NCBI GenBank assembly: GCA_051362555.1
Contig: CM120643.1
Coordinates: 27,160,848-27,224,847 of the forward strand
Source of the DNA: Lingula anatina
Taxonomy: Eukaryota > Animalia > Brachiopoda
DNA length: 64,000 nucleotides
Direction: 5' to 3'
Shown here: positions 1-64,000 of the stretch, one piece after another
Position numbering within the stretch: the first letter of the stretch is position 1
How the letters are laid out: the number at the start of each line of letters is the position of its first letter
Made by a program: the position numbers and the translations under genes
Notes under the pieces: generated by a model
What the model was told of the DNA's origin: nothing
The model's input: only the letters and a program-made list of their open reading frames with translations
Database searches by the model: none

Positions 1-190
1 AGGCTGATTGGACGTGTTCTATTGTTCTGCAGATGTTCCAAGCAGTTTTTCTCCACAAATACCTGGCAGTGTAACAGGTGGGAGGCGTGCAGCTTCCTCA
101 GCTTTAAGCTAAAGATATTACACGGAATGCTATCTTCTGAAGGCCTGATATAAAACTCAATGTCGCTTGGGAATCCTGCTGGTCTGACTA

Positions 191-225
<35 letters not shown>

Positions 226-782
226 TAATAATAATAATAATAATAATTTATTGAGCACAAAGAAATTGTTTAAATTCACAGGTTCTCTAACTAATACATC
301 TATAAAATAATTTACGTAACAAACTATGCTCATCCACGCAGGGATAAACGCTTTTTAAATGCACTGTTTACTAATTTACATATGGCACTCACAGAGACTG
401 CGCAGAGACTGGATTAAGTAAAATAGATACGTAGTATATTGTCTGTTGGACCCTGCAAATTCACCACTGGTATGCAGGCGAACAGTATTTCCCGTTCGGC
501 TCTGTGTTCACTGTGCTGCATTCTGCAGAAAAACAAGTGTGCTTCATCTTCTATTGGGTCGCAGTGGGGGCATTTCCTTTTGTCTATTGGCGTCTTTGGT
601 TTTGTATATCGCCCTCTTTCAATTTCTAATTCATGATCACTGGTCCTCATTTTTGCTAAGACTTTTTTTTAGCTAAAGGAACATTGAGTTTTACATAAGG
701 TTCAGCCTCATAAGTATATTTAATTTTTCCATATGTTCCGAGTTTATTGTTTTCTCCTTTCTGCAATTCTTCCAAAAATTTT
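191..782 (-). mobile_element. 3' fragment of a non-LTR retrotransposon (LINE ORF2 C-terminus, 3' UTR and microsatellite tail)
   Basis: The minus strand reads KLGTYGKIK..YEAEPY..(frameshift)..LSKMRTSDHELEIERGRY..KRKCPHC..IEDEAHLFFC, the CCHC-type end of LINE ORF2. It ends in AATAAA followed by a (TTA)n tail, seen as (AAT)n at 191-246. Confidence 0.8.
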
Positions 783-1741
783 GACTTTTTTACTATTTCT
801 ATTGATATGGGGTTAAATAATCCCATTTAATTTTTGTAAGCAATGTCTCATCAGGCATTAGTCTGGACACAAAAGGAAAACGTAAAACTCCAGTTACATT
901 TTGAGATGAATTTTATTAAACTGAAACATTTACATGATACCCACCTTTGATGACGCTGTAATGATGAAAGGTCCAATATGGTTGGCAAAAACACACGAAT
1001 TGCCTTCACAGACAGATATGTCTGCATGCACTCTGTTCAATAAGTGCCCATGATTTACATGTAGTCGCAAGCTCTTCCAAATCTAATTAAGCCTGTATAT
1101 GAGTGAGTAGAAACCGTGTGTGTGGAGAGAGAGAGAGAGAGAGAAAGAAAGTAGCACACACACAGAAAAACAGCCTCTGGTCGTTATCCCCCCCCCCCCC
1201 CCCCCCGTGCCTCCTAGACAGGCAGTATCACCTCACTCCTGGTTAGAGCTATCTCTACCTGAACACCCGGTATACCGATGCACGTACCTACATGTACTTG
1301 GTATAACAGAGCACCGTGTGTTTCAGGCTCTACATTTATCTCTTATGTACTTCTCTGTTCATGTTCCAAGTTTAACTTTCCTTTATTTTTTTTTTTTCAC
1401 TTTGAGTCTCTTAGTAACACACACCTAGCAAGGTCACGGAGTGGGCCAAAGTTCTGTAGGATACAACTACAATTTTGTGTAGAAGGTGAAAAGTTTAATT
1501 GTATAACATGATCAGCAGATTACACAGATGAATTTCCATCAGAGCACATATTTGTTGTTTTACAGAATTGATGGCGCAGAATCTATGTTTCAAAGGAAAT
1601 AAATATCGCAACGGTCTGGAATGTTACGCAAGCAACACACCGACGGTAAGCCGTCGACCACACATGGAACCAGATATATCAGTGAAAAAGACCGCACACA
1701 TACCCTGCTTATGCAACTCGTTCAAAAATAAACTGTAAAGC

Positions 1742-4700
1742 ATGAACGACAGCAGGTATCAGAAGATCGGGAAGCGGATTCTGGAGCATGGTCAAATGAT
1801 CCCACTTCTTGATCCAGCCAAGAAGATGCAGGCAGGATCCCATAATAAATCGGCCCTAACGTTGCCTAATGACGTGCGCCACCTGCCTGGCAGTAAACCC
1901 ATGTCTTCCCTGGAGGATATAACCATGGGTGAAGATCAGAGCTCAATTCATAACGACGGAAGTTCCCTGCACGGCCACCACGACGGACCTACCAGCCCCA
2001 GGGGCAGGGGAGAGTCAAGATGGCGCTACTACGTGTCCAAGAGGAGAACGACCAAAGTCAAAGGCAAGACGAAATACCCTGTGATGTCTCAGTAGATTTT
2101 TTTTTCTTTTTTGCTGTTATTTTGAAACAACGATTTTAAGGAAATAAGTATTTAAAAGTTGGGGAATTATTGAGGAGATGAGTAGTTTGACCTTGTATCA
2201 AACAGATATACCATGTAGTATCCAATGCACTGGTCGACATTTAGCTTGACCTTCGGAGATTTTGTTTGTTAACTTCCATTTATTGTTATTATGTTTTATC
2301 GAATCCTATGTAAACGAGGTTTTGTAGAAAGAAAGATTAAGTTTTTAGTTTGTCAAAAGCGAATGGTTATAGTGTTTACAGCCGTCTTTGCTATCAGTCA
2401 CTCTTACTTTCTTCCATGAAATGAGATATTTAATTTAAAGTTGACTTTAGAAGCATTCACAGAAAAAAGTCTTTGTTAAATAAGAAAAGTCAAAATTTGA
2501 GTTCATTATATTTTTCTCTGTGTATATTTTTTGCGAGTTTCATTTCCTTTTTGAACCAGATTTATTTATTCATTTGATTTTATTATGGCATTTATAATGG
2601 ATAAATATATGTACACAATAGTACCGGTACATGATTGTTTTATTTGCTTCAGTTTTACGAGTTCTATTTTGACGATGTTGGTTCTGATTTAATTGCCATT
2701 GCCAAGCTTTACATGTTATTGTCTGTCTACTGCAGCAAACCCTCTCGAATGTTACCCATTTCCAATTCCATTTAATGCTTTTAACTTTGAATATTTTAAA
2801 CTACTATAAGTGAAAAATGGGCTTATATTGTGAACACGTGTTTATGAAAATTGTTTTTGTTACGAATGCTAAGGAAATGGAGTTAAAATATCGAAGAATT
2901 AAGACGATAAAACAACACTATGCCGGCATTCCAGCAGCGTTTACTGTTTATTTGTATAATTATAAATATTTTGTAAACAATTAAGGTGTCCACTTGATGG
3001 CCGACTTCAAGACCAGTGGCCTGGGGATCGACGAAATGTCCCCCACCTATCACACCGAGAGCCTTCTAAGGGGAGAGAAACAGATCACCGTGGATTGCAA
3101 TCGAGCTCTTATACATTATTTTGCACAGCTTGGCTTGCTAAAGGACGTAGACAGTCTCGATTTGGATTTTGTAGATTCACTGCTGACTTCCGGTGCCGAT
3201 GTCAAGTGCACAGACAAGAACGGCCAGACCGTGCTGCACGAGGTGAGTGGGGGTCAAGGTCATGTGCGGGGGTGTGCGGTAGAGGGAACAGGGCGTTCGG
3301 TTTTATTATGTTTTATTCGCTTATCTGTTTGTCAATTTATAGATTGACAGGTTTAGAAGAGAGAATGTCAATAAGGTTATTGAATTAAAGATAATTAAAA
3401 AAACAGATGATAAATACAACAAAGAAGCCTGGATATAATTATATATAAATTCGCCATGTCATGATTTTACAGTAGCCGCTTGCCGAATATGTGTATCAAA
3501 ACGTCTGTCATGTATCATAAAATAATACTCAGATAATGAATTTTTTATTTCGTTATTCGTTTCGTCCTTACCCTCATTGGACATTACTAAAATAAATACG
3601 TATTTTGATTAAAAAAAAAAAGGAGAAAGACATTAAAATGGTAAAAGAACAATAAACTTTTGTTTTCGTGATTCTCGTGCTATCGCAGCTCTCACCTTAG
3701 GTTATTTCTGAACACAGGGTAGCAACAACAGGTGGCTTGTAACGGAGGAAAGTAACCTGAGCCATTAATGCCACTTTAACGCCGTCTGAGTGGCTTGCTT
3801 TAGGGACGATTTTGGAAGACGCGCAGATCAAATGTCTTTGTTTTCGTTTGTTTTGATTCGTGTTTTTTTTTTTTTCGACATGCGTATAGAGTCTGCTCTT
3901 CTTACATGAGAAATGATTTCTGTTTTCGACATATAGTGTAGACCATTCTTCTACTTTATACTTAGGGCGGAGAAATTGAGATATCCATAACTAAGCAGTA
4001 CCATCTTTTATATTTGTAGAGCTTTCTGGTTCAAGATTTTCATATATAGGCAGACAGTAAGAAACCCTAATTTCAGGAACCGTGTGACATCATTTTTTAA
4101 TTGAAAATCACTAGAATAACTAAAAAAAATACCTATAGTCTAATCTTATGCTTACCGGATACAAAATAATGTTGATATTTTATGAAATTGTGTAGAATGA
4201 CAATGCAAAGGTTCCACTGTTCAACGTTTCTATCTTTGAATCAAAAGCATGTGCTTCAAATAACAAATTATAAATAAGTGTGTCTATTACGTTAAGAAGA
4301 TATCAAATGTGTTTATTATATACACTATTATACTTTGGCTGAAATCAATATGCGAGGTCAAAATTGATAACATTTGCTGAGGTCTGGAATACAGTATAGA
4401 GAATGAAGTCAGGAGTAAAGAGCAGCTGGACATTGGAACGCCGGTAATTGTTGGTGTTAACTCGACCCTAGCGCCACATGCGGCTGTTTGGGATGTCTGC
4501 TCCCCAGGGAGGCCAGGTATTTTCAGGATGCACCGGGGTCATGAATGTACCAGAAATAGAGTATAAATCGGACTGCTATTGTTTATTGGGAAAAGGGTTA
4601 TAAAACCAAGTTACCTTTAATCGAGTAAGTTGCAGTTCTGCGTGCCAGTCCACAGTAGCCTTTGCATATAAACGCTGAGTGGTACGGAAGCGTATCAGGT

Positions 4701-7700
4701 GTCAATTTCCAGTAACGGTGACAATTAAAAAGAGCATGGAGACGTTAACTGCATGGTCGTCTTAAGACACACAATGTACATAAGGAATTTACATACAGCA
4801 AACTATCAGGTCAATTGTACTGTGAAAATCAGCAATATTGCCTTTATCACCAAGGTGTACTACGTCAAAAATCGATCTGTAAATCTATTATAGGCTCTTA
4901 ACAGAAAATACACGCTGTAGTTTCCTTCCATCATGTAATTCACTGGTTCAAATCTCCGTGACGGGAGACACTCGATAACATACAGTAGGAACTTTCCACG
5001 CAAAAACCGGCCAATAGATCGTAATTTGTCAGTTTGGTTTTGGTTCGTCTTGGCGATGAAAGGGAATGTTAATATTTTGAGATGTTCTAACATAGATTTT
5101 AGAAAACAAAACTAGAACCCCAGTACATGCAGTATGGTGTGCGGATACTATTAGACGCCAAGCCAATATTGAGACATGTCTTAAAAAAGTGTGTTTATAG
5201 TCTGATGATTATGGCTCTGAAGTGTATGTTGTTGGTAAAGAAGACCTGGGCCGCTTCCACAAAGAACATAGTACCGGGTACGTAAGACTGAAAGTTGGTC
5301 TTTACTTTTAGTGCAGAGATTTCCATGTGCTCTGATCAAGGAATTGTCTAATTAACATCTTTGCTTTGACTCATTATAGGTTAGGTTATGCATGTACTTG
5401 ACACCAACGATGTACTGCGTCTATTTTATAAACAGAGAGAAATCTTTTAAATACTTCTTTTAGCGGAACTTTACGGTTTTGATGTTTATTGTTGTAGATT
5501 AGAATAATCTTACAGTTCAGCCCAGCTTACGGTCTTATAGTGTCTTGTAAGACTAGTCCATGACACCAAGGCCAAGGCCTGTAAACAAGTATTGCTGGCA
5601 GACTGTTCAGCACTCTGATGTTCTTAGCAGATATCTGAGTAGTTTTCCTGTAACTTCTTCGTCAAGCAGAACCTAGCATTTGTTGATTTTGATTAAGGAA
5701 AAGGTCAACAGTAGCGGTGCTCTACCCAAAAAATGAATAAAAAACAAATTAAGGAATTGATAAATTAATCAATGAAAGAACGGCAACAATAAATAAAAAA
5801 CATATTGTTTATAAGAATAATTTCGTTTTTTCATCTATCATAATTTTTTGTGCAGAAATCCTGAGAAGAAATCTTGAGAAATAATCTTTCAAATAGATTT
5901 CAAAACAACCCATGTATGAGTACAGCATTGTAAATGAAATATGAATAAGAGTAGAGAAATTGAAATTACATCCTTGGGTATAAAACCATTTGGTAATGTA
6001 TCTCACTTTACGCTCTTGGCAACTTGGCAAATTTCGATTATGTTTTTTTCTTAAGACTGCATGTAGATCCTTAGTGATACCTGAAGGTGAAAACCATAAA
6101 CCAAAGCCAAAAGTCATTAACGCCATGTGTTTAACTTTGCTACTACGACTTATTTTAAACTACATGTATGTTGTCTGGGATTTTACCATACTTAACATAT
6201 GGTCTTACATTGCACGCGCGAGTGTTCGCTAATTGCATTTGGTGTTAAGAGCAATGATCCCAAACTGAAGAGATCAACACATAATGATGCCTCAAAACTC
6301 AGTTAGAAAAGCTCTAAGGCCCCGAGGGTGGTTCAATACTAATAAAGACTTAAGAATAATTGGCTAATGTAACACACATGTAACATTAGCAGCGTATTGC
6401 AAAGCATTCAACACATTAAGCACGTTGAACTCTTCTGCTTGGTTATCTTACTATTGGACATTTTAACTATTTTAACCCCAGTATATTGCCACAACCTTTA
6501 CCTTCACCTCCTAGAAGACAGCTAGTTGAGTAGTAAAGAGTCACTTGGGTTCAGCCAAATATCTGCATTATCTTATGGAAATTCATTTTCGAACAAATCA
6601 ATTTTTGATATTAAAATCTTCAAAAAATTTAATACAAATATTAAACAAAAACAAAATTTTAAAACTTAGAACGCACATGTATTTGACATTTTAGAAAGAA
6701 TTAAAAACAGAAAAAAAAAAATATATATATTTTTTAAATGTTTAAAAACAGGAAGAGAAATAATTTCAAGTCAATTCCGGATGTTGATTTAACCCTTATA
6801 TGTAGAAACGGGAAGATGCATAAACACGCCAATCATTGATAGAATATGCCAAATACGTGAAAAGGAACAAGACGATAAGAATCATGTCTTACTTCAGTGC
6901 ATTGCTTTTATAGAAGAAAAATGTTAATTTTATGACAGGCTGAGCATCCTAAAAACGAAGTTTATGAAATCTCTTTAAATAATTTAATAGGAAGACAGTT
7001 CGCCAAATTTTCAGTATAGCATACTAATTCAAATACACTTTTCTAGTACACTTTTATCTACCAGTGTGAATAGGGCATACATATTAAGTATACAAGCATG
7101 TGCATCATTCCCCATGGAGCGGGTGTTGCAAGCCGTAGGGGAAAATTCACGATCGAAAAAGCAGCAGTTCTAATCAGTCCGATCTGCACCGCGATGTACC
7201 TACAATCAGATAATTCGTTAAGTTTATGTTTTACTCTATAGGTGGCGCGGGTGTGGCACGTGGACGTGGCGCGGTTCATGGTAGAGAAGGGGGCGGACGT
7301 GAACCAGGCTGATATGTACGGCCGTACTCCACTCCATATAGCCGCCGCCGTGGACTATCCGGAGATGATAGACTTTCTTATAGGACAGGGAGGTACCAGG
7401 CTGGCATGTCATCACTTACTGTTATCATTGCTGTTATTGTTGTTTGATAATTTGCAAATTAAATCATTGAGGACGGAGACCTATTTATATACTATATGAG
7501 AAACATCTTGTTCAATAATTATTTATGCAAGCAGGTAAATTTATATTAACTCTTAGAGTGAAAAACTGAGGTGTAGGACAAGCTGTTTAAACCTATATTA
7601 TTATTTTTCTTATTTCTGTATCTCTATTTTCATATGAAATAAGAGTAAAGTGAACTTTTATGGATGATGTGATCAACTTTTAATTTTTACGAATGTAGCG

Positions 7701-8643
7701 GCGCGTGAGGCTCGCACAGCGGTAGAGAACCAAACCCCGGTCCACTTTGCCGCAAAGAACGATGCCTGCCAGTCCCTGAAAACTCTAGTCAAGCATCACT
7801 GTGAGTACAAACTGGTACGGGACTACAAGGGGAGAACACCGGTCCACCTGGCTGCTGAATCCAGTAGGTTGCTTTTATTGGTTGAAGTATTTGAATTCAT
7901 AGTTTTATCATTTATCATTTATTTATTTATTTTTGCTTACATTTTTATTTATACGCATATTCGTTATAATCTATTCAATAATAACGCTATCGTAGCAAAT
8001 TTTCTTCTGTTCAGGCCATCTTTTTTATCATAGAATTGCACGCGTACAGTTTAAATCCCCTAAAAATGGGCACTATTCTTACACCTCAGCAGAACAGTAG
8101 CTCCCTGTATTAGCCTTATACTATATATTTTTTCACTTCATGATATCACTCAACGCCAGTGACTATCAAATCAGCGGGATTACGCATCCTGGGATTCTCA
8201 TCGTTAAATCAATTTTTGACCTTTTTCAGATCGTGCCGACTCGGCTCGGCTGCTCCTCGATCTTGGAGCGCCAGCGTCCGTCAAAGACAACAGTGGCCAG
8301 ACCGCCATTGTGTGGATGATAACACGGATGCCAGCCGTGGTAAATATATAGATATAGTGCCGGTTATGAATATAACGTGTTATTTACAACACACTGTCTG
8401 CGCCAGTGGTTTCTAGACTAAATGTTTAAATCTTAAAAGACCAACTGGCTGATCATAATATCATATCAGCCTATCAAACCATACTGCAGCAAAGTGAGAT
8501 ATGCTTCTTGTTTCGATAATAAATTCAAGTTCAGAATGCCTTAAGTGACTTTTTATGTTGTTTTTACCTATCTTTACCTCCGCCAAGGAGGTTATGTTTT
8601 CACCCCTGTTTGTTTGTTTGTTTGTTTGTTTGTTTGTCAGTCA

Positions 8644-8674
<31 letters not shown>

Positions 8675-11600
8675 ATCAACATAACTCAAAAAAAGTTATG
8701 GACCGATTTTGATGAAATTTTTAGGAACTGTCAGAAGTGGGCCAAGGAAAAGATGATTAGTTTTTTGTGGTGATCTGGATCAATAATCAATCAATAATCA
8801 ATGATCAAAAAGCAAAAAAAACAAACTAAATCATAATAGAATGAAAATTTAGGGGTGAAACGGCATTGGGTGGAGACTTTGCTGCCTTGGCGGAGGTCTG
8901 CGCTCTCGGAGTGCTTTTCTAGTCGTATTATTGTATTGTACATGTGCAATGTAACTCAGGAATTATCTTTGAATACACTGCAGATGTTTTTCCTTTTCCT
9001 TTCTTCGTCTATGTATCTTAAGTGTGCCCTCTTTCTACCTGCAGGCCAAGATAGGTCTAGACCAGTTCTACTTAAAGAACGGCACCAGACGCAGACAGTA
9101 CTTTTACCTGAACCACCTTGAGACGCAGAAGCCAGGAGAACCTCTGGACGGGAGACCCATGTCACCGGTAACCTGATGTGTGGCTTAAACAGACTCTTAA
9201 TGTTAAACAATATTTGATTAGCACAGATATGTAGGCTACAGGCGTAGACAATAGAGAATTTAGGACGATGACCGAATATTGATCATCTATTTTCTACCAG
9301 TGGTGTAGGTAAAGGAGAAATAGAGGCCGCTCGTAATTCATCAATATATACTAGTACAAAGGCCGTTTGAAAACATCTGGTACCCTTATTGAAACTGCAA
9401 TATTATGATATTCGTGAAATAAATAAAAATGGTACAGTTATTGCAATAAAAGAATGTGTTTGCTGCTATAAACACATGTCACTTTATCTCTCTCCACAGC
9501 TGCAGGCTATTGTGACAGCCAAACAGTTCGACCTCGTCATGCATCCGGTGGTTCAGCGGCTCATCTCCATACAGTGGCAGCAGTTTGGGAGGTATAAATA
9601 AACAAATAAATTTATTAAATCTTTATTTATTTATCTATTTTGTTATCATTATACAGCACGTGTAGTGAGCACAAGAGTAGGTTTCGAAACTCGTCTTTCT
9701 GACTTTCAGAGAACATCGAAAATACACTTTGGTACTTAAACAGTGTGATGATAGCCTTGGTTGTTAATATTATTTCAAGAAATAAAAATTAGTGATCTGT
9801 TACCCGGCCAATTATTCCTAAACAGGACAGGTGCCTGGTTAAACATGATGCTGAACCTTTTATTCATCTTGGTGTGGTCGGCCATTGCTGTGGTGAATGG
9901 TACGTACGTGGTGGAGGACCAGCAGAGAGAACATGTCGGCTATGAACTGCCACAGGATGTCTGGAGGGTGGTGCTGATAGTAAGTGGAACACAATATTCG
10001 CTTATCGGTAACATTGTTCTGTCGTAGTTTCAATTACAATTCAAATTACACGATTTTGGCCTTGCGACGTTGACTAAATAATTCATCTTCCAAATGAAAC
10101 ATTTTAGTAATTTTTTTTAATTTCATTTAATCTATTTTGATTTTTATTTCTTTGTCCAATATTTTAACCTGATCATATTTCAGAATGATGTTTTTTATTA
10201 TATGTATTATGTGTACGATTTTGTTTATGTGTTTTTTCTATCTTATACCCTTTGAGGTAGGAATAAAATGAATAATAAATGCATAAATAAATAATCACCA
10301 TTCCCTGGTTTCCAGGGTATTGGCGTTATTTTGTGGCTCATCCAGATACAAGAAGGGGTTCAGAACACCTACACCTCCATCAAGAAATTTCAGAGGTATA
10401 AAAAATGGCGGCTTGGAGACTTACAGAAGGACATCCAGTATTGCCATCCAAGATGGCCAGAAGAGGAAGAGTATCTGCAGGCGGAGAAGAAGGACTTGGA
10501 TCGCAGGAAACCACATTATTTTGATGACTGGTGGTAAGTCGTTTGGTGGTGTCTACAGTGCAACGCGAGTCAAGAAATGTTTTTCTCTTTTAGACCAGAA
10601 GTATTTGTTTACTGTATCTAAGGTTAAATCAGTATACTTGTACCGGGTATAGTGGCCCACAATCTGATTGAGTACATGGTATTTTGAGAATTTTTTACGC
10701 AATGGAATCTCTTTTGTTTAAGAAGAGCAATGGTTTTATCCCAGTTAACCAAATGATATTCTGAATTTTACTTAAATAAAGTTGCTAATGTTTACAAAAT
10801 AGTTGTTTTCAAATAGTACATAAAAAAAGAAAAGTTAAACGAAATTCAAAGACGGCGGATCAAAAGAAACATCTGGTATTGTTCCACTGTTCAACTTTTA
10901 CTGTATTGGATGTATTTTTTTTTTCTTTTAACATGTCAGGAACGTATTTGACTGGGTGATCTACACGTTTCTGTTAGTTTCCCTATTTTCCCACGTGACG
11001 GCGCTGTTCATTCATGATCACGTGGTATCCAGGACGAATATCCGGATCAGCGTCATCAACGTTATCTTAATATGGCTGAGGCTATTAAAAAGTGCTCGGG
11101 CGTTTTCTTTGCTCGGTGAGTATTTCTTTTGCCAATTCGATATGTGACCAATAAAAGTTTTGAATGGTATCATGTTGACTTCTCTTAGAAAATCTTATTG
11201 TTCGAGGCCACTTCAAATGTTAAATTGTAGGAGATAATAGAGAACTCAATTATTTTACTACATTTATTGTACGCACAATGAAATTCTTTCTCTGATTATT
11301 AAAATTCAGGTAAAATTTTGATTTGTTTTTCATATCAGTATTTTCCTTGAGACAGGACTATCTTCTGCCTCTTTCAGGTCCGTTCATCGTCATGTTAGGT
11401 CACATGCTGGGAGACGTGGTACGGTTTCTGTTCCTGTACCTCGAGTTTTACATACCGTTTGGTAAGACATCCTAAGCCAAACTTACTTCTTAAAGTGTTC
11501 AACGTTCAATTTATTTTCATTTTTTATTTATTTTAGTTTATTATTTATATTTTATTTAGTAGAATGACAAATATTCAGGCGTGATATATCCGTTTTACAT

Positions 11601-12673
11601 AACGTATCCCTTTCAAATAGAATGTCCGTTTTGATATAAATGTAGCATATCCGTTTTATTTATAAAATTTATATAATAATGTATAATAAAAATATAATAA
11701 AAATTAATTATCTCCTTGAAGAAAGCACATAATCCGGAAGCCCGGGCGTCTAATTCCAAGTTTTATTTAAACTTAATATCTGCGTTTTATAGCTTAATAT
11801 ATTTGTTTTGACCCATTCACTGTCCGTTCTAGCTATTGCCTACTGGCTGGTGTTCGGGGGAGAGAAGATCCAGGACGACTCGGAGGCGTTCCCCAACCCC
11901 TACCCCCACAATACCACCGTGTACATCAAGGGGTTTGAAGACCCTGCACGAATGATGTTCAGTCTCTTCAGGATGACGCTGGTGGAGAACTACGACTACG
12001 AGGTACGTTGCTGAACGACTTTCGTGTTTGCTGAGTTTCTTCATTGATGTATAATTTCTCATTTTCCGTTTATGAATGTATGATTATGTATACCCCCCAC
12101 CCCCGGTAAATATACGCATATTACTATGAGGTAGCTCGATTATATTGTAAAATGGAAGGGACATACGCGCATTTTATCTCAACATACATAATTAAGTGAT
12201 GTATACTGTTGAACTAAAATGGAGAGCTAACGTCGGTTTTTAGTAACCCGTAAAAAGCGTCTGGCTGAGAAGGATCCATCTTTATCTTTAACGTGCCTCA
12301 TGGTGTTTCTGTTGTTCTCTATGTTTAGGGTATGAAGCGTGCAGATTACATCATGGCTGACGTGTTAGTGGGGGCGTGGTTAGCTATCTCCGCCATTTTG
12401 TGTCTGAACCTGTTCATTGCACTGCTGTCTGATACATTTCAAAGGTAAAGAATATGTTGATATAAAAATGGTAAATAAATGCCCTTTTAAGTTTATATTA
12501 AGCAAAACCAATTAACCATGTTTGAGCACATTTTACTTTCATATTCAACTTTATGTATTTTCCTTTGAGTTATTAATTATCTGTTTTTCTTTTGACGCAA
12601 AGACATTATATTGTATTGCACTATCCATCTATTAAGTTGCAAGACACATTGAATGTTATTAGTAGTAGTAGTA

Positions 12674-12706
<33 letters not shown>

Positions 12707-12783
12707 CTGTAGTAGTAGTAGAAGTAGTAGAAGTAGTAGTAGTAGTAGTAGAAGTAGTAGTAGTAGTAGTAGAAGTAGTAGTA

Positions 12784-12823
<40 letters not shown>

Positions 12824-15751
12824 GTACATGTAAGTCACTTAATTAGTCATGCTGAATATTAACCTGCTTCTATCCAAAGATTCAGTGTCATGTTTTTCTC
12901 GACGTTTTCGCTCATCCAGAGTGTATGACAACGCCCAGGCGAACGCCATGATGTTAAAGGCGGTGACCATTCTGAACGTGTGGACCCGGATGTCCAAGCA
13001 GCGTAAAGAGAACTTCCGGTCCTTCATCCACACCCAGTGTGCACCGGAGGAGATTCCTTATGACGAGTCGGCCACCTGTGATGACGACGACCTGAAAAAA
13101 GTGGCCTTCCAATTAAAGGTAGTTTCATAATTAGATGTCAATAGATATTCAATAGTACTAATAAACCAATTTTGATATCACGACTATAAGTCAGTTTTAT
13201 ACTTGGGTAATGGATAATAACGCCAGTGTTACATAATAGGAATTATATCCCTAGGATTAAATTACATCATTGTACAAAACGTGGGGTTGATCAGTTTTCA
13301 GGTTGGGATGTTTCTTTGTTTTTTGTTTCATTTATTTATTTATTTATTTATTTATTTATCTATTTATAATCAAACCATAGTGATGGCGCCATAAAACAAC
13401 AGAAAACTAATTTAGGGGATTGGTAATTAAAATGAGGTATATGCGTTTCAGGATGAGCTGGAGGACATGAAGGAGTTTGTCCGGATTGAGCTGAACAAAG
13501 TGGCCTTCAGCACAGCGTCCGACAGTTCTAAACTAGAGATGAAGGTAAGATATGCTCGGTAAAATATTTATGTATAGGCAATATATGATACATGTAGGCC
13601 TAATCATGGTAATAATTCTAAACTAAAGATAAGGAAAAATATGTGCAATGAGATGTGGGCAAGCTTGGATTACGAATGTAAATCATAAGAGTATACAATT
13701 ATAATACAAGGCCGAACCATGAGGGGGTCTAGCTCAAATGGTAGAGCGCTCGCTTAGCATGCGAAAGGTACTGGGATCGATGCCCAGGTCTTCCAGAGTG
13801 TTTTGTTTTCGTTATTCCGTCACAGTTTATGAAATCTTGTAATTTTTTTATAAGCAGTGTGGAACTGACTAACCATCCAGTTTCAAAATATAAGAATATT
13901 ATACAAATTCCTCTGACATTTACCCTTTGATTTAAGGAACGTTACTGGCTTATCTACCAGGGATCAAAGTTTATGTTTTTATTCATTCAATTGTGTTGAA
14001 ACCAAAGTAGAGAAAACAATTGACTCAGTTACTGGATACAAAAGGAGTTTTATTTTAAGTTGCTAATGTTTACAAAATAGTTGTTTTCAAAGAGTACACG
14101 AAAAAAGAACGTTCTAATATGGCTGATCAAAAGAAGCATCTTTCATTGTTCCACTCCTACGGTTCGACCTGCTCACAATGCCATCCTCAGGGGAACTGAC
14201 CTGCCATCGGGGTCACGTGGTGACAATTGTCGCAACCATATTTTATTTCGTTTTTATTTTCTTATTGTATTTACTAGATTATTTTTGCTTCGTATTTAAT
14301 ATTCAATATACCACAATCAATGCGCTGTTTGATTATTGGCGTTTCCTGTGAAGCATGTTTTAGACGTCTCACTTTATTTTAGGACAAAATAGAGGTTTTG
14401 CTAGCCGATGTGAAGTACTCCATCCTGAATGCATTCTTGGAGAAGAAAACGGACTGTCTAACCGAAGAAAAGTTTGAGACTGCACTGGCACCTATCAGAG
14501 ATGAAATAAAAACCTTCACCAACAATCAGGAGACATTAATGACTGAAATGGCGGCGCTCAAAGCCATGATTCAGCAATTAGAAGTTAAACAGGCACCGCC
14601 GCCAGGTGAAATGATTTAAAAAGCTTCCATCGCTCTAAAGTAGAATCAATATGATTCAATTTATATTTATTAACTTTTTTGCTGTCAAACTGATTTGAGA
14701 ATTGTTCTTCTGACAACTGAAAAAGATCAAATTTACAAACATACGCATTCTCTTGAGTGTATCTTGCAGTATGTACATGTATATATGTGTGTATGTATAT
14801 GTATTTGTGTGTGTGGAGATGTGTTTGTGCGGGCGTACATGCATTCGTCTACTTATATCGTTTATTTGTGCGTAGAGTTTGTGTGTGTGTGTGCCAGTGT
14901 GCGTATTAATATATTGTTTGGCCCTCTCTTACGTCTTGGTATGGCTGTATTGGATATATCTCTTCTGTTTAATGTCAACTTCTCACAAAGTATCAAGTTG
15001 ATCCTTCATCGTAATCAGTTACCATGCGAGACCTTTTTAATTTTCATTACACAAATATGAAACTTACTTCATCATATTGTGCTGTGTATCCTAGGCCTTC
15101 CACCCCAGGGGTTTTATTCACTGCCCCACCCTCGCCACCGGACGTCGTCTTACTCGCGGTCCAGGAGGAGGGGGTCCCCGTCACCCGCAAGGTCAGAGAG
15201 GTCCCGCAAGAGCGACAGGCAGTCGGAGAAAAGGTAGGGCATTTTAGTGCACGTAAAAAAGAACCCCCATAAGCATCGATTGTAATCAATCTAATTCACT
15301 CCAATATGTTCAATGGAACTTATTTCTAGCTCCCTCGTTCAATCGTTACTTGTAACTTGTTTCAGCAAAGAGCAAGTGCAATGGTCGCATCTAGCATATG
15401 TGACTTATATATTCCCTTTACGTGAAGGAATATCTGTACATTGTATTGTTTTATCATTTAAGAAGGGAGAAGAAATCCAGTCGCCGTAGAAGCAGAGATG
15501 AAGACCGTGGCTCTTCACCCAGCGGGGATGATGTCGCCCAGGGTAGGAACATGTCTGTGATGTACCATGTGGTGTGAGATAAGCCGCCTTCTGATATCTT
15601 AGCTTTCGTCTACGTCAGTTTGTCCGATGACTACCCCCAAGAATAGCTCTTTATCGTTCAAAACTTTATTTTTAATCGCAGTTTGATTCTTTAGTATCCC
15701 AGGTACAACGAAGTTGTCATTTTTATGCCAACAAGGGAATCAATAAACACA

Positions 15752-15787
<36 letters not shown>

Positions 15788-16027
15788 CCCTCAAGAGTGT
15801 CATTCCTTTGAGATTCACCAATGAGCCATAACAGAAAATCTCCCACAAACGTCTCTACATGTTGTTGTGTAATCTCTTTCCCAGGGCTGCAGTCGAGTTC
15901 TAGCACCAGTACATTGACGGAACCCAGTCCACCCACGCCCCGCAGACGACACTCATCTTCCAAATCAAGATCTAAATCAAAAACTCCAAGCCAAAAAGGA
16001 TCATTGCCAAGGAAGTCAAAGCGGTGA
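1742..16027 (+). CDS. Ankyrin-repeat, 6-TM TRP-family cation channel (TRPV/TRPA-like), about 1004 aa, 19 coding exons
   Basis: Exons: 1742-2063, 2986-3242, 7242-7392, 7699-7863, 8230-8339, 9045-9167, 9500-9591, 9826-9979, 10316-10533, 10940-11115, 11378-11461, 11833-12002, 12329-12444, 12920-13118, 13452-13544, 14383-14605, 15095-15233, 15463-15542, 15885-16027. Total 3015 nt with compatible phases. Ankyrin motifs GQTVLHE, GRTPLHIAA, NQTPVHFAA, GRTPVHLAA. Pre-S1 LVMHPVVQRLISIQW; S3 DDWWNVFDW; S4-S5 RLLKSARAFSLLGPFIVML; pore SLFRMTL; S6 LNLFIALLSDTFQRV. Exon 1 and the last three exons are less certain. Confidence 0.88.
6655..6960 (+). mobile_element. Highly degenerate LINE ORF2 C-terminal fragment in TRP intron 2
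   Basis: Translates, with stops, to KLRT...FRMLI*PLYVETGRCINTPIIDRICQI..DDKNHVLLQC. This is the same motif family as the element at 191-782. Confidence 0.55.
8573..8923 (+). mobile_element. Non-autonomous Helentron/DINE-1-like (HINE) element, family 1
   Basis: 5' subterminal repeat ACCTCCGCCAAGG, (GTTT)n/(GTCT)n microsatellite, 3' inverted copy CCTTGGCGGAGGT, short hairpin GCGCTC-TCG-GAGTGC and a CTAG end. A second copy lies at 57819-58047 (-). Confidence 0.75.
12660..12822. repeat. (AGT)n microsatellite with AGA interruptions
   Basis: Directly visible; it produces the spurious poly-Ser/Val ORF at 12592..12846. Confidence 0.95.
13723..13795 (+). tRNA. tRNA-Ala(AGC), intronic in the TRP gene; possibly a variant or recent pseudogene
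   Basis: GGGGGTCTAGCTCAAATGGTAGAGCGCTCGCTTAGCATGCGAAAGGTACTGGGATCGATGCCCAGGTCTTCCA, 73 nt. Anticodon AGC, G3:U70, Ala-type T-loop ATCGATG, and TTTT terminators just downstream. Two stem mismatches (U6:U67, C27:A43). Confidence 0.85.
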
Positions 16028-18344
16028 CGGAAACAAGCAAAAGAAGAAATAATGAATACGGAAAGCGGAAAAACGTGAAATAAAATGAAAAAAAGGAAAA
16101 ACGTGGTGAACAGGAGAAGCTTGTCTTGTCACATTTGCGACCGCAAGCCATCTGGAGGTCACAAACAGACCTTGTAGTGGTGGACACTAGGGTTTGTGCA
16201 GTGCCATTTGATTTGACTTTGATTCGATCGAAAGTGAAATAAATGCCCAAAGGAGTATTATACGCTTTAAACCTTTAAGGAGCAAAGAAAGAGAAGATTT
16301 AAAAACTCGGAAACGGGTTTGGAGACCGTGATTTTTCCGGCAGTACTACGGTGATTAAAGACAACTTTGCCACAATGTATGTAAACAAACTATGTGCTTT
16401 CATGGTTTAAGGTTTTCTTATGGTCAGATACAATAGCACACCCGCTTACGGTTAGTTGTAAGAACAAATATGACTGTGGCTGAGATAAGGTTAAGGACCA
16501 AAATACCCCGATCATCCGTCATTTATATTATAAAAAACACGGATGTCCTTTATCGCCATATTACTTTGTAAGTATACACATGCAGATTGCATCAATAGTG
16601 ATATGTGGCTCGTGAGAGGGTCTTTTCGTTTTCCCTGATAGTTTTAGTGTGAAAATTTGTAAATAAATTTCAGTAATTTTGAAAATTAATTAAATTAATG
16701 GACTTTATGCCACATTACTTTGGGCACCTTAACCATAAGCGAACATTTGAGTTCGGACGAAAATGCTTCTTTTTTTAAAAAATCAAGTATTTTATTAAGC
16801 TATTTGATTTGTTTTCTATAGTTTAGTGCAGTGTTAGTAGTGAATCACGTTTCTAATATCAGCAGACCACCAATTTACAGGCCAGCAATACGCGTGCGGT
16901 TATTGTGAACATTTAAACTTTAATAATAACATATTCACTATCTCTATTGATTGTTATTGCCTCAGGATAATGGCGTCGAAAGATTTATACATATTCAGTA
17001 GTCAATTTTTTGTTGTCTTAGGTTTTGATGTATTTTGTAATTGTTTCTATTCCCATTTGTGTCGTTCAACCTATGAGCATATGAAGCATGGGACATATAA
17101 TGTTTATATTTGTATGATACTGTTCACACGTTACTACTAGTGACTCGCTGCTTTCTACTGCAGTGTGGATGGTACTTTATTTTTCCCTACATCATGAAAA
17201 ATTCAAACATCATTTTGTCATTTTTCTGTTCAAATAAATAAATTGTATTTCATAGTTTGTTAAGTGTTTATGACACTATTCTCAATTTGACCATGCAAGG
17301 GACAGCAAACTGTCAGCGAGGTCAATGATAAACCCTGTGAACCAACTTTATGTATGACAAAAGTAGCTACAAACACAACCATTTTAGTCATGCAGTGGCT
17401 TCAAATAAATCAAACTGACTTAACTGTTATTACTTTGAATAAGACGTAACAATGAAAGAGAAACAACTGTTTCATCACGCGTTATGCATCTCAATAATAC
17501 AGAAAGAAAAAGGGGGTTTCTAAAGAACGGGAGAACACTTTTCACGACTGCCAACATGTCAGCGCCAAGGCGATATTTGAATCCACAAAAAACAGAGGAT
17601 AGACATAAAATTGAGGAAATTTCACATCTCGTCAGACGGTCAGAAGCGATGATATTCCCTCTTAACTAACAAAATTAAAATTTATTAGAATCATGTATTA
17701 TGTGATCTGCCGACTCGAGATCGTTTCAAATTATGCGTACAGGTACCACAGTAAGTGCTCCAATCGACGTGTCATACCGCCTCCAAGTCGGATCACTTTT
17801 ATTGTTTCTTATCCTACTGTTAGTCCAGCTTCAGGCCAACATTTAAATACACCAGCAGGAACCAAAAATATCGACCTCAACGCAATTAAAGTTTTTCAGA
17901 ACAATAGAGACAGTGACATGAGGTTTTAATTTGTTTACTGCAGTCGTGTTTAATTACTTAACTAATGGAAGGTATCGACTGTATCACAGATTCTAGTTTG
18001 TTGGTCGATAAACTGAAAAGAACATCACATTTAACTAAGATTATTAATGGACCCTTAAAAGTTAGTAATTCCGTATGCTATCGACTGCTAGGTTATACTT
18101 CCGGTAATAACTATCGGAAGTCCTCGTGATACTTTATTATATATCAGGATACCATTAAATAGCAGACTGTCAATGTTTACTCTGGCTAAGAGTGACTGTA
18201 AGATGAGCCGCCGTGTGGAATGCAATCAGCGTTTGGTTGATAAGGAAGCATTGCCAATCTTCGACTTAAACTACAGCAGTGCAAACCTTTAAGCTTAATA
18301 ACAAAAAAGTTTCGGAGATTTTTTTTATTTCTTTGAGCCTTACA

Positions 18345-21300
18345 ATGAACATGATGTTTCCACTCACATGGATGGCTCTTATCGGCGTCTTAGCGTCGCT
18401 GGAGCTTATCAGAGGTGAACTCACGCTTATCTTCTTTAACTTCGAGCATTTCCTGGGACACGTTTGCAAATATTGTATCAAACATAATTACAGTTAGGGA
18501 TCTGATAAATAATTTTCTTGAATATGTACCTAACCATTTGTACAGGTGCACGGGGCAATTCTGCCATGGACCGCCTGATGGAGTATGTAGGTAACAGGAC
18601 CAACCCCCTGTCTATCCCGCTACCAGAAGATGTGGGTCCTTTGTCAGTTAACATAACAATGGTTATAAGCAACATTTTCCGCTTGGTGAGTAATATTACA
18701 TATATATATTCATATCCACCTCATCAGCAGCCACAAATTGATTAAATTTTGTTTTTAGGCTACAAAATAATATAGTAAAGACGATGGCTGAAGGAGGCTC
18801 AACATTTGTTTAAACGTAAAGCATCAATTTGACTTTATTTCCACATAATTTATTTGCGGCATTGTTCGACATCACAATTTTTATTTCGCTGTGCCTTGAT
18901 TGCACATTGTGTATGGAACATATACAAAATATAACTTTCTTTATTGAATATTATTGTTGCTAGTTTGTTCGTACAATAAGTATCTACCTGTAACATGAAT
19001 AATCTTAAACCCAAGTGACCGCGAAAGCTGACCTTTGTGATCATATGGACGATGTATTTTAATGATGTGCATGTAACACAAGGAATATACATGGGTCGTC
19101 TGAGCAAGGGGACGTGGGTTCTACCAGTCTTTCATAAACGGTACCACTTGTCTCCCCGCTTGGCAATCAGCACTTGCATTGGGGATTGAAGCAGGGTCTT
19201 TGGTCTGACAGAGAAAGATACTGTTAGTTTTCAAAAGTTTTCAGCGTCTCATTCGACAGCTGGGGTGTATCTACGCTATGGGCGTTAGAACGCTTTCACC
19301 CGAAGGGATAAAAATATTTATGTCCAGGTATTTTTTTCACTTATTGTAAAGTGCTCTGAAACTAAGTGTAGTGCGCTATATAATAACAATATTTTACTTA
19401 ATTATCTCATTATGCAGGACGAAGTTTATCAGACGCTGACTTCCGGCCTCTGGTTTGTTCTGGTGAGTGAGTATTATTATTATTATTTTTTTTTACATTA
19501 GTTATACTATATTTGCATTCAGATATGATGCCACTTTGTAAGCTAAGGGATTGGTGGCTGTATCCCAGTCAACCATGTGGTCTTTGTCTTAGTCCTAGTT
19601 TTTTTTAAATCTCAAATACATGTATGTGTTTAGGACTACAAATGGCTGACTGGGGTTTCAACTATTCTAAATCGTTCTGTAATTGTAAGTTTGAATTTTA
19701 ATATGACAATTAAAAATATAACAGCAGTGTTCTCATAATAATGATGTTCTTATATTATTATTATTATTATTATTATTATCATCGTTGAAGGTGTTGGCGG
19801 CATGGATGGTGATGGCGTATTAAAGTTATTATTTGTTCCTAATTTTGTGTGAATAACCAGACAGTCTTAAACATACAAATTTAGACGGGTGATCTTAATC
19901 ACCAGCAAGTTAATCAGCGAGTTAGCTATTCATTGGCTAATGATGGATTTCCTTCACACATTTTACTGTTTGATAACTTGACGTCACCACAAGTCAAAAC
20001 CGATTTTCAAATCACACACACAAGCATAAAAGTTAATAGGTCCTACTAGAAAAACTCACTTCTGTATTTTCTCCAACAGCACTGGACAGACTATAGACTC
20101 ACGTGGAACCCAGCGGAATATGGTAACATCTCCTTGATATCCGTTCCTTTGCAGAAGGTGTGGAAACCGGACGTAGAAATGTTCATCACGTAGGGCCCTT
20201 TGCTTCACTCATTTATTTTCTATTTATTATGCAGAATTGAACAGAGAAGCCTAATATACGTTTAGTAAAAACAGTTTGTTATTAACACTGTCCTTGTTCC
20301 TAACGCATGTAAAGTAGCACTAAAAAAGTAAGAAATATACATCAGGACCTTGTAGCATACCCTTTAACCGAGCACTACAGTCGAGACCCCAGCTGATTCT
20401 AAGTGTCATTCGTATTAATAGTTTAATATAAATATTAAAGTGTATTCCCCGTAGGCATACTCGGGTTTTGTAATGCAACAACTTGATATTTTGTTTCATT
20501 TTCAGCGCAGACGACAATCCTATGTTGTACAGTGCCACATACGGGGACGTGACAATGTGTCAGTTGAGATCCAACGGAACCGTCGAATGGTTGCCTCATC
20601 GCCGCGTGTCTAGTACATGCGCAGTTGATGTTTATTTCTATCCGTTTGATTCTCAGTCATGTGGGCTTCACATCTATTCCCCTACACTACCAGCTATATT
20701 TCTAAATTGGACAGTAGCATCACCTATTGACGCGACCCGTGGATCAAACCTATCGTCCAGAGAATGGGAAGTTATCAGCTTGGATCACTCTACGTATAAT
20801 AGCAAAGATGCTGCGGTATCAATAATCATTGAACTTAAGATAAATATTCGTCGCAACTTTTCCTTCTTTTCTCTTGCTATCTTGCTACCTTCGGCTCTCC
20901 TTGCAGTCCTTACTCTGGCCATGTTTTGGATCCCGCCTAACTCCACGGATAAAATGTCTATGGGTATGTAAACATTTTGTGTTGGGCCTATATAGTTATG
21001 CTAATCATAAAATGTCCTTGGGTACGTGCTTCTTTCCAGTAATATCAACATTTAACTTAAATGGTCGTAAAATGAGAAGGCAGAAAATTGATGAGATCAG
21101 AGAAATTACGAAGACAAACGATTTTTTTTCTATAGAAAATATTAAAAAATAAACGACTCACAATATTAAGTTTGGTTCTAGGAATGGCCATATGGACCTG
21201 TCTCTGTGTGATCCTCCTGGTTTTGGTTGGTATTGTTCCTGGGGGCGGCGGAAGAATCCCCTTAGTTGGTGAGCATATATTTTTAAACGATCATCACATG

Positions 21301-22313
21301 TCGTTAATATCCGACGCCGTACGTTTGACAGCCGTAGAGAAATAAGGCTTTTGGGTCAGGGACGGATCCAGAGATAATTTGTGACAGTCTTCCAAACTGA
21401 CGTTGTTGATCCATCCTCCATTTTTTAACGTCTTCCGACAGAAAAAAAAAATTAAAAATTAGATACCCATCAATGTAAACTTGGCAAATCTGAACGTCTT
21501 TCGGAAGACCCAGAAGACGGCCTCAATCCGCCCCTGTGACTAATAGCGGAATGGGCTGCTCATTCTTTACTGAGATGCGTGTAATGCCAGTTGTATCTTG
21601 GGCTCCCCAGGTTCTTTCTTCATCTTGAATCTGGTTCTTGTGACTGCAACGATGATCGTCATGATTGGCACGACAACAATGGCAGAGAACTGCACCCCCG
21701 TGCCACGGTGGCTCAGCAAGGTGAGGCAACCCTAAATGTAATTTATAAGATTCGTTTTCCACAATTGCTTTCCATATCAAATTACTCGTTGAGGGTGAAT
21801 TGCTAGTGGCAAACTGTGTAATTTTGAAAATTTTCTCCGATAGCGTTTTTTTTTTTTTTAACATGGATATTGCTTCGATTAAGAGAATAAAATAACTATC
21901 AAGATGTTTCTGTGATGATCCCCGATGTTCGGTATTCCTGGGGAGTTACATGTACATGTGGCAATGCATCCTACAGCGTGCATGGTAAGGACACTGTTTT
22001 TTTAATTGGCAACTATTTACAGGTGATGATGACGCACGTGTTTGGCACGTATGGTACAAACCAAGCACAAAATGAACGTATTGAGCCCCAAGAAAACTCT
22101 GCGAGGAAAGCTTCAGTGGTTGAATCTATTGAGAGGAATGTCAACAGCGATATTGAGAAAATACCATGTCACAGCTGTGGAAAAGAAAGAAAGGGATACC
22201 AGAAAGAATGGCAGTGTATTGCGAAATCATTTGATCGCCTTGTTTTTTGGTTGTTTTGTATAGGAATCACAATTTCAAGCGTGTGGATTTTAATTGATTT
22301 CTTCAATGGTTGA
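18345..22313 (+). CDS. Divergent nAChR-like Cys-loop channel subunit, copy A (about 436 aa, 8 exons)
   Basis: Exons 18345-18414, 18546-18685, 19418-19462, 20080-20189, 20506-20963, 21182-21268, 21611-21720, 22023-22313; all GT-AG and in frame. Signal peptide, WTDYRLTWNP, WKPD, Cys-loop CAVDVYFYPFDSQSC, M1 LLPSALL, M2 TDKMSMGMAIWTCLCV, MA-M4 EWQCIAKSFDRLVFW. No loop C vicinal cysteines. Confidence 0.9.
19090..19395 (+). mobile_element. Degenerate SINE-like element (Meta-domain-like core, L2-type tail) in intron 2 of copy A
   Basis: Core GGTACCACTTGTCTCCCCGCTTGGCAATCAGCAC resembles Meta-domain SINE cores. The end TGTAAAGTGCTCTGA...GCGCTATATAA resembles L2-derived tails. Recognised by eye only. 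Confidence 0.45.
21357..21536. mobile_element. Small degenerate MITE in intron 6 of copy A
   Basis: Imperfect terminal inverted repeats CAGGGACGGATCCAG ... TCAATCCGCCCCTG; no clear TSD. Confidence 0.4.
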
Positions 22314-22544
22314 AACCGTTTCAGACATTTTTCATGTGATTATCAATGACTCTTTATCTTGCGACTTTAATTGATATACTGGTAGACAATTCCACTTTAC
22401 CACGCATTTCATAACATGTGTCAATTTGAACACAGAAATGTATCATTATGACCTTATTTATTTCGATCTTGCGTAATGTAAAAAAATCATTTGGCCATAG
22501 GAAACAACTGCATGGAAAATAAGAAATTTAAAATAAAAAGTGTA

Positions 22545-23106
22545 TGTAAGAATCGGATAACCGATTTCTTGTTTATTTTGATTAATGTAAACTTAAGCGG
22601 CCCATTTGCGTGATCTTTTACGTGAGGAGGCAGGATTGCGAAGAAAATTGATGGACACTTCAACAGCGTGGCTGTTTTGTAGTTAGCATTCCGTAGGAAT
22701 AGACTTTTTTTTGCGACACTCCTTTGTGCTTTTATGATAGTTCAGACACCACATAGTATAATAACGTCAAGTTACTTAGATGTTCAGTGATTTTGTAGAG
22801 GAAATTCAGCTTTCCAGGATAAAAAGGAATAATTGACATCCACGAAAGCCAGCAATGTGAGTTTTTTATGATTGCTCTGTTGTACTGTATAAGTTAGTTT
22901 AACATTCTTAATGCAGTTTAAAATTGTTTGTAACACTCTGTTTTATTTAAGAATACTTATTTATGTTTGTTTTTTTTTTTGTTTTCGTTTTAGTCAGAAC
23001 CATTGGACTACAAGTACATGCGTTTCTGATGCTGGTTATTGAAATAAACATACAGAATATTAATCAAGACTTTATTGTTTTCACTTAAGATCCGTGGGAT
23101 CTTACA
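22545..23106 (+). repeat. 5' LTR (562 bp)
   Basis: Near-identical to 28863-29430; I see one substitution and two poly-T length differences. Confidence 0.95.
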
Positions 23107-23128
23107 GTTCTGAATTGGCTTTCCAACC

Positions 23129-26100
23129 ATGTCACTTCAAGAGGAAATAGAAAGACAGCGTCATTTAATTGAAGAATTAGAGAGAGACATTGATCAATCT
23201 ATTCACTCTCTTTTAAGAGACATAAAGGGAGAACATTCACTTCTTACCAGTACACCGCACAATGTAGCTACTAGTACATCAATCAGTGAAGCTTCTATAA
23301 GCCCCATACCTCATCCAGGGACACCATACACATGTAGATCAGAGGGTATTTCCACAATGAATGCAGTGTCTGTGACATCTCCTGTCACAATGCCATCACT
23401 TAGTGCATTAAGTTCGAACATTCCAGCTTTCAGCCAGACGACATTCACATCTCACAATGTACCAGTTGTACCACAGTCTCAGTCTGCAATATCAACATCT
23501 AATATACCAGTGTCTGTTGCGGTACCACTCACACCTTTTCCTAAACCTGTTTGGACAATGCAGGCTGCCCCTCTCACTGCTTCGCATGCAACACAGTCCA
23601 TGACACCACAGGATGACCGTTTACTGGGAAGTATTCCTGTATCATGTGAATTACCTGCGACTTCTCAGCTTACAGTGCCATCTCCAGCTGTATTTAGTAC
23701 AAGCTCACCCGACTTTATTCACATATCACAACCAAATCTTTATCATCCCCATGGTGCAGTAGCATTCTCCGCATCTCAGACTCCGATTCCAACGAGATTT
23801 GAAACAACAGCGTCTGTCGCAGTGCCACCCGCACCCACGCCTGCATACGGTATTCCATCTCAGACTATACAACACAGTGCAGTATATACACCAGTATCTG
23901 AGGCTGTGCCACCAACAAGTGACTCATTGACCCCACTGATAGATGCAATGCAGTTGCCAAAGGTAGAATTGATGCCTTTTAATGGAAACCCTCTGCAGTA
24001 CCACCCATTTATGAGATCATTTGAAAACATGGTAGGACATAAAAATGTTCCTCATGCTGCAAAATTGGCCAGGCTCTTGCAATATTGTCGCGGCGAAGCT
24101 TATAATCTTATACAGTGTTGCTGTGTTATGGAACCAGAACAGGGATATGCCACGGCTTTAAAGTTATTGAAAGAAAGGTACGGAGACAGTTACACTATTT
24201 CCCAGGCCTGGATACAGAAAATCATGAATAGGGGACCGGTGACGGATAATGTAGCTTTACGTCACTTTGCTGATGAGTTGAGATGCTGTTTTGAAACCTT
24301 GCGTGCAGTTGGGAGAAAGGAAGACATAAATAGTGGGGACTACCTACTTAAGATTGTACAAAAGCTGCCCCAATATATTAAACCCAGATGGTTGAAGTTG
24401 GTACACAGTATCCGGTCTGAAGGAAGAAATCCTGACATAGGGGACTTGGTTAACTTTATCTCTTTAGCAGCAGACGAAAGGAATGACCCTGTTTTTGGCC
24501 AACTTCTGTCTACTAGCAGAGAAGGAAGGAACAGACAGATCACTGCCAATTACAGCACAAGTACCGACAGTCCACTGTGTGCCTGCTGTGGTTCACATCA
24601 CAGTTTATTTAACTGTGAAGAATTCAAAGGTTTGAGAGTACAAGATAGACTAACTTTAGCAAAACAGAAGAATTTATGTTTCAATTGTTTGAGAACAGGA
24701 CATGTGGCCTTAAGATGTCCAGTGAACCGAGTATGCTCAGTAGAAGGGTGTGAACAGAAGCATACGAAATTTCTACATCTACCCCAGAGAAATGCAAACC
24801 AGAATATAGATGAAACAAATACTGAAGAAGTTGCTTGTAATGCCACAGGGGCCGGGGTGGGCAAGCAAAAGATTGCACTTCCCATCATTAGTGTGAAGGT
24901 CCGTGGGCAAGGTCAAACCCAATTTGTTGAAACATACGCTCTTTTAGATAGTGGCTCAACTCAAAGTTTCTGTTCAGAAGAGTTAACGAGGTCATTGAAC
25001 TTGGAATCTACAAGAAAAATTCACAACATTGTTTTAAACACACTTGGTCACCAAAAGAGAGTATTCAGTAAATCTGTAAACTTGGAGGTGACAAATGCAG
25101 ATGAAACTTTGATATATGACATGACAGATATATTGACTAGGCCCAAGCTAAATATAGGCACTGATAATATTGTTACTCAGGAAGAGTTGGACAACTGGCA
25201 ACATTTGAAGGACATAAAGTTACCAGAAGTAGACATTGACCAAGTGCACATTCTTATCGTACAAGACATGCCAGAATTACTCAAACCAAGAGAGATCCGA
25301 GAAGGAAAGACAGGTATGCCATATGCAGTGAGAACAGCACTGGGATGGACAATCAACGGTCCAATTGGAGAAAGGTCAAGAGAAAATGTTGGAAGTTATT
25401 TTGTGAACACTTCCAATGAACTCCAGGACCAGATCAAGAACTTGTGGAAGCTAGATGGACATGATGAAGATTTTTTAGCTATGTCTGTCAATGACAAGAA
25501 GGTTATGACTATCTGGGAAAATTCATTACACTATGATGAAGAAGAAAAACATTACAGCATGGACATTCCATTCCAAGAGCAGCCACTAAATCTCCCAGAT
25601 AACTGGCCTGTGGCAAATTTCCGTTTACAGTGCCTCAAAAGAAGGTTACAGAAAGACAAGTGGCTCCAAGAAAAGTATGTTGAAAGTATGGTAGAACTAC
25701 GAGACAAAGGTTATGCAGAAGAGGTGAAAGAGGTCAGTAGAGATGATGGTTATGTTTGGTATCTGCCCCACCATCCAGTATTACACGCCAGAAAACCAGA
25801 TAAAGTACGTATTGTTTACGACTGTGCAGCCAAGCACAAAGGCATTTCCCTGAATGATGCAATATATCAAGGCCCAGACTTAACAAACAAACTGATTGGA
25901 GTTTTACTGCGTTTTAGGCATCACCCCGTTGCTTTCATGGCTGATATTGAAGGAATGTTTTTACAAGTTAAGGTGAATGAGAATCATCGTGACGTGCTTC
26001 GATTCTTGTGGTGGAAGGATGATGATATGAACAAACCAGTTCAAGTTTATAGAATGACAAGGCATTTGTTTGGAGGGGTATGGAGTCCAAGTTGTGCATC

Positions 26101-28731
26101 ATTTGCCCTACGGCGTACTGCGCTGGACAATTCCTTGAATTTCACCTCTCAGGCTATAGAAACTGTATTGCGGAATTTTTATGTTGATGACTGTCTCAAA
26201 TCAGTACCTGATACGCAGCATGCGATTCAGTTAGTTAAAGAATTGCGAGAATTATTGGCACTTGGAGGGTTCAAGCTTACGAAGTGGATAAGCAATTCAC
26301 GGGAACTCCAACACTCTATTCCAGAAGCAGAGTGGGCCAAAGGAATCCCAACCTTAGATCTTGAACAAGATGAATTACCTGTGGAGAGAGCATTAGGTGT
26401 TTTGTGGGATGTGGAATCTGACAAACTTGGGTTCAATACACTAGTCAAACAGAAACCCATTACCCGCCGAGGACTGTTAAGTGTTGTAAGCTCTGTGTAT
26501 GATCCCTTGGGATTTGTCAGCCCCTTTATTCAGAAAGCGAAAATGATGTTCCAGATGCTGTGCAAGTTGAAGATCGGCTGGGATGATCCATTACCAGAAG
26601 ACATAGCTCATCAGTGGAACAAGTGGCAAAATGACTTACCTTTGATCAATGAGATGAAAATTCAGCGATGTTTAGTACCACCAGCATTTGGTACCCCGAT
26701 TGATATTCAACTTCATCACTTCGCAGATGCATCTGAAAATGGGTATGGTGTCGTTACTTACCTACGTTTGACAAACGGAGAAGGCCACGTACACTGTGCA
26801 TTTGTCATGAGTAGAGCTAGATTAGCCCCTTGCTCAGCGACCACAATACCCAGATTGGAGTTGTCTGCAGCTGTTATGGCAGTAGATTTAGATGAATTGC
26901 TACGGAAGGAATTGGACTTTTCCTTTTCTCCTTCTGTCTTCTGGTCTGATAGCATGATAGTACTGCAATATATTGCAAATGAGGACAAGCGATTTAAGAC
27001 TTTCGTGGCAAACAGGATTGCTAAGATAAGAGAAGTGACCTCACCAACTCAGTGGAGGCATATAAGTAGCAAATTAAACCCAGCTGATGACGTATCACGT
27101 GGTGCGACGCCCCAAGAGTTGGTCAGTAAGGAACAGTGGATTTGTGGTCCCTGTTTTTTGCAGTTTCCTGAGGCGGAATGGCCTAGTTCACCTTACGTAG
27201 CAGAAGTAGAAGCTCATGATACTGAAGTAAAACAAGATGTTAGTGTCTACCATGCTGAGATTATGAAAACGGACATACTTGACAAGCTGATGGCAAGATA
27301 TTCCACTTGGAATGAGCTAAAGAAAGCAGTAGCGTGGATATTAAGAGCAAAGTCTGTACTTAGGAGTAAAGTCTTAAAAAGGGTACAGCAAACGTGTGAT
27401 TTGCTCTCTGTTGAAGAACTTAATGTGGCTGAAGAAGAGATTGTTAAGTATGTTCAAAGAAACATGACAAGGGAACAGTTTCAGAGCAAAGGTTTCAAAA
27501 GACTATCGCCAGAAACCTTACCCAGCGGCATTTGGGTGGTTGGCGGTCGTTTGAAATATTCCAGCCTTGTGGAGACAGCAAAACACCAGTGGATTTTGCC
27601 ACAAAAGCATCCAGTTGTTTCTTTGATAGTGAGACATTATCATAATGAAGCAGGGCATACAGGAGTGGAACATGTCCTTTCAGACATCAGACAGCGTTAT
27701 TGGATTATGAATGGCCGTGCTGCCGTTAAACGAGAGATCTATAGGTGTATGTTGTGCAGAAAGTTAAAGGCCCCGACACTTGAACAACGAATGGCTGATT
27801 TGCCGAAGAATCGCACAGAAGCATTTCTACCACCCTTTACTATAGTGGGTGTTGACTTTTTTGGACCATTCTTTGTAAAACGTGCACGTAGTGAAGAAAA
27901 GAGGTACGGTTGTCTGTTCACGTGCCTAACATGCAGAGCAATACACATTGAGATATCTCATTCACTAAGCACCGATTCGTTCCTGAATGCTATGCAGAGA
28001 TTCATTTGCCGACGAGGAGAACCTGAGGAAGTTCGCTCTGATAATGGAACCAATTTCACAGGAGCACATCGTGAACTGAGGGAACATATTAGTAGGTGGA
28101 ATCAAAACAAGATAACGGACTGTTTGCGTCAAAGGGAAATTAAGTGGGTGTTTAATCCTCCCTGCGCATCACATATGGGAGGGATATGGGAACGGCAAAT
28201 TAGAACAGTGCGATCAGTTCTCAGCTCATTGTTGACTCAACAACCGCTCAAGTTGGATGATGAGGCTCTTTGTACTCTTATGTGCATAGTGGAGAATATT
28301 GTGAATTCAAGGCCTATCACAAAGCTTTCTGATGATCCCAAAGACCTGCTGCCACTGACGCCTAATCATCTTTTACTGTTGCGTTCAGGACCAGTGTTAC
28401 CTCCTGGGGATTCGTGAAACAAGATATGTACCATAGGCGGTGGAAACAGGTTCAGTATATTGCTGACTTATTTTGGCAGCGTTGGCTAAAAGAATATCTG
28501 CCTTTGTTACAAGAGCGGCAAAAGTGGTTCAGTGTTAAGCGAAATCTCAAAGTTGGGGATTTGGTATTAGTGAAAGATGAAAGTACTCCGCGTCTGCAAT
28601 GGCCAATGGGCTTGGTGACAAATACAAGTCCAAGTATGGACGGCTGTGTTCGCTCAGTCCAAGTTAGAACACAACATGGAATCTTCAAGAGACCAGTGAC
28701 AAAACTTTGTCTTCTGGAAGGTGTAGACTGA
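23129..28731 (+). CDS. Bel/Pao Gag-Pol polyprotein, with a frameshift near 28410
   Basis: Gag (FNGNPLQY...F), three Cys/His knuckles (CACC..H...[21 protein letters not shown]), protease LLDSGS, RT FYVDD, RNase H FADAS, integrase HHCC plus VDFFGP/SDNGTNF/WER. The C-terminal domain ([17 protein letters not shown]) continues in another frame at 28414-28731. Confidence 0.95.
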
Positions 28732-28862
28732 TGTGACGGAGGTTAAAGTGGTAAAGTCATAGACCTTTTAATTACAACCTAGACATAATATAGTAATCTG
28801 GGACTGTAGTTAAATTTATAATATAATTTATGCAATGTGGGTACATGTGCATAAGGGGCCGG

Positions 28863-29430
28863 TGTAAGAATCGGATAACCGATTTCTTGTTTATTTTGAT
28901 TAATGTAAACTTAAGCGGCCCATTTGCGTGATCTTTTACGTGAGGAGGCAGGATTGCGAAGAAAATTGATGGACACTTCAACAGCGTGGCTGTTTTGTAG
29001 TTAGCATTCCGTAGGAATAGACTTTTTTTTTGCGACACTCCTTTGTGCTTTTATGATAGTTCAGACACCACATAGTATAATAACGTCAAGTTACTTAGAT
29101 GTTCAGTGATTTTGTAGAGGAAATTCAGCTTTCCAGGATAAAAAGGAATAATTGACATCCACGAAAGCCAGCAATGTGAGTTTTTTATGATTGCTCTGTT
29201 GTACTGTATTAGTTAGTTTAACATTCTTAATGCAGTTTAAAATTGTTTGTAACACTCTGTTTTATTTAAGAATACTTATTTATGTTTGTTTTTTTTTTTT
29301 TTTTGTTTTCGTTTTAGTCAGAACCATTGGACTACAAGTACATGCGTTTCTGATGCTGGTTATTGAAATAAACATACAGAATATTAATCAAGACTTTATT
29401 GTTTTCACTTAAGATCCGTGGGATCTTACA
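28863..29430 (+). repeat. 3' LTR (568 bp)
   Basis: Direct repeat of 22545-23106, followed by the TSD GTGTA. Confidence 0.95.
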
Positions 29431-30432
29431 GTGTATACATAAACATTGTAGACGTATCTCTTTCTTTCATTCTTCCTCTCTCCCTCTATCTTCCTTTTTC
29501 ATGTATACAATTTCCTGGGAATATCTCTTTGGTTGTCGTTTCTATCACCACGCCTTTCAATATCAAAGACAATTATAAGACGGACGTTTTGGAAATTCAT
29601 CGATGGGTTTCATGGCTGCTTCCTATTTTTATCAGCAAAGTCGAACAACTTTCCATAACAATATACACTGAAGAACAAACATATCTCCAGCAAACTGGTT
29701 CTGTTTATCTTTTGAGATAATTTAGGGTAAATAAGTTGAAGTCGCCTTCAATTTCAAGTAGTTAGATAAAAGTAATTTGAATCAACAGTGCACTTTTTGA
29801 AAGTCGTTAATTCCAGTCACACACACTGGATTTTGTCATAATGCACACCATTATAACTTTATCATTATAAATAGTAGTCATTAACTAATAGTTGACTCTC
29901 CCTCAGATTCTCCCACAGTCTTTTTTTCTTACTGGAAAATGCGCATCAAAAGTAAGTACATTTACCCTATTTTCAGAACAACAGAGACGTTTAAGAGTAT
30001 CTACGAGGAATTGCTTTTATCACAGTTGTGCTTACACATTTCATGTTTCATGTTGATCGACACTCGATGAGTAACTTCTTCAAATATATATATATTTAGA
30101 ATACTCGCGCCGTATAATGTATTTATTGGAAGCAACAAAGTGCATTACTTCCGCAGGCTACTTCCTCATAATTGCAAGAGAACAATATTCCATTAGCTAG
30201 TTATTTTCAACGCACCAAGTCCAGTAACTGATTGTTTTAATGTTTGTTTAGGCTGAAAGGGAGTTGCAATTCCTAGCGGGGTAAAACAAATCAATGTTTG
30301 GCATCTACAATGAGCTCGTGTCGTACAACTTCTATTTATATTACCACAGTACAGGGGTTCCTACGCATCGTTGAAAAATACCAATCGGTCTTTCCTTCTG
30401 TCCTTTGATGAAACGATGTTATAACAAGCACA

Positions 30433-33400
30433 ATGAAGGAATGGATACGGATCTTTTTAGTGATTTATCTAATCACAGGTGAAATAATATTTACTTTAAG
30501 CAGTTTACTATTTTATTTTATTAATAATTTAGTGTGTTGAGAAAGTTTGAGATAGTGTACTAGTTGGTTAAACCTTTAAATGTTTTGAGAAATGGCACGT
30601 GTAATGCATGTAATTGCCATGGTGTTGCACCATCATCAGTCACGAATTTCTTTGTAAAATGAATATATCTGTACATGGTATTTCTGGCAGCTACACGAGG
30701 GAATTCTGACATGGACCGTCTGCTTGAATATGTCAGCAACAAGACGAACTCCCTGTCTATCCCGCTACCTGAGGATGGAGGACCTCTGCCTTTCAGAATC
30801 CTACTGAGGCTAAGCGCCGTATACAACCTGGTATGTGGTCAATTATGTCATCATATTCACTTAAGGAATTAAAGTCTAAGAAATTGACTCGCAGCTCTTC
30901 CTACATTCAGTGGTATTTAATGTCGGGCTGTCTTCAATTTTCTCACTGTTCTAGCTTACTACACACCACAGCCAAGAAACACTTATATTAGATACACTTA
31001 TACATATATACAGTGTGTAGCCATGGGAAAATGCCATGGCGCAAGAGGAAAACGGACAAGCCCTGTCCGTTGCGGTTGAAAGCGGAGAGCGACAGTTAAA
31101 ATTACCAGTACACTTTGACATATTCCTTGAGTGTTTGACAGACTTTTCAAAATGCTAGGAATATGACGTACATTTGAAACATTTAAAGTAACATTTCTTT
31201 TTAAAATAATTTTTCTTGCAATTCAGGACGAAGTTCACCAAACGCTGACTACAAGTTTATTGTTCATTATGGTGAGTTTTCCCTGTAACAATTAGGCCAG
31301 TATAACGTGAAGCGGTACTTACTTCATTATTTCAGCAAAATGATTTTAACACTATACCTCAATTTATTTTGAAGCATTTGTATTTTACGGTTTTAATTAC
31401 GTACAGTGTGTCTATTCATATAGCCTTCATATAGCCGTCGCATACGCCGCCGTCGACGTGCACTTTCCACTCTCAAAGCGATAAATTGGAAAAAGAATGA
31501 CTTTTTATCATCGAACTAACTGGCCTGCTAAAGGACTAAAATACATGTTAAGTTCGAATAGCAGCTTTACTGGGCAATTTACTTTAATTCTGCAGTAGGT
31601 GATATTGATGTTTAGCACCATGCACATCTAATTTTTTTCGGCGTCATCATAATTCTGAACTTAATGTCTGTACATTTGTTAAGCTTTGCTGCCTTGTTGC
31701 ATCCTCATCTAAGATACATACGAACATTGAACGTATAGCTTACTCTGAGGGAATATTATGTAACACTTTGTGAAAAACTTGAAAGGAGATCTATGCACAC
31801 ACATACACACTCACACTGTATTCACTGTCAAAAGATATGTGCGCAACATTCTTAGTTTAAGTACCTTCATGTTTTACAGCACTGGACAGACTATAGACTC
31901 AGGTGGAATCCAGCAGAGTTCGGCAATATTTCCTTGATAACCCTACCCTTACACATGGTCTGGAAGCCGGACATTCAGATTTCAAACAGGTGTGTATATG
32001 ATAAATTTTAACCATGAACAAGAAACTGGTTTAAAACTGCAGTGGGCCTTCTTTGTTAATATCTGAGGTAAAACGAAACCAAAAGAGGTGATATTTTTAT
32101 AGACATATATTAAAAAGAAGGGAAATGAAATGACATTTACTGGATATTAGATTTTAACAAGCATTTTTCCCACAACAGTAAGTAAGGCAGCAGGTAGATT
32201 TCATTTATTTTTGTTTTATGCTCCATAACTGTTTTGTTCGCAGTGCAGACGACAACCTCCTGCTATACAGCGCCACGCTAGGGGAGGCAGTCACGTGCAG
32301 ATTGTTCTCCAGTGGCGTCATTGAGTGGACTCCTCTTCGTCACGCGTCTACCACGTGTCCAGTAGATGTTTACTTTTATCCATTCGACACCCAGTCATGC
32401 AGACTTTACATAATGTCCCCGACGTTACCAAACACTTATATCAATTGGATAATTGAGTCGCCTATCGACGATACCCAAGGCACAAAGCTTTCGTTGACAG
32501 AATGGGAAACTGCGGCCCTGAATCACTCCACAATCCAAGTACACGATGATGAAGACAATATAGCAATAACTGTCTTGGTATATATAATACGAATTCAACG
32601 ACATCTTTCCTTCTTTTCGCTCACGATTTTTCTACCTTCAGCACTTCTTGCAGCCCTTACCCTGGCCATGTTCTGGGTTCCTCCCCAGTCCACCGATAGA
32701 ATGTCTATGGGTAAGTGCATATTTCATGTACACCTTACATACCGGTACCTTGACAAATTTGGCTTGCAAGTATGTTTTAGTCGAACGCATGCATTGCAGT
32801 ATATATGTTAAAAAAAAAAAGCAGATGGATCGGAAAAATCATGGAATTCTACTCTTCCCAGTTGAAATTTGCCTCTACATTTTTACAGTCAAAGGGGTTA
32901 GATCATGCTAAGTATTACAATCATAATCACAAATATATATAATCACACATCAAGTAATTTATTGAATTATCATATAACCTGTTATGAATTGATCCTAAGC
33001 CTGTTTATACATTTCTTAAGCAAAGAGAGCTGGACAATGGCACTACACTATAAAATAACATAGAATGGTTAATTGTGCCAAACCAAATCAAGTCCGTGAT
33101 TCCAAGTTAATACTTTGTTTCCAGGAATGGCCATATGGACCTGTCTCTGTGTGGTCTTACTGGTGTTAGTCGGTATCGTCCCCGGTGCTGGGGGCAGGAT
33201 CCCCCTACTGGGTGAGACATATACAACATAGCCTCCACTTAAGTAGTATACAAAATGCTCTAAGAGATTTAATTTCCAAAGTTGTCATAATTTACTATGT
33301 ACAAATCAAGTGACCTTGTAATCAGTAAATATAAACTCGCAATTTGTTTGCAAACATTTGATAATTATACATCTATTTATGTATTGTTTGTACATAGAGT

Positions 33401-34084
33401 AACAGAATCAGTGAATGCATAAATTGTCTATGTAATGTAATTGTTTTACGTGGCAATAACATAATGTTATGCAGGTTCTTTCTTCATCCTGAATCTGGTT
33501 CTTGTGACTGCTACGATGATCGTCATGATTGGTACGACAAGAATGGCGGAAAACTGCACCCCCGTGCCTCGGTGGCTCAGCAAGGTAAGGTGTAAGTGAT
33601 CAATGATTTTAAGAATGATTTGAATTTTTCTTCAGTCAACAGCTAATATTGAGATAGGTTTTACCTCCAATATTTCGATGTCTATCAGGACATCTTCTTG
33701 AGGGAATGAGGCTATCCAGGTGAATAGCCTCTACTCAGGAGGTGTACTTGCCCCCCCCCCCCCCCCATTGTCTTAGGAAAGGGAGGTAGAGGTCAGAGAG
33801 GATGGCACCATCATTTCTATTGAGACTGGTCCCTGTCTTTTTTATGTGGATGGCTTCCAGAACTTTTCTGTAATTTTCCCTTGGCTCACTGTCAATCACC
33901 TTGATTTTGTCGATTATAGGGCCATACGCTACTTTATGTCCAGATTGTTCCTCATGCTGGCTTAATGCTGACTTGCTGTTTCTATTATTGACTGACTTTT
34001 GGTGTTCGGCTATTCTCTCTGACACTGATCTTCCCGTTTCGCCTATATATTTCTCACCACACCCCTCACATTCCATTTCATAGA

Positions 34085-34119
<35 letters not shown>

Positions 34120-35850
34120 GTAGAGGCTATTCACCTGGATAGCCTCATTCCCTGAAGAAGCAGTGAAAAACAGCTTATTGATTTACGTCATGCCGCTTAT
34201 ATAATCATGTTTAGTTTAGAGACCTTGAACATTTTTAGAATGTCAACCTCACAACACGTGTACGTTTTCAGAACACTGGGGGCAGTAACGTGTACATAGA
34301 TGTATCCATCACTTGCCCCCCCCCCCCCCTCCCCCCCCCCCCCCGCCCCCCCCCCCGTCTATGAAATGGAATGTGAGGGGTGTGGTGAGAAATATATAGG
34401 CGAAACGGGAAGATCAGTGTCAGAGAGAATAGCCGAACACCAAAAGTCAGTCAATAATAGAGACAGCAAGTCAGCATTAAGCCAGCATGAGGAACAATCT
34501 GGACATAAAGTAGCGTATGGCCCTATAATCGACAAAATCAAGGTGATTGACAGTGAGCCAAGGGAAAATTACAGAAAAGTTCTGGAAGCCATCCACATAA
34601 AAAAGACAGGGGCCAGTCTCAATAGAAATGATGGTGCCATCCTCTCTGACCTCTACCTCCCTTTCCTAAGACAATGGGGGGGGGGGGGCAAGTACACCTC
34701 CTGAGTAGAGGCTATTCACCTGGATAGCCTCATTCCCTGAAGAAGATGTCCTGATAGACATCGAAATATTGGAGGTAAAACCTATCTCAATATTAGCTGT
34801 TGACTGAAGAAAATTCAAATCATTCTTATAACTTAACACAGCTGATGAAATTCTTCTCTGGATCAATGATTTTATTTTTAATCATAACAGGTTGTTTTGG
34901 TTTGTCATAGGACTTTGTGTCATTTCAAGTGAATTAAGCAGTAAAATACGATATTTTTAAAGTGAGCTTCGTAGGACTTTGTGTCATTTCAAGTGGATTA
35001 AGCAGTAAAATACGATATTTTAAAGTGAGCTTCGTTTCACAGAGAAGTAAGTTTTATTGACCTGTGGGTCTATATTTTTTACAATTTCATCAGATGAGAA
35101 AAATCATAAGTATACAGTAAAAATACGAAGTGGTAATATATCAAGAATTATCTTAACAAAAGTAGCTATGGTGCGCACCGTGTCAACATAACAATAAGTA
35201 AAGTTGATGAAGAGCTTCTCGAATAAATTCAAAATAGATTTTTTTTCCCTATTAACGATGAGTAAGACTGGGTAGTTATTTGGTAGGTATTGTGGTCTGG
35301 GCTTCTATTAATTTACAGTGGAGCAAAATGTTAAGTTAACACTTACACTCATGGCGTGTAGCGCCAAATTCATAGAGCCGCGTTTTGTTATTTATTTTAA
35401 TGTTATTCATTTATTTATTTATTTATTTATTTTGTGCTCTGAGCGTCCATCGTCCGGTCTCAATACCTGTGTTACTATGGGCACTGCGTCTCATATTTTC
35501 TTTTTAAAGAACACGCGTTCATTCTCAGGAAACGTACTCCATATTACATTTCTCAGGTTGGAGAGAACGTAGTGGCGCCCTTGGTTTGCATATGTAATGC
35601 AGGTTGTTATCAATGGAAAGCCGTTGAACCCCAAGGAAATCTTCGGAGGAAGACTTCACTGCCTGAATCTACCAATGAGAACCTGAACAGTGACAATAAC
35701 GAATCAATCTGCGCCACTGCTAAAGAGGACATCCAGAAATACAGAAAGGAGTGGCAGCGTATTGCAAGCATATTCGATCGGCTTTTTTTCTGGTTATTCT
35801 TTATAGGGATGATGGTTTTCAGCTTGTGGACATTATTTAATATATTTTAG
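30433..35850 (+). CDS. Divergent nAChR-like Cys-loop channel subunit, copy B (about 432 aa, 8 exons)
   Basis: Exons 30433-30478, 30691-30830, 31227-31271, 31880-31989, 32244-32710, 33125-33211, 33475-33584, 35557-35850. Cys-loop CPVDVYFYPFDTQSC; M2 TDRMSMGMAIWTCLCV; EWQRIASIFDRLFFW. Confidence 0.9.
33610..34860. mobile_element. Penelope-like element insertion: two inverted, 5'-truncated copies (GIY-YIG endonuclease plus 3' pLTR)
   Basis: Near-identical ORFs 33735..34076 (-) and 34300..34704 (+) read VYEMECEGCGEKYIGETGRSVSERIAEH...LEAIHI...LNRNDG, the PLE GIY-YIG domain. The insertion is flanked by the 14-bp direct repeat GATCAATGATTTTA (33598-33611 and 34861-34874). Confidence 0.92.
34733..34774 (+). 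ncRNA. Minimal hammerhead ribozyme motif of the Penelope pLTR type
   Basis: TTCC-CTGAAGA-A-GATGTC-ctgata-GACATC-GAAA-TA-TT-GGAG: CUGANGA and GAAA cores, a 6-bp stem II, a palindromic minimal stem III (AUAU) and stem I TTCC/GGAG. Confidence 0.7.
34908..35033. repeat. Tandem duplication of a unit of about 63 bp (2 copies)
   Basis: TAGGACTTTGTGTCATTTCAAGTG...AAAGTGAGCTTCG occurs twice back to back. Confidence 0.85.
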
Positions 35851-36059
35851 TGTGGAAAACATCTGGATATTTCAAAGGTTTATTGACACTTCTTACATCT
35901 GTATTGAAAATGTTTATTAGCATGTGCATTTTCACGGCGGGCGGTTCATTCGAAGGCAGTACATGCCCACAGAAACTGTATGCTTTTCTCTACTCTTGCA
36001 CAGATGCCTTTGAAGTACAGGGTATTACATACCTAAGTAATTACATAGAAAGCTATGCA

Positions 36060-38110
36060 TAGACACATTTCATAGAGAGATGTAGTCGTTTGTGTTCTTT
36101 TATAATCGCCGTCTTACATTAATTCCTTCTCTGAAGTTGTAATTCCATTCACCACTCCTTCGTCTAAGTTTCTATTGTCAAGAATTAACAAAGACGTAGG
36201 GAAAGTTAATTAGACCAATTAGTGTGCTTTATGCGTTTTAACTGTTCATTAAATTATATTAAAGATAAATACATGTGTAAAGACCAAGCATATGTGTACC
36301 AATATAAATTCATTTAAGAAGCACCTGCAACAATATGGAATGTGTTTGTTAACTGTATTCGACAGGATGCCTATAGCTAACTGCAGCCAGTTTTCGATAT
36401 TTATTTATTTCAAAGTTATCTATTTGTTGGTATCCATCATATCTATATCCAACTATATCTCCATACTTCAAATCATTTTCGGATTTGGTAATCTTGTGAC
36501 CATTGAAATGTTTCAAAATATGTTTATTTTTTCTCCGAGATGATCAGATGTTGCACCTCGTTCGACAATTACCGCAGTGTACGACCTATGTCAAAATACA
36601 GGACCGGAACCTAGATCATCGACCTGACCACACGTAAACGTTTGCAGTGCAATGGAGGCATTACCTTGTACATAGCGTCACATGAGTACCCATCACGTGC
36701 CTAATGAAAGGTATTGACTGTATGATGGAAATGGATTCTTAATTTACATGTGTTCAGACATAAGCCCTCAGATAACTTCAACAAAAAGTTCATTTATAAG
36801 TACCCCAATTTGTTTCAAACACCACCGATATACTGGTTGTTTTGAATAGTAGTGACAAACAGCTTATTGATTTTCGTCATACCGCTTATATAATCATATC
36901 TAGTTTAGAGACCTTGAACATTTTTAGAATGTCAACCTCACAACACGTGTACGTTTTCATAACACTGGAGGCAGTAACGTGTACATAGATCTTCATTTAT
37001 AAGTACCCCATTGAATGGTTGTTTTAATGGTAATGACAAATAGCTTACCGCTTATGTAATCATGTCTAGTTTAGAGACCTTGAACAATTTTAGAATATCA
37101 ACCTCACCACACGTGCACGTTTTCAGAACACTGGAGACAGTAACACAGATAGCCTTGCTTGGACACATTTCATAGAGAGATAATCATATGTGTTCTTTCT
37201 TAATCGCCGTCTTACATTAATTGCCTCTCCAAAGTGTACACAACTCAGTTGAATTAATTTGTTTGTTATCCCCACTCCTTCCTCTAAGTGTCTATTGTCA
37301 AAAGATAACGAAGACGTCAGGGAAGTTCAGTCATAGGTATAAAGTTAGATCAAGTAGTGTGTTTTATACTTTTTAACTGTTCATTGAATTATATTAGGGG
37401 TAGATACATGTAAAAAGACCAAACATATGTGTACCCAAATAAATTCATTTAAGAACCACCTGAAAAAATATGGAATGTGTTTGTTAACTGTATTCGACAG
37501 CATGTCTAGCTAATTGCAACCAATTTTGAAAAAATTCTTTATTTCCAAGTTATATATTTATATATATCTATCATACACGGTATCTGTATCTAACTATGTC
37601 TTCGTACTTTACAGAACGCTCGTTTTTTTTCTTCGAGATGATAAGACTTTATGCCTTGTTCGACAATTACCCCAGAGTACGACCTATGTCAAAATACAGG
37701 ACCGGAACCTGGAATATTGACCTGACCACACGTAAACATTTGCAGTGCAATGACGACATTACCTTGTACATAGCGTCACATGAGTACCTGTCACGTACCT
37801 AATGAAGGTATTGACTGTATGATGGAAGTGGATTCTTAATTTGCATGTGCTCAGACATATGCCCCCAGATAACTTCAACAAAAAGTTCATTTATAAGTAC
37901 CCCAATTTGTTTCAAACACCGCCGATATACTGGTTGTTTTGTATAGCAGTGAAAAACAGCTTATTGATTTACGTCATGCCGCTTATATAATCATGTTTAG
38001 TTTAGAGACCTTGAACATTTTTAGAATGTCAACCTCACAACACGTGTACGTTTTCAGAACACTGGAGGCAGTAACGTGTACATAGATGTATCCATCACAT
38101 GCCCACGTAC
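36060..38110 (+). repeat. Tandem duplication (units of about 1.0-1.1 kb) between copies B and C, with nested shorter repeats
   Basis: About 36061-37150 matches 37161-38110; both begin GACACATTTCATAGAGAGAT. The module CAGCTTATTGATT..CGTCAT.CCGCTTATATAATCA..GACCTTGAACA recurs at about 36860, 37040 (partial) and 37955. Confidence 0.85.
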
Positions 38111-38369
38111 CCATGGAAGATATTGACTGTAAGACGGAAAAGTTCTGTTAGTTGGCATCTGCTTACTAAGAACAATAAGAATGATTATTGGACGCATTAT
38201 GAAGTAAGCCTTTGTAAACTATTGTGTATTCAGAGATATACACTCAACAGAAACCTCAATAGAAAGTCCATTTATTATCACCCATAATTTGGCTCAAACA
38301 TCACTTATTGACTGCTAAGTGTTTATCTGAATAGTAACGTGAAACGGAGCATTGGTTTCAGACACGTTT

Positions 38370-38395
38370 TGTTGCGTCATGCCGCTTATATAATC
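38370..38395 (+). promoter_or_regulatory. Candidate TATA box with upstream CRE-like site for copy C
   Basis: TTGCGTCATGCCGCTTATATAATCA lies just upstream of exon 1. An equivalent ATGACGT..CCTATATAATCAC lies before copy D (about 45622-45652). Confidence 0.45.
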
Positions 38396-38478
38396 ACAGC
38401 TAGAACATGGAACACATGCATTTCTATGGAAGACGACAAACGTCTCTTTCATTGAGTTCCTTGGATTCACTTGCAGGG

Positions 38479-41400
38479 ATGGAAATCTTAAGAATCCTCC
38501 TTATGGCCAATCTTATAACAGGTGAGTTTTATTTCCTAACCTTTTTAAGTATATTGGCACGCTTTAAAATATTTTCACCGAATTTGTATGCATGATCTAA
38601 TGACAGCTTCGTCCTATAGGTAACATAATTTATGACTCTGTATGTGAACTGATCAAACAAATTACGCGCTTGTACAAATCATATTTCTGACAGCTACACA
38701 GGGACATCCAGACATGGGCCGCCTGTTTCAATATGTTGGCAACAAAACGAACCACCTGTCCATCCCACTACCTGCCGATGGAGGGCCTCTGCCGGTTACC
38801 TTGAGAACAATTTTCACCGCTATATTTGACGTGGTGAGTAGCTATATACTTATGTCATAGTATCCACAGTCAGTACGGGTCTGTCAACTTTTTATTCGGT
38901 AGAGACGACGCTGTGCTGTACTCAGTATATATCTAATGTTGTTGTTTTCATGCTTTTATAGTAATAATGTATAAGAACGCATACATAGCAAGTGAGCTTC
39001 AATCCTCGACTTCTTCAGTACATTACTAACCACTGATGTATTTGGGCCAGTCATTGTCAATATATTTATATTTATGAATACTGGTTCAATATGCATGTGT
39101 ATGTTTAATGTATGTCATTCTCATACAAGCAAATATAGTCCTAAAACTACTTTTCACCTTAAAGTATTTATCAGCGTTGTTTATTTTAACTTGCAATTCA
39201 GGACGAAATCCATCAGACACTTACCTCCAATATCTGGTTTTTCATGGTAAGTCGACCATCTTCTAAGCAGTTACTGCATTGGTAGTGTTGCCAGAAATCT
39301 TTTACCCAAGTTTAGGTTCTAATAACTTGATCGCACTATCTCTCCAAAATTACAGATACATGAAATGGATATGTTAATTCCTACAAAAAAGCAACGATAT
39401 AAAAAAAACAAAACGTATCTGTAAGCGGCAGTTAAAACTTAATCACATAAATGGCACTACTTGTTTACTAGAAAATATATCAAAGTCATCAAAACGTGAG
39501 GAAAATGTGTTTGTGGGCGTGCGTTAAAGCACTCATACATATATATACAAAACGCGTTCTTTGTCTTGTTTAGTAGCTTTATCACATGTCTAAGTAACCT
39601 TGTGTTTTACAGCAATGGACAGATGACAGACTAACATGGAACCCAGCAGACTTTGGGAACATTTCTCTGATATCTTTGCCCGTATATATGATATGGACGC
39701 CACATGTAGAAATCTTTAACGCGTACGTTTTTTTTAATTGTCACTTACATAAATGTTACCTAAAATAAAAACGCAACTTATCTTAATATTAGCTGCCAAA
39801 GTGCGTTTCCTGCGATTTGTTGAAAGAGGGGGAAATTTTGCCACAAACTAGCAATTAATTCATCATAAATAGGCCATTAAAATTTCTTTAGCTTTCTTTA
39901 GCTGTGTATTTCTCATGAGTCAACAATGTTAAATGAACTTTGTTTGTTTCATTTTCAGCGCAGACGGAAATCCGCTGCTTTACAGTGCCTCGTTTTCAGC
40001 CGACGAGATCGAGTGCAGATTAAGATCCAATGGCGCCGTTTTATGGGCGTCACAACGCAGTGCGTCTAGCACGTGCGCCATAGACGTTTACTATTATCCA
40101 TTCGACTCCCAATCGTGTGAGCTCCGCATCATTCCCCCAACTACACCGAATAGATATATCAATTGGACAGTAAAGACACCTACGGATGCTACTAAAGGCA
40201 CTTGGAAGTCTTATTCGGGTTGGCAAATCACCAGTTTGAATCATTCTGCCGAGCACATCTATGACTCAATATCTCAGACAAGGATGTCTCTCATTGGACT
40301 TCATATAAACATCCATAGACTTCTTTCGTTCTTCTCACTTGCAATTTTGATACCTTCAGTTCTCCTTACAGCACTTACTTTGGGTATGTTCTGGGTTCCT
40401 CCTCAGTCGACTGATAAAATGTCCATGGGTATGTGCAGCAGTTCATATATTTCATCATTCTCAAAGTTCTCAAGTCGTCTTTTTATTATAATGCTTAGCG
40501 ATAAAATCAGTACTAATTCCTAGTATAAAACATCATGTGAATCACAAAAAATATTCCGTTTTAAATATTCTCCCTTTATATACAAAACCAATGTCGTCTC
40601 ATCCTTTTCTTTTGTTAGAATAAATTTTCTCAATAGAAATTATAATTCTGCTAAAATATTACCCACATATGAAATGCTGAGATTCGCTTTTGATCAATCG
40701 AATGAGCTAAAATGTTTTAAATGTAGAATATTATGTCAAGCAATGCTTTCCAAACGAAAACAGTATTCTACTACGATTACAATTGGAATTCATTGTATTG
40801 CAAGTGGCCTTTAAGAAACAACCCATACTCAACAAAATTATCAGCATGTATAATAGTATGTAATACAAAATAACAAAATAACGGTTTCGTTCTAGGAATG
40901 GCCATATGGACGTGTCTCTGTGTGAGCCTACTGGTTTTGGTCGGGATTATACCTGGCGGCAGCGGAATTATGCCCCTAGTAGGTGAGCAAGCGCAGTTGC
41001 ACTAAGCACTTTGCATGCAATATATACCAGTATTATGCAAACATGATGGACAGTTTTGATAAATCTAAATACAGAATCTAGGATCCCCATAATATTTCCG
41101 TTGTGTTTCAGCGATTACATATTCTCAATACTTTCTCATCTCCAATGACGCTATTAACTTGTGCTCTTCAGGTACCTTCTTCATCTTGAATTTGGCACTG
41201 GTCACCATTGCGATGATCATCACGATTAGCACGACAAGAATGGCGGAGAACTGCACCCCCGTGCCACGGTGGCTCAGCAAGGTGAATTACACCTTTAAAT
41301 AGCTATTGATTTTTAACATTTAACTTTCTTAATAAGAACTGTTTATTTAAGTTAGTCAGTAGATTTTTGTCAATTCTGGTGAACTTTGCGGAACAATATA

Positions 41401-41771
41401 ATTCGTCGCAATTGGTCTATTTAATACAGACATACAATACGGTACATAAAGCCAAGCTATCTGATATATCAGTATTATTTTTGCATCAGGTTAGTAAGAA
41501 TATACTGGCGCCTTTGCTTTGTATGTGTGGCGGTCGTGCAACTGAGACGCGAAAAATCTATCTATCCACAATTTTAGTGGATGAATTCACCGTGAAGAAT
41601 CTCAGCACTGACAGCAAAGCAAGTTGTACCAACGGTGAAGAGGACAGACAAAAATACAGAGAAGAGTGGCAGTACATTGCGAGCATATTTGATCGGCTTT
41701 TCTTCTGGGTGTTTTTTATCGGGATAACCATTAGTTGTGTGTGGATTATAGTTGATTTTCTTGGGCGTTAA
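38479..41771 (+). CDS. Divergent nAChR-like Cys-loop channel subunit, copy C (about 428 aa, 8 exons)
   Basis: Exons 38479-38521 (in-frame upstream ATGs from 38407), 38694-38833, 39202-39246, 39613-39722, 39959-40428, 40896-40982, 41172-41281, 41490-41771. Cys-loop CAIDVYYYPFDSQSC; loop A WTPH; M2 TDKMSMGMAIWTCLCV. Confidence 0.9.
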
Positions 41772-42009
41772 GGTCTGGACATTCCACCATATAATTGTAT
41801 TGATAACGTTTGCTAGCCCACATGTTTTATAAGAGGCGTTAATTTGACAACATAGGACGCGTGGATTGAATCACACCGTATCTAATAATTCACCTTTCTA
41901 CTCTCCCAAAGAGACCTGCTCCCTTAATTTGTTCCATAGAAAACAAAAAGGTCAAACATAACCACCCCTTTCTTATGTGTTTTCTTAGTCCATTGCCTAT
42001 TTGAAAGAC

Positions 42010-44330
42010 CGAAACAACAGAATCAACTTCCATCATCACAAGTACAATTTTGAGAAAAAAAAGAGACAGCAAAGAGCATCAGTAATGTACACACACTGAA
42101 CAACAGAAGTGTCACCCCCTGAATCAGAGTAATCAAAGTTATTAACCTGAAGTGGCGGAATACATGTATAAGCAATGTAAGAATATCGATACAGTTTTAG
42201 TAATAACCGTTTCAATTGTAAAATTTGATGTTAATAAAATTATACCAGGAGCATATCAATTCACAGCCATTTATCTCCCCCAAAGTATTGGTTTAGTAGG
42301 GGTGACACTTCTATTGTCCAGTGTGTGTATTTCTATCAGTCATTATACTGGTGTAGCAAATGGAAGGTGTGGACTGGGCGCGAGATAATACCTCCCCCAA
42401 TGACACTATAACTACATTTAACATAAATTAGGGACATTTTCTATCGAATTAAATATTGACACTATATATTTACCTTGGTGATATACGCAATTCAACTCCT
42501 GGTTCAATAAAGCATGATTCATATGTTTTGTTACCATGTGAAAAGATATATATATCAAGAAAGGCATTTTATTCCATTGACCATTTATTCAATATTTGCT
42601 TGTAAGTTCTGTATTTTAAGAGTTTTTTCAAAGAAATGTATATTTGAGAACTTTTCTTATTCCCAATATTGTATATTTTATATATTTTATTGGTCACATA
42701 ATCATAAATGTTATCTTTATCTTATAGAAATTATTTTTATGTTGTAAGGTATTGTAAGATATTATTTATTATTAGATTCTTAAAACTAACAAATAGGTCG
42801 ATTGTTTATTGTTATTATTATTATTATTATTATTATTACGATCAAGACTCCAAGCATAAATCGTATGAACTGTGAGCATATGACCTGCGGTGCCACTGAG
42901 AGGTTTTAATAAAGTTCAAAGATGTTTCATTTGTGAATTTTTTTTATATTTTAAACTACAAAATAATATTTATTCTATTGCCAAAATCATTTTTTTTATT
43001 TGATTAACACTTTGCTAAAATATGCGAAGAGTCTGTACAATATTTTCGTCGGCTTTTCGTCGACATAACCCTTGACAAAGGAACACAGATCAACTGCATT
43101 TCTTTTCTAACACAAGCTCATATAGTCGCATACAGAGTTTTTTCTCTTTATTAAGCAAAGTTTCAAGAACATGAGCGTGAGCAGTGGCGCCATGTTATAC
43201 CCACTGGTTTGCTTTCCCACTAATATCACATTCATGGGTCGATAACTCACGCATTTATCTAATTCACCAATCTGTTTGAAATACTTCACCGCAGATACAT
43301 TAGCGCCCATATAACATGTAAATATGACATGTAAAGGCCTTTTTAACATTTGATGCAATCTTGAGAGGACCATTAGTCTGTGATGGGCTTTTGTTAACAG
43401 TTTGGCAAACTATCACAGGATGCCAACTATCACAGATGTAACGAAACACTTTTAAGATAAAATGTTTGGATTGTAATTTGCACCTGGATTCCGAACAAAG
43501 CGATGCTCACTTCATCGCCCTGGGGAACTTAGAATTGAGTCACCTGTGTTTTAATCCTTTCTGTTGCTGTTTTTTGTTTCTAGTTTCCTAGTTCAAATAT
43601 ATTCTAAGTTTTTTATCTCCGATTGGGCGTGATGTCCAGTATCTAGCCATAGACACTGCATAATAATGTGACTTGGTGCCGTCTTATTGTCAGTTAGAGA
43701 ACGACTACGGTCAGGAAAGCAGTCATCATGAGGACAATTCTGTATTTCTCTTTGACACTGTTCGTCACAGGTAAATATATCGATCTCTTTATTTGTGGTT
43801 ATTCTTACATATGAAAGATATAACATTTCGTAATAATATTCACCTTAACCAAATGTTTTATTTATCTACGTGTATTTATCCTTTAATCTTTTTTATTTTG
43901 AACCTATAATTTGCATACACTTGTGTTCATTCATTTCTCCCTTCATGTATCTGTGTTCATTTTTCTTTCTTCTTGAACATTTGTATTAATCTTATCATAA
44001 TTTAATTCCTTACTCGTTTCCTCCCGTTTCTCGCCTTTCTCTCTTCCTTTAAACTTTTATTTTTATTTTGATATGCTGTTGGTATAACATTTGTATTAAA
44101 TAATTATAAAAGCTGTGATGATTTCCACATTTAAATGAGTTTTTTCAATCAATAGTTTTAGTAACGGGGCCTTTATAATTTGTATAATCCAATCATATGA
44201 ATGCCGAGAAATTTCAGCTACCACCTAAGGTTTTTTTTTTCTGAGGTTTTGAAACTATACACTATGACAGAGACATCATGTGTTAAAATTTGTCATGAAT
44301 CATTTGGCTACGTGCATTTCAAAGACTGTT
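42010..44330 (+). pseudogene. Truncated E/F-type receptor remnant: upstream region plus orphan exon 1
   Basis: Homologous to about 49070-51270 and 59780-62510. Exon 1 ATGAGGACAATTCTG...CACAG|GTAAAT (MRTILYFSLTLFVT) is intact at 43728-43770. Exon 2 and later exons are absent, although intron-2-like sequence follows at about 44150-44320. Confidence 0.75.
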
Positions 44331-45711
44331 ATAATAATAACAGTTATTGTTATTTGTAGGCAACCCAACGTTGGTTGGTAGATTTATAATACTAACTAAA
44401 TTAAATTAATAGAAAAATATGCTGGATATCAAAACATTTTCAAAAATTAATTTAAACATGCACTTACAAAAACTGCACAAAAATTAAATGTGTGCATGCA
44501 TTTAGAAGAATATGAAAATAACGAAAAATTTAACAATGACAAAGAAATAAAAATTACTGAGGCTCTCACTGTTCTCGTATTAGCACTTTATAGATATCTG
44601 TGTACTTCAAAGTCTATGAGGTTCACTCCGTGATGTTAAAATGTGGTGGATTTTGTGTTCACTAATGTTTGTTTTTAGACCAAACATTCAGCTACCTCTA
44701 CTTAAATCACATTGATGGCACTGAAATGTAGATCTTAACATATACTGTCTACTGTATTCTATTGCCAAGAGTTATTACTGGAGTCACGAATGATCAGTTA
44801 GACTAATCAGTGCTATTAAGTAAGACCAATTAATGCGCTTAATACGTTTTAAGTGATTTTCGCTTAAATCTGTGCATTAAATCAAATTAGACCATAATAT
44901 CTTTTTAAATATTGAAAAAAAACCCCTACCTCATGCCTGTCAAAATAAAAAGGTTGTTGACTGTTTTTGGAAACATGCGTATTTTCGGATAGTTTTTGAT
45001 GTTCGTATATTTTCAATTTATTTATTTATTTATCTATGTAACATTTACCTTTCATACTATAAAAAACGTTTATCCTTTCTACGCGAAGATCAAACTTGGC
45101 TGCATTTTATACCACTGTATTTGTCCAGATCCAGATCCTAGAGCATCGACCTCACGTTTTCAGAACAATGGGAAAAGTACATAGCCGCGTCTCTAATGTA
45201 CTCATCATGTGCCTAATGGAAGATATTGATGGTATACGACGACAATGTGCTGATTGTTGGTTCGAAGAACAAAAGAAAAATAAAATTATTATTGAGCGCA
45301 TTTTACACACTGGAATTCAGTTGTATCGTAAACTATTGTATATTCAGGCATATAACATCAGATAAATTTAACAGAAAATTAATTTATTATCACTCACAGA
45401 ATGTGTCAAACATCACGATGTCAAATGGCGATCTATATTTAAAGGCTGTCGTACTATTTCAGGAAAAATACAGTGTCATATAAGATACATAATAAGGAGA
45501 TACAGGTTAATGAATAGGGCTCCGCATATTTGAGGCTAATTATTTTCATTTTAAAATTACCTTTTTTTTTTTTACAAATTTTGCTGTAGCAGTCATACCC
45601 TTCACAGAGGGTGGTTTTAAGATGACGTTAAGATGCCTGGCCTATATAATCACAACAAGCATAGGACAATCATGCATTTCTAGCGTCCTTTTCCTCGATA
45701 CACACGCAGGG

Positions 45712-48545
45712 ATAGATGTCATAGGAATGATCAAAATAGCCAATCTGAAAAGAAGTGACATTGATTTTTTTACACTTTTTATTTAGTATAATGACACGTT
45801 TTTAAATATTTGCGCCAAATGCGTATGCATGATCTTATAACAAATCCGACATATTGTTGCTTCATCTTACAAAGGTTTTCACTTTTCAATTAAAATTTTT
45901 GAATCTGTATGTGAATTGCTTAAATAAAATACGTGTTAGTACAAATTATATTGACAGCTATACAGGGACAGCTATACAGGGACATCCTGACATGGACCGT
46001 CTGTTTCAATATGTCGGCAACAAGACAAAGCACCTGTCCATTCCACTACCTGCCGATAGAGGGCCTCTGCCGGTTACCTTGAGCACGCTGTTCATCACCA
46101 TATTTGACGTGGTGAGTAACGTTGTGCTCTTGCCGTGGTATCCACTGTCAGGTTACGAGCCTGTCAATTATTTATTCGAAATATTCGTCACAATGCTGAC
46201 TTGGAATATTTTGACATTATTGAACACGCACGTAGCGGCTGTTGATCATGTCGAAAAGTTAAGCCTAGGTCCCAACGCACGGTTTTATAGGTTCCTTGCG
46301 TCCGGCTAGGACGTAGCTAGAACGCAGGGAAGGAATCGGGAAGGGTTCGTGCGTGAGGAGCACGTAGAAACTTTTCGACATGATCAACAACCGCTACGTG
46401 CGATCTAGCTACGTGCGTCCAAAACGTAGTTGGGACCTAGGCTTAACTCTTATATTTTGCAGCAATGGACAGATGACAGACTAACATGGAACCCAGTAGA
46501 CTTTGGCAACATTTCTCTGATACCTTTACCTGCACATATGATATGGACGCCGCATGTAGAAATCTTTAACACGTAAGTTTTCTCATTAATATTAACGAAA
46601 CCAAAGACTGAGAAAAAAGGGCAACTTATTGTGTACATGACATAGTTGACAAAGTTCGATATCTGGGATGCATTGGACTGAATACCTAGCCAAACACAAG
46701 CATTTGTTGCATTATTGATACACTAAGACAAAATGTTTAATGTTCTTTGCTTCATTTCAGCGCAGAAGATAACCCTATGCTGCACAGTGCCTCGCTTTCA
46801 TCAAACGACATCGAGTGCCAATTGAGACCCGATGGCGGCGTCTTATGGGCGCCTCTAGCCAATGCGCAATAGACGTTTACTACTATCCATTCGACTCCCA
46901 ATAGTGTCAGCTTCGTATACTTTCCCACACTCTACCAAACAGTTGTATCAATTGGACAGTAAACCCACCTACGGACGCTACTAAAGGCACTTGGAGGTCT
47001 TATTCTGGGTGGGAAATCACTAGTTTGAATCGTTCGGTACTGCAAGTGAAAGATGAAATATCTGGGACCAAGGTGTCTCTTATTGGACTTCATATAAACA
47101 TCCGTAGACTTTTTTCATTCTTTTCACTTGCAATTTTGGTACCTACAGCTCTCCTTACAGCCCTTACTCTGGGTATGTTCTGGGTTCCTCCTCAGTCGAC
47201 TGATAAAATGTCAATGGGTATGTGCAGCAGTTCATATATTTAATCATTATCGAATGTTCAAAGGTTTCAGTGTTTTTTTTCTCTTTCACGCTTAACGATA
47301 AACCAGCATAAATATCGAGGTAAAACATCTCGGGAAACTGAGCAATATTGCTCTGCAGATATTATTCGTTTATACCCAAAGTCAATGTCTTCCTTTAGAT
47401 GTATTAGAATTTTTAGAAATTAAATCTGCTGAAATTAATCACCATCAACGACCATTGTAAGTGTCCCAAAGAACTTTGAACAATTAAATGGGTTAAACTG
47501 TTTGAAATATCTGAAAATCAGTCAAGGAATGACTTTCACATACACTCTATGTACAATAATTTACTTCAAGTGAAACTGCTTCCAGCTAACTGCCACTTGG
47601 CATTTTGGTATTAAACCCCACCCTTCGGCATTATCAGTATGTTTAACAAGTAATTCCAAATAACTAATTTGGTTCTAGGAATGGCCATATGAACGTGTCT
47701 CTGTGTGAGTCTACTGGTTTTGGTCGGAATTATACCTGGCGGCAGCGGAATAATGCCCTTAGTAGGTGAGCAAGCGCAGTTGCACCATGCACTATGAATT
47801 TCATGCAAACATAATGGAATGTTTTATATATACTAGAATCCTCAAAAGTTCGTAATTTTTCTGTTGTTTTTCTTCTGCAAATAAATATTTCCGTCGTTTT
47901 TAGCGTCAATGACGATATATGACGATATTAACTTTCGCTTTTTAGGCACTTTCTTCATCCTAAGTTTGGCTTTCGTCACCATTTCGATGATCATCACAAT
48001 TGGCACGACAAGAATGGCTGAGAACTGCACCCCCGTGCCAGGGTGGCTCAGCAAGGTGAGTTGACATGTACTAGTTTATTGATGTGTTAACAATTACACC
48101 TTAATGACAAACTTTCCCTTTGTCAGTGAACAGATTCTTGTCATTTTAGATCTCACAATATTATTGATTTAAGTTACAATCTCTTCTGTTGAACTGTTCA
48201 TATAAAATACAGGGTATATAATACCAATTTTTTATGTATTAGGTTGGAAACAATATACTGGCGCCTTTGCTTTGTATGTGTGGCGGTCGTACTTTCAAGA
48301 CAAGAACATCTTATCCATCTACAATTTTAGTGGTAGAATCTGCTGAGAAGAATCTCAACACTGACAGTAACGAAGCTATCTGCGCCACCGCTGAAGAGGA
48401 CAGACGGAAATACAAAGAAGAGTGGCAGTATATTGCCAGCTTATTTGATCGGCTTTTCTTCTGGATATTTTTCATAGGGATAGCCATTTCTTGTGTGTGG
48501 ATAATAGTTGATTTTATTAAAGGTTTGGACATTTCAAACGCTTAA
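45712..48545 (+). pseudogene. nAChR-like pseudogene, copy D (closest to copy C)
   Basis: Start ATG changed to ATA (45712) and exon 1 donor degraded. Exon 2 at 45972-46111 has a 14-bp duplication at its acceptor. The 45-nt exon 3 is missing. Exon 4 46463-46572. Exon 5 46761-47217 has a deletion before the Cys-loop and TCG>TAG in the Cys-loop. Exon 6 47679-47765 has TGG>TGA at 47690. Exons 7 and 8 at 47946-48055 and 48243-48545. Confidence 0.9.
46257..46448. mobile_element. MITE, possibly PIF/Harbinger-like, flanked by TTAA/TAA
   Basis: Perfect 20-nt inverted ends AGTTAAGCCTAGGTCCCAAC / GTTGGGACCTAGGCTTAACT. Confidence 0.7.
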
Positions 48546-50398
48546 TGACGGATCACATATTTGAATTAATAACGTTTGCTAGCCCACATAGTTTGTAACA
48601 GGCGGTATTTGAAGACAACACGTGAATTGACTCTAATACTCTAATAACCCCTCCATTCGCTTACTTCCAGGGAGCGTCGAACTACGAGGGGTGGTCCATT
48701 TCTGCGTGGGTTCTCTCTTAGTATGATCAGGTTAACTGAAACACAAGCCTCCACAAGCAGCTACGGGATAATGAACAATAACTATCATGAAAGTTAATTA
48801 GCCCCTAGCAGTGCGAGGAGGACAGGTAAGCTTATCCTGCTGATTGCACTTTGCGAGAATCCCTGCAGAGTTGGGTCAATCAACGTAATCCGATGGTCCG
48901 TTTGTAAATGTGGCCATATATAGAGACCTGCTCTGTTCATTTCTTCAATAAAAACTTATGGAGAAGCAATTTAGACCAACATTTTATTTCCACCCCAAAA
49001 AGTTAAACATTATTGTCTATTTCTCGCGTATTTGCTAAATTTATAGCCTTAAGTAAAATCCTCGTAAAAAATCAATGAATCGACCTCCATCATTACAAGT
49101 AAACTTTCTGAGAACAAAAGAGTCAGTAAAATACATCAGTAATGCATTTCCTTCAGGCATGTTATTGGCATAACAATTGGAAGATATGGACTGGGCGCAA
49201 GATAATTCCTTCCCGAATAACACTTCAACTACATTTAGCATGATTTAGGGACGCATCAAATGACATTTCCGTAGGTTTAAATATTGACCGCACTTACGTA
49301 CGTTAAATACACAGTTTGATACGTTTTTGTGATATCTGATATGTGTATTTTGAAACCAAATGATAAGATATCCCCAGGAAGAGTATTTGTAACCCCGTGT
49401 CATTTACTGTTTCATAAATTAATGTTTGTTCTAGTATTTTATCCAAAAATATGATTTATGTTGTAAGTTTTAGTGCTGTTATTATTATTATTATTATTTT
49501 AAAAAGGCTTTTTTAAATAAACAAATAACATGATTGGGGTATCGTTATTATTATTCCTTGAGAACTACCTGACAAGGAAAGGTTTTAATCAATTGTATTT
49601 ATTTATAAAATTCTAATAAGATGTTCACAAATAATATAACATTAATGTTACTGCCAAAATATGGTCAACGGCATATACTAACAAAATGTGCAGTATATGC
49701 ATCAGTTGGATTTTCCGTAGACTCGTTCATCAATTGACAGAGGAAAGTCTTGCACTTGCCTTGTGGAAAGTCCATTTCTTTTTTTTTTAACAATCCCATA
49801 TAGTGACATGCATAGGTTTTAGGTGGGAAATGCATGAGTGGTGGCGTCAAACCAACTGATTATCTTTCCATCCATGGGACGATAATTCACGCATTTATCT
49901 AAATCACTTTTCTGTTTGAAACCCCTTTTACAAAGACCCAAAAGCATTGATCTTGTCATATAACATGTAAAAGCCTTTTTAAACATTTGAGGCAAATTTG
50001 AGAGGCCCATTAGTCTGTGATGAGCTTTTGTTAACGATTAGGCAAACAGGATGCCAAATATCACAGATATATCAAAACACTTTGAAGATTGAATGTTAGG
50101 GTTTCAATTTGCAGACGACACATGGGTTCCAAACAGAACGATGATCAATACATCACCCTGGGGAACTTAGAATTGAGTCACCTTTTTTTTAATTGTTTCC
50201 TCTCTGTCGCAGGCTGTTTTTTTTTTTTTTTTTTTTTTAGTTTGCTAGTTCAAATATATTTTAATGTTTTATCTCTGTTTGAGCGTGGTGTTCAGTATCA
50301 AGTTACGAACACTGCGTATTTATATGACTTGGTGCCCTCTTATTGTCAATTAGAGAACGACTACCGTCAGGACAGCAGTCAGCATAAGATCAATCACC

Positions 50399-51540
50399 AT
50401 GAGGACAATTCTGTATTTCTCTATCACACTGTTCATCACAGGTAAATATGTTCATCTTGTGGTTATTCTTACGCGGGACAGGCACAACATTATTACCCAG
50501 TGCGCAAGTGTTTTATCCATTTATCTCCTTAGTAGCTTGTTTATGAGTGTATTTCGCTTCTGTGTTCATTCATTTCCCCGTTCATTTCTCTGTGTTCATT
50601 TTCTTTTCCTTTTTATACATTTGTAGTTACTTTTCATTCTTGTCTATACTTCTTTCCTCAATCGTCATCCCCCTCTCTCTATTTATATTTATCTATCTAT
50701 TGTAATTGGCACATTTAAGATAAACATAAAGCACATACCCAATGGTCAATTTTCAGGTGTCCACTGCAATGAGGACTTGGATAGACTGACTGAGCACGTG
50801 ACAGCTCGGTCCAAACCTCTCGTGATGCCGGTGTCCAGGGATACTGGACGCGTTACGGTCACTGCCCAGATGTACTTAAGCCAGATTTTTAATTTAGTAG
50901 GTTTATTGCATTTCCCACCTTCGTTGGTTTACTTGTTTGTGGACAGGGTATCTCAAAACGTTCTGCACAGATTTTAAACTAATTTGTATGGCACATGACC
51001 CTCCAAGGATAGATTACGGGGTATTTTTAAGAGTAAGCGGCAGACACTATTTTCTTAAGTAATGATATAAGCTGTTACGATTTTTCAATTCTAATAATGA
51101 CTTCTAAAAACAGTTCAGTAACGGGGGCTTTACGTTTTGTGTAAGACACTCGTATAAATGCCATAAAAGTTCTGCTTTAAGCCGAGGGAACGCTTTGGGG
51201 TTTGAAACAGTGTACTGTGAAATTAATAACGTGTTTTAAGATTGTCATTAATTTTTTTCGGATACGTGCTTTCGAAGAGTAAAGTTTCAGCTGCCTTTAC
51301 GTTGACCACGGCTCAAGACTGACAGGCAGATCTACCGGGGTAGATCAGTTGTCCCTATCACAAAATCATGTCAAACAAAAAGTCTTTATAGTAACCAATG
51401 TGCTCTCTGTGATCGTACTATGTTTCAATTCAGGACGAGGTGCACCAGCTGTTGTCATTTTCAGCTATCTTCCTAGTGGTAAGTAAATGTGGGCTCACAG
51501 AGAAAAATGCTTGCATCTTATGAGACTAATGAAATTGTTT

Positions 51541-51624
<84 letters not shown>

Positions 51625-52226
51625 TTTTTTTTTTGCAATTACTTTAATTTTTAAATTGTGAAAAATTTTTCCTAGACACTTATTCCAATTTAATTTGACT
51701 CTTAATCTAACTTGATTAACGATAGTGCATGTTCTTGGCAATAAGACAACAACCCAGCAGGCGTAGTGACGATGGATCAACGTTGAAAACGGGTTGTGAC
51801 GTTGAATTGCCGTTGATCTACCTAAATTCAACGTAAAATCAGCGTTGATCCAGCCACGTCAAATCACCGTCATAATGTGACGTTGACTCAACGTTGTTGT
51901 TTAGTCGTCGTCATGCAAGACATGGATTGAAATTTAAAATATTAAATATTGAAAATGTGATACTTTGTTTATCAATAATGTAACTAACTTCATCAAAATA
52001 TTAAAAACGGTGTTTTAAAGTAAAAGTGACAGTTGTTTTGTGTCTTAAGTGAACTAGTGAATTTTCTTAACTTGTTATTCAGAAATACATTCCAATAAAC
52101 TTCCTCGCAAGGTCAGCTAACACTAGGATGAATAAGTCGCTGTAAATTTGATGAAATGAAGTTAACAAAGGTGACAGTTCTCGGTACACTGTTATAGATA
52201 GAAAGGTGGAAGTGACTGTGACTTTG

Positions 52227-52268
<42 letters not shown>

Positions 52269-55200
52269 CTAAACCTTGGAAACCCTTACTTAAAGGCTAT
52301 ACATACATGTATATACCCTACATATATTTAGCCATTAAACATGTCCTACTGCTAAACACATCCAGGCTAAAAGGGTGTACCATGCTTAGGTGCAAAACAT
52401 GCTAAGGAGCTGAATGCGTTGAAAAAAATCAGACAAAGCAGGCACTTGGATGTTTTTACAGTGTACGTTATAATTGTGTACCTGTGGTTTGAACCAAAAG
52501 TAAAAACATTTCAGGTAATTTTAATGTCTTTTCATGCAAGAATGTTGTCTAACAACTGGGGTTGATACAATGTTGTTATCTGACGTTGATACAACGTTGT
52601 TATTTGACGTTGATACAACTTTCAAATCCGTCTTATCAACGTTATGGTTCAACGTTGTTTCAACGTTAAAACAACATAATTTGCCCGCTGGGAAGAGGAC
52701 CATCACCAAGGTCAAAATGCATGTGTTTTTATTGAAATAAGAAACAAATGTGCTTTTCCATTCAAACCTGACTCTAGAAATGGAACGACCGACGCTTGGC
52801 ATGGAACGCCTCAGAATATGGAAATATTTCCAGCATTGCTCTGCCTCTGTCGTCATTGTGGATTCCTGACTTGGAGATATCGAACAGGTAAAGGTATTTT
52901 GTAATTTTGTATTTACTAGTACGTGTACATGAAATCAGTTTATATTTGTTTAATTTTATCATTAACATATTTTTTTGTTCATTAATGTACGTATTTATCA
53001 GTAATACATAATACTTGCAAAGAAATGTGTGTTCTCATTTTATGCCAAGTACGCTGCAAGTAGCTGAGTTCTGAGTTGTGTATTTATCATCTTCCCACCA
53101 GCAGCGACCCATGGCAACACCGAGGCCTATCATTTCATCACCACTGCACTGAGTTCTAAACTTCATTCAGAACGCCAATATCATGCTTTGCTGAAATACC
53201 TCATGTATACCTCATATTAACCATGTGCTCTTATCTTAAAAGGCGGTATATAATGAAAATAATTGGAATTCTTAAACATTAAGAATTACAGCTGAAATAA
53301 GTATGTATTAAAAAGAAAAACATCATATTTTTTTTTTACTTTATCGTTTCCAGTGCAGACGAGAATACATTGCTTTACAGGAGCTCTGGTCCGGCTAATT
53401 CCGTAAAATGTCGGATATTTTCGGACGGTAACGTGCAGTGGACGCCGCATCGCAGGCTATTGACTGTGTGTACCGTAAATGTTTTAACTTATCCATATGA
53501 TTACCAAGACTGTAACGTTGAGATTCACTCGACCACTATGACTGACGATGTCCTTGATCTACACTATAAGCCGGCTAATAACAATAACACTGTTGATGAG
53601 GACCTCTCGGATGATGATCATTACGATTTAACTCTATCCTCAACATGGACACTGGTGGCCAGTAATGTCACGAAAGTCCATCACCATACCGACCATGACA
53701 GGATTACCTATCTGATATATTCCATTCGTATTCAGCGCCGGTTCTCGTTTTTCTCTCTGGTAATGCTGTTGCCGTGTGTGCTCCTGGCGGCGCTTACTCT
53801 GACTATATTCTGGTTATCACCGCAGACGACAGACAAGATGTCCATGGGTAGGTTTTCCTTTCTTAGCTTTACCAGGAAGCACACATTTGGAAACCTCGGG
53901 TCATTATGCATATGAATCTTGGTAACTTGCTTCTGAGATGCTTTGCTGTCTTAGCATTTAAAATAAAAATATCACTAAAATGTCACTAAATGTCAAATGG
54001 CAATTCACTTTTTCATACTTATTCATCAAATTTTGTTTGCAAATAACAGTAGCCAATATAGTACCTGCAATTTTGAAAATTTATATTACATGTATTAATT
54101 GCAAATAGTGACATTTACATTTCAGACATTAAAAAGAGTGTTATTGTATTTTCTGTTCATTTTAGGAATGGCAATATGGACGTGTTTTTGCGTGATTCTT
54201 CTTATTCTCGTTGAGGTTATTCCTGGAAATGGAAACGAACATCCAATGATAGGTAGGTATGGATTTACCCCGGTACTTGCACCTTACACAAGAAAACGCT
54301 TTATATTTTGGTTACATTTCATTACGTTTTTAAATTCAGTTTTATTAATTAATTAATTTATTTATTTATTATCACAAAGGAGTGGTTGCCCCCACAACAC
54401 AAACCCCACTCACTGACTACACCCAATGTTAACATAGTCATGCTACCTGTAATTGTAATCACATGAATAAGTGATAGATAAAAATGTTCACACGTTGTTG
54501 TTAATCACTCAGACTGAGTTGAAACGATATTTAAATTTTCTTACACCTTTTCCTTTTCCAGGATTTTTCTTTGTCATCAACCTGGTTCTGGTAACCGTCA
54601 CAATGATCGTCACAGTGATCACAAACAGGATACGAGAGGCTGATACCCCCGTTTCTCCATGGCTTAAAATGGTAAGACGTATTTTATTTCACCATAGTTT
54701 GTTTCATTTATAAATTACTTCATTATAGTTACAGGTCGTGTCGTTTTAACGGTATTAAAACACATTTTTTCATAATCCATATTTGTTTTAATTCAGATTT
54801 CTTCAAAGTTTTTAAAAACTTCATTCCATCCCGTCTGCATGTTTTTGACGTTTCGTCTAGGGTGTTAATGATTCAATTTTTACCCATTTGAGGTGGCTTT
54901 TTTAATGGAATCTAGTTGAAGACCCTGACGACTAATCAGCAATTTGATCCACTTCATTGGAAAGACATAAATAAATCAAATACCATTTGGTACACATATT
55001 ATCAAGAAAGATGCTTGTTTGGTTGTAATATATATATGCATTTCTTTTCTTTTTAAATCATTTAATTTACTTATATATTTTTTGTATCGGAATGGTCTTG
55101 TATAATACGCCTCCTATCTTTCTGCATAAAAGGATCTCATGAATTGGTCATGTATGCATCTTTACAGATAGCCTTTAGTGTGCTTTCGCCACTGCTGTGT

Positions 55201-55545
55201 ATGAAGATGCCATGTAAGCAGAAAGCCAGCCTCATCGACCCAGCTAAAAGCGGCACCGTCCCTGGGGAATGCTTACCTGACGTGACCTCCGCACCGAATA
55301 CTGAAGACCAAATCTTAAATACAGCACTGAACACAAGTGACCCCCTACTGGCCATCATACGTCACAAGCAACTACTGCGCATGCGTCAGAAGGAAACTAA
55401 AGAGAAAATAGAGGAGGAGCGGCGAAAGGTGGCAGCAGTGTTCGACTGTTTATTTTTCTGGCTATTTTTAATTGGGTTGCTGGGAGTTTGCTATTGGATT
55501 GGCACCACAATCCGTAACAACACTTTTTCTAACATAAAGCAATAA
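50399..55545 (+). CDS. Divergent nAChR-like Cys-loop channel subunit, copy E (second subtype; about 468 aa, 8 exons)
   Basis: Exons 50399-50441, 50757-50896, 51434-51478, 52778-52887, 53354-53847, 54166-54252, 54562-54671, 55168-55545. WNDRRLAWN, WIPD, Cys-loop CTVNVLTYPYDYQDC, M2 TDKMSMGMAIWTCFCV, M4 VAAVFDCLFFW. Confidence 0.9.
51546..51618. repeat. (TA)n microsatellite
   Basis: Directly visible; absent at the equivalent site in copy F. Confidence 0.95.
51753..52692. mobile_element. Non-autonomous DNA transposon (EnSpm/CMC-like) in intron 3 of copy E
   Basis: Ends CCCAGCAGGC / GCCCGCTGGG, probable 2-bp TSD AA, and many subterminal CAACGTTG repeats. The empty site is in copy F (about 62835-62865). 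Confidence 0.75.
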
Positions 55546-56517
55546 CCATGCAGCGACTGACAGTATATGTACTGTACGTCATAGCTTGGACCCATTAGAA
55601 ACCATGGTCTGAGGATTGTTGCACGATATTTCAAAAGTGACTTTTTGCAAAGTAGTGCAGGTCACTTGGTCTGTTATCTCAATTATGCATTTAAATTAAT
55701 CTTTGATTTTTACCATAGGACATCTAATGGGTCTAACCATACATCAAATACAAGAACGTATCATCGGACATGAGAAAAGATAAATTCCTAATTGAATTAT
55801 CCGACTATTTATTTATTTGCCTTTATTTTCATTTTTATATAATAATTCATGTTTGATAATCAGACATTGAACATGCCAATGTATTCAAAATTTATTAGAG
55901 CCCAGGGTGTTTTCTGTGCGATAAAAGTTATATTTATGCCAATGCAATTGTATAATGCATTATTAGACCTACCGAAGGGTAGTATTTATACAATAGTGTT
56001 GTTGTTATTGAAGGTTGCAGTCATCTTTCAAATACCAAGTTCTGTATAGAACCATTGCTCTTCGATAACAATACATACAACAGAAAACAAATTCGAATAA
56101 ATTCAATAAATACAATAAATTCAATGATGCTACCAAAACACTAGGCGAATTTAGAAGGAAAGTTTAAAAGAAATAATACAACTTTTCAAGCCCTTTTGTC
56201 TGCACGCTCCAAGCTTAAGGTAAATGTAATCGTCTACTGAAAGCGCAAATATACGTTAAAATACTTGCTATATATACCCTGTAGTATTAAAAGTGTAAGT
56301 GTTTAATATTCTAATTGTTGTTGTCATAACTATTATTATAAAATAAAACGTTTTCATCGTATGAACAATTTAAATCACCATTATTGGTCCTTTCTCTACT
56401 GTTTGCAGATTGAAAACAACGTACCTGTTATAACGATTTTTGAAACACTGTTTAGTCCACTTTTAAGGTGTAAAAACTATTGTGTTACAGTAAAAGTAGT
56501 ATCACAAGTGTAAGCTA

Positions 56518-57352
56518 TTATTAGGATTCCCCGTAGGGGAATACTATTGTTTTTGGTAGTATTATAGTTATTATTATTATTCTTTCCGCGCGTTTTTTTT
56601 CGCGAAAAATCTGAAATAATTTACATAGGTAGCCTATGGTAAGAATATGCCATAGACCCAGTTTCAGTGACCTTGACCTACTTTTCAAGGTCACAGAGGC
56701 TTTTAAAGGCAAAATTTGTAAAATTTGAAATTGACATTAGGCCTTAAGTATAAGCCGTATGGCTATGGGCCTTATGGTCAGTGATACTGAGGTGAATCCA
56801 CATAAAATGACCTACTTTTATGCAAGTAGGTCAAGGTCAAGGTCGCTAATGGCCAAATGGGCTCAAAAAAGGTTTGTTTCCGAGATCTCGGAAACCGGAA
56901 GTCTCAGAGCCCCGGTCATAGTGGCAAATGATGCCCTATATATTTATCTAAGGTTAGCCGTACTTTGGTAGCGACTGCTTAATCACTTTTTTTAATATAG
57001 ATTTTTTAATATTTATGACATTGCAGAAATCTTGAGTTTGGCAGTTTCTCCACGAAACACTGGTTTTTGGTCATAGCATGCTATAGTAAACTACCCCAAA
57101 CATATACCCAAAACCCCCAAATCAAATGTCAAATTTGACCTTGACCCTCATTTTCAAGGTCTTTTGGTTATTTCATGGAGAAATATTGAAGTGGGCTAAA
57201 ATTGATGTTTTGTTGACCCCCCCCCCCCCAATTCGCACAGAATATGGGGTCAAATTTAACCCATGACCTTCACTTGACCTTGAAAGAGCCTTTCCACACC
57301 TATTTTGCAGGGGAATCCTCCGCCACTGGCTTAAGCCAGTTGCAGTCTAGTT
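56518..57352 (+). mobile_element. Non-autonomous Helentron/DINE-1-like (HINE) element, family 2
   Basis: 5' AGGATTCCCC with adjacent inverted GGGGAAT, (TTA)n, internal TGACCTTGACC repeats, 3' GGGGAATCCT, hairpin ACTGGC-TTAA-GCCAGT and a CTAG-TT end. Confidence 0.7.
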
Positions 57353-57605
57353 ATTATTATTATTATTATTATATGGGCTTTAAAATCCTAATATGTTTAA
57401 TATGCTTCATGATGTCTATTTATTTAGCTCGATAAAACGTTTTTAAATGTCATTATAGCAACGCAGGCTTTCATTATCATATTTTTTTCTGTGTAAGAGT
57501 GTAAATCTTCTTTTACGTTTTGTTTCTTGAATGCATGTATAAACAATAAAAATCACGTGTGTTGTTTCTTTCTCTTCTGTCTGCAGATTTCGAACTGTGT
57601 ATACC

Positions 57606-57642
<37 letters not shown>

Positions 57643-57818
57643 TTAACTGTTTAATCCACTTTTAATATGTTAAAGCTCATTGTGTTATAGTGAGAGAAGA
57701 AATTTGTTTTCGTGGACAGATGCATAAGGGCGAAACTAAATCTCTTTTCTCTCTCATTGCCATCTTTAACATAAAACCGCGCGTAATACTTCTGCATTGT
57801 AACAGAAAAGCAATCAGA

Positions 57819-58047
57819 AACTAGAAAAGCACTCCGACAGCACAGACCTCCGCCAAGGAAGCAATTTTTTATTATTATTGACTATTGATTGATTTTCGTT
57901 CCGGATCACCATCAAAAACTAATTATCTGTACCTTGGCCCACTTCTGACAGTTCCTGAAAATTTCATCAAAATCGGTCCATAACTTTTCGACTTATGTTG
58001 ATGACACAAAAACAGGGGTGAAAACATAACCTCCTTGGCGGAGGTAA
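57819..58047 (-). mobile_element. HINE family 1, second copy (shorter, microsatellite reduced)
   Basis: Reverse complement of 8573-8923, including both CCTCCGCCAAGG subterminal repeats and the CTAG end. Confidence 0.8.
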
Positions 58048-58406
58048 AAACAGCATACGGTAGAATTTTGCAAGTTGTTTTATTGAGCGTACATTCACGT
58101 CATGTGATCCTGTTAATTAGGGCACCTGGTGCAACATTTGGTTATTGATTGCAATTAAGATGAATGAAATTGTGGGGAATAGAAATCTGATAACGTACTT
58201 TTTGCTTTAAAATATCTTGAACGAAATTTGCATTCGCTAAGATCTTGATTCAGTTTGAAAATAGTTTTCAAAAACTAATTACTGATCCAAGATGCACTAG
58301 TATTTATTTGCCATCATAAACCCTTTAGGTAGCCATTAAAATAGGGTGGCTGGTACATTATAAGCCAATATCAATTTTTAGTGTGCGTCACATCAGGTGT
58401 AGTTTT

Positions 58407-59163
58407 TTATGAAGCTATCAGATATCCGGAGAAGGTCGACCAATAGTTCCACAAAGTTGGGTTCGGGTCACGAACATGATTAACCCGAAGATTTATCTCC
58501 TCCCATTTTTCACACTGAACGATGACGGAGTTGGACCCGCTGTTGTGATCTCCGTGACTCTTGGCAAGCAGAAGCATCAGATTCTTCCCTGCTTTCTTGC
58601 TGCTGCGTAACGTAACCTCGACTCTTCCGCCGTTGTGTGACGTCAGAATGGTTGCCGTAAAAAAGTAAGTGCCAGAAACAGGACAGGTGAAACGCCCGGA
58701 TGTTGGGTCGTACGCGTTTCCAATGTTGGTGATGACGCCAGCAAACACTAGATCGTCGTTTCTTTTAACTTGAGGAGAAGTGGTAAGCTGTGCCGAAAAT
58801 GCGACAGTCGGCACACCTGTAAAACCAAACAAGGTTTTTATACATTTGATAGAATAGGGTACTATACATGTGAGCGCATGTACGCACAATGTGTATGGGG
58901 TAGAGAAAGAGAGAGAGAGATGAATGCACGCATACAATGAAAAGAGAGACAGAAGCAGAGAAAGATACGTAGGTCTTACCACATTTTGCAGTAGCGTTAA
59001 CCAACAGAATATCATTTTGCAGCCTTTCCAACCAGGTAAAGATAACGTTTCTGAAAGCCTCCAGACCCCGGACCCGTTCCTCTATTCCTTCTTCTTGTGG
59101 AGTACATGTAGAATCACAACCAGCAATTAATAGGACCACTAGAAAATAGCAACCCCAAGACAT
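58407..59163 (-). CDS. Secreted C1q-domain-containing protein (about 197 aa, 2 exons)
   Basis: Exons 59163-58980 and 58816-58407 (GT-AG, phase 1). Signal peptide MSWGCYFLVVLLIAGC and a short helical region. Globular C1q motifs VAFSA, VITNIGNAYDPTSGRFTCPVSGTYFF, SGSNSVIV, STFSGYLI. No collagen repeats. Confidence 0.9.
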
Positions 59164-60174
59164 AACTGCACACTTGATCCAATGGTACATATGCATGTAA
59201 CAGACAGGAACGCAAAATGAGAATTGGCGAAACCGTAATCTCTTCTTCTTTAACTCCAGTTGCTCAATGAGTAAGCGTATTATGGCCTAAGTTTTATCAC
59301 TGTGAACAGGATGCTGTTGCCCTAGTTTTAAATTGTTGTTTATTTTACATTCGACCCGGACACAAGGCAACAGTCAGTTAATAAAAGGATCATATATCAC
59401 ACATATGCCTTATTGCCGAAATGACCTTCTAAGCACCTTAAACCAAACACTAGAAATGAATGATACAAATTAATGGCACAGAATGTGTAGTTACAGGAAC
59501 GTGCGCCAGAACACGAACATGTACGTTGACTGTTTTGTTGTATAGAGAGGAGATGAAGAAAAGTAAAACACTTATTGCTGTATGTATACACTTAACAAAC
59601 GTGTCACTTTTTCCTAACGTCATACATCTGTAGAAATCACAGTGAAACAATTGATTTGGGGGGGTACCTGTTATAAATGTCACTAAATAGTATAAAATAT
59701 ATTCTTTTCATCCTTTTTTTTTTTTTTTTTTTTTTGTATTTTTTGAATGTATAGCCTGTAGTAAAATCCTCGTATAAAAACAATGAATCGACCTCCATCA
59801 TTACAAGTAAACTTTCTGAGAACAAAAGAGTCAGTAAAATACATCAGTAATGCATTTCCTTCAGGCATGTTGTTGGCGTAACAATTGGAAGATATGGACT
59901 GGGCGCAAGATAATTCCTTCCCGAATAACACTTCAACTACATTTAACTTGATTTAGGGACGCGTCAAATAGCATTTCCGTAGGTTTAAATATTGACCGCA
60001 CTTACGTACGTTAAATACACAGTTCGATACGTTTTTTGTGATATCTGATATGTGTATTTTGAAACCAAATGATAGGACATCCCCAGGAAGAGTATTTGCT
60101 ACCCTGTGTCATTTACTGTTTTATAAATTATTTACTCTAGTACTTTATCCAAAAAAATATAATTTATGTTGTAA

Positions 60175-60219
<45 letters not shown>

Positions 60220-61090
60220 AAAAGGCTTTTCAAATAAACAAATAACATGATTGGGGTATCGTTATTATTACTGCAAATGTGAAGCACGTTCTTTATTACC
60301 TGACAAGAAAGTTTTAATCAATTTTATTTATTTATAAAATTATAATTAGATGTTCACAAATAATATATCATTAATGTCACTGACAAAATATGGTCAACGG
60401 TATATACTAACAAAGTGTGCAGTATATGCATCAGTTTGATTTTCCGTAGACTCGTTCATCAATTGAAAGAGGAATGTCACGCACTTGCCTTGTGGAAAAT
60501 CCATTTCTTTTTTAAACAATCCCATATAGCGGCATACAGAGGTCTTGGGTGGGAAATGCGTGAGTGGTGGCGTCAAACCAATTGATTATCTTTCCATCCA
60601 TGGGTCGATAATTCACGCATTTATCTAAATCACTTTTCTGATTGAAACCCTTTTTAAAAAGACCTAAAAGTATTGATCTTGTATTATAACATGTAAAAGC
60701 CTTTTCTAACATTTGAGGCCCATTAGTCTGTGATGAGCTTTTGTTAATGATTAGGCAAACAGGATGCCGAACATCACAGATATACACTCTGAAGATTGAA
60801 TGTTGGGATTGCAATTTGCAGATGACACATGGTTTCCAAACAGAGCAATGCTCATTACTTCACCCTGGGGAATTCAGAATCGAGTCACCTGTGTTTTAAT
60901 CGTTTCCTTTCTGTTGCATATTGCTTCTAGTTTGCTAGTTCAAATATATTTAAAGAGTTTTTATTTCCGTTTGGGCGTATTGTTCAGTATCAAGGTAAGA
61001 GCACTGCGTATTTATATGACTTGGTGTTCTGTTATCGTCAATTAGAGAACGACTACCGTCAGGACAGCAGTCAGCATGAGATCAATCACC

Positions 61091-63959
61091 ATGAGGACAA
61101 TTCTGTATTTCTCTATCACACTGTTCATCACAGGTAAATATGTTCATCTTGTGGTTATTCTTACGCGGGACAGGCATATCATTACTACCCAATGCGTAAG
61201 TGTTTTATCCATTTACAGGCCTACCCAACTACCAGACTCGGCACCTAAGGATCCTGAATTAACCGATATTTCGGACCACACTGCCCGTTTTCAAGGTGTG
61301 TGTCGGATCGCATTTCGGAGTATCAGCCAGAACATCGACAGGATGAACCCACGCTCGGCTGTCACCTTGATTGGATAGTAAACAATTGTCGTAAAATCGC
61401 TATATGATTTTAAAACCGGGTGCATAAATTAGGAAGCCACTTAGATGAACCTTAGACTGCCACATTTATCTAATACAATGCAAAAAAAAAGCCCTATCAA
61501 AAGTGGTTAAAACATTCAAACCGAATGTCGTAAAGTCCCCATATAACCCCATAGAGGCAATAAAAGACAGTACTCTAAAGTAAGAGTACAGTTTAAGGTT
61601 GTTCAGCCGAGCGTGGATGAGCCCGCAGTCGTGCTACAAAATTTGTTCTGGGGTATGATACTCCGAAATGCGATCTGACACACACCTTGAAAACGGGTAG
61701 TGTGGTCCGATATACCGGTTAATTCAGGATCCTTAGGTGCCGAGTCTGCTAGTTGGGTAGGCCTGATTTATCTCCTTAGTAGCTTGTCCATTAGTGCATT
61801 TCGCTTCTGTGTTCATTCATTTCCCCGTTCATTTCTCTGTGTTCATTTTCTTTTCCTTTTTAAACATTTGTAGTTACTTTTCATTCTTGTCTATACTTCT
61901 TTCCTCAATCGTTATCCCCCTCTTTCTATTTATTTTTAGTCCTATCTATTGTAATTGGCACATTTAAAATAAACATGAAGCACATGCCCAATGGTCAACT
62001 TCCAGGTGTCCACTGCAGTGAAGACTTGGATAGACTGACTGACCACGTGACAGCCCGGTCCAGGCCCCTCGTGATGCCCGTGTCCAGAGATACTGGACGC
62101 GTTACGGTCACTGCTCAGATGTACTTAAGCCAGATATTCAATTTAGTAGGTTTATTGTTTACCAAATTTCGTCGGTTAACTTGTTTGTGGACAAGGTATC
62201 TCAAAAACGTTCTGCACATATTTTAAAGTAATTTGTATGGCACATGACCTTCCAGGGATAGATTACGGGGTATTTTAAACAGTAAGTGGTAGACACTATT
62301 TACTTTAGTAATTATATACAGTAAGCTGTTACGATTTTTCAATTCTAAAGATAAATTCCTCAAAAACACAGCTTCAGTAACGGGGGCTTTCGTATAAATG
62401 CGATTAAGTTCTGCTTTAAGCTGAGAGAATGTTTTGGGGGTTGAAACAGTGTACTATGAAATGAATAACGCATTTGCTATTAGTTTTTTTTTTTCGGATA
62501 CGTGCTTTCGTAAAGTTGTACGTTGACTGACAGCCAGATCTAGATCAGTTGTCCTCCAGTTACCCCAAGGTCGGGTAACTATTACAAAATCATGGCGAAC
62601 ACTTTGCCAAAGTATTTAAGGTAACCAATGTACTCTCTATGATCGTACTCTGTTTCATTTAGGACGAGGTGTACCAGATGTTGTCATTTTCAGCCATCTT
62701 CGTAGTGGTAAGTAAATTTGGGTTCTCAGAGAAAATGCTTGCATCTTATGATATTGTTTTATTTTATAATTTTTTTCCTAGACACTTTTTCCAATTTAAT
62801 TTGACACTTAATCTAACAATATTGCATGTTCTTGACAATAAGACAACACGACGACAATCACCAAGGTCAAAATGCATGTATTTTTTTATTGAAATAAGAA
62901 ACAAATGTGCCTTTCCATTCAAACCTGATTCTAGAAATGGAACGACGGACGCTTGGCATGGAACGCCTCAGAATTTGGAAATATTTCCAGCATTGCTCTG
63001 CCTCTGTCGTCACTGTGGATTCCTGACTTAGACATATCGAACAGGTTAAGCTATTTTGTTATATTTTATTTACATGTAGTCAGTTTATATTTGTTTAGTC
63101 TTATCTTTCACATATTTTTCTGTTACTCTGTGTACTATATATCAGTAATATATATGATATTTGTAAAGAAAAGGGTGTTCTTCTCTAAAGCCACGTACGC
63201 TACACGTAGCCGAGTTCTAAATGTGTATTTATCATTTTCCCACCAGCAGCCAGACATGCCAACACCAAGACATATCATTTTGTCTGCACTCAGTACTAAA
63301 CTGCATTCAGAACGTGAATATCATGATTTTCTGAAATACCTATAAATCATATGCTCTTATCTTAAAACGTGGTATATATATTATAGTAAAAAAATAACTG
63401 ACATGCTTAAACATTACGAATTACAGATAAAATAAGTATTCAAAAATAATCTTATATATATTTTCTAAATTTTATTTCACCGCTTCCAGTGCAGACGAGA
63501 ATGCATTGCTTTACAGTAGCTCTGGTCCGGCTAATTCCGTTAAATGTCGGATATTTTCGGACGGTAACGTGCAGTGGACGCCGCATGGCAGGCTATTGAC
63601 TGTGTGTACAGTAAATGTTTTAACTTATCCATTTGATTACCAAGACTGTAACGTTCAGATTCACTCGTCCACTATGACCGACGACGTCCTTGATCTACAT
63701 TTTAATCTGGCTAATTACACTGTTGATGAGCATTACGATCTGACTCTATCCTCAACATGGAAACTGGTGGCCAGTAATGTCAGCAAAGTCCATCACCATA
63801 CCGGCCCTGACAAGATTACCTTTCTGGTATATTCCATTCGTATTCAGCGCCGGTTCTCGTTTTTCTCTCTGGTAATGCTGCTGCCGTGTGTGCTCCTGGC
63901 GGCGCTTACTCTGACTATATTCTGGTTATCACCGCAGACGACAGACAAGATGTCCATGG
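61091..63959 (+). CDS. Divergent nAChR-like subunit, copy F (paralog of E; exons 1-5, continues past the window)
   Basis: Exons 61091-61133, 62006-62145, 62663-62707, 62935-63044, 63490-63959, all open. Cys-loop CTVNVLTYPFDYQDC; ends TDKMSMG|gt. Confidence 0.88.
61216..61765. mobile_element. 550-bp MITE with long TIRs (about 110 bp) and a 5-bp TSD, in intron 1 of copy F
   Basis: CAGGCCTACCCAACTA.CAGACTCGGCACCTAAGGATCCTGAATTAACCG... is inverted at the other end. ATTTA flanks both sides. Copy E has the empty site ATCCATTTATCTCC (about 50515-50528). Confidence 0.9.
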
Positions 63960-64000
63960 GTAGGTTTTCCCTTCTTAACTGTACCAGGTGGCACACATTT

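What the first reader, a model, noticed from the sequence alone, without database searches (positions are those of the whole stretch)
18345..64000. Tandem array of atypical nAChR-like channels lacking the acetylcholine site: candidate independent chemosensory receptor family
Seen: at least six same-strand paralogs plus an orphan exon in 46 kb, in two subtypes (A-D and E-F). All keep a Cys-loop (C-x13-C), and those fully in the window keep four TM helices. None has the loop C vicinal cysteines or the YxCC...Y motif. Loop B Trp (GSWTY in nAChRs) is replaced by YSPTL, MSPTL, IPPTT or HSTTM, and loop A Tyr is lost (MFIT, ISNS, IFNA). Established: these residues form the ACh aromatic box, and octopus chemotactile receptors are tandemly expanded nAChR derivatives that lost them. 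Inference: this intron-rich birth-and-death array may be a separate origin of ligand-diversified sensory Cys-loop channels that could form combinatorial heteromers.
Basis: partly seen in the sequence, partly recalled or inferred. Interest (0 to 1): 0.9.

Follow-up and report, generated by a model that had tools for sequence, protein, structure and literature searches.

The report
Brachiopod orphan nicotinic-like channel array
This lamp-shell (Lingula) locus holds a row of duplicated nicotinic-receptor-like channel genes that have lost the acetylcholine-binding residues and carry an unusual pore gate, so they likely respond to some other chemical, possibly as sensors, though neither ligand nor tissue is known.

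Summary
The array is real, but one of the six genes is dead. The window is Lingula anatina (genes A and E match NCBI Lingula proteins letter for letter). A, B, C and E are intact 8-exon Cys-loop subunits. F runs off the window. D is a pseudogene (exon 3 missing, frameshift, two stops). An orphan exon 1 is present. All readable copies lack loop A Tyr, loop B Trp and loop C YxCC..Y; true beta subunits keep the first two. Trees join the array to an Owenia alpha-type subunit and unnamed transcript-like proteins sharing this M2, and reject grouping with beta2 or alpha7. Identity to octopus CRT1 and squid CRB1 (19-20%) is below that to canonical nAChRs (22-26%). dN/dS is 0.1-0.4. Bulk RNA shows only trace reads. 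A sensory role is untested, and tandem non-alpha expansions are already known in lophotrochozoans. Verdict: new variant of a known kind.

The parts
18345..22313 (+). Gene A, 8 exons (18345-18414, 18546-18685, 19418-19462, 20080-20189, 20506-20963, 21182-21268, 21611-21720, 22023-22313), 436 aa, intact
   Evidence: NCBI model XP_013391402 (P0001) is the same gene with 10 extra intron-derived residues and no M4
22545..29432 (+). BEL/Pao LTR retrotransposon inserted between A and B (LTRs 98.8% identical, TG..CA ends, 5-bp target-site duplication); not part of the channels
30433..35850 (+). Gene B, 8 exons (30433-30478, 30691-30830, 31227-31271, 31880-31989, 32244-32710, 33125-33211, 33475-33584, 35557-35850), 432 aa, intact
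38479..41771 (+). Gene C, 8 exons (38479-38521, 38694-38833, 39202-39246, 39613-39722, 39959-40428, 40896-40982, 41172-41281, 41490-41771), 428 aa, intact; about one read pair in 1 of 4 RNA runs
43728..43770 (+). Orphan exon 1 (signal peptide) of E/F type, with donor GT and homologous upstream DNA; no further exons found before gene D
45712..48545 (+). Gene D, pseudogene copy of C: exon 1 decayed (start approximate), exon 3 absent, 13-nt deletion and TAG in exon 5 (46761-47217), TGA in exon 6 (47679-47765)
50399..55545 (+). Gene E, 8 exons (50399-50441, 50757-50896, 51434-51478, 52778-52887, 53354-53847, 54166-54252, 54562-54671, 55168-55545), 468 aa, intact; His-rich loop C, acidic loop F
   Evidence: C-terminal half equals NCBI XP_013391399 (P0002); trace reads on 3' exons
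61091..64000 (+). Gene F, exons 1-5 (61091-61133, 62006-62145, 62663-62707, 62935-63044, 63490-63959), 90% identical to E, cut by the window end
   Evidence: P0003 on the same contig matches it over the 28 shared residues
21182..21268 (+). Exon 6 of A, most of the M2 pore helix with Ala6', Trp8', Thr9', Val13', Leu16' (Asp-1' lies at the end of exon 5); the same signature is in B (33125), C (40896) and E (54166)
   Evidence: ungapped register against beta4 and alpha6; column count

Best explanation
These genes encode nicotinic-type Cys-loop channel subunits that lack the acetylcholine-binding residues and are predicted to form cation channels, likely opened by a non-acetylcholine chemical cue in a small set of probably sensory cells. 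Shown: intact subunit anatomy, loss of the loop A/B/C residues, Asp-1' and Thr9' in M2, conserved coupling residues, purifying selection, repeated duplication and death, very low bulk RNA. Inferred: an old lophotrochozoan nAChR branch first gained the Trp8'/Thr9' pore (seen in an Owenia alpha-type subunit). In Lingula a copy then lost the aromatic box and multiplied in tandem, with the ligand-binding domains drifting faster than the pores. The polar 9' gate would lower the opening threshold and slow desensitisation, letting weak ligands give sustained depolarising currents. Subunits could mix in pentamers (untested).
For: Pocket: at alpha7 positions Y93/W149/Y188/C190/C191/Y195, none of the 5 readable copies keeps the canonical residue (loop C register is loose), whereas beta2 (P0054) keeps Y93 and W149. 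Loop D Trp is kept only in A and C, so pockets differ between copies. Pore: Trp8' in 12 of 190 aligned rows, all in this clade; Thr9' in 15 of 190, 11 in this clade; Leu9' in 112. L9'T in alpha7 shifts ACh potency 660-fold, slows desensitisation and raises spontaneous opening (PMC4548482, passages). Function kept: W123, C170, P178, D180, C184, R248 and P260 of P0001 are invariant in 107 sequences. AlphaFold model pLDDT 85 matches nAChR chains at Z 24-25. dN/dS for A/B/C pairs is 0.18-0.21 (ECD) and 0.10-0.18 (M1-M3); E/F is 0.39 in the ECD. Lineage: window + Owenia + 10 unnamed proteins form one branch, SH-aLRT 100 in the full-length tree (62 rows) and 92, unstarred, on the ECD alone (45 rows). 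Expression: a neighbouring C1q gene reaches mean depth 50-70 per mate class with spliced reads, while channel exons show at most one or two read pairs. Precedent: cephalopod CRs (PMC11526382; 10.1101/2025.03.03.641191).
Against: No ligand, tissue or cell-type data. No sign of positive selection (all ratios under 1; sites not tested; dS near saturation for A/B/C). The pocket is not CRT1-like: loop C segments hold only 2-3 aromatic residues and E/F are rich in His and Asp. Many sister proteins keep loop B Trp and Tyr195, so the wider clade is not uniformly ACh-site-free. Annelid Alpo4 stayed orphan after screening (PMC10338036), so such channels need not be sensory. Long branches may pull the tree.
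Confidence: 0.45

Rival explanations
1. Accessory (non-binding) subunits that co-assemble with a canonical alpha subunit and change the gating of an ordinary ACh receptor; Thr9' would reduce desensitisation.
For: No principal face is needed at the accessory position (established knowledge, recalled). A and C keep loop D Trp. The transmembrane region is more conserved than the ECD.
Against: Known beta subunits keep loop A Tyr and loop B Trp. AU test rejects grouping with beta2 (p=0.0015). B, E and F also lack loop D Trp. Six-fold duplication with diverging pockets is not expected for a structural subunit (inference).
Confidence: 0.2
2. Orphan receptors for an internal signal (another transmitter, metabolite or immune/endocrine cue), like many expanded bivalve nAChRs expressed outside the nervous system.
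For: Expanded molluscan nAChRs show developmental, immune and stress expression, and only 13 of 132 oyster nAChRs keep the full principal site (PMC6896357). A C1q-domain gene lies inside the array.
Against: Near-zero reads in 8 bulk runs argue against a broadly expressed receptor, though tissues are unknown. Rapid gene turnover suits external ligands better (inference).
Confidence: 0.2
3. ZAC-like channels gated by metal ions or protons, or partly open at rest, mainly for the E/F subtype; this overlaps with the sensory reading if the cue is sediment chemistry.
For: E/F loop C carries 3-4 His (HHH run) and the loop F segment 6-10 acidic residues. Loop C residues contribute to Zn sensitivity in ZAC (PMC11536092). 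Thr9' favours spontaneous opening in alpha7.
Against: Structure-based identity to ZAC is only 18-19%, so this would be convergence. A has one His in loop C. No metal site was modelled.
Confidence: 0.15

Closest known systems
Cephalopod chemotactile receptors (CRT1, CRB1)
   Same: nAChR-derived pentameric fold (Z 22.2 and 20.7), lineage-specific expansion, remodelled ACh pocket (PMC11526382; 10.1101/2025.03.03.641191, passages).
   Different: Only 19-20% identity to gene A, below canonical nAChRs. CRs are described as intronless (PMC13174522); these genes have 8 exons. CRs have shown sensory expression and ligands; these have neither.
Expanded lophotrochozoan nAChR-like genes (Jiao et al. 2019; MolluscaGenes 2026; Alpo4)
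   Same: Tandem, lineage-specific arrays; many members without a full ACh site; function mostly orphan.
   Different: Molluscan arrays are mostly intron-poor retrocopies (68-82% of tandem genes); this one is intron-rich. 'Brachiopod' and 'anatina' do not occur in Jiao's main text. Alpo4 keeps loop B Trp and Leu9'; these genes keep neither.
Owenia fusiformis CAH1796649.1 (P0215), uncharacterised alpha-type subunit
   Same: Nearest named relative by tree path; shares Trp8'/Thr9' M2; sisterhood not rejected (AU p=0.096).
   Different: Only 27-33% identical; keeps loop C CC..Y and loop B Trp.
Vertebrate alpha7 / beta2 nAChR subunits
   Same: Best structural matches (24-26% identity). Exon lengths 140/45/110 and 87/110 match the alpha7 gene layout (recalled, no call).
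   Different: ACh aromatic box and Leu9' gate are absent; grouping with either is rejected.
Zinc-activated channel (ZAC)
   Same: Cys-loop channel gated by a non-transmitter ligand.
   Different: 18-19% identity; not placed in my trees.

Membership tests
Cys-loop receptor, nAChR-like cationic branch | C-x13-C loop with (F/Y)P(F/Y)D, beta-sandwich ECD, four TM helices | tested here: met
   A, B, C, E; model matches nAChR chains; D fails (stop in loop)
Cys-loop receptor, nAChR-like cationic branch | Acidic residue at M2 -1', no Pro-Ala-Arg anion motif | tested here: met
   Asp-1', Lys/Arg0' in all readable copies; actual selectivity not measured
nAChR alpha subunit | Loop C vicinal cysteines, Y93, W149, Y188, Y195 | tested here: not met
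   absent in 5 of 5 readable copies
Canonical beta/non-alpha nAChR subunit | Groups with beta2-type subunits; keeps loop A Tyr and loop B Trp | tested here: not met
   AU p=0.0015 against beta2 P0054; residues absent
Cephalopod chemotactile receptors | Membership of the CR clade | tested here: inconclusive
   No CR sequence was available for the trees; structure-based identity 19-20% versus 22-26% for nAChR and 5-HT3 chains
Cephalopod chemotactile receptors | Intronless coding region | tested here: not met
   8 exons per gene; CR intronless state from PMC13174522
Cephalopod chemotactile receptors | Canonical ACh site lost | tested here: met
   (sequence only)
Cephalopod chemotactile receptors | Expression in sensory epithelium | tested here: inconclusive
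   8 RNA runs of unknown tissue gave trace reads only
Cephalopod chemotactile receptors | Activation by poorly soluble compounds, not ACh | not testable with these tools
   needs electrophysiology
ZAC | Gating by Zn2+; ZAC clade | not testable with these tools
   18-19% identity; gating needs experiment

The most novel reading that the evidence does not exclude
A second, independent family of Cys-loop chemoreceptors: brachiopods built sensory channels by tandem duplication of an old lophotrochozoan nAChR branch that already carried a natural low-threshold Thr9' gate, then erased and diversified the ACh pocket, with E/F tuned to metals or pH and A-C to organic cues.
Probability: 0.3. Interest if true: 0.8.

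Novelty: new variant of a known kind. Interest (0 to 1): 0.55.

Why it matters
It gives a small, fully modelled set of channels for asking whether turning nicotinic receptors into chemoreceptors is a cephalopod one-off or a repeated route in marine invertebrates. The Owenia alpha-type relative supplies a natural 'before' state. The clade also carries, as wild type, the 9' threonine known as a laboratory gain-of-function mutation, so it tests whether a weakened gate helps a receptor switch ligands. The public NCBI/UniRef models for this locus are truncated or fused, so protein-database surveys would misread it.

Tried and rejected
No whole genome was held, so other Lingula paralogues and synteny were not surveyed; one further E-like partial model on an 8,954-nt contig (P0219, 96% identical to E) may be an allele or a paralogue. 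Single-sequence folding failed (pLDDT 41); only the alignment-based model was used, and it carries P0001's 10-residue annotation insert. No RNA holder was listed by the index; raw RNA runs were laid instead, on 38300-51500 and 52300-64000 only, 6-30% of each run read, with different runs for the two stretches. Depth at about 42090-42330, 46260-46445, 52300-52690, 56200-58160 and 60900-62070 comes from repeats (loose ends, both strands) and was rejected as gene signal; traces near 55800 in X14 and X16 may be too. Word-index homologue searches were insensitive (one search missed several of its own query members, including P0001 and P0049), so absence of other named members is not shown. ESM Atlas gave only generic nAChR clusters. 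The third ECD cysteine shared by all copies maps to the alpha7 V108-type position, probably inward-facing; I did not treat it as a new disulfide. Complex prediction was not run, as a pass would follow from likeness to solved pentamers. Primary CR papers were not held. Seven literature searches listed no paper on Lingula or brachiopod nAChR arrays; the library lacks most subscription papers, and I saw no supplements (those of PMC13174522 and PMC10338036 could contain this clade). Three look-ups of earlier scan findings were empty. Phmmer of two exons of the upstream channel-like gene against PDB found nothing.

Full report
Observation. A six-frame scan found five Cys-loops on the + strand, and Pfam placed Neur_chan_LBD or Neur_chan_memb on exon ORFs of genes A, B, C, E and F. 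Exon-by-exon reading gave GT-AG models with internal exons of 140/45/110/458-494/87/110 nt that translate without stops for A, B, C and E (436, 432, 428 and 468 aa, four hydrophobic segments each). F is cut after exon 5. An E/F-type exon 1 stands alone at 43728. D, a copy of C, lacks exon 3 and has a decayed exon 1, a 13-nt deletion, TAG in the Cys-loop and TGA in M2. So the array has four intact genes, one cut gene, one pseudogene and one relic. A BEL/Pao element with 98.8% identical LTRs lies between A and B.

Organism. Searches returned Lingula anatina NCBI proteins identical to parts of A (P0001) and E (P0002), and an F-like C-terminal half (P0003), all on one 1,055,544-nt contig. These public models are wrong in form: P0001 has an intron-derived insert and no M4, and MetaClust entries fuse A-B-C-D or D-E.

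Pocket. Against a named alpha7-like protein (P0047), none of five readable copies keeps Y93, W149, Y188, C190, C191 or Y195; the loop C register is loose. Loop D Trp survives only in A and C. Beta2 and beta4 keep loop A Tyr and loop B Trp, so the loss goes beyond ordinary non-alpha subunits. E/F differ again, with a His run in loop C and an acidic loop F.

Pore. M2 aligns without gaps to beta4 and alpha6: Asp-1', Ser2', Ala6', Trp8', Thr9', Val13', Leu16'. In 190 aligned domains (window genes plus search hits, 7 with gaps there), Trp8' occurred 12 times, all in one clade. Thr9' occurred 15 times (11 in that clade) and Leu9' 112 times. In alpha7, L9'T slows desensitisation, shifts ACh potency 660-fold and increases spontaneous opening (PMC4548482, passages read). 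Whether it does so in this background is inferred, not shown. Coupling residues such as the pre-M1 Arg and the Cys-loop Pro and Asp are invariant across 107 sequences. The AlphaFold model (pLDDT 85) matches nAChRs best: beta2 Z 25.2 (rmsd 3.4, 317 aligned, 26% identity), alpha7 24.4 (24%), Alpo4 24.0 (25%), 5-HT3A 23.6 (22%), CRT1 22.2 (rmsd 3.7, 290 aligned, 19%), CRB1 20.7 (20%), ZAC 20.6 (19%).

Lineage. HMMER over 1.84 billion representatives found nothing close: best single-domain hits were 30-38% identical. A first tree of 190 domains joined the window genes to eight unnamed ENA/Logan proteins and an Owenia fusiformis protein (names). The Owenia protein is alpha-type (loop C CC..Y, loop B Trp) yet has the Trp8'/Thr9' M2. 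On 62 rows that I picked from the hits, this group had SH-aLRT 100. On the extracellular domain alone, which excludes the M2 trait, with a mixture model and 45 rows, it had 92, unstarred. AU tests on 26 rows rejected joining the window genes to beta2 (p=0.0015) or alpha7-like proteins (p=7e-5) and did not reject Owenia as sister (p=0.096). These are quick trees with long branches and a midpoint root. The taxa of the unnamed members are unknown, and no CR sequence could be included. The simplest reading is pore change first, pocket loss later in Lingula; the order is inferred.

Selection. Nei-Gojobori counts (own script) gave dN/dS 0.18-0.21 in the ECD and 0.10-0.18 in M1-M3 for the three A/B/C pairs, with dS near saturation in the ECD. 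E/F gave 0.39 in the ECD and no amino-acid change in 37 M1 codons; C versus dead D gave 0.33. Pairs across subtypes were mostly saturated. The intact genes are constrained, with more change in the ECD; positive selection is not shown.

Expression. Eight RNA runs of the same species label, tissues unknown, were laid (four per stretch). Gene C showed about one read pair in X18 and D about one in X12. E's 3' exons showed one or two pairs in X19 and X20, which may come from F or another close copy. There was nothing on E exons 1-6 or F exons 2-5, and no splice joint of the channel genes reached the listing threshold. The C1q gene between E and F was well covered and spliced in X19 and X20 (60 and 75 joint reads), a positive control for those two runs. 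A and B were not tested. This fits rare-cell expression but does not show it.

Mechanism and rivals. I commit to non-ACh, low-threshold cation channels in few, probably sensory, cells (0.45). Rivals are accessory subunits (0.2), receptors for an internal signal (0.2) and metal/pH or leak channels (0.15).

What is known. Jiao et al. 2019 (PMC6896357; abstract, first sixth of the text and passages) report 99-217 nAChR genes in bivalves, 55-65% in tandem arrays in two species, mostly intron-poor, with 13 of 132 oyster genes keeping the full principal site. MolluscaGenes (PMC13174522; passages and section 3.4) finds CR-like clades beyond cephalopods and raises independent ligand shifts as a hypothesis. 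Alpo4 (PMC10338036; passages) is an annelid orphan that keeps Trp in loop B and Leu9'. CR features come from a review and a preprint (PMC11526382; 10.1101/2025.03.03.641191; passages); the primary CR papers were not held. ZAC: PMC11536092 (passages). The alpha7 exon layout and residue numbering are recalled. Seven searches listed nothing on this array; supplements were not seen.

Verdict. The locus works, by inference, like an orphan or CR-type receptor expansion. It fails membership as an alpha subunit or a canonical beta subunit, and fails the intronless CR criterion. It is a new variant of a known kind: an intron-rich brachiopod array with complete principal-site loss and a natural Thr9' gate.

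Noticed in passing
window about 1700-16000, + strand: Multi-exon gene with ankyrin repeats (Pfam hits at 2985, 7242, 7668) followed by membrane exons whose Atlas look-alikes are Ion_trans/PKD_channel clusters (lead only): probably a TRP-like channel directly upstream of the array on the same strand.
   Followed up: partly
window 22545-29432: Recent full-length BEL/Pao LTR retrotransposon (1767-aa ORF, with the DUF5641 tail in another frame), about 230 bp after gene A's stop.
   Followed up: partly
window 58410-about 59250, - strand: C1q-domain gene between E and F, expressed and spliced (intron 58814-58978) in runs X19 and X20, nearly absent in X14 and X16.
   Followed up: partly
window 33607-34831 (gene B, last intron): Element with 512-bp inverted repeats (98%) around a GIY-YIG fragment (weak Pfam hit), possibly a Penelope-like retroelement relic.
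   Followed up: no
window about 46260-46445: Short inverted-repeat element where exon 3 of pseudogene D should be; related copies appear in RNA reads.
   Followed up: partly
P0019, P0029, P0032, P0018, P0023, P0107, P0169, P0170, P0206, P0216, P0138; Owenia P0215: A wider clade of nAChR-like proteins, most with a Trp8'/Thr9' M2 and variable pockets, mostly from unnamed short transcript-like contigs; its taxonomic range is unknown and I found no paper on it.
   Followed up: partly
window 36043-38087: Tandem duplication of about 1 kb (80% identical) between B and C, with pieces also in B's last intron.
   Followed up: no

Follow-up and report, generated by a model that had tools for sequence, protein, structure and literature searches.

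What closes the pore of a nicotinic-type channel whose subunits carry a polar residue at the middle of M2? Textbooks place the hydrophobic gate of Cys-loop receptors at Leu9', and its replacement by Thr or Ser is the standard gain-of-function mutation of the field. The window analysed here, a 64-kb stretch of Lingula anatina DNA, contains six tandem nicotinic-type Cys-loop subunit paralogs, A to F, all on the + strand. We propose, with a probability of about 0.45, that these six Thr9' paralogs have a weaker gate, and that channels containing them are likely to be easier to open and slower to desensitise than those with Leu9'.

The gene cluster and its family

The copies lie as follows; the inner exon bounds of copy A are approximate, its M2 junction excepted.

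18345..22310, + strand: copy A, whole gene (tblastn maps, frames, NCBI model P0001)
18345-18416, 18548-18685 and 19418-19462, + strand: copy A signal peptide, exon 2 and exon 3
about 20083-20181, 20498-20963 and 21182-21268, + strand: copy A exon a, exon b and M2 exon
about 21607-21720, + strand: copy A M3 exon; the M4 frame ends at 22310
30696..35847, + strand: copy B, exon 2 to the stop after M4 (tblastn, frames, fused model P0005)
32236-32710 and about 33468-33590, + strand: copy B exon b (Arg at 0') and M3 exon; the M4 frame ends at 35847
38699..41768, + strand: copy C, exon 2 to the stop after M4, with exon b at 39951-40428 (tblastn maps, frames)
45977..48542, + strand: copy D, pseudogene, with exon b at 46759-47217 (tblastn maps, lesions)
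50768..55542, + strand: copy E, exon 2 to the stop after M4, with exon b at 53346-53847 (tblastn maps, frames, public models)
62026..64000, + strand: copy F, 5' part only (tblastn maps, NCBI model P0003)
62026-62145, 62663-62707, 62935-63045 and 63482-63959, + strand: copy F exons 2, 3, a and b

Five copies are apparently intact. Copy D is a pseudogene, since its exon b has a 13-bp deletion and a TAG stop in the Cys loop and its M2 exon reads TGA at Trp8'. Exon 2 through M4 is all open in A, B, C and E, and M4 exon frames ending in a stop were found in A, B, C, D and E. The signal-peptide exon of copy B was not located in the window, nor was an exon 3 of copy D found there. NCBI model P0001 (XP_013391402.1) is copy A at 99-100%, copy B is spliced within the fused MetaClust model P0005, and copy E is matched by NCBI model P0002 (XP_013391399.1) and MetaClust model P0007. 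Exon b of copy F ends in DKMSMG with the M2 exon past the window edge; its NCBI model P0003 (XP_013391386.1) begins at 63875 and continues MAIWTCFCVILLILVEVIP. The NCBI models for A, E and F are partial, which we weighed against a loosened gate.

By their sequences, A to F belong to the superfamily of Cys-loop receptors, or ligand-gated ion channels of pentameric form (pLGICs). Pfam Neur_chan_LBD (PF02931) matches five of five exon-b translations (E 4e-15 to 2e-10); P0001 matches both PF02931 (1e-30) and Neur_chan_memb, PF02932 (7e-07), and P0002 matches PF02932 (5e-16). The nearest solved chains are those of nAChR beta4, alpha6, beta2, alpha3, alpha4 and alpha7 (E 6e-38 to 1e-34), and the M4 of copy E aligns to the M4 of solved nAChRs. 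The Cys loop is C-x13-C with YPFD or YPYD in all five intact copies in the alignment. In a 95-row alignment the pre-M1 Arg (R248) and M1 Pro (P260) are invariant and C170, P178, D180, C184 and P304 near-invariant, all of them present in copy A. The available text of PMC4795631 names the Cys-loop Cys pair, PxD, the pre-M1 Arg, the M1 Pro and the M2-M3 Pro as the most conserved residues of the superfamily; judged by alignment, the conserved gating residues of the family are thus intact in copy A. The vertebrate neuronal nAChRs that provide the best solved-chain matches (6pv7, 5kxi, 8zrn, 7koo) share with the Lingula copies the fold elements, the M1-M2-M3 lengths, the Cys loop, the pre-M1 Arg, the M1 and M2-M3 Pro residues, the acidic −1' and the basic 0'. 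At 27-36% identity, they differ in having Leu at 9' and 8' and Ser or Thr at 6', where Lingula has Thr, Trp and Ala, and in having TrpB, the loop-C Cys pair and the tyrosines.

Against alpha6, copy A replaces TrpB with Pro, Cys-Cys with Ala-Ala, TyrC1 with Ser and TyrC2 with Ile; the TrpB position is likewise Pro in copy B and is Thr in copy E. The alignments establish that the Lingula copies are without the principal-face acetylcholine (ACh) residues, namely TrpB, the loop-C vicinal Cys and the tyrosines. Non-alpha subunits of true nAChRs are likewise without them, so the loss is compatible with a role as partner subunits.

The M2 exons and the register of the pore helix

The five M2 exons in the window, each 87 nt long and flanked by an AG acceptor and a GT donor, are these:

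21182..21268, + strand: copy A M2 exon, 5' to 32' (AG/GT bounds, spliced reading); Ala6' GCC at 21187-21189, Trp8' TGG at 21193-21195, Thr9' ACC at 21196-21198
33125..33211, + strand: copy B M2 exon; Trp8' at 33136-33138, Thr9' ACC at 33139-33141
40896..40982, + strand: copy C M2 exon; Trp8' at 40907-40909, Thr9' ACG at 40910-40912
47679..47765, + strand: copy D M2 exon; TGA for Trp8' at 47690-47692, Thr9' ACG at 47693-47695
54166..54252, + strand: copy E M2 exon; Ala6' GCA at 54171-54173, Trp8' at 54177-54179, Thr9' ACG at 54180-54182

A motif search found IWTC at 21190 (A), 33133 (B), 40904 (C) and 54174 (E), and TDKMS at 20945 (A), 40410 (C), 47199 (D), 53829 (E) and 63941 (F). The exon upstream ends GAT/GAC AAA/AAG/AGA ATG TCN ATG G|GT; a phase-1 intron within M2 therefore interrupts the Gly4' codon, and the spliced helix reads DK(R in B)MSMG|MAIWTC. 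The same junction appears in two independent public sets, NCBI (P0001, P0002, P0003) and MetaClust (P0005, P0007). In this reading Thr, not the Leu of a typical nAChR, stands at 9' in six of six copies (F from P0003), encoded by ACC in A and B and by ACG in C, D and E. Trp8' is present in five of the six, and Ala6' and Asp −1' in all. The cation-type entrance, Thr-Asp-Lys/Arg with no Pro at −2', is common to all six copies, unlike the Pro-Ala-Lys-type entrance of some relatives among the matches. Copy E has Glu at 20' and Phe at 11'.

A first-pass annotation had read a shared Thr9' gate across 21182..54252, and these limits are the first base of the M2 exon of A and the last base of that of E. 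Its assignment of Thr9', Trp8', Ala6' and Asp −1' to A, B, C and E agrees with both the HMMER and the MAFFT alignments; copy D does keep its Thr codon after the Trp-to-stop change; the M2 exon of F does lie outside the window, exon b ending at 63959; and the acidic −1', which it took as the mark of cation selectivity, does separate the Lingula copies from the Pro-Ala-Lys-type relatives. Only its Lys at 0' needs amending, holding in five of six copies and giving way to Arg in B.

Could M2 instead be out of step with alpha7, leaving a Leu such as Leu11' at the gate? We consider such a register shift not plausible and disfavour it; no support for it was found in the alignments or models examined. 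In HMMER, copy A aligns without a gap from M1 to M3 to beta4 (two chains), alpha6, beta2 and alpha3, and copy E to beta2, alpha6, alpha3 and beta4 (two chains), five of five matches listed for each and hence ten of ten against a shift. In MAFFT, the copies are gapless against P0050, the alpha7-like fish protein that bears the alpha7 string used in the first reading, and of the 181 M2 segments taken from the nearest relatives, 179 need no gap. The flanking anchors are Pro −6', acidic −1', basic 0', Gly4', Pro23' and the PL(V/I)G motif; flanking loop lengths are identical, and Pro −6', Gly4' and Pro23' match alpha7. For copy A, an AlphaFold2 model based on 95 sequences reached a mean pLDDT of 86.2; it has helices at 252-271, 279-302 and 312-339, the second being one unbroken helix that spans −2' to 21' (block pLDDT 88-95), and a two-residue slide would rotate that helix by 200 degrees. 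The formal alignment proposed earlier as a check puts Thr at 9', and the structure model, likewise proposed, shows the helix as continuous. A shallower AlphaFold2 model was of low confidence (pLDDT 45) and could not itself speak to register.

Relatives, age and retention of the pore signature

Is this pore peculiar to Lingula? Ala6'-(Ile/Val)7'-Trp8'-Thr9'-Ser10' occurs in 7 of the 150 nearest database representatives, and these seven are the best-scoring single-domain matches. As read from these alignments, the Ala6'-Trp8'-Thr9' triad is not confined to Lingula, which is new here. One bearer is a subunit of the annelid Owenia fusiformis (CAH1796649.1, P0158), which matches alpha3 at E 3e-65 and keeps TrpB and the loop-C Cys-Cys; other relatives with the triad also keep TrpB. 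Of the single-domain relatives, the Owenia subunit and the six other clusters, with GVAIWTS, stand closest to the Lingula copies; they carry Ser10' and Val12' in place of the Cys10' and Cys12' of Lingula.

With M2 columns omitted, FastTree (173 rows) placed Lingula, the signature rows and four Ala9' rows on one side of a branch with support 97. A quick IQ-TREE run (mixture model, 52 rows, two long-branch rows dropped) gave the same grouping with support of only 66, which we weighed against a loosened gate; the trees are unrooted. Nine rows represent this putative spiralian clade, as we define it (Lingula A, B and E, Owenia and five others). Ala6', Trp8' and Thr9' are invariant in nine of nine, and Val13', Leu16' and Val/Ile17' keep those positions hydrophobic in all, at 29% identity outside M2 between Lingula and the other rows.

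The Thr9' signature is most likely older than the loss of ACh-binding residues in Lingula, since the Owenia subunit combines the triad with TrpB and Cys-Cys. A Thr gate that predates that loss would not have arisen to offset it, and here the first-pass annotation, which had suggested such an offset, is not supported. It had also implied that a 9' residue other than Leu is more exceptional than we find: among the 147 nearest representatives whose M2 could be read, 59 show one or more. Among the 181 M2 segments from these nearest relatives, 115 have Leu9', and Leu-Leu is their commonest 8'-9' pair (the alpha7-like row is Thr6'-Leu8'-Leu9' and the beta2 row Ser6'-Leu8'-Leu9'). The vertebrate accessory subunits alpha5 and beta3, so named by their source (P0042, P0067, P0048), naturally have Val at 9', which differs from the Lingula Thr in being still hydrophobic and in sitting beside Leu8'. 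Position 9' thus tolerates change in working receptors, which we also weighed against a loosened gate. Neither alpha5 nor beta3 is known to form the principal ACh site. In the available text of PMC4795631, Leu9' is 75% conserved across 561 pLGICs, and a published excerpt describes beta3 V273S, a Val-to-Ser change, as used to boost function.

Alternatively, the copies may be non-functional or on their way to being lost, with Thr9' merely tolerated. The three disabling lesions of D, the lost ACh-site residues and the partial public gene models would fit such decay, as would very few RNA reads: four runs, with about 41 million records read, gave six reads over position 20700 in exon b of copy A (four in X12, two in X16), no spliced reads among those listed and no reads on the exons of copy B. 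A dN/dS of 0.43-0.66 between E and F points the same way, and we weighed it, together with the thin expression evidence and the one dead copy, against a loosened gate. We nevertheless judge decay very improbable. Among A, B and C, dN/dS is 0.18-0.27 in exon b (dS 1.2-1.75) and 0.06-0.18 in the M2 exon, and synonymous sites in exon b are saturated between A/B/C and E/F; the Thr9' codon itself varies among the copies, ACC or ACG. Codon comparison thus demonstrates that Ala6'-Trp8'-Thr9' is kept by purifying selection; the sharing of the motif reflects descent rather than chance, and what exceeds chance, given that saturation, is its retention. In A, B, C and E, moreover, every exon from exon 2 through M4 is open and AG/GT bounds the M2 exon, the conserved superfamily residues are present, and the pore signature is kept in the annelid and six other representative clusters.

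Possible readings: a weakened or a rebuilt gate

We propose that the Thr9' ring would weaken the mid-pore hydrophobic gate, the direction of the effect being taken from 9' substitutions in alpha7, the muscle AChR and GLIC. The available text of PMC4548482 places alpha7 L247T at 9' and gives it higher agonist potency, less desensitisation and more spontaneous openings, so that what the first-pass annotation said of this mutant stands, along with its M2 assignments and apart from the supposed offset. Likewise, in published excerpts, GLIC I233T is a gain-of-function mutant that conducts at neutral pH, and L9'S in the muscle AChR produces constitutive openings that rise with the number of mutated subunits. 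Closure of a Lingula channel would then rest on Val13', Leu16' and Val/Ile17'. By helix geometry Trp8' should be turned some 100-120 degrees away from the pore face, to the side that also bears the invariant Leu15', and would pack between helices rather than line the pore. We consider either homomers or heteromers in which these subunits are non-binding partners; in the latter case the size of the effect would depend on how many Thr9' subunits are present, growing with their number. Alpha7 L247T, described in that same text, is a laboratory mutant on a Leu8'/Thr6' background, in which a loss of desensitisation as well as spontaneous openings have been measured; the Lingula copies share its residue, position and cation-type M2, and differ in that their Thr9' is natural, old, accompanied by Trp8' and Ala6' and known from sequence alone.

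The serious rival, which we hold to be somewhat unlikely, is that Ala6'-Trp8'-Thr9' is co-adapted and shuts no less tightly than a pore with Leu9': Trp8', a bulky residue, would press M2 inward or shield part of the 9' level, the hydrophobic barrier would stand at Val13', Leu16' and Val/Ile17', and native Thr9' would bring no gain of function. Among the 181 segments, Trp8' occurs only with Thr9' (seven) or Ala9' (one), never with Leu9'. Since Trp8' and Ala6' never part from Thr9' and 13', 16' and 17' are hydrophobic throughout the clade, in which the triad is invariant, the gate may have been rebuilt, not loosened. The polar 6' ring (Thr in the alpha7-like row, Ser in beta2) is now Ala, as though the polar ring had shifted up by one turn, and the nAChR-like pore of the lophotrochozoan Alpo4 is, in its published summary, tightest at 16'. 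However, every Trp8' case falls within this one grouping and so would count as one evolutionary event, not as replicated covariation; 8' would face away from the pore axis; and a polar 9' is a gain of function in alpha7, the muscle AChR and GLIC alike, as those excerpts have it.

If the gate is indeed loosened, the Lingula tandem family could comprise cation channels that are tonically active or broadly tuned and sensitive to weak agonists, as in chemosensation, a natural counterpart of the L9'T trick for de-orphanising silent receptors. The widest form of the proposal seems to us distinctly unlikely: an old spiralian clade whose subunits have worked with a loosened gate, Thr9' braced by Trp8', over hundreds of millions of years, with the ACh-site-less Lingula family serving as chemosensory or tonic channels. 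Either way, natural Thr9' with Trp8' and Ala6' across a brachiopod and an annelid is a ready-made evolutionary experiment. Loose-gate channels used by nature would bear on tonic signalling, chemosensation and the new ligands of orphan receptors; neighbours that rebuild a gate without Leu9' would bear on gating theory and on the reading of 9' disease mutations. A contrast pair is at hand in the ACh-site-bearing Owenia subunit and the site-less Lingula copies.

Cephalopod chemotactile receptors (CRT1 and others), likened here by description only, are derived from nAChRs, are without the usual ligand motifs and respond to other ligands according to published descriptions, in the available parts of which no statement of their 9' residue was found. 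Finally, Alpo4 of Alvinella pompejana (8bx5) is among the solved-chain matches. Its published summary presents a lophotrochozoan nAChR-like orphan with an odd pore and no ACh response, whose oddity, unlike that of Lingula, is Met16' as the tightest constriction; its 9' residue is Leu, since its authors introduced L9'T by mutation.

The pore helix of the Lingula paralogs

Which residue stands at the gate of the pore in the Lingula paralogs? Six Cys-loop receptor paralogs, all on the + strand, were mapped with tblastn from the exons of one copy in a window of 37% G+C and zero N.

Cys-loop receptor paralogs of the window (tblastn exon map)
~18.3-22.3 kb, + strand, copy A
~30.7-35.8 kb, + strand, copy B
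~38.7-41.8 kb, + strand, copy C
~46.0-48.5 kb, + strand, copy D
~50.8-55.5 kb, + strand, copy E
~62.0-64.0 kb, + strand, copy F

The large exon that carries the Cys loop and M1 (exon b) matches Pfam Neur_chan_LBD in five of the five intact copies. An intron splits M2: the upstream exon ends Asp-Lys-Met-Ser-Met-G/GT and the 87-nt M2 exon opens AG/GA-ATG-GCN-ATA-TGG-ACN-TGT (slashes mark the exon boundaries), a junction common to the NCBI and MetaClust models. The interval 21182-54252 extends from the first base of the M2 exon of copy A to the last base of that of copy E. Spliced, the M2 of copy A reads TDKMSMGMAIWTCLCVILLVLVGIVP. Position 14' is Val in copy B and Ser in copy C, position 0' is Arg in B, and copies E and F carry Phe11', Ile17' and Glu20' (primed numbers count along M2 from the Lys or Arg at 0'). 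In copy D, TGA replaces the Trp codon and the retained Thr codon, ACG, follows it, just as the first-pass annotation had read; because of this TGA, together with a 13-bp deletion and a TAG in the Cys loop, copy D is a pseudogene.

M1-M3 of copy A aligns without gaps to solved nAChR chains in five of five printed HMMER alignments (beta4 twice, alpha6, beta2 and alpha3), and M1-M3 of copy E is likewise gapless in five of five. The Lingula rows are also ungapped in MAFFT against P0050, a database protein with the source name alpha-7-like that carries the alpha7 string used as the original reference, and the register is anchored by Pro -6', the acidic -1', the basic 0', Gly 4', Pro 23' and PL(V/I)G. 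With 95 sequences, AlphaFold2 models copy A at a mean pLDDT of 86.2 and a pTM of 0.79, with an unbroken helix at residues 279-302, equivalent to -2' to 21', with block pLDDT of 88-95; an earlier seven-row model, with pLDDT 45, was unusable and was discarded. The gapless alignments, the anchors and the unbroken model helix therefore place Thr at 9', Trp at 8', Ala at 6' and Asp at -1', and the assignment first made by eye stands. The pore face comprises Asp -1', Ser 2', Ala 6', Thr 9', Val 13', Leu 16', Val/Ile 17' and Gly or Glu 20'. Judged by sequence, the Lingula copies are subunits of the nicotinic type in which a conserved polar residue occupies the place of the gate. We also note Cys at 10' and 12' in all Lingula copies (WTCLC or WTCFC), where other members of the clade described below have Ser and Val.

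Residue 9' and the Trp8'-Thr9' clade among relatives

P0001, the protein model of copy A, was searched exhaustively with HMMER; 8042 proteins matched at E <=0.001, and the best matches after P0001 itself are only 23-38% identical. M2 was extracted from the best 150 of the 8042 by alignment to copy A M1-M3, covering 181 M2 segments in 147 proteins, with 179 of the 181 segments gapless. Within these best 150, Leu accounts for 115 of the segments at 9', followed by Val (29), Ile (13) and Thr (12), and more rarely Phe (5), Ala (4), Met (2) or Gln (1); Val9' occurs in representatives with the source names alpha5 (two fishes) and beta3 (a goose). Superfamily-wide, the accessible text of Jaiteh et al. 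(PMC4795631) gives Leu in 75% and Phe in 13% of 561 sequences. Counted per protein, 88 of the 147 drawn from the best 150 have Leu alone and the remaining 59 carry a different residue at 9' in one segment or more; given these 59, and the Val of alpha5 and beta3, a 9' residue other than Leu is less exceptional than the first-pass annotation assumed, and that part of its argument was overstated. Thr9' is less singular since 9' varies widely among invertebrate subunits; the observation gains interest from its age and from its fixed partner residues.

A number of relatives (P0025, P0027, P0030, P0040, P0044, P0047, P0051, P0056 and others) have Pro-Ala-Lys or Pro-Ser-Lys at -2' to 0', which we take to be an anion-type entrance. 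This group has mostly Phe8'-Val9', the exceptions being P0027 (Leu9') and P0044 (Thr9'), and includes an Octopus bimaculoides protein with the source name alpha-10. Three Phe8'-Thr9' repeats are present in P0064, a Bulinus truncatus protein, and Leu8'-Thr9' in P0046, which is alpha-type with a loop-C Cys-Cys.

Related genomes had been named as the place to look for an IWTC-type M2, and among the best 150 of 8042 the pattern Gly/Ala4'-x-Ala6'-(Ile/Val)7'-Trp8'-Thr9'-Ser10' is indeed common to seven representatives: P0021, P0022, P0026, P0032, P0035, P0052 and P0110. These seven are the top-scoring single-domain matches to P0001. P0052 (CAH1796650.1) and its cluster mate P0158 (CAH1796649.1) are from Owenia fusiformis; the six other representatives come from source contigs of 1.5-3.7 kb, and P0021, P0022, P0032 and P0035 have frames of 438-457 residues. 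Outside the seven, Trp8' appears in one of the 181 segments from the best 150 of 8042, with Ala9'. All nine Trp-Thr rows have Ala6', Trp8', Thr9', Leu15' and Pro23', and the Lingula rows share 29% identity with the other Trp-Thr rows outside M2 and 48% within it.

Unrooted trees were built without M2 columns -2' to 23'. With FastTree (173 rows), Lingula A, B and E group with the seven representatives and four Ala9' rows at a support of 97; in a quick IQ-TREE run (52 rows, two long-branch rows dropped) the same 14 rows lie on one side of a branch with a support of 66, and the Lingula trio A, B and E has a support of 99. A single origin of the 14-row group is thus the best tree both times, though not a firm one. 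Searches of the open literature, where prime notation is unsearchable and to which subscription journals do not belong, turned up no account of a naturally occurring Thr9' or an Ala6'-Trp8'-Thr9' clade. The words TM2, pore, leucine and selectivity are absent from the text of Jiao et al. 2019 (PMC6896357), and four M2 motifs are absent from its six text-readable supplements.

Proposed gating and the ACh site

How would a Thr9' pore gate? The M2 entrance is of the cation type, and the conserved gating residues of the family are present. The alpha7 L247T mutation at 9' raises agonist potency, reduces desensitisation and increases spontaneous opening, as the first-pass annotation had stated, and it converts modulators into agonists (PMC4548482); GLIC I233T at 9' is a gain-of-function mutation that conducts at neutral pH (PMC8635979); and in the muscle AChR, 9' Ser makes constitutive opening climb stepwise with the number of mutated subunits, via easier wetting of the hydrophobic girdle (PMC10757554; all three as described in the accessible parts of their texts). 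By analogy with these mutants, we propose, with a probability of roughly 0.45, that a ring or part-ring of Thr9' would lower the closed-state barrier and leave the Lingula channels readier to open and slower to desensitise than Leu9' counterparts, with Val13', Leu16' and Val/Ile17' as the residual barrier.

We infer the directions of the 8' and 9' side chains from the conserved register and helix geometry. At 100 degrees per residue, 8' would lie ~100-120 degrees off the pore face, on the side common to 12', 15' and 19', which makes Trp8' more likely an inter-helix packing residue than a pore plug. The main rival to a lowered barrier is that Ala6', Trp8' and Thr9' form a co-adapted design that closes normally. 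It has a precedent in Alpo4, in which Met16' forms the constriction, such that lophotrochozoan orphans can shift the tightest point of the pore (accessible text of PMC10338036); with the 9' mutants of three receptors pointing to easier opening, we consider the rival a serious one, though the less probable of the two. For the cephalopod chemotactile receptor CRT1, the accessible part of the preprint text does not give the 9' residue.

The first-pass annotation had further proposed that the Thr gate offsets the lost ACh site. In copy A, compared with alpha6, the principal-face residues are replaced (TrpB by Pro, the loop-C Cys-Cys by Ala-Ala, TyrC1 by Ser and TyrC2 by Ile), and the TrpB position is Pro in B too and Thr in E. 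The Owenia protein P0158, which matches alpha3 at E 3e-65, retains TrpB (APWSYD) and the Cys pair (HFDCCPEAY), and TrpB is also retained in P0021, P0022, P0035 and P0045. Since Owenia, P0021, P0022 and P0035 keep residues that Lingula lost, the pore signature occurs both where an ACh-type site is present and where it is missing; by the best tree, it would predate the loss of the ACh site in Lingula. Compensation is therefore not upheld; at best, the loss may have been eased by the old pore.

Duplication history, gene models and repeats

Exon b synonymous sites are saturated between A/B/C and E/F (Nei-Gojobori). Among themselves, A, B and C have dS of 1.2-1.75, with dN/dS of 0.18-0.27 in exon b and 0.06-0.18 in the M2 exon, whereas C/D (dS ~0.2) and E/F (dS ~0.08, dN/dS 0.43-0.66) are recent tandem duplicates. 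The value of 0.66 belongs to the ligand-binding exon of E and F and denotes relaxed or diversifying change. Thr9' is encoded by ACC in A and B and by ACG in C, D and E. Across codons 5' to 13', the opening 27 nt of the M2 exon, A, B and C show 0-1 differences, synonymous sites included; the next 57 nt show 13-21 differences, and the intron flanks are unlike. This conservation may reflect a splicing signal within the exon or a constraint on codons. Gene conversion was considered as the source of the common motif and rejected: intron flanks match at ~30-50% in ungapped comparison, and non-recent pairs differ at 13-34 of the 57 remaining M2 exon sites.

Duplicated segments and near-identical exon starts
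49028-53888 and 59736-64000, E/F segmental duplication, 84-88% DNA identity, intergenic sequence included
39940-41322 and 46743-48096, C/D segmental duplication, 78-82% DNA identity, intergenic sequence included
21184-21210 (A), 33127-33153 (B) and 40898-40924 (C), near-identical 27-nt starts of the M2 exon

Public models of the cluster genes are partial. P0001 (XP_013391402.1, 'neuronal acetylcholine receptor subunit alpha-2-like [Lingula anatina]' at NCBI) is 99% identical to the copy A exon in a word-index search, P0002 (XP_013391399.1) models copy E in part, and P0003 (XP_013391386.1) corresponds to copy F. Older models are fused (P0005, A+B+C+D; P0007, D+E), and P0006, on an 8.9-kb scaffold, is an extra E/F-like copy or allele with an identical M2 start. 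Word-index searches with copy A exon b or P0001 returned Lingula models and one Mercenaria protein and nothing else, those with copy E exon b at longer lengths returned zero matches, and an ESM Atlas search gave matches at family level only. P0001 residues 86-94 (nine) form an insertion relative to five of five printed solved chains, and residues 84-91 (eight) have pLDDT <50 in the AlphaFold2 model; the insertion is probably unspliced intron sequence upstream of exon a.

Repeats and a neighbouring gene
22545-23108 and 28863-29432, direct repeats of 570 bp, 98.8% identical, between copies A and B
33610-34118 and 34322-34828, inverted repeat of ~510 bp, 98.2% identical, in the M3-M4 intron of copy B
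~2985-12445, + strand, further channel gene upstream of the cluster, with ankyrin repeats and a weak Ion_trans match

Between the direct repeats lies a stop-free + strand frame of 1767 codons (23114-28417) with Pao retrotransposon peptidase, DUF1759 and integrase zinc-binding domains, and the whole of 22545-29432 has the look of a young BEL/Pao LTR retrotransposon. P0001 residues 352-361, its final ten, map twice inside the LTR, at 22997-23026 and 29321-29350; the normal M4 exon frame of copy A ends at 22310. Four RNA runs that carry this species label (~41 million records), considered for the region of copies A and B, yielded only 6 reads on copy A exon b, at place 20700, with zero reads on copy B exons and zero splice joints listed. 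For 32200-41800, a listing of sequencing runs named no RNA run. Pile-ups with loose ends on both sides at 21503-21536 and 34820-34855 are likely a dispersed repeat transcribed elsewhere. Finally, the upstream channel gene, with ankyrin-repeat exons at 7242-7496 and 7668-7900 (and weakly 2985-3344) and an Ion_trans match at 12329-12445 that is weak and under the Pfam cut-off, looks TRP-like.
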